A stretch of DNA of 64,000 bases from Lytechinus pictus (lineage: Eukaryota). The position numbers and the translations under genes are program-made. The stretch spans positions 23,562,001 to 23,626,000 of the forward strand of contig NC_087245.1 of NCBI RefSeq assembly GCF_037042905.1. Reading direction: 5' to 3'. Each line of letters starts with the position of its first letter. Positions within the stretch are counted from its first letter, which is position 1. This document shows, piece by piece, positions 1-64,000 of the stretch. The notes below the pieces were generated by a model. The model was not told where the DNA came from. It saw only the letters and a list, made by a program, of their open reading frames with translations, and did no database searches.

Positions 1-1380
1 GTCTGAAGGCAGTGGTGGTATTGTACCCTAAACATGCTAAAAGCAATTTGTTGATGTGGTCGTTGTCAGGGTTTCTTCTTATAAAAATATAACAACGATA
101 GTGTGATCCTGGTAATTCTTTTTTTTGCGCATAGCCAATTTCCTAAATTTATTGGAATTACAATTATCACGCGGCAACTTTTGAGAGGTTTATGAGGTCG
201 AACTTGATCATGGCACGGTCCAATTGTAGAGCAAGGCCTTCTGTACCTGAATCACGTGTGGTGAATGAATGGCTTTGCTCCTGGTTATGTTCTTGGATTT
301 CTGGTTATACTTCGAGAGCAAGATTAGAGAATTTAAAACTTGTTTATACTCTGTAATCCCGTTTTACAACATTTGCTATTTTAGGGTGATGTTTTGAACC
401 GGCTGTTGAATATCACTAGCAGACTTGCACTTCTTATTTTAATTTCCTCTATCCGTCGAGCTGCCCTCCCCCTTCATGTGCCTCTTCCTTAACCCACCCC
501 ATAAAAATCTCGCCCTCTCTCTCTCTCCCACTCTCTTCCCTTTCTCTATCTCTCTCTAGCCACCCACCCTCCCTCCTCCCTCTCCCCCACACCCTGCAAA
601 TACACACCCACACCCCCAACAAATACGCCATTCCATCGTTCTCTCTCTCGAGAGATGGTGTCCATAGGGTATTCAAAGTAAAAATTCTGGGTGAATATAA
701 GGATATACAGTAGGAGATCGAGAGAGGGAGATATATATAGTAATAGAGGGAGGGAGAGAGAGAGGGGGGGGGGGGCAAAAGAGAAATACATAATTTGTTT
801 CAGTTGCACGCAATCCCCTCACCAAAACAATGGTTGTTAATAATAAAATCATAATATCCGATGAGTACTACCGGTATGATTGAGACTCGGCCAAAATAGA
901 GCAAGTGTGTTCTAAAACGATCTGACATGATATCAAGTGGTTCAGTCTATTTTGGTTTGAAATGTTATCAGTTAAAGTTCAAGTCCACACAAACGGAAAT
1001 CGGTTTGAATGATCATAATAAAACGTACAATAAGCATAACGCTGCAGATTCCAACAAATTCGTGTAAGAGAGTTTGTAGAGTTGTATTAATATTCGCTTA
1101 TTTATTTCACAAAACATTAAATACAAACAAAAAATAAGATTCGATATGCAAATGAGAGGGTCACATGCACACAATTGTAACTTTTGTAAATTCGGCAATG
1201 CTCTAGTATTTGATTAAATCAGATGATAGTCATGGGGATATCACAGGTACAAGGATAAATAAAATCTTTTTTTGTTATATTATAGGGAGAAAATATAAAT
1301 GTTTTGTACTGTGTATGATTCAGTAAAGAAATCAATAAAAGGGCCTAAATAATATGTGATCATAGTGTCTATTCTTAAAC

Positions 1381-1991
1381 TTAAAGGACAAGTCCACCTC
1401 AGAAAAATGTTGATTTAAATCAATAGAGTAAAATCAGACAAACATAATACTGAAAATTTCATCAAAATCGGATGTAAAATAAGAAAGTTATGACATTTTA
1501 AAGTTTCGCTTATTTTTCACAAAATAGTTATACGCACAATTTAGTCACATGCAAAAGAGAGAATCGATGACATCCCTCACTCACTATTTCTTTTGTTTTT
1601 TATTGTTTGAATTATACAATATTTCAATTTTTACAGATTTGACAGTAAGGACCAACTTGACTGAACCATAAAATGTTAAACAATGGTTATTCCACATGTT
1701 CAGGGAGAAATACAACTTTGTTTCACAGGACAATGAGGAGAAAATAAGAATATTTCATATTTCACACAATAAAATACAAAAGAAATAGTGAGTGCGTGAT
1801 GTCATCAGTTCCCTCATTTGCATACCGACCTGGATGTGCATATAACTATTATGTGAAATTAAGCGACACTTAAAAATGTCATAACTTTCTTATTTTACAT
1901 CCGATTTTGATGACATTTTTAGTGTTATGCTTGTGGGATTTTTCTCTTTTTATTAAAGTCAACATTTTCTTGGGGTGGACTTGTCCTTTAA
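1381..1991. mobile_element. Kolobok/T2-type MITE
   Basis: TTAA|AGGACAAGTCCACC...GGTGGACTTGTCCT|TTAA with long internal inverted arms; same family as 33407-33992 and 47039-47603. Confidence 0.85.
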
Positions 1992-2578
1992 ATGCCACTC
2001 GTTTATACTCGTGTCACTGTTTTGTGTGAACGATTAACTCTGACTTTACATGAATTACATCCGGTTTTGATTAAATATTCAGTGTTGTGCTTGTTGAGAT
2101 GGAATTTGCCCTTGAATCCTATTTTGATTGATGTTGGTGCTAATTAGAGGCTACAAACTCAAAGACGTTCACCCTAGCTTGACGATCTTAAATCAATTAT
2201 CGCTTCTGTTTTCTCTACTTTTCTTTCTTCTCAATTACCTAAATGTGTTCGATTTTAGACCTTCCTTTTATTTCACTTTTTTGTCCCTCATTTATTATTT
2301 CACCATCCGATGTATCATCTACCCTCTAAAATCGTATGCCCTCCCTTGACCTGTCCTTTGATTACCTTTTGTTTTGAGGAAAGTGCATTCTCTTGTTTCT
2401 TCCCGACATTAATCGTAGCCTTGATAAATGCCAACAGGAGTTTAAATGGGAAGCTTATTGATTAGAGCTAAATCCTTTTTCGTCTTGAAGAGTTGATCTT
2501 TACAATCAGCTGTCTAGTCACCTGCGAGGCACACATTATGATGACGTATTTCATCAGGTTACTTGTTTAGTATATCAG

Positions 2579-2749
2579 GGGCCCGTTTCATAAAGCTGTT
2601 CGTAAGTTACGAATGACTTTACGCACGACTGGTGATCCTTTCTTGTGCTATATGATATATCCCTATGTAGCTGATTTATGTATAAGAACATGTTCCAGTC
2701 GTTCGTAAAGTTGTGCGTAACTTTACGAACAGCTTTATGAAACACCACC
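2579..2749. mobile_element. PIF/Harbinger-type palindromic MITE
   Basis: Arms GTTTCATAAAGCTGTTCGTAA / TTACGAACAGCTTTATGAAAC; 3-bp CAG on both flanks. Confidence 0.7.
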
Positions 2750-4746
2750 CAGTTCGAATTAGCCATATACATTACATGTATGGGTTCTTCCCATCTCGAA
2801 GGGGTGAGGGTGGGGGCGGAACCATTTCCCCCCTTTTTTTGTTGATTCACTCCTTAATTTGCTAAGTTGTATTTCGAGCCAAAGATAATCAGTATTCAGT
2901 AAAGATGAAATAAACATTTGCGCGTCTCACTCAGATACAGAAGATCAGCATTTCATGAATAAGTTGTTCATCTGACTAATTTGCTCTTACTTCTTAGAAG
3001 CCAAGATTTGTTGTAGCTTATAACAATGGTCAGATGAAATTACTGACTATTTAATTTCATAAAATGCTCCCCTTGTCTCATTTTGTTAGTTATAGTTTTT
3101 AAGTAAACGTATAGAGTAAACAAACATCCTTTTGTGCATCACCTTCCGCTAACTCTTGAGGACAATATATATATCGCTCTCGTCAAATGTAACTTGACAC
3201 TTGTTATTACTTGCTTGCAAATGGAGAGGCCTATTTTCTTCCATGAAATTTGAACAAAGGACAGTGGAGAACCATTAAAAGGTGCGTGACAAGTCCACCC
3301 CAGCAAAGAGCCAATTTGAATGAAAAGTTAAAAATCAAATTATAGGATAACGCTAAAAATATCATCAAAACTAGATGTAAAATAGGAAAGTTGACAGTAC
3401 AATTTGCTTAATTTTACAAAACAGTCATATACACCTCCTAGTCTTTACATGCTTTATGCACATGATGCAAGTGAGGTAATAAATAACGTCATGCACTCAC
3501 TCACGTTTTGTATATTTTATTAAATGAAATGTCTTATTTTTTCCTCTTTATAAAGGCTTGATTTTCTATGAAAATGTGAGATTGCTATTGTTGCATCCTA
3601 TTGTAATTCATGAATGTCATTTCTTATTAAACAATCTGAAGAAAAAAATCTTTTAATCGAACACAACAGAAATAGGGATCAACTGTTAAAAGAAATATCA
3701 TTCGATCTTATTCATCACAACCTTCAAATTAATCCTCATTTACCACTATAAATTAAATAAAAATATAAATTCTACAGCTATCTTCTGCACCCGCACCTGC
3801 ACCTGCATTGCACCCACTTGTTCAGTAATTATACCAATCATAGTCATGAACCCTTTTTATGAGGCCGCCATCAATTACAAGCTTAACCGCTCACGATGGC
3901 GGTCTCCTGTGTTCATTAAATTTTGTTAATGTTCCTTTTTTATTATCAAAACCACACCATTTTTTTCCTTCAAATTATGTATTATGTTTATATTGTATGC
4001 ATTATGAATTATTTTGTATATTACAAACAATGTAGATATTTATGATAATGTATTGTGAACGCAGAAAAAAAAAATAGGGATAGGGGGACATCATCTATAT
4101 TCTCTCTCATTAATGTCAATGCGTTGCGCATTGTTTTGTGAAAAATTAATAAGCGAATCTCAAAATGTAAAAATTTCTTAATTTACATCTGATTGCAATG
4201 AAGACTTCAGCATTATGCTTATCTTTAGTTCACCCAGATTTAATTCGATAAACATTATACGAACATGACGAAGGTTTGCAGGGAAATCCAAGAAAGAATA
4301 ACAAAAGTATTTTGTAAATGTAAGGTTGTGACGTAACGTGAGTTATATTTCATGATATGAATTCCATGACATACGATCACCTCAATGATATGCAATATAA
4401 CGTTTCATCAGTCACGTTGCTTTATATACACTTCTATAATCAATATTGGGAATTCGTGGATAATCTATTGAGACTAAAACAGGGCGAGAAGCCCGAAAAG
4501 AAATTCGAGGCCATGATGAGAGTGAAAACTTTCTTATCCTTCAGATGTAGATAGTAGCCACCACATTTTCAATTACTAGCAAGAAACTAACGATTATCAA
4601 TAGTCTTTAGTCTTAACTGATGACTTGGGGTTACGGTAGGCCTATAGAGTCTCTGATGGACCCACTTTTAAAAGATCAATTATTATCTACGTCTGGAATG
4701 TAAAAGTAGGACACTCTTATCCATGTTTATGATACAGCCGGAATGC

Positions 4747-5259
4747 TTAAAGGCGAAGTTCACCATGATAATATTAATTTGGTTTTAATAAAATCAGAAA
4801 ATATAGAGAAAAATATTGGTGAAGTTTTGATGGAAATTCTTCAAAGAATATCGGAATTATGAAATTTGAAAGTGCACTTCAGACAAGCAGCTCCTCCGTA
4901 TGCCGTGTGATATGAATTCTCAAAAATACAATTTGTTCAAAAATTTGAAGCTTGAAAGTGAGTTTCAATTGTGCGATAGACATCATCATACACATCATTT
5001 CATGCATGCCCCCTTCTACAGTACAAGAAAAATAGTTGCATTCATTATAATATCCCCCAAAAAGGAGAAATATATGGAATGTATATCACATTATAATTGG
5101 GGGAATCTGCTCGCATATGACGTCACATGTTTGAAATTTTAAAATCTCATTACTCTCTTATTTTTCGATGGATTCTCCTCAATTTTCGATCAATATTATT
5201 TCTCTTGTTTGTCTGCTTTTATTAAAGGCAACTTATCGACAGGGTGAACTACCCCTTGA
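4747..5259. mobile_element. Kolobok/T2-type MITE, second subfamily
   Basis: TTAA|AGGCGAAGTTCACC...GGGTGAACTACCCC; related to 17816-18302 and 19510-20002. Confidence 0.7.
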
Positions 5260-6271
5260 TGCTTCAAGTGATATTCCAGTTCCGGGGAAGATAGTAAAAT
5301 GGGCCTTATTGTGAACCCTAGCGTGAGAGAGAAAAGCGTTGGCAAAAAGCTATTGAATATCCTAACAATAAGAAGAAAGACAACAAAAGGAAAAGGAATG
5401 ATATATACAAATTATTTTCTGGATATAGTGTTCGAATCTGGCAGAAAATCAGATTCAATTTAAAATTGTAAAGTTTTATGCCCTTTCGCTTCGTTCTCTT
5501 GCTTCGCCCCTCTCTCCTCTCTCTCTCTCCCTATTACGCCCCTGATATCATTCACTAAGTGCTCAAATTTGGAGAAAAAAAATTACTTTTAAATTGATAT
5601 TGAACCTTACAGAAAGAGGGCGCTACATATCAAGAAATATCAATTTATATTTTCACAAAGTATGGATGAGTAGGGGAAAAATAAGAATAATGATTATAAT
5701 ATATGAAATACTTGAGGTAGTTCACAATATTGACCAGTTCGTACCAAAGCTCTAGACGGGCTTTAAACTGTATTACGTAATAATAAATAAAAGGTTATGT
5801 AACTTATGACGAATAGTCAAGATAAGATTGATCATGGTATAGTCATCAGAGTACAGAGGCTGAAAGGCGCCACTGCAGTAGTATAGGTGCATCAGCATAC
5901 AGATTTATGCCTCAGATTAATCATTAATTATTAGGGCTTTGACCCCGTGAAGCATTTTTTTTTTTCACATTAGCGTGATTAATGAGTTTATCCTTTAAAA
6001 GCGTGAGCCCCCCCCCCCCCCCACAAAAGTTTGTGTGAGTTTGGGATGGCGCAATTTTATGTAAGCCTATATTATATAGACCCATGGGAGGATGGGGTGT
6101 GGGGGTAGGCGTGTCTGCATGTGAGAAGAGAACAATATTTAATGGATAGGTAATTTTCTGTTGATGAAATTGATAAAAAGCAATTGAAAAAAATATGAAA
6201 TCCTGGATCAGAGTTTTGCACATCCCTGGAATACAGGGGGGGGGGGGGTCTAGATAGATGGTGCTATCGTT

Positions 6272-6277
6272 GTGTTA

Positions 6278-6359
<82 letters not shown>

Positions 6360-6403
6360 CATTAGTATTATTATTGTAGCTGTTATTATTGTTGTTGTTG
6401 TTA
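6272..6403. repeat. (TAT)n microsatellite
   Basis: Direct reading. Confidence 0.95.
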
Positions 6404-6982
6404 TGGGGAGCCATGGGCCGCCTATAACTCTCTTGCAGCTTTTTATTCTTTGCCCTGAGACTAAGTACGTTATGTCAGGCACTCAACATTTTTGGTTCGT
6501 TGTGAATACTGTTGCACATTGCATTCATTGAAAAATTCTGATTCCCATTGATAGTAACTTTTTTTAAATTTACTTATATCATGGACCTATTTAAAACAGG
6601 TCCATGCCTATATCGATTTATGAACAAGGTTTGCTTTCTTATTTATATAAAAGGGCAATCGAACAGGACAGCTTGTTTCCGATATAAGGTCGTCCGGAAA
6701 GACCTGTCTATAATGGGCCCAACCGCAGTATACTATCAGTTTATCATGTTTATGTTATATAATAGTACATTTTACTTTATTTGCTGGTTTCGATGAAACA
6801 CTGATAATCAAGGAAGTACATGGACTTTCGGTAGGCCTTCTATCAGTCCTAATAACGCTAATCGATATACAGTCGAACTGTTGATGGTGGTGATTGATTG
6901 TTGCATAATCAGCAACATTAGTAGGATCACGGAGCTAAAAGACGTCTTTTAGCTACATTATTGTAGGATTACTAATATTTTT

Positions 6983-8600
<1,618 letters not shown>

Positions 8601-9388
8601 AATATAGCAGAAGTACTTGTTTTATATTGACCAAGAGGGAGAGAAGAAATAAAAATCAAGAAAAGACGAAGAAAACAAGTAGAATTTCGTTGGAAGTTCG
8701 TCTGCAATCACGAACAACTGTTTCATCCATCGATAGTATCCCCGCCTTTGTTGTTGTTTGTTGTTTCGTCTGGTTTAAACAGTTCAGAAACATGAAAAGT
8801 AGACTGAATAGTTTGCCAAAAATATGGGCAGTGCGATCGAGGGGTCATTCAGGTGCGAGGCTGTTATCGACCCTCCTTCATATCCGTCTAAAAGGTCGTG
8901 TAAATGAAAGAGGTGTAATAAACTGCAGCCCAGGGACTGTTTTGACAGACACGTTTGCCAGTTCCTAGAACGTGGACTTCAACGTCACCCAGAACAAAGA
9001 CCAAAGACGGCAATTTATACTTCGTCCGTCTGTCCATTCATCATTTTCATTCTTTGACAGATAGACATGCGTCGCAGAATTTGTGATAGACAAATCATTA
9101 GCATTATAGTTTACTCTGATTCAGATTAGTCTTTTCCCAGATTACTAAATACGACAATTACCAATAGCTCCAATTACTTTGTGCACAACAAAAGAGATAC
9201 TACAAGGGGAACAGGAAGAAACAAGAGTAACATACGAGATTCAATTGCCCATATCTCATGTTTACCTCTTTGAAAATTATAGACAGTACAATGCTCACAT
9301 TTCTCTCATCGAATTTAATATTTTCAGAGATTGATTTTTTTAAATACTTTTGTGTAAAAAGTATTATGCCTGCCTATATATTCCACCA

Positions 9389-9678
9389 CACTGGCGTACT
9401 AATGGAGGGGGGGGGGGGGGGCTTTTGTTACCCCTCCAATTTTTCACGACCAAGGGGGGGGGGGAGAAGAGAGAATTCGGGAGAAATATGATATTGATTT
9501 CTTAATATTGTATCAAAATCTAATTGCAAAATTTGATTTTTGTAATAGAAATGTCGACATTTTTGCTCGCTCGAAACTTTTTATACATTTTACGCGATCC
9601 GCCTTATCTAGCCCCCTCAATATTTTTGATTCATGAAAAAAAAATAGTTAAAACAGTTTTTGGATCATTACGCCACTG
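9389..9678. mobile_element. hAT-type MITE
   Basis: Exact 8-bp TSD TTCCACCA (9381-9388, 9679-9686); ends CACTGGCGTA / TACGCCACTG. Confidence 0.85.
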
Positions 9679-11215
9679 TTCCACCATAAATGAATTTGGT
9701 ACAGATCATTCATGATACCCAACCGACTTTGTAAATTTTATTCATTCATTTGAACTCTCCTTAGGTTCCACAGATTAGTAGAGCCCATGTTGTTGCTAGA
9801 GCTCATTGTACCAGAGGCTACCGGCAAACTAACTGCAAGTTTATTTATTTGAATGGCTCATTTTATTCACGAATTTATGTCTTCAATAATCGTGAAAATA
9901 GAGAGATAACCTGTTCACGATAGATCAATTGCGATACAACATACCTGTTATGTAATTAATCAGTTGTTGTGGCCTAGTACCTGTTCATAATTGAGTGACA
10001 AGATGATGTCACTGTAGAATGGAGGGGGATCTTAAGCCTTTATTGAGGTGTTCTATAAGATCAAAATATATATATTTCAACGAGATATTGAAAAGTCTGC
10101 CCTATTTTATTTTGAAGGGGGTGGGAATATAGGTTAGTCTTTCAACGTGTTCCACGGTCTCGCATATATTCATCAAATCCACTGGACTTTGATGGGATAG
10201 TAGGCCTATATAAAATTATATGTATACATAGGCTAATCTGGAACAGATACTTTGCTAGTTTCGAGTACAAGGAAAGTCGCGAGCTTCCGACCAGTCTAGG
10301 TTGAATGTACTGTGAAGATCCGGAGTAGGAAACGTTCATGACTCCTTAAAATGGCCTTCGCCAAGACAAGAAAACCAAACCAGGTTGTCATTGAATTGAA
10401 TTCAATAGTAATGCAAATGCAATAGTAACCACAGCACTACAATCATGATATATAGCTGCAAGGCTAATTATTTTCGCTGATCGGTGAAGACCCCTCCCCC
10501 TCCCGCGCGTTACTTCCGCGCTTAATGGATTTTTTTTTTTTTTTTTGGGGGGGGGAGGGGGAGGTTGGGTGGAATACAGGTATACACAGTGTAATTGGAC
10601 ATCTTATCGAGGAATTTAGCTACCTTAAATAATCTACAAAATTCTATGTTTATCTCCTCTCACTAAATATTTTACTTCCCTTTCCGTTTCCAAATACGGA
10701 ATAGTATCTCCAAGTGCAGCTGACTAAATAAAAAAAAACGAGCCATATCCATTGTATCCCTAATAATACGCATCATGTTAATTTTAGCATAATCGTCACA
10801 TCATTTAGTCACAGTAGAAACAATCAAATGTTGGTACATAGTATCTCGAAGTGCCTGGCTGGATATTCATCTATCAAGTAATATTATCAGGGAAATTGTC
10901 AATATTAATTTGGTACTGTCTGGAACAATTATCTAGTAGGCCTTTGTGAAAAAAATTGAAAATAGAACGAAGTCATCTAGCGTCGAATAGTCTATGAATA
11001 TAAAAAATCTATAATTTTTATTCAATTAAAATGTATATCATTTTTTTGGTCTTGAAAAATGTTTTTACGAGAAGTGGCGTCGGAAGTTTACTATACTGAA
11101 ATTATAGAATGAAGCTAGCATTTCGAATTAATTTGATTCTGTCTGTATGGGATTTAAAACGTGTTTCTGACCTACTGAAGAGCCCCATGGTCAACTCCCA
11201 ACTCACTGGTTTTAT

Positions 11216-11238
11216 CATAGAGCTGTAATAGCTCTATG
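11216..11238. mobile_element. 23-bp palindromic micro-insertion with 7-bp TSD (P-superfamily footprint-like)
   Basis: GTTTTAT|CATAGAGCTGTAATAGCTCTATG|GTTTTAT. Confidence 0.7.
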
Positions 11239-12462
11239 GTTTTATATAGGTTTACAGGAATCACGCACTCTCCCATTTATCAGTCTGTTTTGTGTTATAC
11301 TCTGAAGAATGGAGAATATCTGCAGGGACCGACACTGTTCTTGTGCAAGAGTGAGCGTATACTCCATCTCATTTCTACCCCCTGAGTTTATTATGCTATT
11401 GTATTTTACCCCCTAAACAATATTGAGTATCATTACGGCATGGAGGTATGGGCTACCTCTTTGATTGTAGAAAAGATTTTACAAAGAATAGATGTACTTA
11501 GATGTTTTCGAAGGAAAACAATGGCAGTTTGACCTCTTTCCGAGATCTTGTGTTCCTTGGATCTCACGGGTAAAAACATGTGGTCATCAATACAGTACAT
11601 TGAAAGAAAAAAGTTCAAACGTGTTTCGAGCCATCCCTCTTGATGCAATGCTTTCAACATGGATGGAGGTTGAATGGGAGAACGTGTCACCAAGGAATGC
11701 AATTGCCAAAATGTAAAATGAGAGGACTTTCGGAAGGATTTTGGCCAGAGGATTGGGAATTCAAAGGTTGCAGGCAGTGCCCTATTCTTGATAAGAGTCG
11801 TGCGCGGTTGTTGAAAAATGAAGCCCTAAAAATGCACTTTAAAATGGTCAGTGGTCCTGACAGGGATGTCGTACAACTTAGGCAGTTAGGGAGACCTTGT
11901 CTGGTATATCGTTAAAATTGGCCAACACTGTATACCTTCAACCTATATAATATGACTGGTGTGAGAAACAATGAGTACAGGTAGCGAGGCCCATTCCCAC
12001 TACTTGTCCAGCAGAATGGTGGATTTGTCATTGCTCATCCCATGCAGTTATAAATATAATGTAGGCCTACGGGTTAAGGCCAATTTATAAAATAAGTATG
12101 GAGATTGTCGGCCTCGGTCCATGATAATTATTACTGAATGCATATTTCATCTATTAAAAGGGTCTATATAGGAATACCACACATAAGAGGAACGTAATAT
12201 CCCAGGCCACTAGGCCAGTATACGACCGCGGTCAGTGTCATGTACATGTACATTGTAATGACTTCAAGTGACCTTTCACTTGTAACCTCATATTTCTATC
12301 GTGACCCGGCTTTAAAGTCATGATTGACAGTTTTGTGGGTCATTTTTTATTTTCCGATGAATTTAAGGCAGTAGCCATAGTTTATCTGTTGTTTATCTAT
12401 TTTTCGGGGCGGACAGGGGGCAGTTATCGTCAGTCCTATGAATAATGTTTTTTTCCTTTTTA

Positions 12463-12489
12463 CTACTATACTACTACTACTAGTACTAG

Positions 12490-12575
<86 letters not shown>
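12463..12575. repeat. (CTA)n microsatellite
   Basis: Direct reading. Confidence 0.95.
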
Positions 12576-13659
12576 TATTCGAAACGTCTGGAAAGCACGC
12601 TATATGCTTGTAACATTGTAAATAATCTGTTTATGATAAAAGTAATCCAATGATGTGAAGTTGCAAGTCTAAACACTGATGTTATGTTATGTCATTCAAC
12701 ACATTATGTATATAAACGCATCAAAATGGCAAGTACGCTGTATTATTGACAAAAAATAATGAAACGAGAGAACTTTAGATTCAGACAGTCCGGATCATAT
12801 GCTCCATCCTGGGGATTTACGTCTCAAGCTACGCATGAATATGATATCAGATTTTGGGTATATATCCCATATTGTTTAGTGCACACGTAAAATATTATTG
12901 GGAGCATCTCAGACATGATCTTTGAGCTCACAAGATAGCTGAAGGGTGAGAAAAGTTCCTTTGGTACAAAATACTACATTCTCAACATATACAATTGATA
13001 ATATTGCTAACAACGGATCACGTGCATGAAGAAGGACCCCCCCCCCCAAAAAAAAAGGCCAGAATAAGAAATGTGATGGAAGGACGCGAGTTGGGCGACC
13101 TCCACTATGATTTCTCCAGGAAAATGGTGAGAAGAGGAAGAAATACACGATAAAAAAATTTAAGAGGGCTGGGACGTACTAGTATATAGAAATTTACGGT
13201 CCTTCTTGTCAAATGTGTGAGAAAAGAAGAATTTGCCTCACTTGAAGCTTTCCTCAAACATAATACATGCCAAAAGTATTGAAACATACATAACCTATCA
13301 TCATGACCATGAGTGCAATTGCTTTACAGCTAGTAATTTTTGCATGAACTGTGTTCCAAATGACAGGACGAACGAATCTTAATTGCCAGAACGATTTGTC
13401 TCCATCTAATGTTGGTGGTCATTCCTGACCTCGTTAAAGGTTCAGGATAAATAAACACAAGGTTTATATGGTTATAAAAATGCCATTTATGGATGCCGCC
13501 TTTGTATGCTAGTACACCAAAACGCGGAGGGTTACCATGGCGTGAGGGGAGTGAAAAGTTGCTCCCCGACAACTTTTCGAATTCTATAAATATGCATTGC
13601 ATATTATCACAAAAATGCACGTAATGCGTGCACCTGATTCAGAAATCCGCGTTAAGGCG

Positions 13660-13855
13660 CACTCTTAAAAACGTTGGGCAACATACGGTCCACACAACAA
13701 TTGGTTAAAACATTATCCAACTCTGGGTAGTTTTCAACCAATACTGTGTAGTTTTCACCAAAAGCACACATTATTGGTTTAAAGCTACTCAGAATTTGAT
13801 AAAGTTTTAACCAATTGTTGTGTGGACCGTATGTTGCCCAACGTTTTTAAGAGTG
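13660..13855. mobile_element. Palindromic MITE, CACT..AGTG ends (EnSpm/CMC-like)
   Basis: About 50-bp perfect arms CACTCTTAAAAACGTTGGGCAACATACGGTCCACACAACAATTGGTTAAAAC; 2-bp CG on both flanks. A more decayed element of similar build lies at ~20162-20349. Confidence 0.75.
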
Positions 13856-15917
13856 CGTGCACTCGATTAAATAGAAAAAAAAGAAATTTAACACATGCCT
13901 AAGTATTATTATGTTATCGAAAAACCTGTAATATGAACCTCAGAAAAAAAATAAAAAAATCTGCGTACGGCCATGGTATATGTTTTAAAGTGGGTGTTAT
14001 TTGTGTACATTATTTCGTCACGAATCAGTAGACAGGCCTACAACTTAAACTAGGTAGAATGTATATACATACTCATATGTTTACTTGTTGTATATAACAC
14101 CTACCGCACACACACACACACTGACTTATAGATGGGGGCGGTTTGGAGGGCAGCCCCCGGAAGTGAGAACATTTTAAAGAAATTATAAAAAAATGAAAGC
14201 ATTATTAATTTCTGTCACTTTAAATGCACGCAGATGGTTTATTGCTTGATCACCAGTGGTATGACTTATTAGAGAACTTAGAGAACTTCAAAACTCAGTA
14301 AATGTGATTTTATCCAAGAGGAACGTGTGCAATGATTTTCTTTTCTAGAACGGGGAGGAAAGTAACTATAAATAGGGGAAAGGAGAAGGGGGGGGGGGGG
14401 TTATCTCATAAATCGCGTGTCACAATGCGTTTGATGGAGGAAGTATTACAAATTTCCTGTGCTCGGGTCTGGGGGCAGGTTCAGGCTGTTATTCAGTAAA
14501 TAGCCCATGATCAGATTTATCCTGCAGTATGTTTTCAATTGATTCAGGGGATTTCGTCTACTCTGTAATCCACATTGGACTAAATAATTGAGTGATGTCG
14601 GTCAGTGACTCTGATTTATTCCGAATTGAAATTATCATGCAATGAATGTTCATGATCTTTATATTGGTTTTAATTCAGATAAACTTATCGAGCTCCCCTT
14701 CGTTTTGCAAACGATAAACATTCACAGTATTTTTCGTCTTCATACTGCAATTCCTTTGCGAAACATCCAACCAATTATGCATGATCTTATCAACTGTATT
14801 GTAAAAAAAAGAGAAATTATCGTAAATAGTGTAGTTACTTTCTCTTCATTATAGGCTAATAGGCCTATACGACAAAAATCTTGTGGAATTTGCATGAGTT
14901 CGTAGCGCAGTCTAAAGGAAAGTCTACTAAATAATAATTATTTCTTTTACATTTTACTTTATTTGAGTAAGTTTGTAGTAATTTTTAATTCGAATACCCA
15001 GTACATAGTGACTATGAGTCTATGATGAAAAATAACTATTGGCTGATTTATGCATAGTAATTGCTGATTTAGATCAGTGACTAAGGTAAATATGTGGAGT
15101 GCCAGTTGCCACCTAATACATTCGCAAAGTACAACTTCTTCTATTCTTGCGATCGAAAACGTTATGAAATTAAAAATTGTTCAAAATTATGCCTTTGTGT
15201 AAACCATTTTCTCCTTTTGCTTATCGGTTTTCCTTGATCACGGATGCTGCTGTGTATAGAGTTAATTGTTTTGTGCCTAAGAGCTGAAAATCGACAATAA
15301 TTAATGATTAATCTTTCAATAAATGGTGCGTGGCATGTCATTCGCAATCGTCGAACAGCCTGGGGAATTTCAATTTTGATAGTAAAAAATTCAATACAAA
15401 ATGTTATTATTATTTAGGGTGGGTCAATAGCCACGACCCCCTCCAATATATCTTTGTGTGAGCTATGATGAAAGCAGTATTCATTATGATGCAGGCTATT
15501 GTGAATTTGGCATCATATTGTGAGACTCATGACGTATTCTTTCTCTGTTTTCTTTTCAGATCTGGTTTAGTTACAACCTTTAACATTCTGACTCTATTCC
15601 TTCTCTTCATCAACATTGCGGTCTAGTGAGGGCGTAAGACTCGTTCGAAGCATAATCAAGGTTGACCTCATCAAAAGATCGTTGGACGTGACTAAATTCA
15701 AAGGAACCGTGTGTGTCTTCATTTCGTTAATACTGGCGTCCATCATGTTCTATTATTAGAAACATCGCGAGAAAGGATTAAGGTATTTTAAGCCTCGATT
15801 ATCAGCGGCTCTCCTGTCGAACATCACTATGACTACCCCCAGGAAATTCCATCGGTGAATCTGTAGATTTAATGTGTAACGGGTTCTTCTTGTTGTTTGG
15901 AGAAACTACCAAGCGAG

Positions 15918-17069
15918 ATGGATAAAAATGTAATTATTTTTTCTGCAATAACTGTATCTAGGTGGCCCTTTTCTAAAAACAGGGTCCTTGTCGCCTCCAT
16001 TTCATTTTTATTCTTAACGTTATTTCTATTGGCCAATGATGCACATACTACCCTATATTCTAGAAGGCATGAGTTACCTCTTACAAACAGGAACGGGGAT
16101 GAGGAGAGGAACGAATCAAAACAAGTTACAGTCGCAAATGTCTCCTGTAATGAATTAATGATAAACCATGGATGTTATCAAATTGCCCAAGGCGAACATG
16201 AAAAGCCAATGTACAAGCCACTGGACTTGACGAAGTTAATACGACTCAATTGTTCTAGAAGGGCGCCCTCTGCAATCGTAATAGGAACCAAGAAAAGTGG
16301 CACGACGACGCTCAAGAACTTTCTAAGTTATCATCCAGATGTTGCGTTTGCGGAGAAAGAACTGAAGTTCATCAACAATAACGACCTCAGTGATTTAAAT
16401 AAGTACATAGCCGTAATGCCATACTCGACACCTCACCAAATAACCATGGAAAAAACTCCAGGATACTTCATTCGTCTTAAGGTGCCCAGTCGAATAAAAA
16501 GTGCCATTCCCAATGTGAAATTGATCGTCATTATCCGCAATCCCGTCAATCGCGCCATCTCAGATTTCGTGCACATGAGATACAGTGATGAAACGCGAGT
16601 TGGTGGTGCAAAATTGCTTAAAAGATCACCAAAGCCCGGGATGATTAGGTATGAAGTTTCTCAAACGTTTAGAGAATCCGTGCTTTTTGAGAATGGCTCT
16701 GTCAGGGAGAACAATGCACTCATCGACACTGGTATCTACGTTAAATATTTTCGCATGTGGCTTCAGTACTTTCCTTTGGACCAGTTTCTTATCCTTGACG
16801 GGGAGGAATTCGTCAAAGCTCCAACTCCCACCATGCACCGTGTGGAATCCTTCCTGGATATCAGACCATTTTTCACGGAGGACCACTTTTATTTTAATGA
16901 AGAGAAGAAGTTCCACTGTTTGAAAAAACCGCTTAATACTTGTATGTCGAAAAATAAAGGAAGGCCACACCCCTACGTGGATGAAGATGTCATCGAAAAG
17001 TTAAATGATTTTTATGCGCCCTTTAACAAGAAATTAGAAAAGTTGTTAAACAGAACGTTTTCATGGTAA
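15918..17069 (+). CDS. Heparan sulfate glucosamine 3-O-sulfotransferase (HS3ST1)-like Golgi sulfotransferase, paralog 1 (383 aa, single coding exon)
   Basis: Uninterrupted ORF from ATG 15918. N-terminal signal anchor VLVASISFLFLTLFLLA; 5'-PSB IGTKKSGTTTL; HPDV..EKELKF; MPYS...MEKTPGYF; 3'-PB IRNPVNRAISDF; C-terminal FYFNEEKKFHCL..CM..KGRPHP..FSW, colinear with 3-OST-1. Polypyrimidine/AG acceptor at 15541-15559 suggests an upstream non-coding exon; AATAAA at 17319. Confidence 0.9.
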   Translation: MDKNVIIFSAITVSRWPFSKNRVLVASISFLFLTLFLLANDAHTTLYSRRHELPLTNRNGDEERNESKQVTVANVSCNELMINHGCYQIAQGEHEKPMYKPLDLTKLIRLNCSRRAPSAIVIGTKKSGTTTLKNFLSYHPDVAFAEKELKFINNNDLSDLNKYIAVMPYSTPHQITMEKTPGYFIRLKVPSRIKSAIPNVKLIVIIRNPVNRAISDFVHMRYSDETRVGGAKLLKRSPKPGMIRYEVSQTFRESVLFENGSVRENNALIDTGIYVKYFRMWLQYFPLDQFLILDGEEFVKAPTPTMHRVESFLDIRPFFTEDHFYFNEEKKFHCLKKPLNTCMSKNKGRPHPYVDEDVIEKLNDFYAPFNKKLEKLLNRTFSW

Positions 17070-17815
17070 TGGCTTGTGATTTTGTCTGCAAGTTTTGTAA
17101 GAATGTTATTAACCTTTTTTATATCTTATTACTGTGCACTTTCAGATGGGATCCTTGAATACTTTCGATAGTTTGAGCCCCTTAGTTTTGAATGAATGCT
17201 TTAATTTGCATAATGCTAGCCCATCAGGACCGGAGTGATAATCAGAAAATTGCTCATAGATTTAAAACCTGTAACGTTAGTAAATGTATAGAATATTTCT
17301 TTTTTCAATTCACTAGTAAATAAAATGAAAAAAAAAGAATGTGGGAAAAAACAAATATATATATATCCATGAAAACCATTTCTCAAGGGATTTATGAAGA
17401 TACAATATTCTAATAGTTTTTTTTTATATACAATTACGAAATATTCTAGTTTCAAATGTCTTTTATTATAAAATAAAATAACATGACTAAATTAGCTACT
17501 CCAGATTCTGAGTATGACATTTCTACTTCAAATGCATCAGATGATCATACAGTCACCATTTTTTATTATTTTTAGATGAACAAATATAAAGATAGTCAAT
17601 TGACTCTATAAGACTATATTTTTTACCAGACTAGCTTTAGTGAGTGTTTGTATGTGTATAACGATAATGCAATGTACGTTATTTAAGAATACCATGTGAA
17701 GTGTGTGAAAATAATCTATGAGATATTTTGTGAATGTAGGATTTCAGATTTAAAAGAACATTTTCTGAAGGTTTTCTCATCAAGAACGAGAGTTTGATTT
17801 CACGTCTTACATCTT

Positions 17816-20002
17816 TTAAAGGGGAAGCTCACTCTGACAAAAAGTTTATTGTAAAAATAGAAGAAAAAAATTATTAGTAAAGGTTTAAGGAAAATCCATC
17901 AAAGATTAAAAAAGTAATTAGAAAAGTAATTAAAATTTTATTTCGTTTTTATTTGTGACATCATTATGCGAGCAGCTTCTTCGTTATAGTATATCGTGTG
18001 GTAAACAAATCAAATAATTTTCATTTTCTAAAAGAAAGAAAAAAAAACAAATCAAATAATTTTCATTTTCTGAAAGAAAGAATAAATAATAATCATGACC
18101 CATAAAAAAAATGAAATTTATGATTTTTATATAATTGAGCAGCTGCTCTACATGTATATGACGTCACAATTCGAAAACATAAAGTTGTAATAACCTCTTA
18201 ATCTTTGATAGATTTTCCTCAAACCTTCATCAATATTTTTTCTCATTTTGTCTGGATTTTTACCCAAAAAAAAAATTTCTTCAGGGTGAACTTCCCCCTT
18301 GATATCAATGGTAGTATTCATTTCTGATGTTAATGAAAGGAAGATTCATGCATAGCTTAGCGGACGGTCTGCCCCTCCTGTCATCATGGTGTCAGTTGGG
18401 CTATTCCAGGCTACAAACAAGTGACCCACAACAATAGCAGGGGCCTGGGAACGATTTTTGAAGGGGGTGCTGGTTTATGACAAGCAAATTAGGCGGAATT
18501 TGAAAGGGATGGTCCAGGCTGGAGATATCTCAATAAATACAGTAACATTCACAAAGCAAAATGCTGAAAATTTGATCAAAATTGGATAACAAATAAACGA
18601 AGTTATTGAATTTTTAAAGATTTGCATTATTCCGGTGAAACAGTTAATCATGGCATGTTGTCATGAATATTCATAAGGAGGGCTGATGATGTCATATCCC
18701 CACTTGTTCTTTTGTATTTTTTCATATGAAATTAGGATTAATAAAAAAAAAATTACCAAGAACTAATACAATTGGATTGACAACTGATTAAATGCATTAG
18801 TTATTTTATTGCCGCAACTTATGTCATCATAATGGACAAATGGAACAATTATGATTTCATGGAATAACATAACAAAAAGGAAAGTGGGGATGTGACATCA
18901 TCAGACCACCTAATGAATATTCATGACGACTGTTTTCACAAAATATTGATAAATTTTAAAATTCAATAACTTCGTTATTTGTTATCCGATTTTGGATGAA
19001 ATTTTCAGCATTTTGCTCTGTGAATTTTATTCAATTTACTTAGATATAAATATTTTCAGCCCGGACCATCCCTTTAACTGTCTTCAAACCTATTGTGGCC
19101 AAATTAATATCCAGACTTATAAAATTCTATTTCTGTGATTACGTGAATGATATTGTGTAATGCATTCTGATTACATTTAGCCAAGAAACTGTGAGAAAAC
19201 ACCTCATTGTTGTTGCATGGATGGCATAATATATCAGGTGGAAATGTGATTAATCATTGTGCATGCAATCACATAAGCTTTACGGTGTGCAAGGATTGTG
19301 ATGTACACTATTATCTCAGGGAATTTATATCATCCTTATCTGTACAGTTATGCAATGATTATGCGGATCTCGAACCATTGATGTGTTCGTGGGTTTGTCG
19401 CACCTTCTAGAATGTCGATATTCATCAAGATACTGGCCCGTTCGAATTTGATGAAGCTTTGTGACCTGAAGATCATGAATATTCAGATGTGATATTTATT
19501 TTATTCGAATTAAAGGAGAAGTTCGCTCTGACGATAAGTTGCTTTCACAAAAATCATAAAATATATTAGTGAAGCCTTAAGGTTTTATGAAAATTCATAA
19601 GAAACAAGGGAATTAGTAATTTGATTTGTGACGTCACATGCATGGAGCATCTCGTCATGTAATATAAATTCCATTATTCATTTTTTTTTAATGGAACAGG
19701 CAATGATGAATATATTCTTCTTATAGAAGAGGGTATGACGTGATGTGGCCCATGACAATATCCACCGCGCAAATAAAATCATTTTCATTTTTTTTCTTTG
19801 AAAAATGACTTTTGAAAATTCATATCACACGACATACTTATAGAGGGGCTGTTCGTTTGAGGCGTCATTTGATCAAAATTTTATCAAACTTCATAACTCC
19901 TTTATTCTTTGTCCGATTTTCACCAAACCTTCACCATTATCTTCCCTTCATTTTTCTACCTTTTTAAAACCATCTTGTCGTCAGGGTGAAGTTCGCCTTT
20001 AA
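17816..20002. mobile_element. Three adjacent Kolobok/T2-type MITEs (17816-18302, ~18500-19077, 19510-20002) downstream of paralog 1
   Basis: Paired ends: TTAAAGGGGAAGCTCAC/GTGAACTTCCCC; AAGGGATGGTCCAGGCTG/CAGCCCGGACCATCCCTTTAA; TTAAAGGAGAAGTTCGCTCTGACGA/TCGTCAGGGTGAAGTTCGCCTTTAA. Confidence 0.75.
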
Positions 20003-20539
20003 CACGTTACCATGGTTACCATTTCAGAGATATATGGAACTCCTTTTATATGTGTGCGTTGGAAAACAAGAAAAGTGTGTAATTTTTCGAATTGAACAAA
20101 ATATGATGACTTGGCTGAATGTTGATGATCCGGGTTATTCCAATTTCCATTGATAGATTTAGACTGTAAAAACGCTGTTTAAAATTTTAAGCACATTGTT
20201 GAAGCCCGTCACTCTAACAACTGCTGTTTAAACTTTTCAAACAACTGTTTTTAACAAGTTATTTAAAAAGTTTAAACAATTACAAAAAAGTTTAAACAAC
20301 TTGCTGTTAGAGTGACAGGCTTAAACAACATGCTATTTTTTTAACTGTGTAAAATATGTAGCTATGTCAGATTGTGCCTTTGTATAGCTCTAGAATTGAC
20401 GTTGGCAAGCACGTCTAGCGCATGATCAGGAACAAGTGCAAAATGGCCATATTATTGTTATTATGACAACAATGATGATCATCATCATAAATATTATCTT
20501 TTTTATTCTTACAATAATAGTAATAATTATAATGATGGT

Positions 20540-23401
20540 CATGGGCGGAAATCCCAGGGGGGACAGGGGGGACGTGTCCCCCCTACTCAAAATAGTAGGG
20601 GGGGACACAATATCAAATGTCCCCCCTACTATTTTTTGTCTTTTATGATGGTAAGAAATACATCATTCTAAATCGAAATAAAATATGTATTTTGGGACGA
20701 GTTGGGACGATGACCGTACTTTTGGGATGATAACCTTTTTTTTGCTTGTCAAGTTTTCCGCCCCTTGTCCCCATAGGCGGATCCAGGGGGCCGAGCCCCC
20801 CCCCCCCCCCACTATTGTCGGAGCAAAAAAAGAAGAAAAGGAAAGAAAGAAGGAAAAAGGAAAAAGGAAGGAAAAGAGAGGAGAAAAGGAAGAGGACGAC
20901 GAGTGCGCATAAAATAAGATGAGGGGAAGGGAAGAATCTTTCGTGCCACTATGTACAATTTTCGCTCGCGCTTCGCGCTCGCATTGCCTGTTAGGTGATT
21001 TACATATCTTACTCAATATGGAGCTTAAATATCAAGTTTGGAAGTCAATATACAAAACATATTTCACCTCGGAAATCGAACTTTCATTATTTTGTGTGAT
21101 TTACAATTTGATTTTTTAAAAGTGCTCTGTAAAAATGTCAGTTTTATGGTCTGAATAATTTTATCAACATTTGCTGCTTGCGCTGCGTGCTCGCAAATTT
21201 TGATTTATCAGGTACCTATTATTTTCGTGTATTCCATAAAGTTTTCAAAATATCCCTTTTCAGGTCTGATTGTCAAGACGTATCAGCTAGCGCTGCACGC
21301 TGGCATTTTGATTGGCGAGTTATGTATGTTTCAATATTGATTATACAACAAACTACTTAAAATCCCCTTTTCATGACAGTTTAACAAAAATTTTAGCTCG
21401 TGATTTGCGCTCGCATTAATGGTTAAAAATATATTAATTGATGCATCCTATTCATAATTACAAAAGTGAAATGCCCAGTTTTTATGCCATAATATCATCA
21501 GATTTCGCGCCCTCATTAGGCATTAATAAATATGATATTAATTTAATAATTCAATTGTCCCTTTTGTTTCATCTCGCGCTTAGCAAGAGGAATAGGAAGA
21601 TAGTCATCATTTTCATGACATGTCGTAAGGATGTCCCGGTCCTATGTCAAAACTCAAAGTAATAATAATGAAAATTTTAGCTCATTTTTTTAAGTGCGAT
21701 CCATATCCACCTTACAATTTTCCTACAAAGCGCTCGAAATATAAAGCTGTAATTGACTCTTTTCAGATCGGAATATCAAAGTTTCATGATTTTCATGATT
21801 AAAGATGTATTTAGAATGCCTAGATTCTAGGTCTAAATATGAAACACGCGCACGCATGTTTATTCAAATACTCAACTTAATCTCTTTTCAAATTACTATC
21901 AAGTTTCAGATCACAATATCAAAAATTTTCTGCTCGCCCTTTGTGCTCGCATTATTAATGTAGGAAACCCCCTATTACTCATCCTTTTCATGATTTACAA
22001 AACATTGATTTTGATTGATTTATTTTATTTAAACACGGTAAAAAGCCCTCAGCCTATGGCTGTTTACAAAACATGAACAGAGTGGTCAATTTTTAGGTCT
22101 AAATCTCGGTTTTTTTCTGCTCGCGCTTCGCGCTCGCATCAATTGTTGAATTATATAGCTATCCTGTTCACGATTACAAAAATTGATTAAATTTTCCATT
22201 CTTTCTTTAGAAATTTTCAGCTCGCGCTTCGCGCTCACATTTTTTGATTGTTGAAATATGTAACGCCTTCATGGCTAAGTGCAAGCAGTCCTTAACAAGT
22301 ACCTTTTCAACAGGTACCAGTTCAAAACGTATATAAAGATTTTCTGCTCGCGCTTTGCGCTCGCATTATTAATACTCATCCTTTTCATGATTTATAAAAC
22401 ATGAATAGAGTGTCTCGTTCAGTAAATATTATAGGACTAAATCTCGAAATTTTCCGCACGCGCTTCGCGCTCACATCAATTGTCTGCTTATATACCTATT
22501 CTGCTAGAGTTGCAAAAAGTGCTTAGAATTTTTAGGTGAAAATGTAAAAAAAAAATCAGCTCGCGCTTCGCGCTCGCATTATTTGATTGTTAAAGGTAAA
22601 TGCTAGTTTTGGTAACGATATCAAAATGAGTTCGTACAGAATCCAATGAAATGACCACCAAAGTGTCTGTTTGTATAAATAAAACGCATGTGCCAAAGGA
22701 TTCTGGAAGAAATTGTGTAATTGCTGAGAAATCAGCAAATAAGCACAGGATTCGGGTAGAGCGTCGGGCCCGACGCTCAAAGCAATAATTATACACAGTC
22801 CCACGTGCGCTTATCTGTGTTGGGGAAGTTCAGTCTGAACATTTTTCAGCGTAGATTTCAAGATTTTACAAAGTTCAGTTTATGTAACTGTACCAGATCT
22901 AGATCCTCGATGATATACTGACAATTAAGCCTGGTTTTACAGACTTTCTCATGAAATCAGTGTTTACTGCAACTACTGGAATTTCTCTTTAAATGCTAAC
23001 TGCACGCAGTCTTTAACAGGTATCTTTTCAATCAGTTCATTTCTGCTCGCGCTTTGCGTTCGTAGTAATTATTAAGTTGCATACACATTTTTTTTCAGGA
23101 TAACAAACATTGCCCAGAATGTTCAAATTTTAGGAAAAAATACATAAAATTTCCAAAAAATTAGCTTGCGCTTCGCGCTTGCATCATATAAATAAAAATT
23201 ATGATATTATATATGCATTTATAAGAATAAAGCTAAGAAGTGACTAATGAGGACTACCCCTTCAAAGAAACAAACACATATCATCTTCGAGCTGCCGATC
23301 GGGGAACTTGGCTGAAACAAATTTCCGCCCCCCCCCCTATTGGCGAAGGCTGGATCCGCCCCTGTGTCCCCCCTACCATTTGGGAGAGATTTCCGCCCCT
23401 G
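20540..23401. mobile_element. hAT-type MITE containing a nested 2.6-kb hAT-type element (20772-23364)
   Basis: Outer: TSD ATGATGGT (20532-20539, 23402-23409), ends CATGGGCGGAAATC / GATTTCCGCCCCTG. Inner: CATAGGCGGATCCAG / CTGGATCCGCCCCTG with TGTCCCC flanks and repeated GCTCGCGCTTCGCGCTCGCA motifs. Confidence 0.85.
22590..22992. mobile_element. Kolobok/T2-type MITE nested in the hAT element 20772-23364
   Basis: TTAA|AGGTAAATGCTAGT...ACTGGAATTTCTCT|TTAA (imperfect TIR); it interrupts the host element's ~110-bp periodicity. Confidence 0.6.
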
Positions 23402-24099
23402 ATGATGGTGATGATGATAATAATGATAATAATAAAGTATTATTATATTATCATCATCATCAATATTTTTGTTATCATCTTCAGCATTAATGGTACTTGT
23501 GTTATCATGAAACAGTATTGTTATTTATCATTGTTTTATTAATGTTATTTTTTTATCGTTCCATGGCCCTACATACATATTGGGGAGTGTATGACATTTA
23601 TATCTAAATAGTTACTTCTATTTGTTTTTAAGTAGTGATATTCAAACATTTTTTTGTACATGTATATCATTTTTTTCCTTATCAAAATCGGGAAGCATAT
23701 CATTAAGAACATTTTTTTTTAATCAGCAGGTTATGTTCCGAATTTTTCAACGTGATTTGTGGGCCTGTAAAAAAATTTCCGGGGGGGGGGGGGTCATACC
23801 CGTTTGAAATTATATAGTTCTCGAACATCATCTTGATGTGCAATATAAATTTATGAATATATTCTGTTTCTTGGCAATCTATATTCAAATTCGTATATTA
23901 TTTTAATAACACGGGATGTGATTACTTACATATATGTAATGAAGTCGTAATGTTGGACAGTGTTTTATCTTTCGTTTGTTACAAGTAATGACGATCTTGT
24001 TCTTGATGTATATGTGCACATGTATTTGATTGTAATAAATAAGTATCAAAAGTGTTATTTTTTTGTTCTTTGCACTTATATATTTTTGACAGAATTTAA

Positions 24100-24303
24100 A
24101 TTCAGCCATGGCGTAATTTCCTTCAGCAAGAAACTGATCCACAATGTGCTGCACTCAACCCAGGTGAGGTAAATGGGTACCGGTAGGAAGTAATTCCTTA
24201 AAAAGCTGTGTGCGCTATGAACGCCTAGCTTAGCCGGGTAATATAGGAGCGCCTTGAGCACCTAACAAGGTGGATATGTGCGCAATATAAATACCCTATA
24301 TTA
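24100..24303 (+). mobile_element. SINE, 5'-truncated (central domain + L2-like tail)
   Basis: CCTTCAGCAAG..CACTCAACCCAGGTGAGGTAAATGGGTACCGG..GAGCGCCTTGAGCACC..GCGCAATATAAAT; near-identical reverse copy at 26090-26296. Confidence 0.7.
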
Positions 24304-24464
24304 AATATAAACACTGCTTTATGGTGTTCGAGTACTTAGTACAACATTCAAACCAGTGAAATGTGCAAGAAACTAAACATGCTACCCGATCAAGGGGCCG
24401 TTTCCCCACACCCAGTGCCATCAAATCTGTATCCTTCAGCTTGCTTCGGTCATGACAAACCCTG

Positions 24465-24735
24465 GGCCCCGTCTTACAAAGAGTTGCGATTGATCCGATC
24501 AATCGTAACTATGGACGGCCAGCAACGTCAACATATAAAATGCTTGTTTGTTCAAAACAAATTCTAGATATGAATGTATATCCATAAATTCAGTGCTTTC
24601 TTGACAATTTGGTGTGTTCTTCTTTGTTAACAAAGGACATTTTAAAAGTTTCCTGTAGAAAAAATTATGACACTGATGGATTTCCATAGAGTTACGATTG
24701 ATTGGATTAATCATAACTCTTTGTAAGACGGGGCC
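24465..24735. mobile_element. PIF/Harbinger-type MITE
   Basis: CTG|GGCCCCGTCTTACAAAGAGTT...AACTCTTTGTAAGACGGGGCC|CTG; 3-bp TSD. Confidence 0.8.
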
Positions 24736-25080
24736 CTGGTGTTCCACTTGGAAGTCTGTTCGGTCCCCTGTTATTCCAGTTGTTTCTCCTCTGTAATTAC
24801 ATCGTCCATCACAACAGTCTTCGTGCCTGTTAACATTTATTACCATTCTTTTAAACACATGAAATCTTTACTAACCTTTTTAGAAATCCACATTTCTCAA
24901 GAAGAACAAAATCACAAAGCAGTAACTTCTTCATAAATTGCATATGGCGGCCTTCCCGCACAAAGGTCGTTAACGCGCACTGCACGTCGCCTTGCCGCGA
25001 AAGGGCCGTTATCGTGCAGTGAACACTAAGCGCTAACGGTTTTTGTGCGGGAAGACGAAGTAAATACTATGTATCCACTT

Positions 25081-25082
<2 letters not shown>

Positions 25083-25114
<32 letters not shown>

Positions 25115-25122
25115 TTCGGGAA

Positions 25123-25177
<55 letters not shown>

Positions 25178-25195
25178 GTATGTATATAATATATT
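25083..25195. repeat. (TA)n microsatellites
   Basis: Direct reading; another (TA)n lies at 39898-39957 in the LINE 3' UTR. Confidence 0.9.
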
Positions 25196-25303
25196 TGTTT
25201 GTTTTATAGGGTATTCATGTTTCTATGTAATACTGAATGATGATATTTAGGGAATATTGGATGGCCTTGAGTGGGATGCGAAGAAATATTGTACGAGCCG
25301 AAG

Positions 25304-25783
25304 AACAATATTTCTACGCATCCCACGAAAATTGTTCATCCAATATTATTATTATTATTTAGATACCCCCACAAAGCCAAACATAAGGTAATGAAGCAAA
25401 AAAATATTCTTAGTAAATGTGTTTATACATTCTCTCTTATCTTATTGAAAAAAAAAAATCAGCGAGTAACAATATTTCTACGCATCCCACGAAAATTGTT
25501 CATCCAATATTATTATTGTTATTTAGATACCCCCACAAAGCCAAACATAAAGTAATGAAGCAAAAAAATATTCTTAGTAAATGTGTTTATACATTCTCTC
25601 TTATCTTATTGAAAAAAAAAATCAGCGAGTAACAATATTTCTACGCATCCCACTAAAATTGTTCATCCAATATTATTATTGTTATTTAGATACCCCCACA
25701 AAGCCAAACATAAAGTAATGAAGCAAAAAAATATTCTTAGTAAATGTGTTTATACATTCTCTCTTATCTTATTGAAAAAAAAA
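25304..25783. repeat. Three near-identical ~164-bp tandem repeats
   Basis: Units start AACAATATTTCTACGCATCCCAC at 25304, 25468 and 25631. Confidence 0.95.
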
Positions 25784-26089
25784 TGATGTAGAGCATATTA
25801 AGATTTTTTTATTTTGGAATTCCCTCCATAAAGATATTCAACAGGCCCCCTCCATCCACTCCTTTAAGAGAAAACTAAAAATATTTATGTTACTGTCTTG
25901 CCAAAGTAATTAATTAGTTTGTATATTTTTAGTATTATCCGATCTAAGGACGCTATTAAGTCACACTCTCTTTGATCCACGTTTGCACTCTCCTTGTCCC
26001 CCCTCACTCTCTGTATTTTCACAGAAATCGAAGAAAACTGGCGGTTTATGTTGCGTTAGTATCACTAGCTGCTTAATTAAACATTGGCT

Positions 26090-26296
26090 ATTAATAATAA
26101 TAATAATAATAATATAGGGTATTTATATTGCGCACATATCCACCTTGTTAGGTGCTCAAGGCGCTCCTATATTACCCGGCTAAGCTAGGCGTTCATAGCG
26201 CACACAGCTTTTTAAGGAATTACTTCCTACCGGTACCCATTTACCTCACCTGGGTTGAGTGCAGCACACTGTGGATCAGTTTCTTGCTGAAGGAAA
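26090..26296 (-). mobile_element. SINE, 5'-truncated, with (TAT)n tail
   Basis: Reverse complement of 24117-24303 (one substitution seen), followed by a (TAA)n/(TAT)n tail at 26090-26113. Confidence 0.7.
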
Positions 26297-27079
26297 CTAT
26301 TAAACTTAAAGATGATCGTAATCTCATTAGAGATCGCGGGGATCCTCGGGGCCACGGTTCACTTTGTTATTAGGAAGCTTTGCAAACACCTCGCAGGCGC
26401 TGTCTGGAACGAAAAAAATCTATTGTCAATACCGCTTCATGACAAAGGAGTTATTGTCGAAAATTGGTGAATCAAAAAAGTAGTGTCGTCTGTGTCTCTG
26501 GACAAACGACATATTTGCAATTTTGTCAGCTCCAAAACTTACGACGATCAGCTGTCCCGCTTCACTAATTTTCGACAAAGACCTCCCAGCTATATATTGC
26601 GATTGGACAGACATTTTCAATAGATTTATTATCTTGTAGAATCCGTTCACGTTGCAATTTGCGAAAACTCGCTAATACCAGCTCAAAAACGGAATTTTCC
26701 GGAATTCGTGAGCAAAATAATGAAAAATACTGATTTTCATGAGTTGCATGAAGGGCTGTGTAAAGTTCACATTCGAATCATAATTTTCTTTTATATTGAA
26801 CAATATAAAATTTCGTCATTACGCCGTTGCGCAAATTTTTTGACCGCGCCGCTGGCAGACTTTTTACTTTGAAGTCTTGCGCATCTTTTGAGACCCGGTA
26901 CACGGTTCCGAAATACGCAACATTTTTAAAGTGCATGTCAGACCCAAAATCCCTGATACCAGACATGGTCGCAATGACGTCTTAATGACGTCGTAATCTT
27001 GTCGTACTCGTCGTACGTCATATATACGACGTCTTTATGACGTCATTATGACCACTTTAAACTTCAAGTTTATCTTGCA

Positions 27080-27670
27080 TTTTTATATGACCAGATCATG
27101 ATGTGATTATGACGTCATTAATTGACCAGTCAATGACGAGTAAATTTACAGTTTTGCATGACCAGAATATGACGTGATTATGACGTCATTTATTGACAAA
27201 TCAACGACAAGTTAATTTACAATTTTATATGACCAGATTATGACGCGATTATGACATTATTAATTGACCAGTCAATGACGAGTAAATTTACAGTTTTGCA
27301 TGACCAGAATATGACGTTATTATGACGTCATTTATTGACAAATCAACGACGAGTAAATTTACAGTTTAATATGACCAGATTATGACGTCATTATGACGTC
27401 ATTAATTGACCAGTCAATGACGAGTAAATTTACAGTATGCATGACCAGATTATGACGTGATTATGACGTCATTTATTGACAAATCAACGACGAGCAAATT
27501 TACATTTTTTATATGACCAGATTATGACGTAATTATGACGTCATTAATTGACCAGTCAATGACGAGTAAATTTACAGTTATGCACGACCAGAATATGACG
27601 TGATTATGACGTCATTTATTGACAAATCAACGACGAGTATATTTACAATTTTATATGACCAGATGATATA
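27080..27670. repeat. 71-bp minisatellite (~8 units, alternating A/B types) rich in TGACGTCA
   Basis: ATGACCAG recurs at 27087, 27158, 27229, 27300, 27371, 27441, 27513, (27584) and 27655. Confidence 0.95.
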
Positions 27671-27826
27671 ACGTCATGATGACAACATTTATACATACAA
27701 CACATACGTTTTCAAAATGTTCCCTAAATGTTTTCTTTAGCCTATATAGGTTTTGTAGGTCGTCGTCGAAAACGGACTATTTGACAATATAACCAAAACA
27801 TGTTTCGAGTGAAGACTAGTCGCCAA

Positions 27827-28132
27827 CAGTAGCGTACCCAGGATTATCCACAGGGGGGGGGGGGGGGGGCAAAACCGTCCGCCAAAAAATTTGACAAGCA
27901 AAAAAAAAAAAAAAAAGAAGGTCTTCAACCACAAATATAGGATTTCGAACCCGAAAAAAAATTGACAAGCAAAAAAAAAAAAGGTTTTCAAGCTCGTCAG
28001 GGGGGCAAAAAATGTCTTCAGGGGGGGGGGCAAAAAGGTCTTCAGGGGGGCAGGGATACGTCCTTTGCATGGGTTGTGACTCGTCGGAGGGGGGGGGGGC
28101 AGACTGCCCCCCCCCCCGTAGGTACGCTAGTG
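27827..28132. mobile_element. hAT-type MITE
   Basis: Exact 8-bp TSD GTCGCCAA (27819-27826, 28133-28140); ends CAGTAGCGTACC / GGTACGCTAGTG. Confidence 0.85.
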
Positions 28133-28649
28133 GTCGCCAAGAGCTGTGTGTCCGATCGTCAGCGCGGGGGGGGGGGCTTAAATTGACCACCAGTATATCC
28201 AAGTCAGAAATAGCTCAGTTCAAATATGGTTAAATCAATCACATTGAGACAATTCACACGCGATCATGTCCACATTTATCAAAATTTATTGAATGATTTC
28301 TTACTCGAAGACATTATTGTTATCAATTCAATTTCATTTGCTATAATATGGTAATATAATTTATAATAATAATAATAAACTAAGTACGGCCTTCGATCGG
28401 AGGTTTGGTGAAACAATGGTCCCCTCAGTGACGCGAATGCGACCATTTTCCTTCGTGGCTGCTCTTCATGAAAACAAAATCGCATTTTGGCGTCACTTCG
28501 GGAACCATGCATATAGTTCGAACCACCTCCTCTTATGTCCATACATACGTTTTCATTTAAATATGCTGTGAAAGAAATTTGTATCCATATCTACGAGAGG
28601 ATATTGTCATCTGTTTCCATTCTCTTAGACTTTTGCTATGCTATCTAAT

Positions 28650-29951
28650 TTAGTAAGAATTCGTCCAACTAAGTTCTCGACCAAGAACGTTTGCAAGCTC
28701 TCTATTAAATGGTCTGAAATGATCTTGTAGCTTTATCTTTAAGTCATCACCGACTTCTTCATGTGGTCTCCCCTTTCCTGATGCCATACACATCTCAAAA
28801 GGATCTCGAAGGCAGATAAATCCTTTCGTCTCGTTGAAATAAAACTTTGTATCATCAAAGTAGCGATCGATCCCCAGAAATCCCTCGACCTGTTGGAGAC
28901 CTGTGGTGGGATCCTGCGCAAATTCTTCCCCGTCCAAGATAAGGATCTGTTCTCTAGGATAGATGTTGTACCACTGTGTTAGGTATTTGACATAGCGGCT
29001 CGTATCAAGGAGACGATTAGCAACCTTGAGGCTTCCATTTGTAAAAAGGACCGACTCACGAAAGGTAGGTTTGATTTCATATTGTGGAGCTGAAGAGTGT
29101 TCATTAACCTTTGTAGCGCCTGGATGCATCGCAATAATCGCTAGCTCATGCATATAGTTTGACACTGCACGGTTTATGGGTTCACGGAGAATTATGATGA
29201 ACTTGATATCAGGCATTTTCTTCCGTAGTCTTTCAGCAACTGCTATCCTGTTGTAATAGCCAGCCGTTTTCTCCATAGCAATCTGATCGGGGGTAGAATA
29301 CGGCATCACGTTCTTATATTGGTCGAATTCATTTAATTTATGATGATTTGCAAATTTCAATTCTTTATCTGGAAATGTAATCGATGGGTGGATTTCCAAA
29401 TATGCTTTGAGAGCCGTTGTGCCACTCTTCATTGCACCTGGTATGATAGCATCGGGTCTGCGTTTCTTGCATCCCCTTGCTCTTCGAATATCTGGACTCA
29501 ATAATTTCCTTTCAGGTGGATAAACATTGACGGCTTTCTTACAGTAGCATCCGCGATCAATGTGACCAACCTCACACACAGGCTCGTTCCCAGGTTGGAG
29601 GTACATGAGGCTACTCACGGTTATAGGCGATTTGGCAGTTCTGGTCGGCTTATGCGCTTCGAGAACTCGGATGGCATTGTGCTCACGTGTGCAAGCCAAC
29701 TGAGTAAAGTTGGTACCGTATTGAACCACGTGATGAACTTCCTGCTGATGTCCATCCGACGCCAGGTACGTTGTGAAAAAACATAGCATCAGGAATGCGG
29801 TAATAACAGCGACGGTTACTTTTGATCGTCCGGTTAGTGAAACCTTCGCCATTGCCGTCATGTTGTGAAAAAAATCAAACTGCAGAAATGGAATGCCTTC
29901 TTGCTGGCGTCTCACTTCGATCAGACCTGTTTTATGAATCCATTTTGGCAT
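28650..29951 (-). CDS. HS3ST1-like Golgi sulfotransferase, paralog 2 (433 aa from first ATG; alternative start MTAMAK at 29861)
   Basis: Intact ORF. Signal anchor VTVAVITAFLMLCFFTTYL; PGAMKSGTTAL; KELKFAN; MEKTAGYY; ILREPINRAVSNY; FYFNETKGFICL..CM..KGRPH..LSW. Minus-strand splice acceptor (tttctttatctgaacAG) at 29956-29957, 4 nt before the ATG. Start codon uncertain. Confidence 0.9.
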   Translation of the reverse strand: MPKWIHKTGLIEVRRQQEGIPFLQFDFFHNMTAMAKVSLTGRSKVTVAVITAFLMLCFFTTYLASDGHQQEVHHVVQYGTNFTQLACTREHNAIRVLEAHKPTRTAKSPITVSSLMYLQPGNEPVCEVGHIDRGCYCKKAVNVYPPERKLLSPDIRRARGCKKRRPDAIIPGAMKSGTTALKAYLEIHPSITFPDKELKFANHHKLNEFDQYKNVMPYSTPDQIAMEKTAGYYNRIAVAERLRKKMPDIKFIIILREPINRAVSNYMHELAIIAMHPGATKVNEHSSAPQYEIKPTFRESVLFTNGSLKVANRLLDTSRYVKYLTQWYNIYPREQILILDGEEFAQDPTTGLQQVEGFLGIDRYFDDTKFYFNETKGFICLRDPFEMCMASGKGRPHEEVGDDLKIKLQDHFRPFNRELANVLGRELSWTNSY

Positions 29952-31531
29952 AAGGCTGTTCAGATAAAGAAATTAGAAATTATTAGGCGTTAACTTAAAA
30001 AGATATATTTGGTGCTCTATCATCAATTTCAATTTGAAAGTATAAAATGGATCTCTTTTTTTAAAGCAGTAATGATAGTAATGTCAACTGATATTCAGAT
30101 CTTATAGACATAGACGAATGGTATTTATGTTCAAAAGGATTATAAAATCGGTGACGTTGTCACAACATTTGGATTGGCTGTCTGAGATCTCGACTTTCCA
30201 ATATGTATATCTATGTACTCCGCGGCCCACCTTCACGACTAGCTGCGCATGCACAATATTTTTTTAATGATATCTGGATTGAATTGTTATTACTTTGACA
30301 GAACGTTCATGACCAGTCACCCCCCCCCTATCCATTAGGCCCTACCATGACACCATTGCCACAACATGATATTGCTTTATTATACCATAATGCTAATGAA
30401 AGTTCTGAAGCGAATGGAGCTCATAATTGCATTTATACGCATGACAACGACTACACATTAACAAGTTGGATCAAATTCGTTTTTTATGCGCTTCATCCAT
30501 GATTATTTAGTTTAATGGTTTATCTCAGCATGAAACATATCGGAATTACTATACGGGGCATATCCTGGCAATGCAATTAATAACGGTTAATGGGAAATCC
30601 AAGGCCACTGTGTGCAGAAACTGACGTTCGAAGGGTCTTCCAGGGCTCATAATTCCAATTTGCTCAAACTTCCATTATTATATAGTTTTATAAAGTTTTT
30701 ATGATTTTTCTCTTTAATATACAATTCAACTGGTTCAAGGGTTCATTCTCCTGTGAAACCTGCACTGCTTATCAAACACTATAAGATGCTTTTCTTGTAT
30801 AAATCAACATACTTACCGGTACATATTTTCAAGTTTGGAATTCAAAATAAGTACAAAACACAAAAAATGACAATGAAAAAGGGCAAAGCATATAACAATA
30901 TCAATAAACAGTGATTCGAAAAGAAGGGGGAAAAGGGAATCTGTTGTTCTTTTAGATACCCATCTTAATCATTGGTACCAAAAATGCTTAGAATATCAAG
31001 CTTTCAGATCAGAATATAAAGAAATTTCAGCTCGCTCTCGGCACTCGCACTATCTGTGTATTGAGACATGTATCCTCCTCATGAGTCACTACAAACAGGT
31101 ACCATTTTCCTATTTTCAGGTCAGTATACTAAAAAAATTCAGCTCGAGCTTCGTGCTCGCATTAGTTTCTTTCTCATGAGTCATATATATATATGTATAT
31201 ATATATGTGGGTGAGTGTGTTTGGGTGAGTTTGTTTGCTTTGTGTGGTCGAGCGCCTTTGGAACGTTGATTCGTGATTTTGCCCCCCAATCTGAAAAATG
31301 GATCGACGCCCCTGCTTACAACGGATAGAAAAAGAGGGAGTTACAAGAGCTGATTCGCATCGCTATCGAGCACAACAAATAACGCAGTCACAGACCAGGA
31401 ATCAGACAATTATATTACTCCCTGAAAGGGCCTAAAGCTCAGCTCACACTATGCGATTCGTTGCGATCCGAATTTCAAAGAAATTGTTATAACATTATTT
31501 TGATACGAGCATTCCAACCAATAAAATCTAA

Positions 31532-33017
31532 TGCTAAGTTCACACCAACAGCGCTTTGATGGCGCTTTAAAGCGGCGTGCAAAGCGGCGGCAAATAGAAA
31601 AACTCTGTTGAAAACAGAGTTTTCCACAAAGTTTTCCAGAAAGTTTTTTCTATTTTTTTTTATTTATTATATTTCATTTTTTAATTTTATAATGTTTTAT
31701 ATTTTATTATCTTTGTTTTATTTTCTCTGTTACAATAATGGTTATTTATCTCACATATAAAACTGATTTTCTGACTTTTTTATTAATTAGTAAGAAAATC
31801 AATTTGTAATAATTTGTAATAATCAATTTAACAAAAAATTGCGTATGTTAAAGATCTTTTATCGCACATATCTAAATTTCAAATTCTGCAACTTGATTCC
31901 TTTAGATTTTCACTCCTGATTTACAATTATAGTAGTATTATCTGATTTTTCATGGGTAAGAAATCAACAACAATAACATCAATAATAATAATAACATCTT
32001 CACAAGTACACATAATAAAAAAATCATTTTAAACTTATATTAAAAATAAACAGAGTGTGCATATAGGAGAATGTTCTTATTTCCAGACACAAAAGTCTTT
32101 ATCTTCATCATCTGCTTCTGACGATATCTGAGCCACTCCTTTCTTAACTCAATCAGGAAGTACCACCCCAGCCATTCTTTGTTGCCAGTCAACAGCACCC
32201 ACTGGAGAGACGAAGTATTCTCTGAGATGATCTTTCTGATGTCTGGCATCCACAGTGGCGAGGTTCCTCCTTGCAGGTGGTTGCGGAACATCTTCCCAGT
32301 GAGGTCCATCTCTCCAGGCCCCTGGTGCGAAGTTGTGCTCTTCATCTTCGTGGTCCACCGCATTGGCTGCCAGCGCCACCCTCTTCCTCAGCAGGTTGTG
32401 GAGCACCACAGCAGTCTCCACCAAATCTCTGACGTTATCTACCTTCTGTTCCAGTGTTCCCAACAGGCACCGGAACCTGTACGTGGCCATGATGCCAAGG
32501 GCATTCTCCACCACTCTCCTCTCCCTTGAGATCTTGTAGTTGCAGATCCTCTGTTCATCTGTCATCCCTATTCTACTGTATGGCTTCATCATATACATGT
32601 ACCTCTTCAGGGCAAAAGCATCGTCACCCAGGATGAAGTAGGGAATATCAGGCTGATTTTCTCCAGGGATAGGGCATGGTGGGGGCAGCCCTATGGACCC
32701 ATCTTCTAGGCATTCGAAGAGCTCAGAGTCTGTGAATATCTGGGAGTCAGACATGTGTCCTTTACCTCCCAGCTCAATCCAGATGAACTTGTACTCTGCA
32801 TCTACCAATGCCAGCAGTGGTATAGAGAAGAACCCCTTGTAGTTGTGGTAGAGCCTGCCTGTGTTTGCTGGCTTCTTAATGGCTATGTGCTTTCCATCCA
32901 AGGCACCAATTGCATGGGGGGGGGGATTCCATCTCTGTTCAAACTGCTGGGCAAGGGTGCTCCATGCTTCACGGGTGGTAGGTATGTTGAAGACCTCATC
33001 TTTATACGCCTCTACAA
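31532..33017 (-). mobile_element. Harbinger element remnant (one terminus plus nuclease gene)
   Basis: TAA|TGCTAAGTTCACACC at 31529-31546 resembles Harbinger termini (TAA target, GCTxxGTTCACAC); the nuclease gene points toward it. The other end is missing. Confidence 0.55.
32149..33017 (-). pseudogene. PIF/Harbinger transposase (HARBI1-type DDE nuclease), 5'-truncated
   Basis: Open frame of ~290 codons: [62 protein letters not shown]. The N-terminus is cut off at 33017/33018 by a hAT MITE terminus. Confidence 0.9.
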
Positions 33018-33406
33018 CAGCGGCGTAACAGGGGCCGGTGGCTAGGGGGGGGGGGACAAGAGCAAAAATTTTCCCGGTCATATCATGGTATGAACAGGCG
33101 TAATGGTGTGAGGAGACGATTTTGAGAGGGCCAGATATTGCGTATCGGGCAGGATTTATCTTATAAAAAAATTGCGAGCGAGCGAAGCGAGCGAGCAATT
33201 TTTTTTTACAATTTTAATACAAAATCAAATTTTGTGATAGATTTTGACATGATATCCAGAGAATAATATATTTCATTCTTCTCTCTTTCCATTCCTTTAT
33301 TTTGTGGTCTGTACCCCACTGTGAACAGGATTCTTTGCGGCAGTAGCGTGAAGAGTACAAAAAACGAGGGGAGGGGCACAGAATGGCGCATGTGCTAAAA
33401 AGCTGC

Positions 33407-33992
33407 TTAAAGGACAAGTCCACCCCAACAAAAAGTTTATTTGAATAAAAATAGAAAAATCGAACGAGGTGACTGAAAATTTCATCAAAATCGGACGTAA
33501 AATAAGAAAATTATGACATTTTAAAATTTTCCTAAACATCCCTGGTGGGTAAGCAAATGAGGAGACTGATGACGTCATCCACTCACTATTTCTTTTGTAC
33601 TTTATTGTATGAAATAGGGAATATTCTATTTTTCTCCTCATTGTCAAGTGAAACAACGATTAATTACTCCTGAACATATGGAATGAGCATTGTTTACTAT
33701 TATAAGATTCAGCCAAGGTCGTCCTTATTGTCAAATCTATAAAAAAATGAAATATTGTAAAATTCAAACAATAAAAAACAAAAGAAATAGTGAGAGAGGG
33801 GCATCATCGAAAGACTCATTTGCATGTCACTGAGTTGTGCATATCACTGTTTTGTGAAAAATAAGCAAAATTAAAAATGCCATAACTTTCTTATTTTACA
33901 AGCGATTTTGATGAAATTTTCAGCGTTTTGCTAATTTGATTTTTCTCTATTTATTCAAGTCAACATTTTTCTGGGATGGACTTGACATTTAA
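33407..33992. mobile_element. Kolobok/T2-type MITE (TTAA target, AGG termini) inserted in element A
   Basis: TTAA|AGGACAAGTCCACCCC...GATGGACTTGACAT|TTAA. Absent at the matching position of the inner copy (~40645), which shows the empty site. Confidence 0.85.
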
Positions 33993-34863
33993 TATAAGTC
34001 CCGAGCGAGCGAAGCGAGCGACAAAAAAATAACATTTTCATGAGAATATAACTTTGAGATATTTTTTGACATTATATTCAGTAAATAAAGTCATATCCTT
34101 CACTTTTCTTTTGCTTTTCTTTCCTCCTTTTTTTTTTGCTCTTGGTTGTAGAACTTTTGGGGCCATGGCCCAACCCTTTCATACTCATATACGGCAGTGC
34201 AATGCGGTTGGGGTCTTGATATCAAAGCCATTAAAACCTCGCAGATTGCCGCTATTTTTAATCAAATCGCGGGTATATACATAATATAGCTTTTACACAA
34301 CACATTTATTCAACCCAGTTGCGTAATGAACCAAAAATTGAGGGGGCAAAACAAAGCAATGTGGGAAAATTTGAAACAAGTCTCCAGCGAGCAAAGCGAG
34401 CTGCTAAAAAACTGCCTATTGAAATTCTAATTATGTGATAGATTTTCAGCAAATAACACAGTTCATTGTTTCCATTAATTTCATTATACGTTGTCTCCTA
34501 TAATTATTTCCTCTAAGGTGTGGAATAACCCCCCCCCCCCGCGCCTATATGCCAGTGATTGAACGTAAAGCTTAATGTAGGAAGGGTCCCTACAGGGGGG
34601 GGGGGCGTTATAGAGCCATTTGAATGTTATAGATGACAAAGCAAAGATGACGACACTTGAACACCAAGTGAATGATTTGGATCAATATCACAGAAGGATC
34701 AACTTAGAAGTGGCAGGTGTTCCTGAGAGGAAGGTGAGAATGTGAGGGAGGCTGTCCTTCACGTCATGAAGAAAATTTCACCAGAGGTATCCACCGACGA
34801 CATTGATGTGACACATCGATTTGGTCAGAGAAGAGAAGGTGGTCCAGCCAGACCAATCATCGT

Positions 34864-36358
34864 CAACCGCGTAGCCAGGATTTCATTTTGGAGGGGGCGG
34901 TAAATGCACGCGAAGCGTGCCAACGCTTACAGAGCGCGCGAAGCGCGCTCCCTAGGGGGTGGGTGCAGGGAGGGGGAGTTTCCCCTTCCCGCGCGAAGCG
35001 CGAAGCTTTTGGTGTTTCATAAATTAAAATGAAAAGGAGTCGTCTCTCTTGTCTCTAGTATCTATATCAGCTCCAATGCAGTTGACTATATTGTGATTTT
35101 GAACCTGGTTTTCATGAACCTTGTTTTCAAAAAAGATTGTGAACGCACAAAAAAGGAATACAATGGAGGAAATTAAAATGATAATAACCCCGCGCGAAGT
35201 GCGGAAGCTAAAGCGTTTTATCATTTTTTTGCCATGAAAAGGGTCCCGAGAAAAGGATATTCTCAAACATATATTGAATGCTTCCCTTGGAAAGATCAGA
35301 TTTGATTACAAACAATTTAGCGACAGTGCATATCTTTAACTCGCAAAACAGAGGAGAAGAAGTGTATATGCCAGGAGGAAGATATTCCTCCCCGCGCAGA
35401 GCAACGAAACTCTGAAATTTCAAAGGGCGGATGTTTCATCAAAATAATGCAGATATCTCCAATACCCCATCGGCTCTAATTCAATTAATTTTCTAAGATT
35501 ATTGAACTTCATTAAAAGGAAAATAGTGCGCAAAAAGTTGAAACTTCTGTGATTTATTGAAATTATAGAAAAAGGATGCCTAATTTCTTTGACTTATCCT
35601 GAAGCGCTTCATTTTGAATTATAAAGAAACTTTTCTTATTATAAAGAGTCATTCAAAATTTCAAACTGAGGGCGAAAAACAGGACAGGAGATGAATGTAC
35701 AGGGAAATGACATGAAGTTGAATAGAATTTGATAAAAAATATTGTACTTTTTTATTTAATACCCTTATACGATACGAATTTTATACCTTCCTCTTTTTGG
35801 ATTAGGAACCTGTTTGCCCCCAAAATTATGGTTGTTTAGTAATGAGCTGAAAAGCTGGAGAAGTTGACCTTATGGAGGTGACGGCAGAAATTGATATAAA
35901 GATTTTACCCGCCCGGAGCCGATCCGACCAGAAGTTGCGCGATCAATTAAAAAAAAAGATAACTTCATATACTTCGGCCTAACCTTACTCTAATTCCATG
36001 CCCTAATGCATACATTTGAACTTTAACTGGCAATAAACACATATAGCTGAGGTAAAAAAACAGGGTTAGAGAAAGGGTGGGGGAAACAATGGAGATCTTC
36101 AATATTTTCATTTAACCGCGCGCAGCGCGGAAGCAAAATTCATAATTATAGATTTAGAGCAATAGTGAAGGAGTTTCTCTTTTGAGAAAAAAAAAGAATA
36201 AAAAGAAAAAAAAAACACAAAGCTACCTTTCTTCCCTTTCCTCCCTCCCCTTTTCCTTTTCTCCTCTTTTTTTTCCCTTCTTTTTTTCCTTTTGGGGACG
36301 TTTTTTTTTGGGGGGGCGACCGCCCCCACCGCCCCCCCCCCCCCTGGCTACGCGCCTG
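34864..36358. mobile_element. hAT-type MITE inserted in LINE ORF1
   Basis: 8-bp TSD ATCATCGT (34856-34863 and 36359-36366); TIRs CAACCGCGTAGCCAGG / CCTGGCTACGCGCCTG. Removing it restores the ORF1 peptide RPIIVRF. Confidence 0.9.
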
Positions 36359-36694
36359 ATCATCGTTAGATTCACGACCAGAAGGATGAGGGATACTCTA
36401 TACTCAGGCCGGAAAAAACTGAGGGAAACATCAACCCGTCAACTGGGATTCTCAAGAGATGAAGGAAAGGTGTTTCTCAACGAAAATCTAGCCCCAGCTA
36501 AGAAGTCTCTCCTGAAGAAGGCGAATGACGACAGAAAGAAGGCGGGATACAAGTTCTGGCACCATTCTGGTGAGGAAGAGCCCGAATGTTCCACCGGTTG
36601 CTATTCATCGAGAGGAGGATCTGAACAAAATTAAGAAAAACTCTCTTACGCATATAATTTTATGTTTATATTATACTGGTGTTTTATGTAAATA

Positions 36695-39600
36695 ATGATT
36701 ACGAACATTTCCAACGATTCCAATGATGTTATTAATGATATTGGTACTAATAATGATGATGAACTTAAAATTGATTTAGATCCAAATGATGGGGCTTCGA
36801 GTGTCATATCCTCAAACTACTACACTCAGGCTTCAGCCAAAAACATTTTCAAAGGTTTACCTTCTTCCTGCTTGTCTATTTTCCATCTAAATATCAGAAG
36901 CCTTAACAAGAATTTTGAAACATTTCGTTCTATTTTTAGATAACTCAGGTTTTCCCCAAAATACAGTAATAGGTTTAGCTGAGACATGGCTGTAAGATGA
37001 ATATATCAATATGAATGCACTCCCAGGTTATGATATACTTACAAATAATCGTGTTGATAAAATTGGTGGTGGTGTTGCAATTTTTGTGCCGAGTCAATTT
37101 GAGTATGTTATTATTGAAGACATGAATTTAATGAATGAAACTGCAGAAACTTTATTTATTGAAATTAGTGATCGTGATAACAGAAAAACTGTATTGGGAG
37201 TTGTTTATAAGCCTCCTCGCAGCAATAGTGCTGATTTTCTAGACACTTTAAATAATTTACTACATTATCATTCTGTTCAAAACAAAAGATGTATCATAAT
37301 GGGAGACTTTAACTATGACCTGTTAGCGAGTGATACTAATATTTTTGCAAATGACTTTTTAGAGACATTCCTTTCTGCCTCCTTTTTGCCACTCATTTCT
37401 AGACCCACTAGAATCACTAATACTTACGCAACTCTGATTGACAATTTTTTCTCCAATATACGTTCAGAATTTAAAGCTGGTATAATTATCTCAGACATGT
37501 CTGATCATTTCCCAATTTTCATGTACTGTTCTAATCAATATCAGCCAAACAAACTTCCCGATTATGTATCTAAGAGGCGTGTGTATAGTGATATAAATAT
37601 ATCTCGTTTGAAACAGAGTTTAGAAGAAGAATCTTGGGATGATGTATTTAGTACAGAATGTGTTGACGAGTCCTACGAAACATTTATTGATATCTTCATG
37701 AGTCATGTTAATGAAAATATTCCTTTTGCAAAGCCCAAGTCCAAAAATTATAAAAGATCACCCAGACTGCCTTGGATAACGAATTCAATTCTTCGTTCGA
37801 TAAATAGAAAAAAAAAATCGATTATACTATACATATATATCAATATTAACTGAGAATACTCGGAGCCAATATACTAATTATAAGAATATACTAACAGGGG
37901 TCATCCGTACTGCTAAAAAGGCATATTACCATGATCAATTTAATCAATGCAAGAATGATCTTTAAAAAAATGGAAATTGATCAATTCTACCATCAATAAT
38001 GGACCAAAGTTTTCAATGATAACTAAGCTTATGCATAATGATTCTATTATTGAAGATAAAGTTCAGATGGCAAATATTTTCAACAATTACTTTTCACAAG
38101 TTGGATTTAAGCTCTCTAGAAGTATACCAACAAACTCCCATTCATTTCATCAATATCTGGGGGATAGAAATCAAAGTTCTATGTTTTTCTCTCCTACGAA
38201 CGCACAGGAGATAATCAAAATTATATCTAGCCTAAAATCAAATAAAAGTGCAGGATTTGATAACATTGATAACAACCTTTTACAGAAAACTATGAATTAT
38301 ATAATTGACCCTCTTATTTATATATTCAATTTGTCATTATCATCGGGAAATATTCCAAAATCAATGAAAATTTCTAAGATAAAACCAGTCTTCAAAAAAG
38401 GTGATATTTCTTTATCAAGTAACTACAGACCGATTTCATTGCTTACAAACTTATCTAAAATTCTTGAAAAATTGGTTCACATACGAACCATATGTTTTTT
38501 TTTTAAAGCACAACATCCTATCCGATACTCAATTTGGTTTCCGGGAAAAGAGTAGCACTTCCCACGCAATACGTTCTTTAGTTCAAACAGTTGCCAAAGC
38601 TTATGACAAGTCTTCGAATACGATTGCTTTGTTTTTAGATTTTTCAAAAGCATTCGATACAGTTGATCATAACATTCTCCTTTATAAACTTTCTCATTAT
38701 GGAATAAGAGGGGAACCACTAAAGTGGTTCAAGAATTATCTAACCGGGCGTTCACAGTTCGTTTCACTTGATTGTAATATTTCTGAACGTAAACCTGTCC
38801 TTTGTGGAGTTCCACAGGGCAGCATTCTAGGCCCACTTTTGTTCATTACTTATATAAATGATATTGATATGTCATCTAGATTGCTTCAATTTATACTTTT
38901 CGCTGATGACTCTAATATATTTCTGTCGCACCCCGACCCAGAGCAATTGACGCAAATATTCAATGACGAACTCAAAACTGTTTCTAATTGGATAACAGCT
39001 AACAAACTCTCTCTTAACCTAGAAAAAACTAGCTACATGCTATTTAGCAACAAGATTACGACTGTACCAAAAGATGTAATTTTAAATGATACTGTCATTC
39101 TAAGAGTGCGATCTACTAAATTTTTGGGACTGATCATTGACGAAAAACTTTCTTGGAAAGCACATATTGATAATATTTGTAAAATCATTGCTCGCAACAT
39201 TGGTGTCATTAGAAAAATAAGTTACTTCTTACCCCATTATATTTTGTTATCATTGTATTCAACGTTAATTTTACCTTACTTGAATTACGGAGTTGTTGCG
39301 TGGGGTAATGCAGCGAATTCTCAAATTAATAGACTTTTTATTTTACAAAAAAGAGTGATTCGTATTATTAGTCATGCAGAATTCAGGGCACATACAAATA
39401 TTCTGTTTTTGAGAAATAAAGTCTCGAAGGTTAAAGATTTATATTCTTTTCAACTCGGACAGTTAATGTACAAGTTTATCAATAAACAATTACCGTTACC
39501 TTTTAATAATATGTTTGTAAAAAATAATACAATTCATAAGCACTTCACTCGCCAGGCGAGTTCCTTTCATTTACCTCTGAATAGAACATCGTTTGCACAG

Positions 39601-39720
39601 AAGACATTTGTTTTTACTGGTCCAAAATTATGGAATTCTTTTTCAAAGGATATTATACAATGTAATTCAATACAAAATTTCAAAGGAAAACTTAAAAAAT
39701 ATCTTCTGAATTCATATTAG
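36695..39720 (+). pseudogene. LINE ORF2 (APE endonuclease + reverse transcriptase) with stops and frameshifts
   Basis: EN motifs HLNIRSL, ETWL, IIMGDFN, SDHFPIF. RT motifs YRPISLL, QFGFR, FLDFSKAFDTVDH, GVPQGSILGPLLF, FADD, KFLG. Split over ORFs 36695-36943, 37011-37853, 37977-38555 and 38401-39720. Confidence 0.92.
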
Positions 39721-39895
39721 ATTATCGTTTTTTCCCAAAGTAATGTAATTCAGAACTTAATATGTAAATGTGTTTATTAATTTCTATTTGCATATATGTT
39801 TAATCGTTTTATGATTTCTGTACACAGTGTATACAGAATCATTTATTTTTATTACTATTTATTTATTTTTATTTTTATTTGTTTATTCTTTAATC

Positions 39896-39961
<66 letters not shown>

Positions 39962-40253
39962 TTGTTTATTTCTTTATTTTATCTTTTTTTTTTTATTCAT
40001 GAAATTTACTTATGAAAGGGGGCCTTCACCCTACAAGCTCTGCTTTTTAGTTGGTCTCCTTCCCTTTAGATTTCATGGTATTATTGTATTATAAAAAATG
40101 ATTTAAATGCTATATTTTGTAAATATGTATATTGAACTATCATTGTAAATGTAAAAAGATTGAAAGAGAAAATAAATGAATTGAATTGAATTGAAAAATT
40201 GAATTGAATAGATGAAGAGCCCCTACTGCGTGGGGTCTGGGGCAAAGCCCCGG

Positions 40254-41851
40254 CAGCGGCGTAACAGGGGTCGGTGGCCAGGGGGGGCAAGAGCCAAAAG
40301 TTTCCTGGTCATATCATGGTATAAACAGGCGTAATAGTGTAATGAGGCGACTATTTTGAGAAGGCCAGATATTGCGTATCGGGCAGAACTTATCTTTTAA
40401 AAAAAAGTTGCGAGCGAGCGAAGCGAGCGAGCAAAATCTTTGACCTTTTTAATACAAAAATCAAATTTTGTGATAAATTTTGACATGATATCCAGAAAAT
40501 AATATATTTCACTCTTCTCTCTTTAGATTCCTTTTCTGTGGTCTGTACGCCACTGTGAACAGGATTCTTTGTGGCAGTATCGTGAAGAGTAAAAAAGGAA
40601 AAAAAAAACAGGGGCGCAGTATAGCACATGTGCTAAAAAGCTGCTTTATATAAGTCCCGAGCGAGCGAAGCGAGCGAGAAAACACCTTTTCATAAGAATC
40701 TAACTTTGAGCTATTTTTTGACATTATATTCAGTAAATAAAATCATATCCTATACACTTTTCCTTTGCTTTTCTTTCCTCCTTTTTTGTTCTTGTTTGTA
40801 GAACTTTTTGGGGCCATGGCCCAACCCTTCCATACGCGGCAGTGCTGTGCGGTTGGGGTCCGGGGCAGAGCCCCCGGAACTTCTTGATATCAAAGCCATT
40901 TAAACCTCGCAGATTGCCGCTATTTTAATCAAATCGCGGGCATATACAGAATACAGAATATAGCTTTTACACAACACATTTATTCAACCCAGTTGCGTAA
41001 TGAACCAAATATTTTGAGGGGGCAAAAACATAGCAATGTGGGAAAAATTTGTAAAAAAGTCGCCAGCGTGCAAAGCGAGCTGGAAAAAAAATTGCCTATA
41101 GAAATTAAATTATAATTATGTGATAGATTTTTCCATTATATCATTTCATTGTTTCCATTCATTTCATTATACGTTGTCTCCTATAATTTATTTTATTTTC
41201 TCTTGGGTGTTGAACCAAGACCCCCCCCCCCCGCCTGTATGCCAGTGATTGAACGTGATTGAACGGGGGGCGTTATAGAGTCATTTGATGGTTATAAATG
41301 AAGAGCCCCTTCTGCATGGGGTCTGGGGCAAAGCCCCGGTAGCTTATTTGCATAAAATTTAGCAAGCTTATAGCACAATGTTGTATGCAGTCCATCTTTC
41401 TTCCCGTTCTTTAATTTCAATCATCGGCAGCCCGGTCGTGTTATAATTTTTTTTCTTGTCCCTTTTCTTTGTTTTCCAATTTAGCTTTTGACTAATTACT
41501 CTCTATACCTATTCGTTTCCCGCTATTGTTTGCCATTTTGTCATCTTTTATTTATTTCCCACCGTGCTATTGCATTACATAGGCCTATTTCGGAATGATT
41601 TGTTCTTTCTCAAATGTTCTTCTTTCGTACAATTTTCCGCTTTCCTTCCTTTTCCATTAAAAAAAAAGTTTTTTGTTCGTTTTCTTTTCACTTTCCCTTT
41701 CCTTTTCCTCCTTTCCTTTTCCCCTTTCCTTCCCCTTTCCCTTTCTTTCTCCCTCCTTTTTTTCTTTTTCCCGTTTTTCTTTTATTTTCCCGGTGAAATC
41801 CGCCAGGGGGGGCAACTTGCCCCCCCTGCCCCCCCGCCTGTTACGCCACTG
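40254..41851. mobile_element. hAT-type non-autonomous element A, inner copy inserted into its own family member
   Basis: Same termini as the outer copy; exact 8-bp TSD AGCCCCGG at 40246-40253 and 41852-41859. Confidence 0.9.
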
Positions 41852-42345
41852 AGCCCCGGTAGCTTATTTGCATAAAATTTAGCAAGCTTATAGCACAATG
41901 TTGTATGCAGTCCATCTTTCTTCCCGCTCTTTACTTTCAATCCGCGGCAGCCCGGTCGTGTTATTAAGTTTTTTTCTTGTCCCATTTCTTTGTTTTCCAA
42001 TTTAGCTTTTGACTAATTCCATTCTACCTTCGTTTCCCGCTATTGTTTGCCACTTTGTCATCTTTTGATTTATTTCCCATCATGCTATTGCATTACATAG
42101 GCCTATTTCAGAATGATTTGTTCTTTCTCAAATGTTCTTTTTTCGTTCCTTTTCCTGCTTAATTCCTTCCTTTTTCATTAAATTTTTGTTTTCTTCGTTT
42201 TTTTCTTCACTTTTTCCTTTCTTTTTCCTCTTTTCCTTTTCCCCTTTCCTTCTCCTTTCCCTTTCTTCTCCCTCTCTTGTCTCTTTTTCCCGTTTTTTTT
42301 ATTTTCCCGGTGAAATCCGCCCCCCCCCCGCCTGTTACGCCACTG

Positions 42346-42465
42346 CTACGAGGGACCTGGTAATGAGGATAATGCCTTACCAAAGGGCTCTAGCGCACCA
42401 AGTGGGAATCGAACCCGATCACCGTAATCCGAAACCCCCGCTCTGCCGACTGAGCTATCGCGCCT
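42346..42465 (-). mobile_element. tRNA-derived SINE head, 3'-truncated
   Basis: Minus strand GGCGCGATAGCTCAGTCGGCAGAGC (A box) ... GGGTTCGATTCCCAC (B box), then non-tRNA body CCTTTGGTAAGGCATT. No complete cloverleaf; cut off at the hAT element A terminus. Confidence 0.75.
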
Positions 42466-42630
42466 ACATGTAGCTTCACCAATTATTGTGCGTCGACACA
42501 AACCGAGTCTGTGCCCCAGAACATATTCATATCCTTATTAATACGATAATGAATGCAACCACTGTCTGTGTCAATTGACAGAGAAGCATTTTACTTATGA
42601 GTGCACTGCGGAAAAAACACAGGCCAGCTC

Positions 42631-44699
42631 CGGGTGTCTACAAAACGAAGACTTAAGACCTAAGACCCAAGACCCCATATATATACTACAAAAAAAACTA
42701 CAAAACTAAGACCCAACCATAGAGATGTATACATCTCTATGGACCCAACCAACTAATACTGTTGTTGTTGTTGTTATCTTGGGTTTTAAGGCGCGTATCA
42801 TTCAGATATGAATATTTATCACAGGATGCAGCCTAGTCTGTACTACAGACCCAGTTATTGAGAAACACTTCAAACATACCACCTATATCCTATGTATTTG
42901 AATCAAAATTACAAAACTAAGACCCTGTGTAATGTTCATTGGTATACAGCCTAGTCTGTACTCCAGACCCATTTATTGAGAAACACTTCAAACCTACCAC
43001 CTATATCCCATGTATTCGAGACAAAACTAAGACCCAACCAACTACAAAACTAAGACCCTGTGTAATATGCATTGGTATACAGCCTAGTCTGTACTCCAGA
43101 CCCAGTTATTGAGAAAAACTTCAAACCTACCACCTATATCCTATGCACTTGATACAAAACTACAAAACTAAGACCCAACGAACTACAAAACTAAGACCAT
43201 GTGTAATACTCATAGGATGCAGCCTAGTCTGTACTCTAGACCCAGTTATTGAGAAACAATTAAAACCTCTCGCCTGGATCTTATGTACCCGAGACAAAAC
43301 GAGACCCAATCAGTTACATAGCTAGGAGGACCCTGTGTAATATTCATTGGTATGCAGCTTAGTCTGTGTCCCAGACCTAGATATTTTGAAAAAGTTCAAA
43401 CCTACCATTATTCTAATCTCTATTTATTCTTTGGTACTTGCCGCATCCGTACCATATACTGAATTTTATTTTTATATATCTTGGGTATGTGCGTTTTAAC
43501 AAGCCTTTTTATGGCTTTTTTGTGCATGCCCAATTCCATTCATTATTTTATTCATATATATTTTTATAATTATGTGCCAACCATAATTTTATCATTACCA
43601 CTATTTGTTTCAGTTATGTTCTGTTAATACCTTTGCTTTGTTTTATGCTATTTATATTTTCTTTGTGTATATATTATTTTGTTCTTATTTTGTTCTTTTT
43701 AATGAATTTGTTAATAAATACTGTATTGAAAAAAATTGAAATCGAATCCTTCATCCTAGTCTAAACTTTAGAAAAAACTAGATAAGACCACATAAAAAAG
43801 GACATTGTTACTCAGAGATATATTCTTGGTCTGCTTTACATCCAAGACAATAATACTATGGCTATAGAGCAAGTTTATTTATTTATTTATTATTCATTTA
43901 AATTTGTTTGTAACAAGGGAATCTATATCGACCGAAAAGCAGAAATGCATAACACTTTACAAAATATTATATAAAAATACATTCAACATCCAATCAAAAA
44001 GATCAATTCACACAAATTCTCTACATCATAAGAAACAGCAAAACACCTAGATATTGTTGTTTATCATGGTGAGGGCGCATGTGTTAAATTATGACAAGCA
44101 TCTCCATCACGAATAACTCAAATTTAAAATACATGCGGCCGATTTTGAATAATCAGAAAATAGCAGGGAAGGGAGGAAAAATAAGACTAGGCTGCACGCC
44201 AATGTGTATTACACAGGGTATTAGTTTTATAGTTTTGTATCAAGTACATAGGATATAGGTTGTAGATTTGAAGTGTTCCTCAATAACTGGGTCTGGAGTA
44301 CAGACTAGGCTGCATCCTATGAGTATTACACGGGGTCTTAGTTTTGTAGTTCGTTGGGTCTTAGATTTGTAGTTTTGTATTACGTACATAGGATATAGGT
44401 TGTAGATTTGAAGTGTTTGTCAGTAACTGAGTCTAGAGTACAGACTAGGCTGCATACAAATGAATATTACACAGTGTCTTAGTTTTGTAGTTGGTTGGGT
44501 CTTAGTTTTGTAGTTTTGTATTAAGTACATAGGATAAAGGTTGTAGATTTGAAGTGTTTCTCAATAACTGAGTCTGGAGTACAGACTAGGCTGCATACAA
44601 ATGAATATTACACAGGGTCCTACTTTTGTAGTTTTTTTTTGTAGTATATATATGAGATCTTGGGTCTTATGTCTTAGGTCTTCGTTTTGTAGACACCCG
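42631..44699. mobile_element. Foldback element: long inverted arms built of ~120-130-bp tandem repeats
   Basis: Ends CGGGTGTCTACAAAACGAAGAC / GTCTTCGTTTTGTAGACACCCG. TSD GCCAGCTC (8 bp), or GGCCAGCTCC (10 bp) if the ends are GGG/CCC. Arms ~42631-43410 and ~44184-44699; non-coding centre. Confidence 0.88.
42718..42741. mobile_element. 24-bp palindromic micro-insertion with 8-bp TSD (P-superfamily footprint-like)
   Basis: GACCCAAC|CATAGAGATGTATACATCTCTATG|GACCCAAC; a sibling repeat unit at ~43031 shows the empty site. Confidence 0.8.
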
Positions 44700-45149
44700 G
44701 CCAGCTCCATAGGCTATATGGAACCACGTACAGTACAAAGCATTAGCCTCCACGTCATATTTTCCACTCAATTTTAAAATTGCTATCAAAATAATAAATA
44801 TCTCTTCAAGTGTAAGTGTAAGTCTCAAAATCTCCTTCTACAGCATCTATGTATGAAGGAGTCTTGTAAAGCATTAAATGAATGAACATTATACATTTAA
44901 ATGTTTTTCGTTTTTTTAATATTAAAAAAGAAACATTACCGAATGACCTACATACATTAAAGTATAATTCCTGAAGTTAAAACTTCAATTTGCCACCGTG
45001 GTTACGTACCCGTGTGGAACAGTGGCGTCACGAGCAAAAAAAAAATAGAGGGGCAAAATATGCCCCCCCCCCCTACCACAAGAGAAAATGTGCGTATTTT
45101 CACGCAATGACAGTTGGAAATGTCACAAATAGATGAAACTCTGATATAT

Positions 45150-45314
45150 CAGGGGCCGCGGAAGCGGGGGGGGGGGGGAGGGGCTGGAGGGCTTCAGCCC
45201 CCCCCCCCCACTTTTTTCCAAAACCGTGTACAAAAACGTGAAAATTACCATAGATTGTAATTTTTTGCATGGTCAGCCCCCCCCCCCTCTTTGAAAATCG
45301 TTCCGCGGTCCCTG
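45150..45314. mobile_element. Short hAT-type MITE (family of 8218-8371)
   Basis: CAGGGGCCGCGGAA...TTCCGCGGTCCCTG; the internal GTGTACAAAAACGTGAAA matches 8305-8330 in reverse. Confidence 0.75.
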
Positions 45315-47038
45315 TATATTAAAACCGGGACGTAATTTAATCACACGTATGAACAACGACTAGGCCTACTTACCTATTGTAATTGTTTTCATGTCAATAT
45401 ATCTTCTCTGAAGGAAAGAAGAGATTCAAACTCTATGCAATTACATAAGTATTGTCCATCAGCTGACAAGATAAAGCTCCTGATTAATTGTTTAACTGCT
45501 CATCAGCGTTTCGAATGTCATGCATGCAGGCATTTGCCCCATCTGAAAAATCTGCACCATATAGGCCTATGTGCCCAGCCCTCGGAAGAAATCCAGTTTT
45601 CTCTTGAAATATGTGCTAGTCGATTAAATTCATTAGTAATATCACCCAATGAGTATAGGCCTAGGCATTCTTTCACAAGTTGCAAAATTCAACTATGATA
45701 CAATGATGCGCGATGTACAGGTTCGTGGTAAAGGCTATCGATTAGTTTGTTTAGTATTGTGTAATTTACACCATAAATTACGCATTGCACAATTTATGTC
45801 ATGTGAACATTATGAAAAGAAGTGAGTTTTAGTTGACATCATGGAACATGATTTGAGATCTTTTCATGAGATGAAATTCATTAACATGTCAAGAATGTTT
45901 TTTTCATACCGAAATTGCGGTCACGCTTGGATGATTTATAATAGAGCGCCGCAATAACAACAAAAGAAAGTTCGTTTACCATACGTAAGTCAACGATATA
46001 AAGTATGACGATTTGTCTGTAAATTTGCTTACCTAAATAATAGGAGAATAGAATGATGCAGTTCTTGTGTTTTTCATAGAATATACGAATACTGAAACGA
46101 CTCGAAGTCGTGCTAGATGTCTTCTTTTGCTTTTCTGGTGCAGTATTGTGCCTCATCACACTCATGTTCATAATTATACTCTTGAAACTCAATGTCTCAC
46201 CCAAACTTGCTCTTATAAATGTGCAATGTAGATCCGTGGTGCAATAAGAAGAGTCTCAGCGTTTACGCACCCATGGCTGTGTGACCGTGACCTCTCCCAT
46301 CTGACTTTCGACCTATATCAGCTCTGACAGTGCAGTGTCGGAAGCCGGTTATTCCATAATCAAGTTCCCGGATGACTTTTTTACTGGTCTCCTTGAAAAC
46401 ATGGACACTGCGAGAACTAGTAGGACCCATTTCCAAAATAACGATGTCAATGATTTTTTATCTGTCTAATAGAAGTTTTTTTTTTACATTGATGCAACAT
46501 TCACAATTTCGTCTTGGATATTTGCAAAACCAAGGAAATCATGTTTTTCGGCGTGCATTATGAAAATCCATAGTTTCTTTTGCATGAACCTCATTGTAAA
46601 TAATCATCTTTTGATCAAGTCCAGTAGTGCAATGAGGCAAAAATTTTGAGACATGGCGCATAGAGCAAATTTCTAAAGAGCTGTGACATGGCAAAGCGAG
46701 CAAGCAAAAAATGTCTCTTTAATACAAAAAAATTGATATAATATTCAAAAAATGATCCCCTTTCCTTTCCTTTTAATTCTTTATCTCAATTTTCGTTTCT
46801 TTGTCGTGAAAATTTTAGGAGGTCCCAGCCCACTCCCCATCTGTACGTCAGTGATCAATAACTTTAATAGGACAGTCATTGACATTAAATTAACTGACTT
46901 TTGGAAACAACTCAGAAATAGCATATCGTAATTCTATCCATGATTTCGTATTTACTATCGCATTCTAATCCTCTTTACTAGTATACAGCGCATGCCACTT
47001 AGTTTTTTTTAAATTCTAATAAGGATGATAGCATAGTA

Positions 47039-47603
47039 ACAAGTCCACCCCAATAAAAAGTTGATCTGAATAAAAAGAGAAAAATCCAACAAGCATAACA
47101 CTGAAAATTTCATCAAAATCGGCGGATGTAAAATAAGAAAGTTATGACAGTTTTAAGTTTCGCTTAATTTCACGAAACAGTTATATGCACAACCCGGTTG
47201 GTATGCAAATACAATTTCTTTTGTATTTTATCATATGAAATATTCTCCTCATTGTCCTGTGAAACAAAGTTTTATTTCTCCCTGAACATGTGGAATTACC
47301 ATTGTTTAACATTTTATGTTTTAGTCAAGTTGGTCCTTATTGTCAAATCTGTAAAAACTGAAATATCGTTTAATTCAAACAATATAAAAAACACAAAAGA
47401 AATAGTGAGGTGCATCATCGATTCTCTCATTTGCATGTAACTTAATTGTGCATATAACTATTTTTTTGAAAAATAAGCGAAACTTTAAAATGTCATAACT
47501 TTCTTATTTTACATCAAATTTTGAGGAAATTTTTAGCATTTTACTGTCTGATTTATCTCTATTGATTAAAATCAACATTTTTTTAGATGGACTTGACCTT
47601 TAA
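47039..47603. mobile_element. Kolobok/T2-type MITE (left tip eroded)
   Basis: ACAAGTCCACCCC...ATGGACTTGACCT|TTAA; internal sequence matches 1381-1991. Confidence 0.8.
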
Positions 47604-48059
47604 CATAGTATTGGTACGATATTTAGAACTTTACACAGTAAGATGTTCCATGTCTCGATTTTAGATCAAATTGTATTTACGTGTTATCCAAACTCGGGTC
47701 GCAGGCCAATCGTAAGAGGAGGCTTGTTGTTCGACGTAAAGTGGCTTCCTGGGGCGAAATTCAGGCGCTTCAGATGCGGGCGGGGGGGGGGGGGGGCTGT
47801 TAGAAGGTGTGATGGAGACGGAGTGAGGTAGGGCTTGTAACGATTGTCTGTGTTCGCGGAGCGGGGGTGGCCGCACCCTTTCGAGAAGACCGGGTGAGCT
47901 TTTCTCGATAGGGTGGGTTGAGGGGGGGGGGGAGTAAAATTAACACACCTTTTCGAGACAACCGGGGGAGCTATTCACGACAGGCTGTGCTGAGTTTTTG
48001 TAAGGGTAGGGAGGCCTAACAGTGAGGTGAGGATGGGTGCGTGTGTGTATATTTGTGTG

Positions 48060-48310
48060 CATAGGCGGCTGAAGCGGGGGGGGGGGGGAGGGGGACGGGG
48101 GTCCTGTCCCCTTAAATTTTGAGGACGGACTACCCCCTTTTCTGCTTGTCAATTTTGTTTCCTGCGTCCCCCTCTAAATTCAGGTGGACCCCCCCCCCCC
48201 TAAAATTATGGTTGATAACCTTTTTTTTTGCTTGTCCAATTTTTTTACCTGTATCCATCTCAAAATTTCAGGTGGACCCCCGCTAATATTTTTGGCTTTT
48301 GCCACCAATG
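48060..48310. mobile_element. hAT-type MITE
   Basis: Ends CATAGGCGGC / GCCACCAATG; flanks TTTGTGTG / TATGTGTG (7/8 match). Confidence 0.6.
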
Positions 48311-49256
48311 TATGTGTGTGTGTAACTGATGAAGGAAAGAAGACAAAACCACATATTTTTGTGCATTTTCATTTTTGACTTATTCATTCTCAATAGTCTC
48401 GGCGGTCCACATTTCTCAAGAAAAAAAATCACAAAGCAGTAACTTGTTCATAAATTACATATGGCGTCGCCTTCCCGCACAAAGGTCGTTAGCGCGCACT
48501 GCTCGTCGCCTTCCCGCGAAAGGGGCGGTATCGTGCAGTGAACACTATGCGCTACGGCTTTTGTGCGGGAAGGCGACGGGCAGTGCAGTGCGCACTAGTT
48601 AACGGCCTTTGTGCGGGAAGGTGAAAATAATATATCTACTCCCAGACTATATGTCATCATAACCAACCCTTTTGATTTTCATCTAATTTAGGAGCAATGA
48701 CCATGTATTATATTCATTAATGTATAGTAATAAAATACTCCAGACCAAGTTCAATTATGTATATAAATAACTTAATAACTTCTACAATAAATAAAAAACG
48801 AATGAAATGCTTCCAACTGCATGAGAAATGTCAAATTACCGACATTTTTCGTGTACATTATTAACAAAATATTTTTAAAAGACCATTCCAAGAACCAATG
48901 ACAAGATGCCGTCAGATCTTAACTGTACAACCTGTAATTTGAATACTTTCCCAATGTCCCATAAATAAGACATTTAATTTCGCCTTTAGTATTTTCGAAA
49001 ATTGGTGAGAATAATGGAACATCAGTTTGTTCTATACAAGTTTCGGAGATTAAAGAAAATGTTATTTGTTGTTTATCCATGGGTCCAGGACGAAACTACT
49101 GGTTTGATTATCAAATTATCGTTAAAGTCTTCTTGGTTGTTCATTGTCATAGATGCCATTTGACAATACATTTTTAGGTTCTTGAAAGCGTTCTGCATGC
49201 ATGGAGGTGCGAAAATTCCCTATTGTAGAACACATAGGCCACTATAATCCATAATT

Positions 49257-50483
49257 TCAATAAGCATTCGTCCAACTAAGCTCTCGTCCAAGGACCTTTA
49301 CAAGCTGTCTATTAAATGGTCTAAAGTGATCTTGTAGCTTTTTCATCAGGTCATCATTGACGAACTCATGTTGCCTCCCCTTGTTACTTCGCATACACAT
49401 CTCAAAAGGATCTCGAAGGCAGATAAATCCTTTCGTCTCGTTGAAATAAAACTTTGTATCATCAAAGTAGCGATCGATCCCCAGAAATCCCTCGACCTGT
49501 TGGAGAACTGGGGTGGGATCCATAATAAACTCTTCCCCGTCCAAGATCAGGATGTGTTCTCTCGGAAAGATGTTGTACCACTGTGTTAGGTATTTGACAT
49601 AGCGGCTCGAATCAAGGAGACGATTAGCAACCTTGAGACCTCCATTCGGAAAAAGGACCGACTCGCGAAAGGTGGATTTAATCTCATACTGTGGAGCACT
49701 AGTATTTTCCTGGATATGTATCTCATGATATTCATTACGAGCTACCATATGCATATAGTTTGACACTGCACGGTTTATGGGTTCACGGAGAATGATGATG
49801 AACTTGGTATCAGGCATTGCCTTCCGTAGTCTTTTTGCGATTGGTATTCTGATGAAATACCCAGCAGTTTTTTCTATAGCAATCTGATCGGGGGTGGAAT
49901 ATGGCATGACATCCGCGTATGCATCGTACTCATATGTAAGATGATGATTGGCGAAATGCAGTTCTGTTAGTGGGAATGAAATAGCTGGATGGAGTTCCAG
50001 ATATGCCTTGAGAGCCGTGGTGCCACTCTTCATGGAGCCTGGAATGATGACATCGGGTCTGCGTTTCTTGCATCCTCTCATCCTTAGAATTTCTTCGTTC
50101 AAAAGTTTGATTTCTGGTGGATATGTATTCAACCCCTTCCGGCAGTAGCATCCACGATCAATATCACCCTCCTCGCACACATCACCAAGCTCTTCCCTGA
50201 GCTGCATGTACATGGGGCTTTTTGGAGATTTGATCCCTTTGATCGTGCCTGGGGCAGAAGCAGAAGCTTTGAAGGCATACTGCGGCTGATGAACCCGGGT
50301 AGTGCTATTGGCATTATGCTCAGAAGGGCACTTTTGGAACCTTGCACAGGATTTAACCATCGACAGGAACCGCAATTCCACTGTGAAGATTCCTAGCGTC
50401 AAGAAACCACTGATGGCCACCACCAGCAGGATTGTAATGGCTGTAGTTACCGATGGTCTTCTGACGTGCATTATCATGGTCAT
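49257..50483 (-). CDS. HS3ST1-like Golgi sulfotransferase, paralog 3 (408 aa), close paralog of paralog 2
   Basis: Intact ORF. Signal anchor AITILLVVAISGFLTLGIFTV; PGSMKSGTTAL; TELHFAN; IEKTAGYF; ILREPINRAVSNY; FYFNETKGFICLRDPFEMCM..KGRQH. Candidate minus-strand acceptor AG at 50549-50550. Confidence 0.9.
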   Translation of the reverse strand: MTMIMHVRRPSVTTAITILLVVAISGFLTLGIFTVELRFLSMVKSCARFQKCPSEHNANSTTRVHQPQYAFKASASAPGTIKGIKSPKSPMYMQLREELGDVCEEGDIDRGCYCRKGLNTYPPEIKLLNEEILRMRGCKKRRPDVIIPGSMKSGTTALKAYLELHPAISFPLTELHFANHHLTYEYDAYADVMPYSTPDQIAIEKTAGYFIRIPIAKRLRKAMPDTKFIIILREPINRAVSNYMHMVARNEYHEIHIQENTSAPQYEIKSTFRESVLFPNGGLKVANRLLDSSRYVKYLTQWYNIFPREHILILDGEEFIMDPTPVLQQVEGFLGIDRYFDDTKFYFNETKGFICLRDPFEMCMRSNKGRQHEFVNDDLMKKLQDHFRPFNRQLVKVLGRELSWTNAY

Positions 50484-50759
50484 GATGGTTGAGACAGAGA
50501 GCTTTCTAAATACCTTGGCTTCGTATATTGACCTGCCACCACAAGAGTCTGCATTGTGTAGATAAAAGATACAGGGTATTTTTTAATTACGAGAGAATAA
50601 GACTACACGGCACATCGGGGCATATCAAATAAATTGACGAATTTGTTCGTTTATGGAATGAATTGTATCGACTGTTCCACCCTATTATACGAGGGATTCG
50701 TTATCAAAATACATGTTTAATGGAATTTATTATGAAAATAAAGTAATTTGTGTAAGGAG

Positions 50760-52020
50760 GAACAAGTGGAGCGCTTCTTGCAGTCTCGCCTGCATTACGC
50801 GATGCAATATAGCAGCAGTGCTGACTTTGAAAACGACTGTAGAATAATCATTCACAAAAAACACCATTCATATTATGATGATAAAATACTATGTCCACTG
50901 ACCCTAAATGACATTTGACCTTGATCGTGTGACCAAAGAGTTGTGCAAGACGATCAGTGATACTTGATGTCCACATTTCATGAATAAGATCCATAAACGT
51001 TTAAAAAGTTATGATGGCAATTCAACAAATACCCCCAACACGGCCAAAGTTCATTGACCTTGGTCATGTGATCTGAAACTCACGCAGGATGTTCATTGGT
51101 GCTTGATTACTTTTATGTCCACGTTTCATGAACTAGATCTATATACTTTCAGATCTGAAAACTCACGCAGGATGTTCATTGGTGCTTGATTACTTTTATG
51201 TCCGAGTCCACGTTTCATGAACTAGATCTATATACTTTCAGAGTTATGATATTAAAAAAAAACTTCAATTGCTTAAGAATTCGTGTTGATACCCCCAACA
51301 CAATACCCCCAAATTGGTCAAAGTTCATTGACCTTAAATGACCTTTGACCTTAGTCATGTGAGACGATCAGTGATACTTGATGTCCACATTTCATGAATA
51401 AGATACATAAACGTTTAAAAAGTTATGATGGCAATTCAACAAATACCCCCAACACGGCCAAAGTTCATTGACCTTGGTCATGTGATCTGAAACTCAGACA
51501 GGGTGCTCAGTAATACTTGATTACCCTTATTTCCAAGTTTCATGAACTATATAGGCCCATAAATTTTCAAAGTTATGATGGAAATCAACATAATCCCCTA
51601 ACATGGCCAAAGTTCATCGACCCTAAATGACCTTTGACCTTGGTCATGTGACCTGAAACTCAGGCAGGGTGCTCAGTAATACTTGGTTACACTTATGTCC
51701 AAGTTTCATGAACTATAAAAGGCCCATATACTTTCTAAGTTATGATGACATTTCAAAAACTTAACCTTCGGTTAAGATTTTGATATTGATTCCCCCAACA
51801 TGATCTAAGTTCATTGACCCAAAATGACCTTTGGCCTTGGTCATGTGACATCAAATTCTAAAAGGATGTTCAGTAATACTTGATAATCATTATGTCCAAG
51901 TTTCATGAACTAGGCCCATATACTAAGTTATGATGACATTTCAAAAACTTAACCTTCGGTTAAGATTTTATGTTGACGACGACGCCGCCGTCGTCGGAAA
52001 AGCGGCGCATATATGCTCGA
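50760..52020 (+). mobile_element. Helentron/HINE-like non-autonomous element with internal tandem repeats
   Basis: Starts AACAAG, contains degenerate tandem units with TGACCTTTGACCTTGGTCATGTGA and CCAAGTTTCATGAACTA, and ends in a (GAC)n/(GCC)n run. Family assignment is by resemblance only. Confidence 0.55.
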
Positions 52021-52325
52021 TCGAACAATACAAACTCTCTCACACACATATTATATATATAAATATACACTACTCAAAAAAAGTTAAGGACCACTTTTTA
52101 AAACGTACATAAAGATTTTATACAAGGTGTTTTATTTCTGGAAATACCTCAGTACAACTGTCCTAAATGTCCTTAAACACGCTGTAATCAATTTCACGCA
52201 TGGGTGGTTTCAGTTGTTGCACAATGTCTCTCGCATCACTGCACATCCTGAAAAGTGGGCCCCGAGGGGTATCAGCTACCGACATGAAGTGGTAAAAACG
52301 AATGTCTGAGTGTCTTTCAGGCAGT

Positions 52326-52756
52326 TCAGTAACGAGTGTGACCACCTCCTGCAGCAATAACGGCTTCACAGCGCTGTCTCATGGAGCTGATGAGGCGATT
52401 GATGTCTCTGACGTCCAGTGCATCCCATGCAGCCTCCAGAGCCACACCCAGCTGCTGCAGTCCAAGTGGATGGGCTTCGAGCTGCTCGAGACTCCTCCCC
52501 ATCATGTCCCAGACGTGCTCTATCGGGTTTAAGTCCGGGGACCTCGCTGGCCACTCCATACGCTCAATCCCCTGGCCCTCAAGGAACTCGGTCACCACCC
52601 TAGCTCGGTGGGCACGGGCATTGTCATCCATGAAAATGATGTTTTGTCCCACATTTTCTGCAAATGGCACCACTATAGGTTCAAGGACCTCATCCCTGTA
52701 CCTCACTCCTGTCATTGCTCCCCCTGGGACCACGTAGAGACGAGTACGGTTGGCGT
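52326..52756 (-). pseudogene. Inverted duplicate of the transposase 3' end (D2, E and C-terminus) inside the left TIR
   Basis: The ORF track 52326..52775(-) matches the transposase C-terminus from ANRTRLY to GGHTRY except one D/Y difference; it has no DNA-binding domain and no first catalytic Asp. Confidence 0.9.
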
Positions 52757-52798
52757 CCGTCTTTAGTCTGTACAATCAACAACTTGCCTACAACAGCA

Positions 52799-53827
52799 AT
52801 GCCAAGACACCACCTAAGTGAAACAGATGTAGCCAGAGCCCTAGGGATGCTGGAAGCTGGCCTCAGTCAGCGAAGAGTAGCCAGAATGATGGGCGTGTCA
52901 CACAGTGTCATTAGCAGAGCAAATCAAAGACACCGAGAGACAGGGCTATACTCCGAGAGACCCCGCAGTGGCCGACCAGTTTCGACAACCCCTAGAGATG
53001 ATCGCTACTTGACGAATCTCAGCCTCCGCAACCGCTTTCACAGTGCACGCCGCCTCAACAATGACTTCGCTGCAGCAACTGGAGTGATTGTTTCCACTCA
53101 AACAATCCGTAACCGACTTCACAGAGCCAATATGCATGCCAGACGGCCAGCTCAGTGTGTCCCACTCACCCCTGCTCACAGAAGAATTCGTCTCAACTGG
53201 GCCCGGGAGCATGTCAGATGGACCAGACAGCAATGGCGTAGAGTTCTGTTCACAGATGAGAGCAGATTTTCCCTTGACCACAATGATGGACGTTCGAGAG
53301 TCTGGAGGCGACCAGGAGAGAGATTTGCAGACCCCTGTATTGCAGAACATGACCGTTATGGGGGAGGCAGCGTCATGGTGTGGGGAGGCATCACCTACGC
53401 CAACCGTACTCGTCTCTACGTGGTCCCAGGGGGAGCAATGACAGGAGTGAGGTACAGGGATGAGGTCCTTGAACCTATAGTGGTGCCATTTGCAGAAAAT
53501 GTGGGACAAAACATCATTTTCATGGATGACAATGCCCGTGCCCACCGAGCTAGGGTGGTGACCGAGTTCCTTGAGGGCCAGGGGATTGAGCGTATGGAGT
53601 GGCCAGCGAGGTCCCCGGACTTAAACCCGATAGAGCACGTCTGGGACATGATGGGGAGGAGTCTCGAGCAGCTCGAAGCCCATCCACTTGGACTGCAGCA
53701 GCTGGGTGTGGCTCTGGAGGCTGCATGGGATGCACTGGACGTCAGATACATCAATCGCCTCATCAGCTCCATGAGACAGCGCTGTGAAGCCGTTATTGCT
53801 GCAGGAGGTGGTCACACTCGTTACTGA
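52799..53827 (+). CDS. Tc1-like transposase, DD34E, 342 aa, apparently intact
   Basis: ATG 52799 (MPRHHLSE). Paired-like HTH with RSGRP linker; VLFTDESRF (D1); VMVWGGI; FMDDNARAH (D2); WPARSPDLNPIEHVW (E, 34 residues after D2); ends GGHTRY. No stops or frameshifts. Confidence 0.95.
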   Translation: MPRHHLSETDVARALGMLEAGLSQRRVARMMGVSHSVISRANQRHRETGLYSERPRSGRPVSTTPRDDRYLTNLSLRNRFHSARRLNNDFAAATGVIVSTQTIRNRLHRANMHARRPAQCVPLTPAHRRIRLNWAREHVRWTRQQWRRVLFTDESRFSLDHNDGRSRVWRRPGERFADPCIAEHDRYGGGSVMVWGGITYANRTRLYVVPGGAMTGVRYRDEVLEPIVVPFAENVGQNIIFMDDNARAHRARVVTEFLEGQGIERMEWPARSPDLNPIEHVWDMMGRSLEQLEAHPLGLQQLGVALEAAWDALDVRYINRLISSMRQRCEAVIAAGGGHTRY

Positions 53828-54299
53828 ACTGCCTGAAAGACACTCAGACATTCGTTTTTACCACTTCATGTCGGTAGCTGATACCCCTCGGGGCCCACTT
53901 TTCAGGATGTGCAGTGATGCGAGAGACATTGTGCAACAACTGAAGCCACCCATGCGTGAAATTGATTACAGCGTGTTTAAGGACATTTAGGACAGTTGTA
54001 CTGAGGTATTTCCAGAAATAAAACACCTTGTATAAAATCTTTATGTACGTTTTAAAAAGTGGTCCTTAACTTTTTTTGAGTAGTGTATATATATACTCGG
54101 TAGATATTCCACGTGTTGAAGTAATATTAAGAGAAACAAGGTTGAAACTTTCATGCTTATTGATTAACATTATATATTGTGACGTCGAAATGACGTTTTA
54201 TTATTTATTATGATCTATGTTTTTTAGCCTAATGCGTCTCCATGACAATACGCCTAGTTACACAAGGCAATTGTACATGGAAACGCGGTACTTTTGTCA

Positions 54300-54342
54300 T
54301 TCACTTGATAAAGACGGTATGTACTCGTCGAAAATTTGTGGA
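54300..54342 (+). ncRNA. Minimal type I hammerhead ribozyme motif (U3-A8 variant) in a Penelope-like terminal fragment
   Basis: TTCAC-TTGATAA-A-GACG(gtatgtact)CGTC-GAAA-AT-T-T-GTGGA gives stem I TTCAC/GTGGA, stem II GACG/CGTC and a palindromic AATT stem III. AATAAA at 54347. Bracketed by a ~30-bp inverted repeat (54129-54159 / 54365-54395). Confidence 0.55.
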
Positions 54343-54899
54343 CTTCAATAAATTTTGTTGGATTAAAGCATGAAAGTTTCAACCTTGTTTCTTTTATATG
54401 AACATTCTAAACAATGTGATCCTGAACAAGATGCGTATGTAACTAAATAATTACTCCGACCGCGAAGTGCGAGCCTTTTTTAATACACATTCTTGGCCTG
54501 AAATGGGACATGATAAGGACTTTTTGCAGTTACCCATATATACAAGATACAATTCAACAATCAAATAATGCGAGCGCGAAGCGCGAACAATTTTTGTAAT
54601 TCCGACCTGAAATTGGAAATAGTAGGCACTTTTTGTAATCATGAACAAGATAGGTATATAACTAAGTTGATGGAAGCACGAAGTGCGAGCGGGGAAAATT
54701 GTCCCTAAAGCGGGGGAAAAATTGTCCCTAAAAATGCTTTGGAAATCATGAAAAGGATGGGTAATTGGGCATCTTCCTACATTAATAATGCGAGCTGGAT
54801 TCTCGGCATTTTTAAAGTTTTTCTTGTCACAAAGAATTTTTGAACGTGTTCAATTTTTTATGATGTTTTTAAAGTCAAAGTATGTTTGGTCTTGGTCGG

Positions 54900-57045
54900 A
54901 CCCAATGACTTATGATTCAGTTTTTTTTCTTCTTCTTTCTGTCGTTGTCATTATATACTTCTTTTTGGAGAACGGAAGTTCAAAATGAAAAGTATATTAT
55001 AACATATATTTTTACTTTTTAGCACATCAAAACAAGTTTAAAACGTTCCTGATAGTTCGTTCATTAATCAAGATGTTTGTGACTTCTATTCTGTTTTGTT
55101 TCCTTTCCGCTGTTGTCAGAGTAGTAACGATTCATTTATATATATATATATATATTTTTTTGGGGGGGGGGGTAACGGGAGTTTATAACGAAAGGTGTAT
55201 AAAATATATATTACCTGTTGGCCTACTCAGAACAATTTTGAAACGTTCCTGATGGTTCTAAGATGTTTGTGATTTATATTTTGTTTTATTTTTCTTACGT
55301 AATTTACTATTCTTTTAGGAAAACGGCGTTCATAACGAAAGGTATATAAAATATATTTTTAATTCTGAGCAACTCGAAATAATTTCAAAACGTTCCTGAT
55401 AGTTTGTTTATTTATCTAAGATGTTTTTTTTTACTTCTGTTCTCTTTTATTTCCCTTTCCGCTTTTATCAGAATAATACGTCTTTTATGTTTTATTTTGG
55501 AGAACGGGAGTTCATAACGAAATATAAAATTATATAAAATATATTTTTAATTGTGAGCAACTCGAAACAATTTTAAAACGTTCGTTCGTTCATTAATCGA
55601 AGATGTTTAAGACTTCTATTTTGTTTTATTTTTCTTGCGTAATTTACAATTCTTTTAGGAGAACAGCGTTCATAACGAACGGTATACAAAATATATTTTT
55701 AATTGTGAGCAACTCGAAACAATTTTAAACGTTCCTGATAGTTCGTTCATTAATCGAAGATGTTTGTGACTTTTATTTTGTTTCATTTTTCTTGCGTAAT
55801 GTATTATTGTTTTAGGAGAACAGCGTTCATAACGAAATATATATAAAATATATTTTTACTTTTTAGCACCTCAAAATGATTTTAAAACGTTCTTAATAGT
55901 TCGTCCATTAATCTAAGATGTTTGTGACTTTTATTCTGTTTCATTTCCTTCCGTCTGTTATATTTCTGTTTGGAGAACGGGAGTTTTTTAACGAAATGTA
56001 TATAAAATATATTTTTACTTGTGAGCAGCTAAAAACAATCTTATACCGTTCCTGATTGTTCGTTCATGAATCTGAGATGTTTGCGACTTTTATTCTGTTT
56101 TATTTTCCTTGCGTCTTTTATATTTCTTTTTGGCGAACGGAAGTTCATTAACGGACATAAAATTTACTTTTATATTTGTAAGCACTTCAAAACAATTTTG
56201 AAACGTTTCCGATAGTTCGTTCATTAATCGAAGATGTTTGTGACTTGTATTTTATTTTTCTTGCGTAATTTACTATTCTTTTAGGAGAACAGCGTTCATA
56301 ACGAAAGATGTATAAAATATATTTTTAATTGTGAGCAACTCGAAACAATTTTAAAACGATCCTGATAGTTCGTTCATTAATCTAAGGTGTTTGTGACTTC
56401 TATTCTCTTTTATTTCCCTTTCCGCCGTTATCAGAATAATAAGTCTTTTATATTTCATTTTTGGAGAACGGGAGTTCAAAACGAAAGGTATATAAAATAT
56501 ATTTTTAATTGTGAGCAACTCGAAACAATATTAAAACGTTCCTGATAGTTCGCTCATTAATCGAAGATGTATGTGACTTCTCTTCTGTTTTATTTTCCTT
56601 CCGTCTGTAATATTTCTTTTTGGAGAACGGGAGTTTTTAACAAAATGTATATATTTTAGTTGTGAGCAGCTCAAAACAATTTTAAAACGTTCCTGATAGT
56701 TTTTTTTAAACGTTCCTGATGATCTGAGATGTTTGCGACTTTTATTCTGTTTTATTTTCCTTGCGTCTTTTACTTCTTCTTGGAGAACGGGAGTTCATAA
56801 CGAAAGGTACATGAAATTTACTTTTATATTTGTAAGCACTTCAAAACAATTTTAAAACGTTCCTGACAGCCTTCTTTCATTAATCGGAGATGTCTGTGAC
56901 TTCAATTCTGTTTTATTTTTCTTGCGTAATTTACATTTCTTTTTGGAGAACGGCGTTCATAACGAAAGGTATATAGAATATATTTTTGATTGTGAGCAAC
57001 ACGAAGCAATCTTAAAACGTTACTGATAGTTTGTTCATTTATCAT
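54900..57045. repeat. ~160-bp satellite, ~13 diverged units
   Basis: GGAGAACGGGAGTTCATAACGAAAGGTATATAAAATATATTTT...AAAACGTTCCTGATAGTTCG recurs every ~155-180 bp. Confidence 0.9.
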
Positions 57046-57059
57046 TTGTGTTTGGTGTG

Positions 57060-60000
57060 TAGAGTCACCTATCATAAGCCGAGCAGACGAGAACCTGAAT
57101 TTGGTGTCATGTGTTAAACCCACTGATCTCTCCGAAGATCAGTGGTTAAACCCGAGTAACCCACACAGTCACCTATCATGATAGGCCGAGCAGACGAGAA
57201 CCTGAATTTGGTGTGTTATACTCGAGTAGCCTACACAGTCACCTATCATGATAAGCCGAGCAGACGAGAGGCTGAACTTGGTGCGTTAAACCCGAGTTGT
57301 AGTCTATTCTACGCAGACCCGCATGTTGCTAGAGTCGGTTCTCATGGAGGTTTTAAGAAAAATAACTTGAAAACAATGAACTGAATCTTGGGAATTTTAA
57401 AGTGACCTAAGCAAAAGAGATTCCAGATTTTACTTTTTACTCTCCACTAGCGGAAGGAACAATTTAAAGAATAATTTGTTTTAAACCTAATAAACGAATG
57501 AAATAAATAAAAACAGCAAACTTTCCGAGATATTCTGGTAAATCATGTGAACAAAAGTGAAAATTACAATAGCATTCAATTTAACAGGAATGATGTCAAT
57601 TAGGAGTACTATAAAATAAAAAGTTTGTAGTTTTAAACCTGTAGGATATAATATATTCTTACCCAACACCCCCCCCCCCAAAAAAAAAAAATCATGATGA
57701 AATAAATGAATATGAGTGCGTGCCAGCATTGGATTTCAATCTAAAACAAAGGTAATTATAGTTTCTCTTGCATAGGAAAAATTGCGATTTGAATTTAACC
57801 TGTTTTGAGCAAAGGAAATGTTTTCGGACCAAATCCTGTCATGTTTTTTTTTAATGCTAACGTACGAGCGCTAGGCCACACAGTCACCTATCATGATAAG
57901 CCGAGCAGACGAGGACTTCAATTTGGTGAGTTAAACCCGAGTTGTAGTCTATTCTACACAGACCCGCAAGTTGCTAGAGCCGGTGCTAGAGTCGGTTCTC
58001 ATAGAGGTTTTAAGGAACATAACTTGGAAACAATTGAAGACGATCTTTCCAATCAGCGTTTTTTTGCTCTTAGCATTGTTTATTCCTCACAAGATTGGTC
58101 TTATTATATAGATAAAAGTTTAAATTTTCTGAACAGTAAAATAAAATGCGCATTTAACATATTTTGGTAACCGATATTTAGCTTAGAAACAAATAAAAAA
58201 ATTCAAGAAATATATGTGAATAAACAAAGCATATTTTCACTTAGAAATCACACTTGCGTCACATTAATATTATAATCAATAAAAAGCATAGACATTCTTC
58301 TTCACGACTGAACAAAAATTATGAAATTTCATTACGTAGCAAAGTCAAGGAACCACAAAAAATACGGCAATATCCATCGCGAAATGATTTGAATTGCAGT
58401 TAAATTGCCGAAGCATTATGAGGCAACAGCGGCGAACGGACTTTCATACATCATTAAAAACCCGGAGTTGAGAGGCAAACGGTCTGTGGCCAAATCTGTA
58501 ATGCCATTGTTTTGATGAGTGCGGGGACTTTGGTTAGAACCTCTGACTCTGTGATTTTTTTTTAATTATTATATTCCTACCCAGCTCTTTTTTCTCTTTT
58601 TATTTTCATGTGAGATTCTATTCAGACCTGCATTTATTAAATCTTACTTCTTAATTGCTGCTTTTGATTTTCAAGTTCTTGATTAGATTCTACACTTATT
58701 TGGGCAGGGATGGGAGGGGTAGAGGATGAGTTAAAAGTCTAGTCCACAACAAATTAAAAATTGTTTGAATAGAGTAATTTCCCTTGTTTTTTGTGTTTTT
58801 TACTCAAAACAGTTATATCCACAAAACAATGATATGCAAATTAGAGTTGATTATGTCACATCACATTCATTTCAATTTTTTGGCATTTTATTTTTTGTTA
58901 TTTAAATTTGAATCAAAGTTTTTATGAAATTTTCTGCAATATTTTATTATTTTTCTTTAAATTCAAATGAACTTTTGGTTGGGTGGACTTCTCCTTTACT
59001 CTTCTCATGGAATGCATAGCAATATTTATCCAGAAACAAAATTGTCTTAAAATATGCAAACCAGTAATTGGACACATGTTCACTTTCCTTTCATCTAGGC
59101 CACTTCCTCACATCCACCGGGCTTACAGTCTTATAACAAAAATGAACCATCGCACAACTGCACACAACATTCAGAGTGCTTCACAATAAATATTTCAATT
59201 TTGTTCATACATGCAATTATTATTGTGGAAAACAAATAAAAGGCTTACCCATATTCAAATGCCGTTTAAAAGGTCAAATTTATTATACCTTTCGAGAAAA
59301 AAATTGTGACGATATAATTATACATGACACTTAACTTTCAGCAATCACCACGTTAGATAACTGATACAGAGTTGCTAACAAAATCTAACTATTGGGCATT
59401 GCAAGAAACTTATGTTCAATTGCAAATCAAGCGTAAGTCTCAAATTCAAATACAAGCGTAATAAGTCGAGTTGCAAGTGCAATTCAACTACATGTTTCTG
59501 TTTAATCAAAGGACTTACCCTTGATTTGGGACGTGTGATTGAGTAGAAAATTTCTCAAAAAATGCCCGAATTACATTAAAATTTTTCTTTCGTTTTAAAT
59601 TGTTGGAGTTTTTCAATAAACACTGACTCACTCACTGACTTCTGGAGTGGAGCAACACAACGACGACTCTCCAGTGGACAAAATCGGTCTTTACAGTTCA
59701 CAATTCAATAAAAACGGGTAAAGTAACACAGTTCTGGTTCACTTTTAGTCGGAAGTTGTCGAAAACAGAAATCGGATACCACATTACATGAAGAAAACGT
59801 TAAATTCGAAAGATATTGAACAGGTCAGTAAGGTGATGCACAGAGGGATGAGCTCGTTGATTGTGTGACGTCATTATTTTCGACTGTTTCGACTGCGCGA
59901 TTGTCGGTCTGGGGGCGGCTGGGGGGCTGAGAAGGGTCTCTAATAATTTCATTTCTTGCATTTCCACGACATCTATAAGACTTTTTAGTGACATTTTCGT

Positions 60001-61745
60001 CTATAAAAAGACAAGACCTTTCCATCCATATATAATTTGTCTATAATCATCACTTTCGTGAATTTTCTTCGTGTGTGTACTTTAGAAAAAATAACTTGGA
60101 AACAATGAACTGAATCTTGGGTATTTTAAAGTGAACTAATCAACGGAGATTCTAGATTTTATTTTTACACTCCACTAGCGGAAGGAAAAATTTAAAGAAT
60201 AATTTGTTTTAAACCGAATAAACGAATGAAATGAATAAAAACAGCAAACTTTCCGAGATATTCTGGTAAATCATGTGAACAAAAGTGAAAATTACAATAG
60301 CATTCAATTTAACAGGAATGATGTCAATTAGGAATACTATAAAATAAAAAGTTTGTAGTTTTAAACATGTAGGATTAAAGATATTCTTACCCTCCCCCCC
60401 CCCCCGAAAAAAATCTCATAATGAAAGAATTGAATATGAATGCGTGCCGGTATTGGATTTCAATCTAAAACAAAGGTAATTATAGTTTCTCTTGCATGGG
60501 AAAAATTGCAATTTGAATTTAAACTGTTTTGAAAAAAGGAAATGTTTTCGGACCAAATCCTGTCATTTTTTTAATGCTAACATCATGCACACAGTCACCT
60601 ATCAAAAAGCCGAGCAGACGAGAACTTCAATTTGGTGAGTTAAACCCGAGTTGTAGTCTATTCTACGAAGACCCGCAAGTTGCATATTGCTAGAGTCGGT
60701 TCTCATATAGGTTTAGGGAAAATAACTTGGAAACAATGAACTGAATCTTGGGTATTTTAAAGTGAACTAATCAGAGGAGAATCCAGATTTTATTTTTTAA
60801 ACTCCACTAGCGGAAGAAAGTAAAACAATATGTAAAACAATATTTGTTTTAAACCGAATAAATGAATAAAAACAGCGACATTTCCGATGAAAATATTCTG
60901 GTAAATCGTGAGAACGAAGGTAAAAATTACAATTAGCATTGAAGTTAACAGGAAAGATGTCAACTAGGAATACTATAAAATACCCCCCCCCCCCAAAAAA
61001 AAAAAAAAAAAAAAAAAATGATAATAAAGCAAACTCACAATTAAAAAAAATGAATATGAATGCTTGTCGGCATTGCATTTCAATCTAAAAAAAAGTAATT
61101 GTAGTTTCACTTGCATGAGAAGAATTGCGATAGGAGTTCAACCTCTTTGGAGAAAAGGAAATGTTTTAGGACCAAATCCTGTCATGTTTTTTAAAATGCT
61201 AACATACGAGCGCTATAGCCGCTAGCCCACACAGTCACCTATCATGATAAGCCGAGCAGACGAGAACTTCAATGTGGTGAGTTTAACCCATGTTGTAGTC
61301 TATTCTACGCAGACCAGCAATTTGCTTCAGTCGGTTCTTATGGAGGTTTTATCTTGGAAACAATGAACTTAATATTGGGTATTTTAAAGTGAACTAATCA
61401 ACCGAGATTCCAGATTTTATTTTTACACTCCACTAGCGGAAGGAACATTTAAAAAATTATTTGTTTTAAACCGAATAAATGAATGTAATAAATAAAATCA
61501 GCTATTTAGTTGCGAGAATTAACATGATTGCTATCCGGTAAATGATGTGAACAAAAGAAAACACGATCAACGTTAAATTTTACAGGTGCAAAAAGAATAT
61601 TACAAAAATAAATGTTACATACTTCCAAACTTGGAGGATATGATAGGGTATTCTTACCCCCCCCCCCCCAAAAAAAAAAGAAAAATGACAAAGAGCAAAC
61701 TCACAATAAAAAGAATGAAATAGAATGCTTGCCGGCATTGCATGA
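57060..61745. repeat. ~640-bp tandem repeat, interrupted by ~2 kb of unrelated sequence (58040-60080)
   Basis: CACAGTCACCTATCATGATAAGCCGAGCAGACGAG at ~57163, 57234, 57879, 60589 and 61229, with colinear downstream sequence. Confidence 0.85.
57121..57144. mobile_element. 24-bp palindromic micro-insertion with 8-bp TSD (P-superfamily footprint-like)
   Basis: GTTAAACC|CACTGATCTCTCCGAAGATCAGTG|GTTAAACC; sibling repeat units (~57285, ~57930, ~60640) have a single GTTAAACC. Confidence 0.8.
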
Positions 61746-61860
61746 CCACATGCAGTCGCGGTTCCGGGGGGGGGGGGGAGGTTGGCTCTGGGGATTGTGA
61801 AAAAAAATCGCTGAAGCCCCCCAAAATTGTATACCACATAGAAACCCCCCCCCCAAAAAA

Positions 61861-62110
61861 CGGTTACACTTCGTAATTCCGAAGGTTCTTTATTCCGAAG
61901 GTTCGTAATTCCGAAACACGTAGATTGCCTATACCTCGATTTTCGTAAATCCGAAAACGTAAAAGGGTTCGTTAATATGAACATTTGTGGCGTTATTCCG
62001 AAGGTTCGTTATTCCGAAGGTTCGATAATCCGAAAACAAAATAAGGTTCGTTGTTCCGAAGGTTCGTTAGTCCGAAAACGAAGTAAGGTTCGTTAATCAT
62101 TACGTTTCCG
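61861..62110. repeat. ~16-bp tandem repeat (ATTCCGAAGGTTCGTT), probably one arm of a foldback-type element
   Basis: Direct reading; no partner arm found in the window. Confidence 0.6.
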
Positions 62111-62149
62111 GACTCACGGACTCGGACTCACCTTTGGTGAGTACTCTAT

Positions 62150-63107
62150 ATCAATTCTATACATGTATAAGCAAACAAAAACCCCAGGCCTTTTCATTAC
62201 ATTTGATTAAAAAAATTCAGCTCGCGATTTGAGCTCGCATTAATTGTTAAAAATGTATTAACCATTGTAATGCGTATTCATAATTTAAAAATGCTTAAAA
62301 TTTCTAGTTTTCAAGCCTTAAAACCAACAATTCCACACTGTCACTACGCATATTAGATTAACAAATACGAAAATGTCATTTTCATGAATTCCTATTAACT
62401 AATTTGGGTCTTTTCAGAATGGAATATCGACAAGCTTAGGAATAATAGGACGATAGTCATCATTTTCATATGACAAAATGTCCTTAGAATGTCCCTGTCC
62501 TTTGTTAAAACAATTAAAAAAATAATCAGCTTGCGCTTCGCGCTCGCTTCATCCATTAAGTGTGATCCACATCCACTTTTCCTACACAGTACTTGAAATA
62601 GTGATAAAATTTATCTTTTTTAGATTGTAATATCAAATGTTTTCAGCTCGCGCTTGCATTCTTCATGTTATTGATCTTCATGATTAAAAAAATGTATTCA
62701 GAATGCCCAGATTATAGGTCTAAATCTAAAACTAAAACGCGCGCAAGCATGTTTATTGAGACAGCCTGCATGTTCTTTATCTATAATATGCTTACATTAT
62801 CCAGCTTCAGATCAGAATATCAATAATTGTCCGCTCGCGTTTCACGCTCGCATTATGATACCCAATTAACCATATCCTATTCATCATTTACAAAATATGA
62901 ATAGAGTGTCCCGCTTTTAGGTCTAATATCTCAATTTTCTTCCGCTTGCGCTTCGCGCTCGCATCAATTGTTAAGTTACATACCTATCTAATTTATGATT
63001 ACAAAAAGTGCTTAGAATGCCCATTTTTTAGTGACTGATCGGGCAAAATATAGGTGAAGTTAATTTTGGGCCCCATCCCCTATTGGCGAAAGTCGGATCC
63101 GCCCTTG
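62150..63107. mobile_element. Right part of a hAT-type element related to 20772-23364
   Basis: Shared GCTCGCGCTTCGCGCTCGC periodic interior and terminus CCCCTATTGGCGAAAGTCGGATCCGCCCTTG. Further fragments at ~30975-31314 and, reversed, ~54420-54800. Confidence 0.7.
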
Positions 63108-64000
63108 TGACACATACACACACACACAGAAAAAAAGGTGCCCCCCCCCTGAAAAAGCAAGGACCTCCGATGCCCCCACAGGAAAAAATCCTAGCTACGC
63201 CACTGGCATTGACGCTTTAAATCACACTCATAAAACAATCGTTCATAATTTACCACTGGCTTACATTATGCGAGTTGTTATAGGTCATAGATATGAATAT
63301 GATGGAGGAAGTTTCGATGAAAAAGTCAGGATCTTGCATTTTGCATTGTTAACCCCCTAATGGTGGCTGCACTATAGCTAGCCGTCTGTGTACGAGGAGG
63401 AATTAAATAATAATAATAAAAAAAAAATCCTCAAATCAGACGGCTGCCAGCTGTCTAGGGTGGCACAAGCAATGGATGATCTGCACGTGCCAGCTATGGT
63501 TGATCTTTTAATTTCGCATCTCATTTCAATTTATCTCAAATATTTGATTCAACAAAGTGTCAATCGTAATGAGATAAATAATCCTAAACGTCCAATTATT
63601 TTTATATGAAAAAAATCCATGAATTCAGTTATAGTCAGGATAATGATATCGAAATTCCAACAGAACGATGCGATTGAGTATCCATCCTCACTTTCTCGTA
63701 CCGTCGGATCGTCTGCTGCTACTCGTGAGTTGATTTGTATACATAATTTAAATTATTTGGTTCGGATCCCTTTCGGACATATTATTTTACTTGTTTGTAA
63801 GTACGTGCAATCACTATTTCTAATCATGTTATTATTATTATTATTATATTTTGAAGTTGTTGAGTGAGTGAAGAGACTCAGTCGTCGACTTTTTTTCCTC
63901 CATTGTTTGGCCTTTAGTTTGAGTGGTGCACTGTGCAGGTGCAAATTAATGTGAGTTGACTAGATGTGACATAACCCAGGGAGCTCCGGCCCGCTTCGCG

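Follow-up and report, generated by a model that had tools for sequence, protein, structure and literature searches.

The window, a stretch of 64,000 nucleotides of Lytechinus pictus DNA, contains three genes (g1 to g3; Table 1) for sulfotransferases that resemble the heparan sulfate 3-O-sulfotransferases (3-OSTs or HS3STs) but probably serve another substrate. Since the residues for sulfate transfer are kept while those that grip uronate are lost, a different glycan is likely to be sulfated, and we consider it probable that g1-g3 are active PAPS-dependent O-sulfotransferases that act on a uronate-poor glycan, likely one borne by glycoproteins, and not on heparan sulfate. They would move sulfate from PAPS onto a sugar hydroxyl via the 3-OST mechanism, in the Golgi. 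Residues K123, K274, and R276 (mouse 3-OST-1 numbering) might then hold one anionic group on the neighboring sugar, for which a sulfate or the carboxylate of sialic acid are candidates.

Table 1. Positions in the window of the three genes and of their notable parts
Feature	Position	Strand	Description
g1	15918-17069	+	Uninterrupted ORF, 383 aa, type II membrane 3-OST-like sulfotransferase; motifs GTKKSGTTTL, ELKFIN, SDFVH, KGR
g1 Cys-containing extension (C...GCY...C)	16146..16253	+	Residues 77-112, N-terminal to the catalytic domain
g1 insertion	16575..16655	+	Residues 220-246, after the Q163-equivalent helix
g2	28650-29861	-	Uninterrupted ORF, 403-aa paralogue; motifs GAMKSGTTAL, ELKFAN, SNYMH, KGR
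g2 predicted splice-acceptor AG	29956..29957	-	5' of the coding exon; pyrimidine tract, then ACAG
g3	49257-50483	-	Uninterrupted ORF, 408-aa paralogue; motifs GSMKSGTTAL, ELHFAN, SNYMH, KGR

The original prediction, made from the DNA letters, of three 3-OST-like sulfotransferases is borne out by the three intact reading frames, on which Pfam and PDB matches agree; Sulfotransfer_1 scores above the cut-off in each. The heavy transposon surroundings that had been described were likewise detected, as Harbinger-type DDE_Tnp_4, LINE endonuclease/RT pieces, and Tc1 transposase. A tblastn search found no fourth copy of the gene in the 64-kb window, and a fourth L. pictus paralogue is on record as a protein (P0002/P0012). 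Each product carries a single N-terminal hydrophobic segment (at about residues 23 to 41 in g1), i.e., the type II membrane layout. For g2, an in-frame upstream ATG at 29951 gives a 433-aa form that is on record as P0009. Near the predicted splice acceptor of this gene, the alignment of one contig from sequencing run X2 ends at 29957, with 173 letters left unaligned, and a contig from run X1 spans the site unspliced. The contigs of X1, a run whose type is our guess, overlie 28385-29295 and 29481-30028 of the g2 region; run X21 of the same study, in which most of g2 is without cover, was given no weight as evidence.

Upon alignment of g1-g3 to mouse 3-OST-1, from which all residue numbers derive unless 3-OST-3 is named, both the kept and the changed residues listed in the original prediction were recovered. 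Retained are K68 of the PAPS site, the catalytic E90, K123 of EKT, the Arg and Ser of the 3'-PB motif, and KGR (K274/R276); both PAPS-binding motifs (5'-PSB and 3'-PB) and the C-terminal Cys pair are present. The uronate-carboxylate ligands of HS3STs (Arg72, Gln163, and R67/K161), in contrast, are not conserved. R72 is Thr in all three genes, SDYTQ reads SDFVH or SNYMH so that Q163 becomes His, and position 67 is Met in g2 and g3 and Lys in g1, Lys being the usual 3-OST-3 residue (K161). Likewise, the His92/Asp95 pair beside the catalytic Glu has given way to K/K/H and N/N/N in g1/g2/g3, g3 thus still having the His. The exchange of D95 (D189N) is not diagnostic by itself: of 120 proteins that are HS3ST5-like and canonical in other respects, 13 also have it.

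That these residues matter, as had been claimed, is supported by work on 3-OST-3, in which K161A, R166E, H186F, D189N, and Q255A each leave less than 1% of the activity on heparan sulfate (PMC8341778); the five positions are those altered in the g1-g3 cluster. In 3-OST-3's crystal structure, R166 (our R72) and Q255 (our Q163) grip the uronate carboxylates that flank the acceptor sugar, R166 contacting the CO2 of uronate d and Q255, together with K161 and K259, that of uronate f (PMC8341778, including Table S1). The additional uronate d contacts K215, K368, and R370 remain in g1-g3, and the His at the Q255 site might bind a carboxylate, so that the acceptor may yet contain uronate; null mutants of the human enzyme may mispredict a co-adapted invertebrate site; and H92K with D95N may weaken catalysis. 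Each of these would weigh against the reading that we prefer.

The same pattern extends to a clade of relatives. In the tree, g1-g3 fall within a clade apart from canonical HS3STs (30 clade rows; UFBoot 98, SH-aLRT 95 for the branch), and grouping them with the canonical HS3STs of Antedon, Anneissia, and Acanthaster was rejected (AU p 1e-5). The proposed phylogenetic check thus argues that g1-g3 are not direct HS3ST1/5 orthologues, in agreement with the original prediction. A tree rooted with four prokaryote-type sequences fits a position of the clade nested in the HS3STs as well as one sister to them. For residue tallies, 64 clade rows were available, of which only 20 carry a species name, and all 20 are from echinoderms or hemichordates; crinoids, brittle stars, sea cucumbers, and acorn worms are represented. 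A metagenome scan added a further clade member, encoded on a single contig (L001), and three more animal-like matches, the remainder being distant prokaryote-type sequences. While R166 (R72) is retained in 118 of 120 canonical rows, it is found in none of the 64 clade rows, and Q255 (Q163) in only 3 of 64 (118 of 120 in canonical rows). The catalytic residues are largely kept (K162 and E184 in 60 of 64 rows each), as is R370 (51 of 64), some members being without the catalytic Glu or KGR. Over 263 rows, R72 and Q163 are both retained in 172, both gone in 82, and discordant in 9; when reduced to independent contrasts, however, this joint loss is backed by only four of them, of which 3.7 agree in direction (p 0.125). 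Neither H92 nor D95 showed co-variation with R72 in the contrast test.

Two further features set the clade apart. A Cys equivalent to g1 Cys112, in the N-terminal extension, is present in 56 of 64 clade rows versus none of 120 canonical rows and is a marker of the clade. This extension is predicted to be folded (pLDDT 93 to 94 across most of the segment) and lies outside the model range 37-309 that most structural matches span. The segment that holds the insertion has a median length of 31 aa in the clade compared to 15 in canonical rows. In g1, the insertion is predicted to lie at the reducing-end side of the acceptor cleft, where its pLDDT is low (63 to 72).

Echinoderms retain canonical HS3ST1/5 genes alongside the clade, and enzymes with all 10 residues were found in Antedon, Anneissia, Acanthaster, and hemichordates. 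We infer that g1-g3 belong to a group of 3-OST-like enzymes that expanded long ago in echinoderms and hemichordates and diversified in their acceptors, while the canonical HS3STs would have stayed on heparan. Databases automatically name g1-g3 and their clade relatives heparan-sulfate 3-O-sulfotransferases; as far as residues can tell, the activity implied by these names is at odds with the clade. No functional or phylogenetic description of the subfamily was found in the literature searched, with most subscription journals outside our reach.

The genes are conserved and under purifying selection, as had been proposed. Orthologues occur in Lytechinus variegatus and Strongylocentrotus purpuratus (records P0019 and P0022 for g1), in three urchins the reading frames run unbroken, and dN/dS between g2 and g3 is 0.34 across the domain and 0.22 in the N-lobe. 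The cleft insertion behaves differently. It is the most variable stretch of the domain among paralogues (5 of 18 residues identical between g2 and g3) and also changes fastest from one species to another: g2 and the counterpart in L. variegatus share 12 of 20 residues there versus 92 to 97% elsewhere in the domain. Its g2/g3 dN/dS of 1.15 comes from only 11 synonymous sites and therefore is no evidence of positive selection. The two genes have blocks of identical DNA in common; they probably form a younger tandem pair in which gene conversion partly homogenizes the cores while the cleft loops diverge.

Expression data from L. variegatus indicate that the genes are not silent, as the original prediction required. 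On NC_054740.1 of this species, three HS3ST1-like genes show the same two-then-convergent layout as in the window (PMC13200730). Judging by how the genes are laid out, how many isoforms they have, and how their accessions are spaced, LOC121422431 is likely the g1 orthologue. It is expressed in 29.6% of skeletogenic cells but in 2.2% of the remaining cells (log2FC 3.93 at an adjusted p of 9e-147). Under both inhibitors (VEGF/BMP) it goes down alongside a sulfate transporter of the prestin-like kind, msp130rel1/3, and a mucin, although neither drug effect is more than nominal (adjusted p 1.0 for K02288 and 0.155 for axitinib) (PMC13200730). LOC121422416 reaches 39 to 69 FPKM in late embryos (PMC13200730); gene order favors its identity with g2, whereas accession spacing favors LOC121422423 as the g2-like P0010. 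LOC764585 was not found in the supplementary data of another single-cell study, and no match to g1-g3 could be made for the sulfotransferases of the tooth-matrix proteome (PMC2614417).

For g1, we tentatively propose sulfated N- or O-glycans on msp130-type surface glycoproteins of skeletogenic cells as the likeliest acceptors. Sulfated N-glycans have been postulated on skeleton glycoproteins, their structures being undefined (PMC6994554), and echinoderm N-glycans carry sulfate on Gal, GlcNAc, Man, and Fuc (PMC7616688). For the 1223 epitope of msp130, the abstract of one report names fucose and sialic acid and not sulfate (PMC2115769). A broader and more doubtful extension is that dozens of 3-OST-derived enzymes, across echinoderms and hemichordates, have moved off heparan and are the missing sulfotransferases for echinoderm-specific glycans. 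In such a family, the calcium-binding glycan of skeleton-forming cells would receive its sulfate from g1, sister lineages would be responsible for the sulfation of fucans, galactans, or gangliosides, and the variable cleft insertion would set acceptor choice.

Alternatively, a glycosaminoglycan may still be the substrate. This could be heparan, bound with unusual preferences at the subsites, or a chain of the chondroitin/dermatan type, and the His would, together with the basic residues that remain, stand in for Arg72/Gln163. The 3-OSTs are the nearest relatives by fold and sequence, and the gate His is in place, as are K215, K368, and R370. Echinoderm chondroitin/dermatan reportedly contains 3-O-sulfated uronic acids. 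The 120 matches listed of 1775 include no canonical HS3ST from a sea urchin, and echinoderm glycosaminoglycans have been described as oversulfated (PMC6994554). We nevertheless regard this as unlikely, because both uronate clamps are altered clade-wide and each such change abolishes the heparan activity of 3-OST-3 (PMC8341778). Moreover, crinoids, a starfish, and hemichordates still have canonical HS3STs, so there is no need for the clade to replace them.

Improbable, in our view, is the idea raised with the original prediction that g1-g3 build the sulfated fucans or galactans of egg jelly or body wall, with fast-changing cleft loops setting species-specific patterns. Fucans lack uronate, consistent with the loss of the clamps, and the rapid change of the insertion between species would fit; L. 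variegatus makes a regular 2- and 4-O-sulfated fucan, and the biosynthesis of sulfated fucans and galactans was called "virtually unknown" in 2012 (PMC3366676). However, the only cell-type data found place what is likely the g1 orthologue in embryonic skeletogenic cells, embryonic expression is a poor fit to egg jelly, and late embryos, in which LOC121422416 is expressed, are remote from oogenesis. As crinoids, brittle stars, sea cucumbers, and also hemichordates have members of the clade, it is far more ancient and widespread than the egg jelly of a single urchin. The idea may yet apply to g2, g3, or other clade members. Finally, with five residues needed for 3-OST-3 activity altered, including the His and Asp adjoining the catalytic Glu (PMC8341778), and with Glu or KGR missing in some relatives, the products might be catalytically weak or dead, whether as Golgi proteins that bind PAP or a glycan or as duplicates in slow decay. 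This is very hard to reconcile with the intact catalytic Lys, Glu, and PAPS motifs of g1-g3, an identical P-loop in prokaryote-type homologues, the selective constraint and intact frames described above, and cell-type-specific expression.

If g1-g3 indeed sulfate a uronate-poor glycan, a heparan enzyme scaffold would have been re-aimed via two cleft residues and one loop, and such enzymes could be of use in the chemoenzymatic synthesis of marine sulfated glycans. According to a 2019 review, the glycosaminoglycan enzymes were probably the only glycan-modifying sulfotransferases of invertebrates to have been characterized (PMC6994554). The clade provides a defined, mis-annotated candidate set with structural grounds for a non-heparan acceptor, and g1 is directly testable in a standard embryo model.

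Among known systems, HS3ST1/5 and HS3ST3 (1VKJ, 3UAN, 3BD9, 1T8T, and 6XL8) are most like g1-g3, with the same fold and 36 to 40% identity. The top PDB matches are 3-OST-1/3/5 (E 9e-54 for g1, 4e-41 for g2), and a g1 model built from 128 sequences (pLDDT 94; an 8-sequence model of pLDDT 42 was set aside) superimposes on 3-OST structures with Z 33 and an rmsd of 1.5 Å over about 254 residues. The type II layout, catalytic Lys/Glu, PAPS motifs, C-terminal Cys pair, and KGR are shared. The differences are the replacement of R72, Q163, and D95, that of H92 and R67 depending on the paralogue, the Cys-containing N-terminal extension, and the cleft-side insertion.

The N-sulfotransferase domain of NDST1 (1NST, 8CCY) belongs to the same superfamily, and the TTAL, E..F.N, and S.Y.H elements of g1-g3 are presumably NDST motifs as well. 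The special resemblance to NDST that had been read from them was not supported. NDST1 trails the 3-OSTs in PDB matches (E 1e-23 to 1e-25), has about half their bit score (89 versus 186), and superimposes less closely (Z 28, rmsd 2.6 Å), so that the fold, as modeled, is that of a 3-OST and not of an NDST. A 42-aa P-loop stretch showed no preference for NST over 3-OST. NDST has an N-deacetylase domain, whereas g1-g3, at 383 to 408 aa, show Sulfotransfer_1/3 matches only, and no N-deacetylase family was found among the 73 other ORFs of at least 75 aa in the window.

The bacterial NST/3-OST-like sulfotransferases (3RNL and metagenome loci L005-L080) are 24 to 31% identical to g1-g3. Like g1-g3, prokaryote-type homologues from metagenome contigs have a KxGT[T/S] P-loop (60 of 60, with Thr following KxGT likewise in 60 of 60), and 36 of 61 distinct sequences have His in place of Q163; the set was found with a pattern containing KSG and hence is biased. 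These states are therefore generic to the superfamily and not diagnostic of NDST. In the alignments examined, the bacterial proteins lack the C-terminal FYFN...C...C..KGR region of 3-OSTs, whereas g1-g3 keep its Cys pair and KGR.

The substitutions listed in the original prediction were all confirmed by alignments of g1, g2 and g3, the three 3-OST-like sulfotransferase genes of the window, to solved 3-OSTs. According to PMC8341778, the 3-OST-3 mutations K161A, K162A, R166E, E184Q, H186F, D189N, K215A, Q255A, K368A and R370E each reduce activity on heparan sulfate to under 1%. In this numbering, K162, E184, K215, K368 and R370 are retained in g1-g3, while R166, D189 and Q255 (R72, D95 and Q163 in mouse 3-OST-1) are changed in all three, H186 (H92) in g1 and g2, and K161 in g2 and g3. 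An insertion follows the Q255 helix, at the expected place of K259. Set against the mutant data, this pattern of residues indicates that the changes hit the two uronate clamps and leave the chemistry intact.

An AlphaFold model of g1 (residues 75-383, 128 sequences; pLDDT 94, pTM 0.91) is closer to the isolated domains of 3-OST-1/3/5 (Z 33, rmsd 1.5-1.8 A) than to NDST1 (Z 28, rmsd 2.6 A), so g1-g3 are taken to be 3-OST-fold proteins; on this predicted fold, identity as a stand-alone NDST domain is ruled out. The residues that the original prediction likened to NDST are generic: the same states occur in prokaryote-type homologues and so do not mark a protein as NDST. Among 63 distinct homologues of this type, a set biased by the search pattern, T or S occupies the R72 site in all 60 with a readable P-loop, and His the Q163 site in 36 of 61.

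The three encoded proteins share the plan of type II Golgi enzymes: a lone hydrophobic stretch near the N-terminus, a stem region, sequons for N-glycosylation and a pair of Cys residues towards the C-terminus. Genes g2 and g3 point in the same direction and g1 faces both, with a Harbinger-type transposase ORF, LINE fragments, a Tc1 element and many repeats around and between them. A scan of 73 further window ORFs gave only a second Tc1 transposase piece and one sub-cut-off match. A named Lytechinus pictus protein matches g2 at all but one residue, and the L. variegatus counterpart shares about 90% identity with g2, which makes L. pictus almost certainly the host. Sequencing run X1, tentatively taken as RNA, has contigs covering g2's ORF together with flanking sequence at ~99% identity; in run X2, likewise tentatively taken as RNA, one contig departs from the genome at 29957, a predicted splice acceptor. 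The ORF upstream of g1 might tune its translation; in P0019, the L. variegatus g1 orthologue, the matching ATG lies in the reading frame and lengthens the protein by 15 residues.

Features of the window
Feature	Position	Strand	Basis or remark
g1 sulfotransferase-domain ORF, uninterrupted	15918-17069	+	ORF and domain search
g2 sulfotransferase-domain ORF, uninterrupted	28650-29861	-	ORF and domain search
g3 sulfotransferase-domain ORF, uninterrupted	49257-50483	-	ORF and domain search
17-codon upstream ORF	15872-15925	+	overlaps g1 start codon out of frame
(GTA)n microsatellite, very long	7023-8579		about 400 plus 70 units
Harbinger-type DDE_Tnp_4 transposase ORF	32149-33213	-	between g2 and g3
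Palindromic element, MITE-like, ~600 bp	33407-33992		related copies 1381-1991, 47039-47607
LINE endonuclease/reverse-transcriptase frame	36996-39720	+	split into three ORFs, between g2 and g3
Tc1-type element	52058-54095		intact 342-aa transposase ORF (ATG 52799)

The Tc1-type element, with flanking TA runs, has unusually long inverted repeats of 699 bp that show 3 mismatches. The right one holds the last 430 bases of the transposase ORF, and the left therefore carries that coding part antisense, which could mean a hairpin RNA, a recent rearrangement or an assembly artefact. Summed contig depth over the palindromic element was very high (tens of thousands; 4 of 4 runs aligned), and the microsatellite accounts for the low-complexity ORFs at its position.

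A profile search over 1.84 billion representatives found many proteins with the residue pattern of g1-g3 among the best 150 of 1319 matches at E 1e-30 or better. A FastTree was built from 152 domains after removal of 19 rows that were fragments, duplicates or multi-domain; in it g1-g3 lie in a clade of 64 rows, a post hoc grouping since membership was drawn from that tree itself. IQ-TREE placed one protein, P0075, outside the clade, and it was taken out of the clade set before the careful tree was built; there a branch (UFBoot 98/SH-aLRT 95) separates 30 of the 64 clade rows from all other sequences. Of the 64 rows, none retains R166 and 3 retain Q255; K162 and E184 each persist in 60, and a stem Cys is present in 56. 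The corresponding counts for 120 proteins related to a canonical HS3ST5-like protein from a hemichordate, among the matches listed, are 118, 118, 120, 120 and 0. The 20 named rows are all Ambulacraria (Lytechinus, with 2 species, Strongylocentrotus, Diadema, Holothuria, Apostichopus, Amphiura, Anneissia, Glandiceps and Saccoglossus), and the nearest ESM Atlas cluster is mostly echinoderm. Canonical enzymes with all ten residues are present in Antedon, Anneissia and Acanthaster, and grouping g1-g3 with these was rejected (p-AU 1e-5). Judging by their fold and by how few groups the named members come from, and in a tree without a firm root, we infer that the clade descended from an HS3ST duplicate.

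Brittle-star and crinoid clade members keep H92 and have D or E at the D95 site, and H92K and D95N are thus later, patchy changes within the clade. R72 and Q163 are lost outside it too; separate loss of one or both is seen in the hemichordate HS3ST5-like proteins P0275 and P0336, the clam (Mya) protein P0163 and, among unnamed proteins, P0098. Their joint loss offers 4 independent contrasts only (p 0.125). The residues suggest that marine-invertebrate 3-OSTs have been re-aimed repeatedly. One sub-branch of the clade (P0074, P0087 and P0100), which may be inactive, has neither an alignable catalytic Glu motif nor the Lys of EKT.

Over the domain, dN/dS between g2 and g3 is 0.34. Their dS is uneven, at 0.77 in the N-lobe and 0.07-0.19 in two core tracts, with an identical run of 115 nt and 40 consecutive same-residue codons that are identical (permutation p 0.002). 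I308 and G327 are common to both and absent in five other aligned paralogues or orthologues, and the cleft insertion is identical at 5 of 18 positions. The most fitting reading of these alignments is that gene conversion has acted on the core while the cleft insertion diverged. S. purpuratus has the g1 orthologue and, on a contig of equal length and under adjacent accessions, g2-like copies. Its clade members form at least three groups on three contigs (the P0032 cluster, the P0036 cluster and P0003/P0016/P0017), and one group includes at least five copies that are nearly identical, so expansion of the clade is ongoing.

In PMC13200730, L. variegatus NC_054740.1 carries three HS3ST1-like genes: LOC121422423 (+, 0.04-4 FPKM), LOC121422416 (+, 39-69 FPKM) and LOC121422431 (-, 6-14 FPKM). 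This is the layout of g1-g3 reversed, LOC121422431 has several transcript variants and P0019 three accessions, and the LOC121422431 mRNA XM_041617488 is numbered 144,066 higher than XP_041473422, which is among the three; neighbouring LOC/XM pairs agree with this offset. We take it to be NCBI's usual XM-XP offset for that period. Layout, isoform number and accession spacing, rather than a sequence match, thus lead us to infer strongly that g1 is LOC121422431. PMC13200730 reports this gene in 29.6% of skeletogenic cells and in 2.2% of the remaining cells (adjusted p 9e-147). In Table 2 of that paper it is reduced by both inhibitors (nominal p only), alongside a prestin-like sulfate transporter, msp130rel1, msp130rel3 and a mucin.

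On balance, g1-g3 probably catalyze PAPS-dependent in-line sulfate transfer onto a uronate-poor glycan. The Glu would act as base in the transfer of the PAPS sulfate and the Lys would stabilize the leaving group, as is established for 3-OST. For g1, glycans of skeletogenic-cell glycoproteins are the likeliest acceptors. Skeleton glycoproteins are postulated to bear sulfated N-glycans of undefined structure (PMC6994554), echinoderm N-glycans carry sulfated Gal, GlcNAc, Man and Fuc (PMC7616688), and only fucose and sialic acid are named for the 1223 epitope in the abstract of PMC2115769. Action on an altered glycosaminoglycan acceptor is a distinctly weaker possibility. Synthesis of fucan or galactan of the egg jelly, as raised in the original prediction, or of the body wall (cf. 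PMC3366676) is improbable, to be read next to the skeletogenic expression of the presumed g1 counterpart. Beside the retained catalytic residues, the idea that g1-g3 are inactive binding proteins is very hard to credit.

Databases already list the three proteins with an automatically assigned HS3ST name. The literature searched (including PMC10396302, PMC10396339, PMC2614417 and PMC11817407) yielded no account of the subfamily; most subscription papers and bioRxiv supplements were beyond reach and may bear on this. Genes g1-g3 thus represent a real and apparently undescribed variant of a known enzyme class, with a link to biomineralisation glycans that can be tested directly, resembling the 3-OSTs in fold and chemistry, whereas by acceptor residues and by orthology they fall outside the HS3STs.

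Follow-up and report, generated by a model that had tools for sequence, protein, structure and literature searches.

Short CA..TG hairpins between target-site duplications: probable excision scars of P-like transposons

The window analysed here, a stretch of 64,000 nucleotides of AT-rich eukaryotic DNA, carries microsatellites, three sulfotransferase genes and remnants of Harbinger, Tc1 and LINE elements. The sulfotransferase genes are long uninterrupted frames (15873-17069, 28650-29972 and 49257-50582), and the DNA of the second and third is 81% alike, a local gene expansion. A Harbinger-type DDE_Tnp_4 fragment and a frameshifted endonuclease/reverse-transcriptase LINE lie at 32149-33213 and 36996-39720, respectively. 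In addition, a Tc1-like element (52058-54095) has 699-bp inverted arms that are 99.6% identical; its left end repeats the 3' part of the transposase gene in mirror image, next to a 382-aa frame that seems intact. Another element of about 2.1 kb (24150-26265) has perfect inverted ends of more than 118 bp, which enclose an AT microsatellite and a 163-bp tandem repeat. Scattered in the same window are three very short hairpins, listed here together with the repeat that hosts the first of them and an empty counterpart of its target site.

42710..42717, no strand assigned: left target-site duplication of site 1 (8 bp), GACCCAAC
42718..42741, no strand assigned: palindrome of site 1, 24 bp, read as two element tips joined at a central TATA, CATAGAGATGTATACATCTCTATG
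42742..42749, no strand assigned: right target-site duplication of site 1 (8 bp), GACCCAAC
43031..43038, plus strand: empty sibling target site of site 1, a single GACCCAAC in the same context
42632..44698, no strand assigned: 2067-bp foldback element hosting site 1, GGG..CCC ends, 10-bp duplication GGCCAGCTCC
11209..11245, no strand assigned: site 2, hairpin with duplications; the hairpin is 11216-11238, 23 bp, 9-bp arms, CATAGAGCT
57113..57152, no strand assigned: site 3, hairpin with duplications; the hairpin is 57121-57144, 24 bp, 9-bp arms, CACTGATCT

The hairpins are insertions with duplications. All three run from CA to TG, measure 23-24 bp and sit flush between exact duplications of 7-8 bp, and every copy is different from the other two. 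The original prediction described site 1 as a 24-bp perfect palindrome with an 8-bp duplication, which both direct reading and a scan of the whole window confirm; with its 12+12 arms it is the only perfect palindrome of the three. Two further CA..TG cases of nearly equal length had also been proposed, and both are present, but their arms measure 9 bp and the duplication at site 2 is GTTTTAT, 7 bp and not 8. Site 3 has an exact 8-bp duplication, GTTAAACC, and its end sequence, CACTGATC, differs from those of sites 1 and 2. The scan covered inserts of 10-80 bp and, with thresholds chosen after the three sites were known (arms of at least 9 bp, exact duplication of at least 7 bp), exactly three of eight loose matches passed, namely sites 1, 2 and 3. 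By comparison, each of 20 order-3 Markov simulations contained 0 such hairpins. Elsewhere in the window, the word CATAGAG is about as frequent as chance predicts (8 occurrences, 5.9 expected), and Rfam had no match within 42000-45000.

The foldback element, which has site 1 in its left arm, is a non-coding unit with subterminal tandem units of ~133-141 bp on both arms and an exact 10-bp duplication; from its end rules we take it to be Mutator-like. It showed no transposase, and Pfam was blank for its five short internal ORFs. The tandem units provide the empty site that had been noted at ~43031: a single GACCCAAC is found there and in three other siblings, at 43172 and, on the minus strand, at 44501 and 44360. 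Site 3 sits in a 70-bp tandem repeat, two sibling units of which (57215 and 57285) are without the hairpin. The empty sites of sites 1 and 3 are thus paralogous, not allelic. Relative to these siblings, five extra bases, CATGT (57108-57112), stand directly before the left duplication of site 3, and they resemble TACATGTA scars. For site 2, two of four sequencing runs (X8 and X9, possibly drawn from the stock that was assembled) span the site, and both carry the hairpin unchanged; across 10810-12134 their contigs show five other letters and eight gap letters in 1319. Neither an empty nor a full-element allele occurs among the pieces listed from runs X8, X9, X4 and X6, and none of those listed from X4 and X6 (organism A, about 92% alike) crosses the site. 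The bin 11180-11307 has extra depth in X8, X4 and X6, not in X9; it stems from records outside the pieces listed.

From 6 bp past site 1 (42756-42813) the host unit no longer follows its siblings; it lacks about 20 bp of theirs and contains about 58 bp that match nothing else in the window. This departure may be a repair by-product of an excision at site 1 or a separate event. It shows local repair or rearrangement and to that extent favours an origin with no transposon involved, in which template switching or polymerase-theta fill-in made a hairpin and a local duplication. Such an origin, or plain chance, is nevertheless very improbable for the hairpins as a group. They are not copies of their flanks, the simulations produced none, and several eukaryotic assemblies with no relation to one another have the same end sequence, over 11-14 nt, again beside 7-8-bp duplications.

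This recurrence was found with a pattern derived from the site 1 and site 2 ends (CATAGAGMTRT, a gap, AYAKCTCTATG; total length 22-52 bp), which gave 96 matches in 95 stretches of metagenome contigs. Of the 96, 14 have an exact duplication of 7-8 bp immediately outside their CA and TG ends; four other matches lay too close to a contig end for the duplication test. The 14 represent 13 sites, one of them occurring in two assemblies, and the duplication is 8 bp in 13 matches and 7 bp in one. When the boundaries are shifted by -4 to +5 bp, the flush duplications drop to 0, and in the control collections none of the matches to the same pattern has a duplication (0 of 44 from prokaryote genomes, 0 of 14 from viral contigs). 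A single assembly, Ga0194135, supplies 10 of the 14 matches, and an eleventh there has one mismatch in its duplication. Three of its contigs encode LSM, HECT or RVT_1 domains (5 of 17 ORFs tested had a match), and therefore their source is eukaryotic and probably an animal. Judged by sequence, CATAGAG-type ends are those of a widespread eukaryotic element type. The remnants measure 29, 36, 37, 40 (five times), 42, 45 and 46 bp in Ga0194135 and 26, 29 and 34 bp in the remaining three assemblies or sites. Since the same end motif leaves 26-46 bp in these eukaryotic contigs, 24 bp is no general limit, and the sharp upper limit that had been expected near this length fails. Hairpins with other CA..TG ends also occur among the fetched loci, namely one of 37 bp (L128:3380-3416, end CAGAGTC..) and one of 39 bp (L146:2328-2366, end CATGGAC..), each with an exact 7-bp duplication; the CAGAGTC end is common to L130, L168 and L196 of the same record series.

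CA..TG termini are a rule of the P superfamily, and all three window sites have them. The duplications of 8, 7 and 8 bp are of the lengths that this superfamily makes, and both duplications are kept, with both putative element tips joined between them, in the window and at the metagenome sites. Together with an anatomy like that of fly footprints, these features make a P-type footprint, as originally predicted, the best-supported reading, although the 12-nt cut attached to it holds only as a lower limit. We conclude that the window hairpins are probably end-joined excision scars of cut-and-paste transposons that worked like the P element; membership of the parents in the P superfamily is likely, if unproven. 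The duplication by itself is not exclusive, since hobo also makes 8 bp, and P cannot be told from hAT by a GT..AC target preference (PMC3276498, available portion). Footprints of hAT or Tc1/mariner elements do not fit the 23-24 bp of non-flank sequence that remain at the sites: in hAT excision the hairpins arise on the flanking DNA, and Tc1/mariner excision leaves 2-3 nt behind (PMC3878927, in the part available), so neither leaves 12-nt tips.

On the footprint reading, an element would first have inserted, duplicating 7 or 8 bp, the duplication itself being observed. By analogy with fly P chemistry, excision would then nick one strand at the element end and the other some way inside, so that each flank would keep a 3' single-stranded tail of the element tip. 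End joining would pair the tails at a short self-complementary word (AT, TA, TATA or CG) or join them blunt, and trimming and filling would leave the duplication, the left tip, the right tip and the duplication again, as a presumably inert scar. A tail length of 12 nt would be the minimum; 13-14 nt is more likely, and the tails may have been longer still. At least two parent families, probably three, would be recorded in the window.

One may argue that the 23-46-bp hairpins are themselves ultra-short MITEs, moved by a helper transposase and making new duplications. In particular, Ga0194135 has five 40-mers that show 0-3 differences and occupy five unrelated sites, where each is flanked by a separate exact 8-bp duplication; slippage in the 40-mer could have given rise to the 29- and 46-bp forms. 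That no parent turned up in the window or in 21 metagenome loci also fits. (A recombinant origin of the 40-mers, from a mixture of ends, was rejected: read in reverse, L175 matches L139 except for one difference.) We consider such mobility quite unlikely. No two window copies are the same, and flies also produce one and the same scar repeatedly, in 14 of 68 junctions in the accessible table of PMC2895639. Moreover, the available text on the fly P transposase places the cut of one strand 17 nt in from each end and has the enzyme bind internal 10-bp sites (PMC7776569); a 24-mer has no such sites, which counts against its moving by itself, and cuts of this depth would leave no duplex in it. P-related MITEs of Anopheles, by their names about 205-2450 bp, keep about 100 bp of the parent ends (PMC1562414).

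If the hairpins are footprints, their lengths bear on the depth of the cut. The ~12-nt overhang originally deduced for site 1 is only a lower limit, since the palindrome equally fits 12+12 nt joined blunt, 13 nt from each tip with an AT join, 14 nt from each with a TATA join, or longer tips trimmed back to AT or TATA. Three element ends at L161 and L191 are identical to site 1 over the first 14 nt, and 23-nt tips taken from these two loci reproduce site 1 exactly by AT/TATA joins. In flies, according to the portion of PMC2895639 available, the 68 junctions formed from 17-nt tails in Rad51 mutants included 14 perfect palindromes of 30 bp that had paired at AT and 5 remnants of 32 bp with a TA join, both duplications being kept. 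Half the scar length therefore underestimates the cut, and 12 nt is a floor: as scars, the window hairpins would require tails of at least 12 nt and are compatible with 17 nt. By our count from Table 1 of the same source, the fly remnants span 4-44 bp, four being 25 bp and none 23-24 bp among the 68, so a broad length distribution, which had been named as grounds for rejecting the footprint reading, would not refute it. The occurrence of 23-24 bp at three sites of differing inner sequence (n = 3) leans to short tails of 12-14 nt. In Ga0194135, a single tip of 21-23 nt joined at ATAT predicts remnants of 29 and 40 bp, both of which are observed, and a 21-nt tail, worked by hand, also fits those of 42 bp (blunt), 45 bp (blunt plus 3) and 37 bp. 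If these 40-mers are footprints, their tails were about 20-23 nt, a deeper cut than that of the fly enzyme. It is thus conceivable, and we put it forward only tentatively, that natural scars record a P-type cut depth that is not fixed at the 17 nt of the fly but is about 12-14 nt in the window families and about 20-23 nt in the CATAGAG family of another eukaryote.

These lengths would not record the cut position if the scars arose by deletion down to the ends, either because gap repair templated by the sister chromatid stopped after a few bases of each end had been copied or because a longer element was deleted from tip to tip; the products would still be P-like remnants. In the accessible part of PMC2895639, wild-type flies mostly repair P excision by incomplete synthesis followed by end joining, and the junction table cited above derives from Rad51 mutants. 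In addition, the TATA word at nt 11-14 could set the length whatever the tail. Against this, three sites with different end sequences all measure 23-24 bp (n = 3), the window has no CA..TG element of intermediate size with these ends, and aborted copying should spread the lengths widely. We regard deletion of this kind as unlikely and retain direct joining of the excision tails as the preferred reading.

A parent element was sought in several ways. The end scan of the window returned 40 CA..TG pairs with arms of at least 5 bp and an exact 7-8-bp repeat, none of them a longer element with the same ends: three are the hairpins, and the other 37, long-range pairs with weak and unrelated ends, were judged, without a control, to be chance. 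No longer element with the same ends was found in the 21 fetched metagenome loci. Long tips had 0 matches in the viral and prokaryote collections, and a looser viral scan gave 0 among the 121 matches listed with a duplication of at least 7 bp; a 6-bp repeat at viral locus L115 was rejected as a duplication, being an extension of its own hairpin. No THAP/P domain was found in 56 of the window's 312 ORFs of at least 55 aa. A P-transposase motif picked out nine viral loci, of which eight encode short phage-methyltransferase-like proteins and one is unrelated, none being P-like. The literature yielded no account of natural P-type scars other than those of flies, nor any of CATAGAG ends, in a search that had repeat databases and most subscription journals outside its reach.

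P footprints are already known from flies, and the single locus has no evident function. The broader interest lies in the 17-nt staggered cut, the oddest feature of the P element, which the portions of the literature examined describe for the fly enzyme only. If the hairpins are footprints, this long-tail chemistry operates in other animals and would leave a countable class of insertions of 30-55 bp, too small for the usual repeat annotation, together with a testable prediction of the cut position of each family. Variable cut depth is the part worth pursuing: if the depth varies, cleavage geometry could be read from genomes across animals without biochemistry.

Among known systems, the fly P footprints have a similar anatomy. 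In the available parts of PMC2895639, they have an 8-bp duplication on both sides, CAT..ATG ends and tips joined at AT or TA, and their commonest long-tip product is also a perfect palindrome. They differ in their 17-nt tails and 30-bp mode (PMC2895639, PMC7776569), whereas the window scars are 23-24 bp, natural and fixed in an assembly. Within the P superfamily, the portions available state that P duplicates 8 bp, and 1360 and Galileo 7 bp (PMC3698922, PMC2775673, PMC3276498), and 1360/Hoppel and Galileo thus match site 2 in length of duplication. The site 2 target, GTTTTAT, agrees with the 1360 motif GTTNAAC at four of six defined positions; in what these sources offer, the likeness is one of duplication and target only, with no sequence link, and neither footprints nor cut positions were found there for either element. 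Among deuterostomes, zebrafish Pdre2/THAP9, a P-like element, has ends that start with CATA, a 13-bp inverted repeat and an 8-bp duplication, but its inverted repeat differs from the window ends from nt 5 on (PMC10983969, available part). The same text reports that excision by zebrafish THAP9 in fly cells gave larger flanking deletions, not neat scars, a result that counts against reading the window hairpins as footprints. Finally, as far as the accessible portions describe them, the P-related MITEs of Anopheles and BuT5 are likewise non-coding, with P-type ends and an 8-bp duplication (PMC1562414, PMC3698922), but they are hundreds of bases long and keep their subterminal binding regions, whereas the window units consist of the tips only.

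What the first reader, a model, noticed from the sequence alone, without database searches (positions are those of the whole stretch)
52068..54085. Tc1 transposon whose left end is an inverted copy of its own transposase 3' end: a built-in 689-bp hairpin
Seen: the 689-bp TIRs are gap-free with only two mismatches noticed. The left arm holds 431 bp of antisense transposase CDS (second catalytic Asp, the Glu and the C-terminus), leaving only 42 bp of unique sequence before the ATG. TA duplications flank both ends, the ORF is intact, and the flanks are not mirrored. Known: Tc1 TIRs are usually non-coding (tens of bp, ~200-250 bp in IR/DR types, 462 bp in Tc3), and inverted duplications of transposon sequence read from a host promoter (maize Mu killer) make siRNAs that silence the family in trans. 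Inference: any transcript crossing the element in either direction folds into long transposase dsRNA. It lies ~1.5 kb beyond the splice acceptor of paralog 3, so it is plausibly intronic and read by the host promoter (candidate donor GTAAGT at 59518-59513). It is either a natural animal 'killer' allele or a mobile, self-limiting Tc1 design.
Basis: partly seen in the sequence, partly recalled or inferred. Interest (0 to 1): 0.85.

Follow-up and report, generated by a model that had tools for sequence, protein, structure and literature searches.

The report
Mirror-image Tc1 copy, one of ~140
This is a real mirror-image copy of a young jumping gene from an apparent sea urchin, and about 140 such two-right-end copies make up over half of the family, likely as by-products of DNA repair; whether their hairpin RNA silences the family is untested.

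Summary
Confirmed: 689-bp arms with 2 mismatches, TA on both sides, intact 342-aa DD34E ORF, unmirrored flanks. It is not a unique allele. The genome has 395 right ends but 130 left ends. On the part surveyed, 40 of 64 copies are right-right (RR), with 23 junction types; 25 of 40 keep an intact ORF and 7 keep two. Four junction types have spread to 25, 16, 11 and 4 exact matches; the window's junction is single-copy. Arms are copied in cis and still homogenised: 14 SNPs shared by both arms of one element against 0.23 expected. Likely origin: template switch during gap repair, then microhomology joining and later central deletions. End replacement is published (Rpmar17, Goblin, Galileo), but in non-autonomous copies. 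Silencing is untested: RR lineages kept multiplying and are as old as normal copies. The scan noted this RR population before at other loci of this genome. New variant of a known kind.

The parts
52066..52067 (.). left TA target-site duplication, inside a TA-rich tract
52068..52756 (-). left arm: inverted copy of positions 1208-1896 of the normal 1896-bp element, i.e. a second right end
52068..52262 (-). copy of the right 195-bp TIR serving as the left terminus
52326..52756 (-). 431 nt of duplicated transposase CDS (codons 200-342 and stop, with D244 and E279), antisense to the main ORF
52756..52757 (.). junction 1208/567 of the normal element, 1-bp overlap, single copy in the genome
52757..52798 (+). 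42 bp left of the 609-bp 5' region; left TIR and the 166-bp tandem units are lost
52799..53827 (+). intact 342-aa DD34E Tc1 transposase ORF; one missense change (D317Y) against a normal copy
53397..54085 (+). right arm (normal positions 1208-1896); carries both arm mismatches
54017..54022 (+). AATAAA near the right end; mirrored on the minus strand at 52136-52131 (function inferred only)
54086..54087 (.). right TA target-site duplication
49257..50548 (-). coding exon of a heparan sulfate 3-O-sulfotransferase 1-like gene (paralog 3); acceptor-like AG at 50550-50549
59513..59518 (-). candidate splice donor GTAAGT of an unproven upstream exon; if used, the element is intronic
   Evidence: untested

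Best explanation
This is one copy of a young DD34E Tc1 family in which 40 of 64 surveyed copies have the left end replaced by an inverted copy of the right end, likely because gap repair after excision switches template from the left to the right terminal repeat and copies inward. Steps: (1) shown: the two termini share 34 identical bases, RR junctions carry short microhomology or inserted bases, and both arms of an element share its haplotype. (2) Inferred: the strand growing from the left flank jumps to the right TIR, runs into the ORF 3' part, and is joined by microhomology to the strand growing from the right flank. (3) Shown: RR units transpose whole, with TA on both sides, unique flanks, and 4-25 exact matches per junction for four types. 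(4) Inferred: a preference for the right end helps them spread and explains why no left-left copies are seen. (5) Shown: arms keep being rewritten from each other and centres suffer secondary deletions. (6) Inferred: the window's single-copy junction is either such a central-deletion derivative or a fresh switch. Its ORF has probably lost its promoter. Hairpin RNA would arise only from read-through and is best seen as a side effect.
For: 395 right vs 130 left ends, controls 0. 43 of 43 RR copies have TA on both sides; flank mirror identity averages 0.28, maximum 0.39. Junction counts 25, 16, 11, 4 and 1. Of 23 junction types, 15 are clean joins; all 15 overlap by at least 1 bp and 8 by at least 3 bp, against 43% and 5% at random, p about 3e-7. 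Marker 1479C: in both arms of 12 RR, neither arm of 50, one arm of 0; also in 3 of 34 normal copies. 14 further SNPs shared by both arms in 13 of 66 RR, 0.23 expected. Divergence RR 1.82/kb vs normal 1.90/kb, p=0.80. Same switch model proposed for Goblin (PMC3814204, passages). Mos1 with two right ends transposes 26-fold better in vitro (PMC4505599, passages).
Against: A symmetric switch should also give left-left copies, yet none was seen among 100 of 130 left ends; the bias is unexplained for this transposase. Breakpoints alone do not exclude few founders plus central deletions. L037 has the 1107/243 junction without the 1479C marker that the other 10 of 11 carry. The 8 junction types with inserted or mismatched bases were left out of the microhomology test, and one of them (606/283) may be a blunt join. 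No RR junction appeared in contigs of 4 public runs, whose species relation to this genome is unknown and which drop rare variants. No empty allele of this locus was found.
Confidence: 0.75

Rival explanations
1. Family-level self-limitation: RR copies arise as by-products, but read-through of any of about 140 hairpin loci would make transposase dsRNA that ended the burst. Compatible with the best explanation.
For: In 36 of 40 RR both arms cover ORF position 1500, and in 12 of 40 the ATG. Predicted duplex about -1009 kcal/mol for 1351 nt of the window copy. SNP counts of 19 normal copies look Poisson (mean 2.4, variance 2.5), as after one short burst. Fold-back of TIR read-through RNA silences C. 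elegans Tc1 (review PMC3878927, passages). A>G/T>C changes in TIRs in two RNA-like runs hint at editing of duplexes.
Against: RR are as old as normal copies and multiplied afterwards to 25, 16 and 11 matches. Burst-then-decline is reported for all mariner lineages studied (PMC4161770, abstract and passages). No change of that kind was listed in the ORF 3' part. No small-RNA data.
Confidence: 0.25
2. Few founders plus revision: one or a few head-to-head dimers amplified, and most junctions, the window's included, are later central deletions (the model proposed for Rpmar17).
For: 19 of 23 junction types are single in the survey. Secondary deletions next to the junction occur (L049, L059, L039). 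The window shares break 566/567 with the 695/566 type and SNP 1558T with L105 of the 642/213 type. No left-left copies.
Against: At least two founders are needed: 1479C is in normal copies and in both arms of three junction types. No full dimer was found; only 1 of 26 junctions gives an element above about 2.95 kb, 4.7 expected (threshold chosen afterwards). Sharing one transversion is within chance (9 of 128 are shared).
Confidence: 0.3
3. This locus is a Mu killer-like allele: the host sulfotransferase promoter reads through it and its siRNAs silence the family in trans.
For: It lies 1.5 kb upstream of an acceptor-like AG, with a lone GTAAGT 9 kb upstream. Mu killer is likewise two copies of one TIR with an inverted transposase part (PMC3440606, abstract and passages).
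Against: Its arm is the sixth shortest of 40 among more than 130 equivalent loci. Intron, expression and tissue are unproven. An intronic hairpin would likely stay nuclear and be edited (own knowledge). The same paper disputes the read-through model even for Mu killer.
Confidence: 0.04
4. Fold-back assembly artefact.
For: Long palindromes can come from chimeric long reads (own knowledge). No independent read support was obtained.
Against: The mirror stops at the element ends in 43 of 43 RR, arms carry their own SNPs, and identical junctions recur on many contigs with different flanks.
Confidence: 0.01

Closest known systems
Rpmar17 and Rpmar49 of Rhodnius prolixus (PMC4678618; second part of section 13 and passages read)
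   Same: Tc1/mariner superfamily; 5' part replaced by 3' part; long TIRs with transposase homology; many different breakpoints (227 copies); an apparent size ceiling.
   Different: Those are described as non-autonomous and nearly all under 1 kb, shorter than the parent. Here 38 of 40 RR are longer than the 1896-bp parent, 25 of 40 keep an intact ORF, 7 keep two, normal copies coexist, and arm-to-arm copying is measurable.
Goblin MITE from Ozma, Aedes aegypti (PMC3814204; passages)
   Same: Both sides derive from the right subterminal region; template switch from left to right TIR and microhomology joining proposed.
   Different: 213 bp, 54-bp TIRs, one junction, 15 copies, no ORF.
Rearranged Drosophila mariner MITEs Dromar7, 11, 28, 36 (PMC4161770; passages)
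   Same: One end replaced by the other, giving long TIRs; always the same direction within the study.
   Different: Opposite polarity (3' replaced by 5'); non-autonomous.
Galileo of Drosophila willistoni and D. mojavensis (PMC4168063, PMC3573991; passages)
   Same: The end of the transposase ORF is recruited into both TIRs (over 500 bp in one copy); conversion between long TIRs proposed.
   Different: P superfamily; no intact ORF among the D. mojavensis copies, whose longest-TIR copies lack the ORF.
Maize Mu killer (PMC3440606; abstract and passages)
   Same: Two copies of one end with an inverted part of the transposase gene.
   Different: A single locus with shown silencing, made of 5' halves. 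Here over 130 mostly ORF-bearing mobile loci of 3' halves and no silencing data.
Engineered Mos1 RR donors (PMC4505599; passages)
   Same: Two right ends.
   Different: Artificial, 28-bp IRs; the 26-fold gain is not tested for this transposase.

Membership tests
DD34E Tc1 transposon | DD34E catalytic triad with paired-like HTH domain | tested here: met
   D153-D244-(34)-E279; DDE_3 and HTH_Tnp_Tc3_2 above cut-off
DD34E Tc1 transposon | TA target-site duplication and TIRs | tested here: met
   TA/TA in 43 of 43 RR and 13 of 14 normal copies; 195-bp TIR in the normal form
End-replacement long-TIR derivatives (Rpmar17/Goblin type) | One end replaced by an inverted copy of the other end of the parent | tested here: met
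   left arm = normal 1208-1896 inverted
End-replacement long-TIR derivatives (Rpmar17/Goblin type) | Transposes as a unit (same junction, different flanks) | tested here: inconclusive
   met for four sister junction types; the window's own junction is single-copy
MITE / non-autonomous short derivative | Short and without an intact transposase ORF | tested here: not met
   2018 bp with intact ORF; 25 of 40 RR intact
IR/DR-type Tc1 (Sleeping Beauty-like) | About 200-250-bp TIR with inner direct repeats of the end motif | tested here: inconclusive
   195-bp TIR, but the inner CCACTTTT motif is inverted relative to the outer one; binding not tested
Killer locus (Mu killer / Ac killer) | Inverted duplication of transposase sequence | tested here: met
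   431 nt of CDS in both arms
Killer locus (Mu killer / Ac killer) | Transcript across both arms | not tested
   the read-laying request for this locus did not complete; intron unproven
Killer locus (Mu killer / Ac killer) | siRNAs from the arms and silencing in trans | not testable with these tools
   no small-RNA or genetic data; indirect evidence against a prompt dominant effect

The most novel reading that the evidence does not exclude
An animal Tc1 family whose own repair by-products took it over: two-right-end palindromes that keep one or two whole transposase genes out-transpose the parent, are kept identical by arm-to-arm copying, and at the same time seed over a hundred transposase hairpin loci that shut the burst down, so that killer alleles are a built-in, mobile outcome of Tc1 transposition.
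Probability: 0.2. Interest if true: 0.72.

Novelty: new variant of a known kind. Interest (0 to 1): 0.42.

Why it matters
The single copy is ordinary within its genome. The population is useful: a young family (about 0.2% from the majority sequence) caught with parent and some 140 palindromic derivatives side by side, dozens of junctions and countable arm-to-arm conversions. It makes three questions directly testable: how long-TIR and foldback elements arise (called elusive in PMC4161770), whether one end of a Tc1 is favoured in nature, and whether coding-sequence hairpins silence an animal DNA transposon. Small RNAs should fall on arm-covered ORF sequence and not on the 5' region if they do.

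Tried and rejected
Unique local rearrangement: rejected. Mirrored flanks or artefact: rejected. Left-left copies: none among 100 of 130 listed left ends; the nearest inward pair is 224 kb apart. Empty allele: no second copy of the locus among the 40 of 2427 candidates scored; the right flank is a separate repeat that begins after TA tracts, so its 13 matching loci of 14 fetched give no empty site. Shared ancestry of L039 and L052 through a 580-bp insert at the same site: doubtful, the inserts differ at many places (48 of 590 ungapped). Link of the window to L105 by one SNP: within chance. Contigs of four public runs on a normal copy: no joints; 14 A>G/T>C rows confined to the TIRs, 5 of which match the other TIR and may be chimeric; runs are only guessed to be RNA and are of unknown species. 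A depth step near normal position 177 in run X9 is not taken as a start site. Reads on the window locus and host exon: the tool did not complete. RdRP search in the genome: no match, but the control rang nowhere, so uninformative. Bacterial promoter scan: irrelevant. Literature searches for an autonomous or twin-ORF Tc1 palindrome found none; for echinoderm endo-siRNA none useful (PMC6396948 passages); for palindrome revision only listings seen. No supplements were read; Repbase/Dfam and subscription journals are not covered.

Full report
Observation. The element spans 52068-54085. Its arms are 689 bp, gap-free, with two mismatches, and TA lies on both sides. The ORF 52799-53827 encodes a 342-aa Tc1 transposase with a DD34E triad. 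The left arm holds 431 nt of the CDS. The host appears to be a sea urchin: the neighbouring sulfotransferase's only four other hits at E<=1e-90 are 63-66% identical and named from Lytechinus pictus and Strongylocentrotus purpuratus.

The family. A genome search scored 40 of 297 candidates and returned near-identical copies. The normal form is 1896 bp, with the ATG at 610, 195-bp TIRs 84% alike (first 34 bp identical) and a 166-bp tandem duplication in the 5' region. The window copy is normal positions 1896-1208 inverted, joined to 567-1896. Exact 30-mers specific for each end occur 395 times (right) and 130 times (left), controls 0. If there are no left-left or solo ends, that implies at least 132 right-right (RR) copies. 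I surveyed the first 100 of the 395 right-end places (C1, C2, C3 to 68.9 Mb): 40 RR, 23 normal and 1 truncated copy. All 40 RR were held as sequence; 21 of the 23 normal copies were fetched and 2 paired by coordinates only. Copies with mismatches in both end words are missed. No left-left pair occurs among 100 of 130 left ends.

RR copies are real and mobile. 43 of 43 complete RR have TA on both sides, and their flanks neither mirror each other nor match between loci beyond short repeats. The 40 surveyed show 23 junction types, 19 of them single. Exact junction words count 25 for 606/283 (two divergent ORFs, 2905 bp), 16 for 642/213, 11 for 1107/243, 4 for 695/566 and 1 for the window's; these are lower bounds. 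25 of 40 RR keep an intact ORF and 7 keep two, against 12 of 20 normal copies. Arms range 164-1291 bp, median 1189; the window's is sixth shortest. RR and normal copies are equally diverged: 166 SNPs in 91,108 bp and 46 in 24,259 bp, p=0.80 (one normal locus, L071, contributed no bases).

Mechanism. All 15 clean junctions overlap by 1-7 bp, 8 of them by 3 or more, against 5% at random; the other 8 types have inserted or mismatched bases, partly copied from nearby, and were left out. A marker at 1479, present in 3 of 34 normal copies, is in both arms of 12 RR, neither arm of 50 and one arm of none. Fourteen other SNPs are shared by both arms in 13 of 66 RR, where 0.23 are expected from cross-element pairs. 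Twelve of those 13 belong to multi-copy junction types, so one arm is rewritten from the other after the subfamily is born. This fits a repair-time template switch between ends, as proposed for Goblin (PMC3814204, passages). The steps themselves are inferred. A rival, few founders plus central deletions as proposed for Rpmar17 (PMC4678618), probably contributes: secondary deletions beside junctions are seen, and the window's break lies 1 bp from that of 695/566. The marker needs at least two founders; L037 fits neither scheme cleanly. The lack of left-left copies needs an end bias. Mos1 has one (PMC4505599), but it is untested here.

Hairpin and silencing. The window copy is predicted to fold into a long duplex if both arms are transcribed. 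Its own ORF has only 42 bp of 5' sequence, so expression would likely depend on read-through. Each arm has an outward AATAAA, so read-through from either side could end after the second arm; that is inference. Against a prompt dominant killer: RR are as old as normal copies and multiplied after birth. For a later shutdown: SNP counts of 19 of 20 normal copies look like one short burst, though that course is reported for mariner lineages generally (PMC4161770). In four public runs laid on a normal copy, two RNA-like ones list 14 A>G/T>C changes only in the TIRs, 5 explainable by the other TIR, and no run shows an RR joint; species and molecule type are uncertain, so this is a weak hint both ways.

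Comparison. End replacement with long, partly coding TIRs is in print for Rpmar17/49, Drosophila mariner MITEs, Goblin and Galileo, in non-autonomous or defective copies. My searches found no report of a Tc1 family dominated by ORF-intact or twin-ORF palindromes, within the open library only. It is built like Mu killer but the defining features of a killer, transcript and siRNA, are untested. After forming this reading I found four earlier scan notes on other RR copies of this genome with similar counts; they are not independent evidence.

Verdict. Real; one single-junction member of a large mobile RR population; new variant of a known kind; interest 0.42.

Noticed in passing
L031:315-3219 and sister loci (G000:C1:2968814 etc.): The most copied RR type (606/283, 25 exact matches) carries two complete divergent transposase ORFs; each 1291-bp TIR is a whole gene.
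   Followed up: yes
26 junction types from L001-L070: RR lengths cluster near 2.8-2.95 kb and 2.45-2.55 kb; only 1 of 26 exceeds about 2.95 kb, 4.7 expected by shuffling breakpoints (threshold chosen afterwards). A similar ceiling was noted for Rpmar17. Unexplained.
   Followed up: partly
L039:2505-3095, L052:2716-3306, L086:1864-5684: Three insertions at the same TTAA-type site (normal position about 1787) of the right TIR: two related 580-bp elements and a different 3.8-kb one.
   Followed up: partly
L092:2126-7187; L093:2739-9745; L112:100-3481: Clustered or nested RR copies: a truncated RR directly followed by a full one, two copies 2.4 kb apart, and one element with a duplicated arm segment.
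   Followed up: no
L022 and L025 (C8, 9 Mb apart): Two 1730-bp normal copies have the same flanks in inverted orientation, suggesting a segmental duplication or assembly duplicate.
   Followed up: no
window 54097-54400: A separate high-copy repeat (2427 first-look candidates) that begins right after TA tracts at 13 of 14 loci fetched; it contains a 31-bp inverted pair.
   Followed up: partly
window 15918-17069, 28650-29951, 49257-50483: Three single-exon ORFs of heparan sulfate 3-O-sulfotransferase-like genes.
   Followed up: partly
window 32149-33081: Harbinger-type DDE_Tnp_4 ORF (310 aa).
   Followed up: no
window 37011-39720: Three consecutive ORFs that look like a frame-broken LINE endonuclease/reverse transcriptase (by eye, not scanned).
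   Followed up: no
window 54950-57070: Tandem array of about 158-bp units, 13 copies of the core.
   Followed up: no
runs X1-X14: The element is held at 0.90-0.93 of sampled words by runs of five coded organisms and marine metagenomes, which could mean close relatives or horizontal transfer.
   Followed up: no
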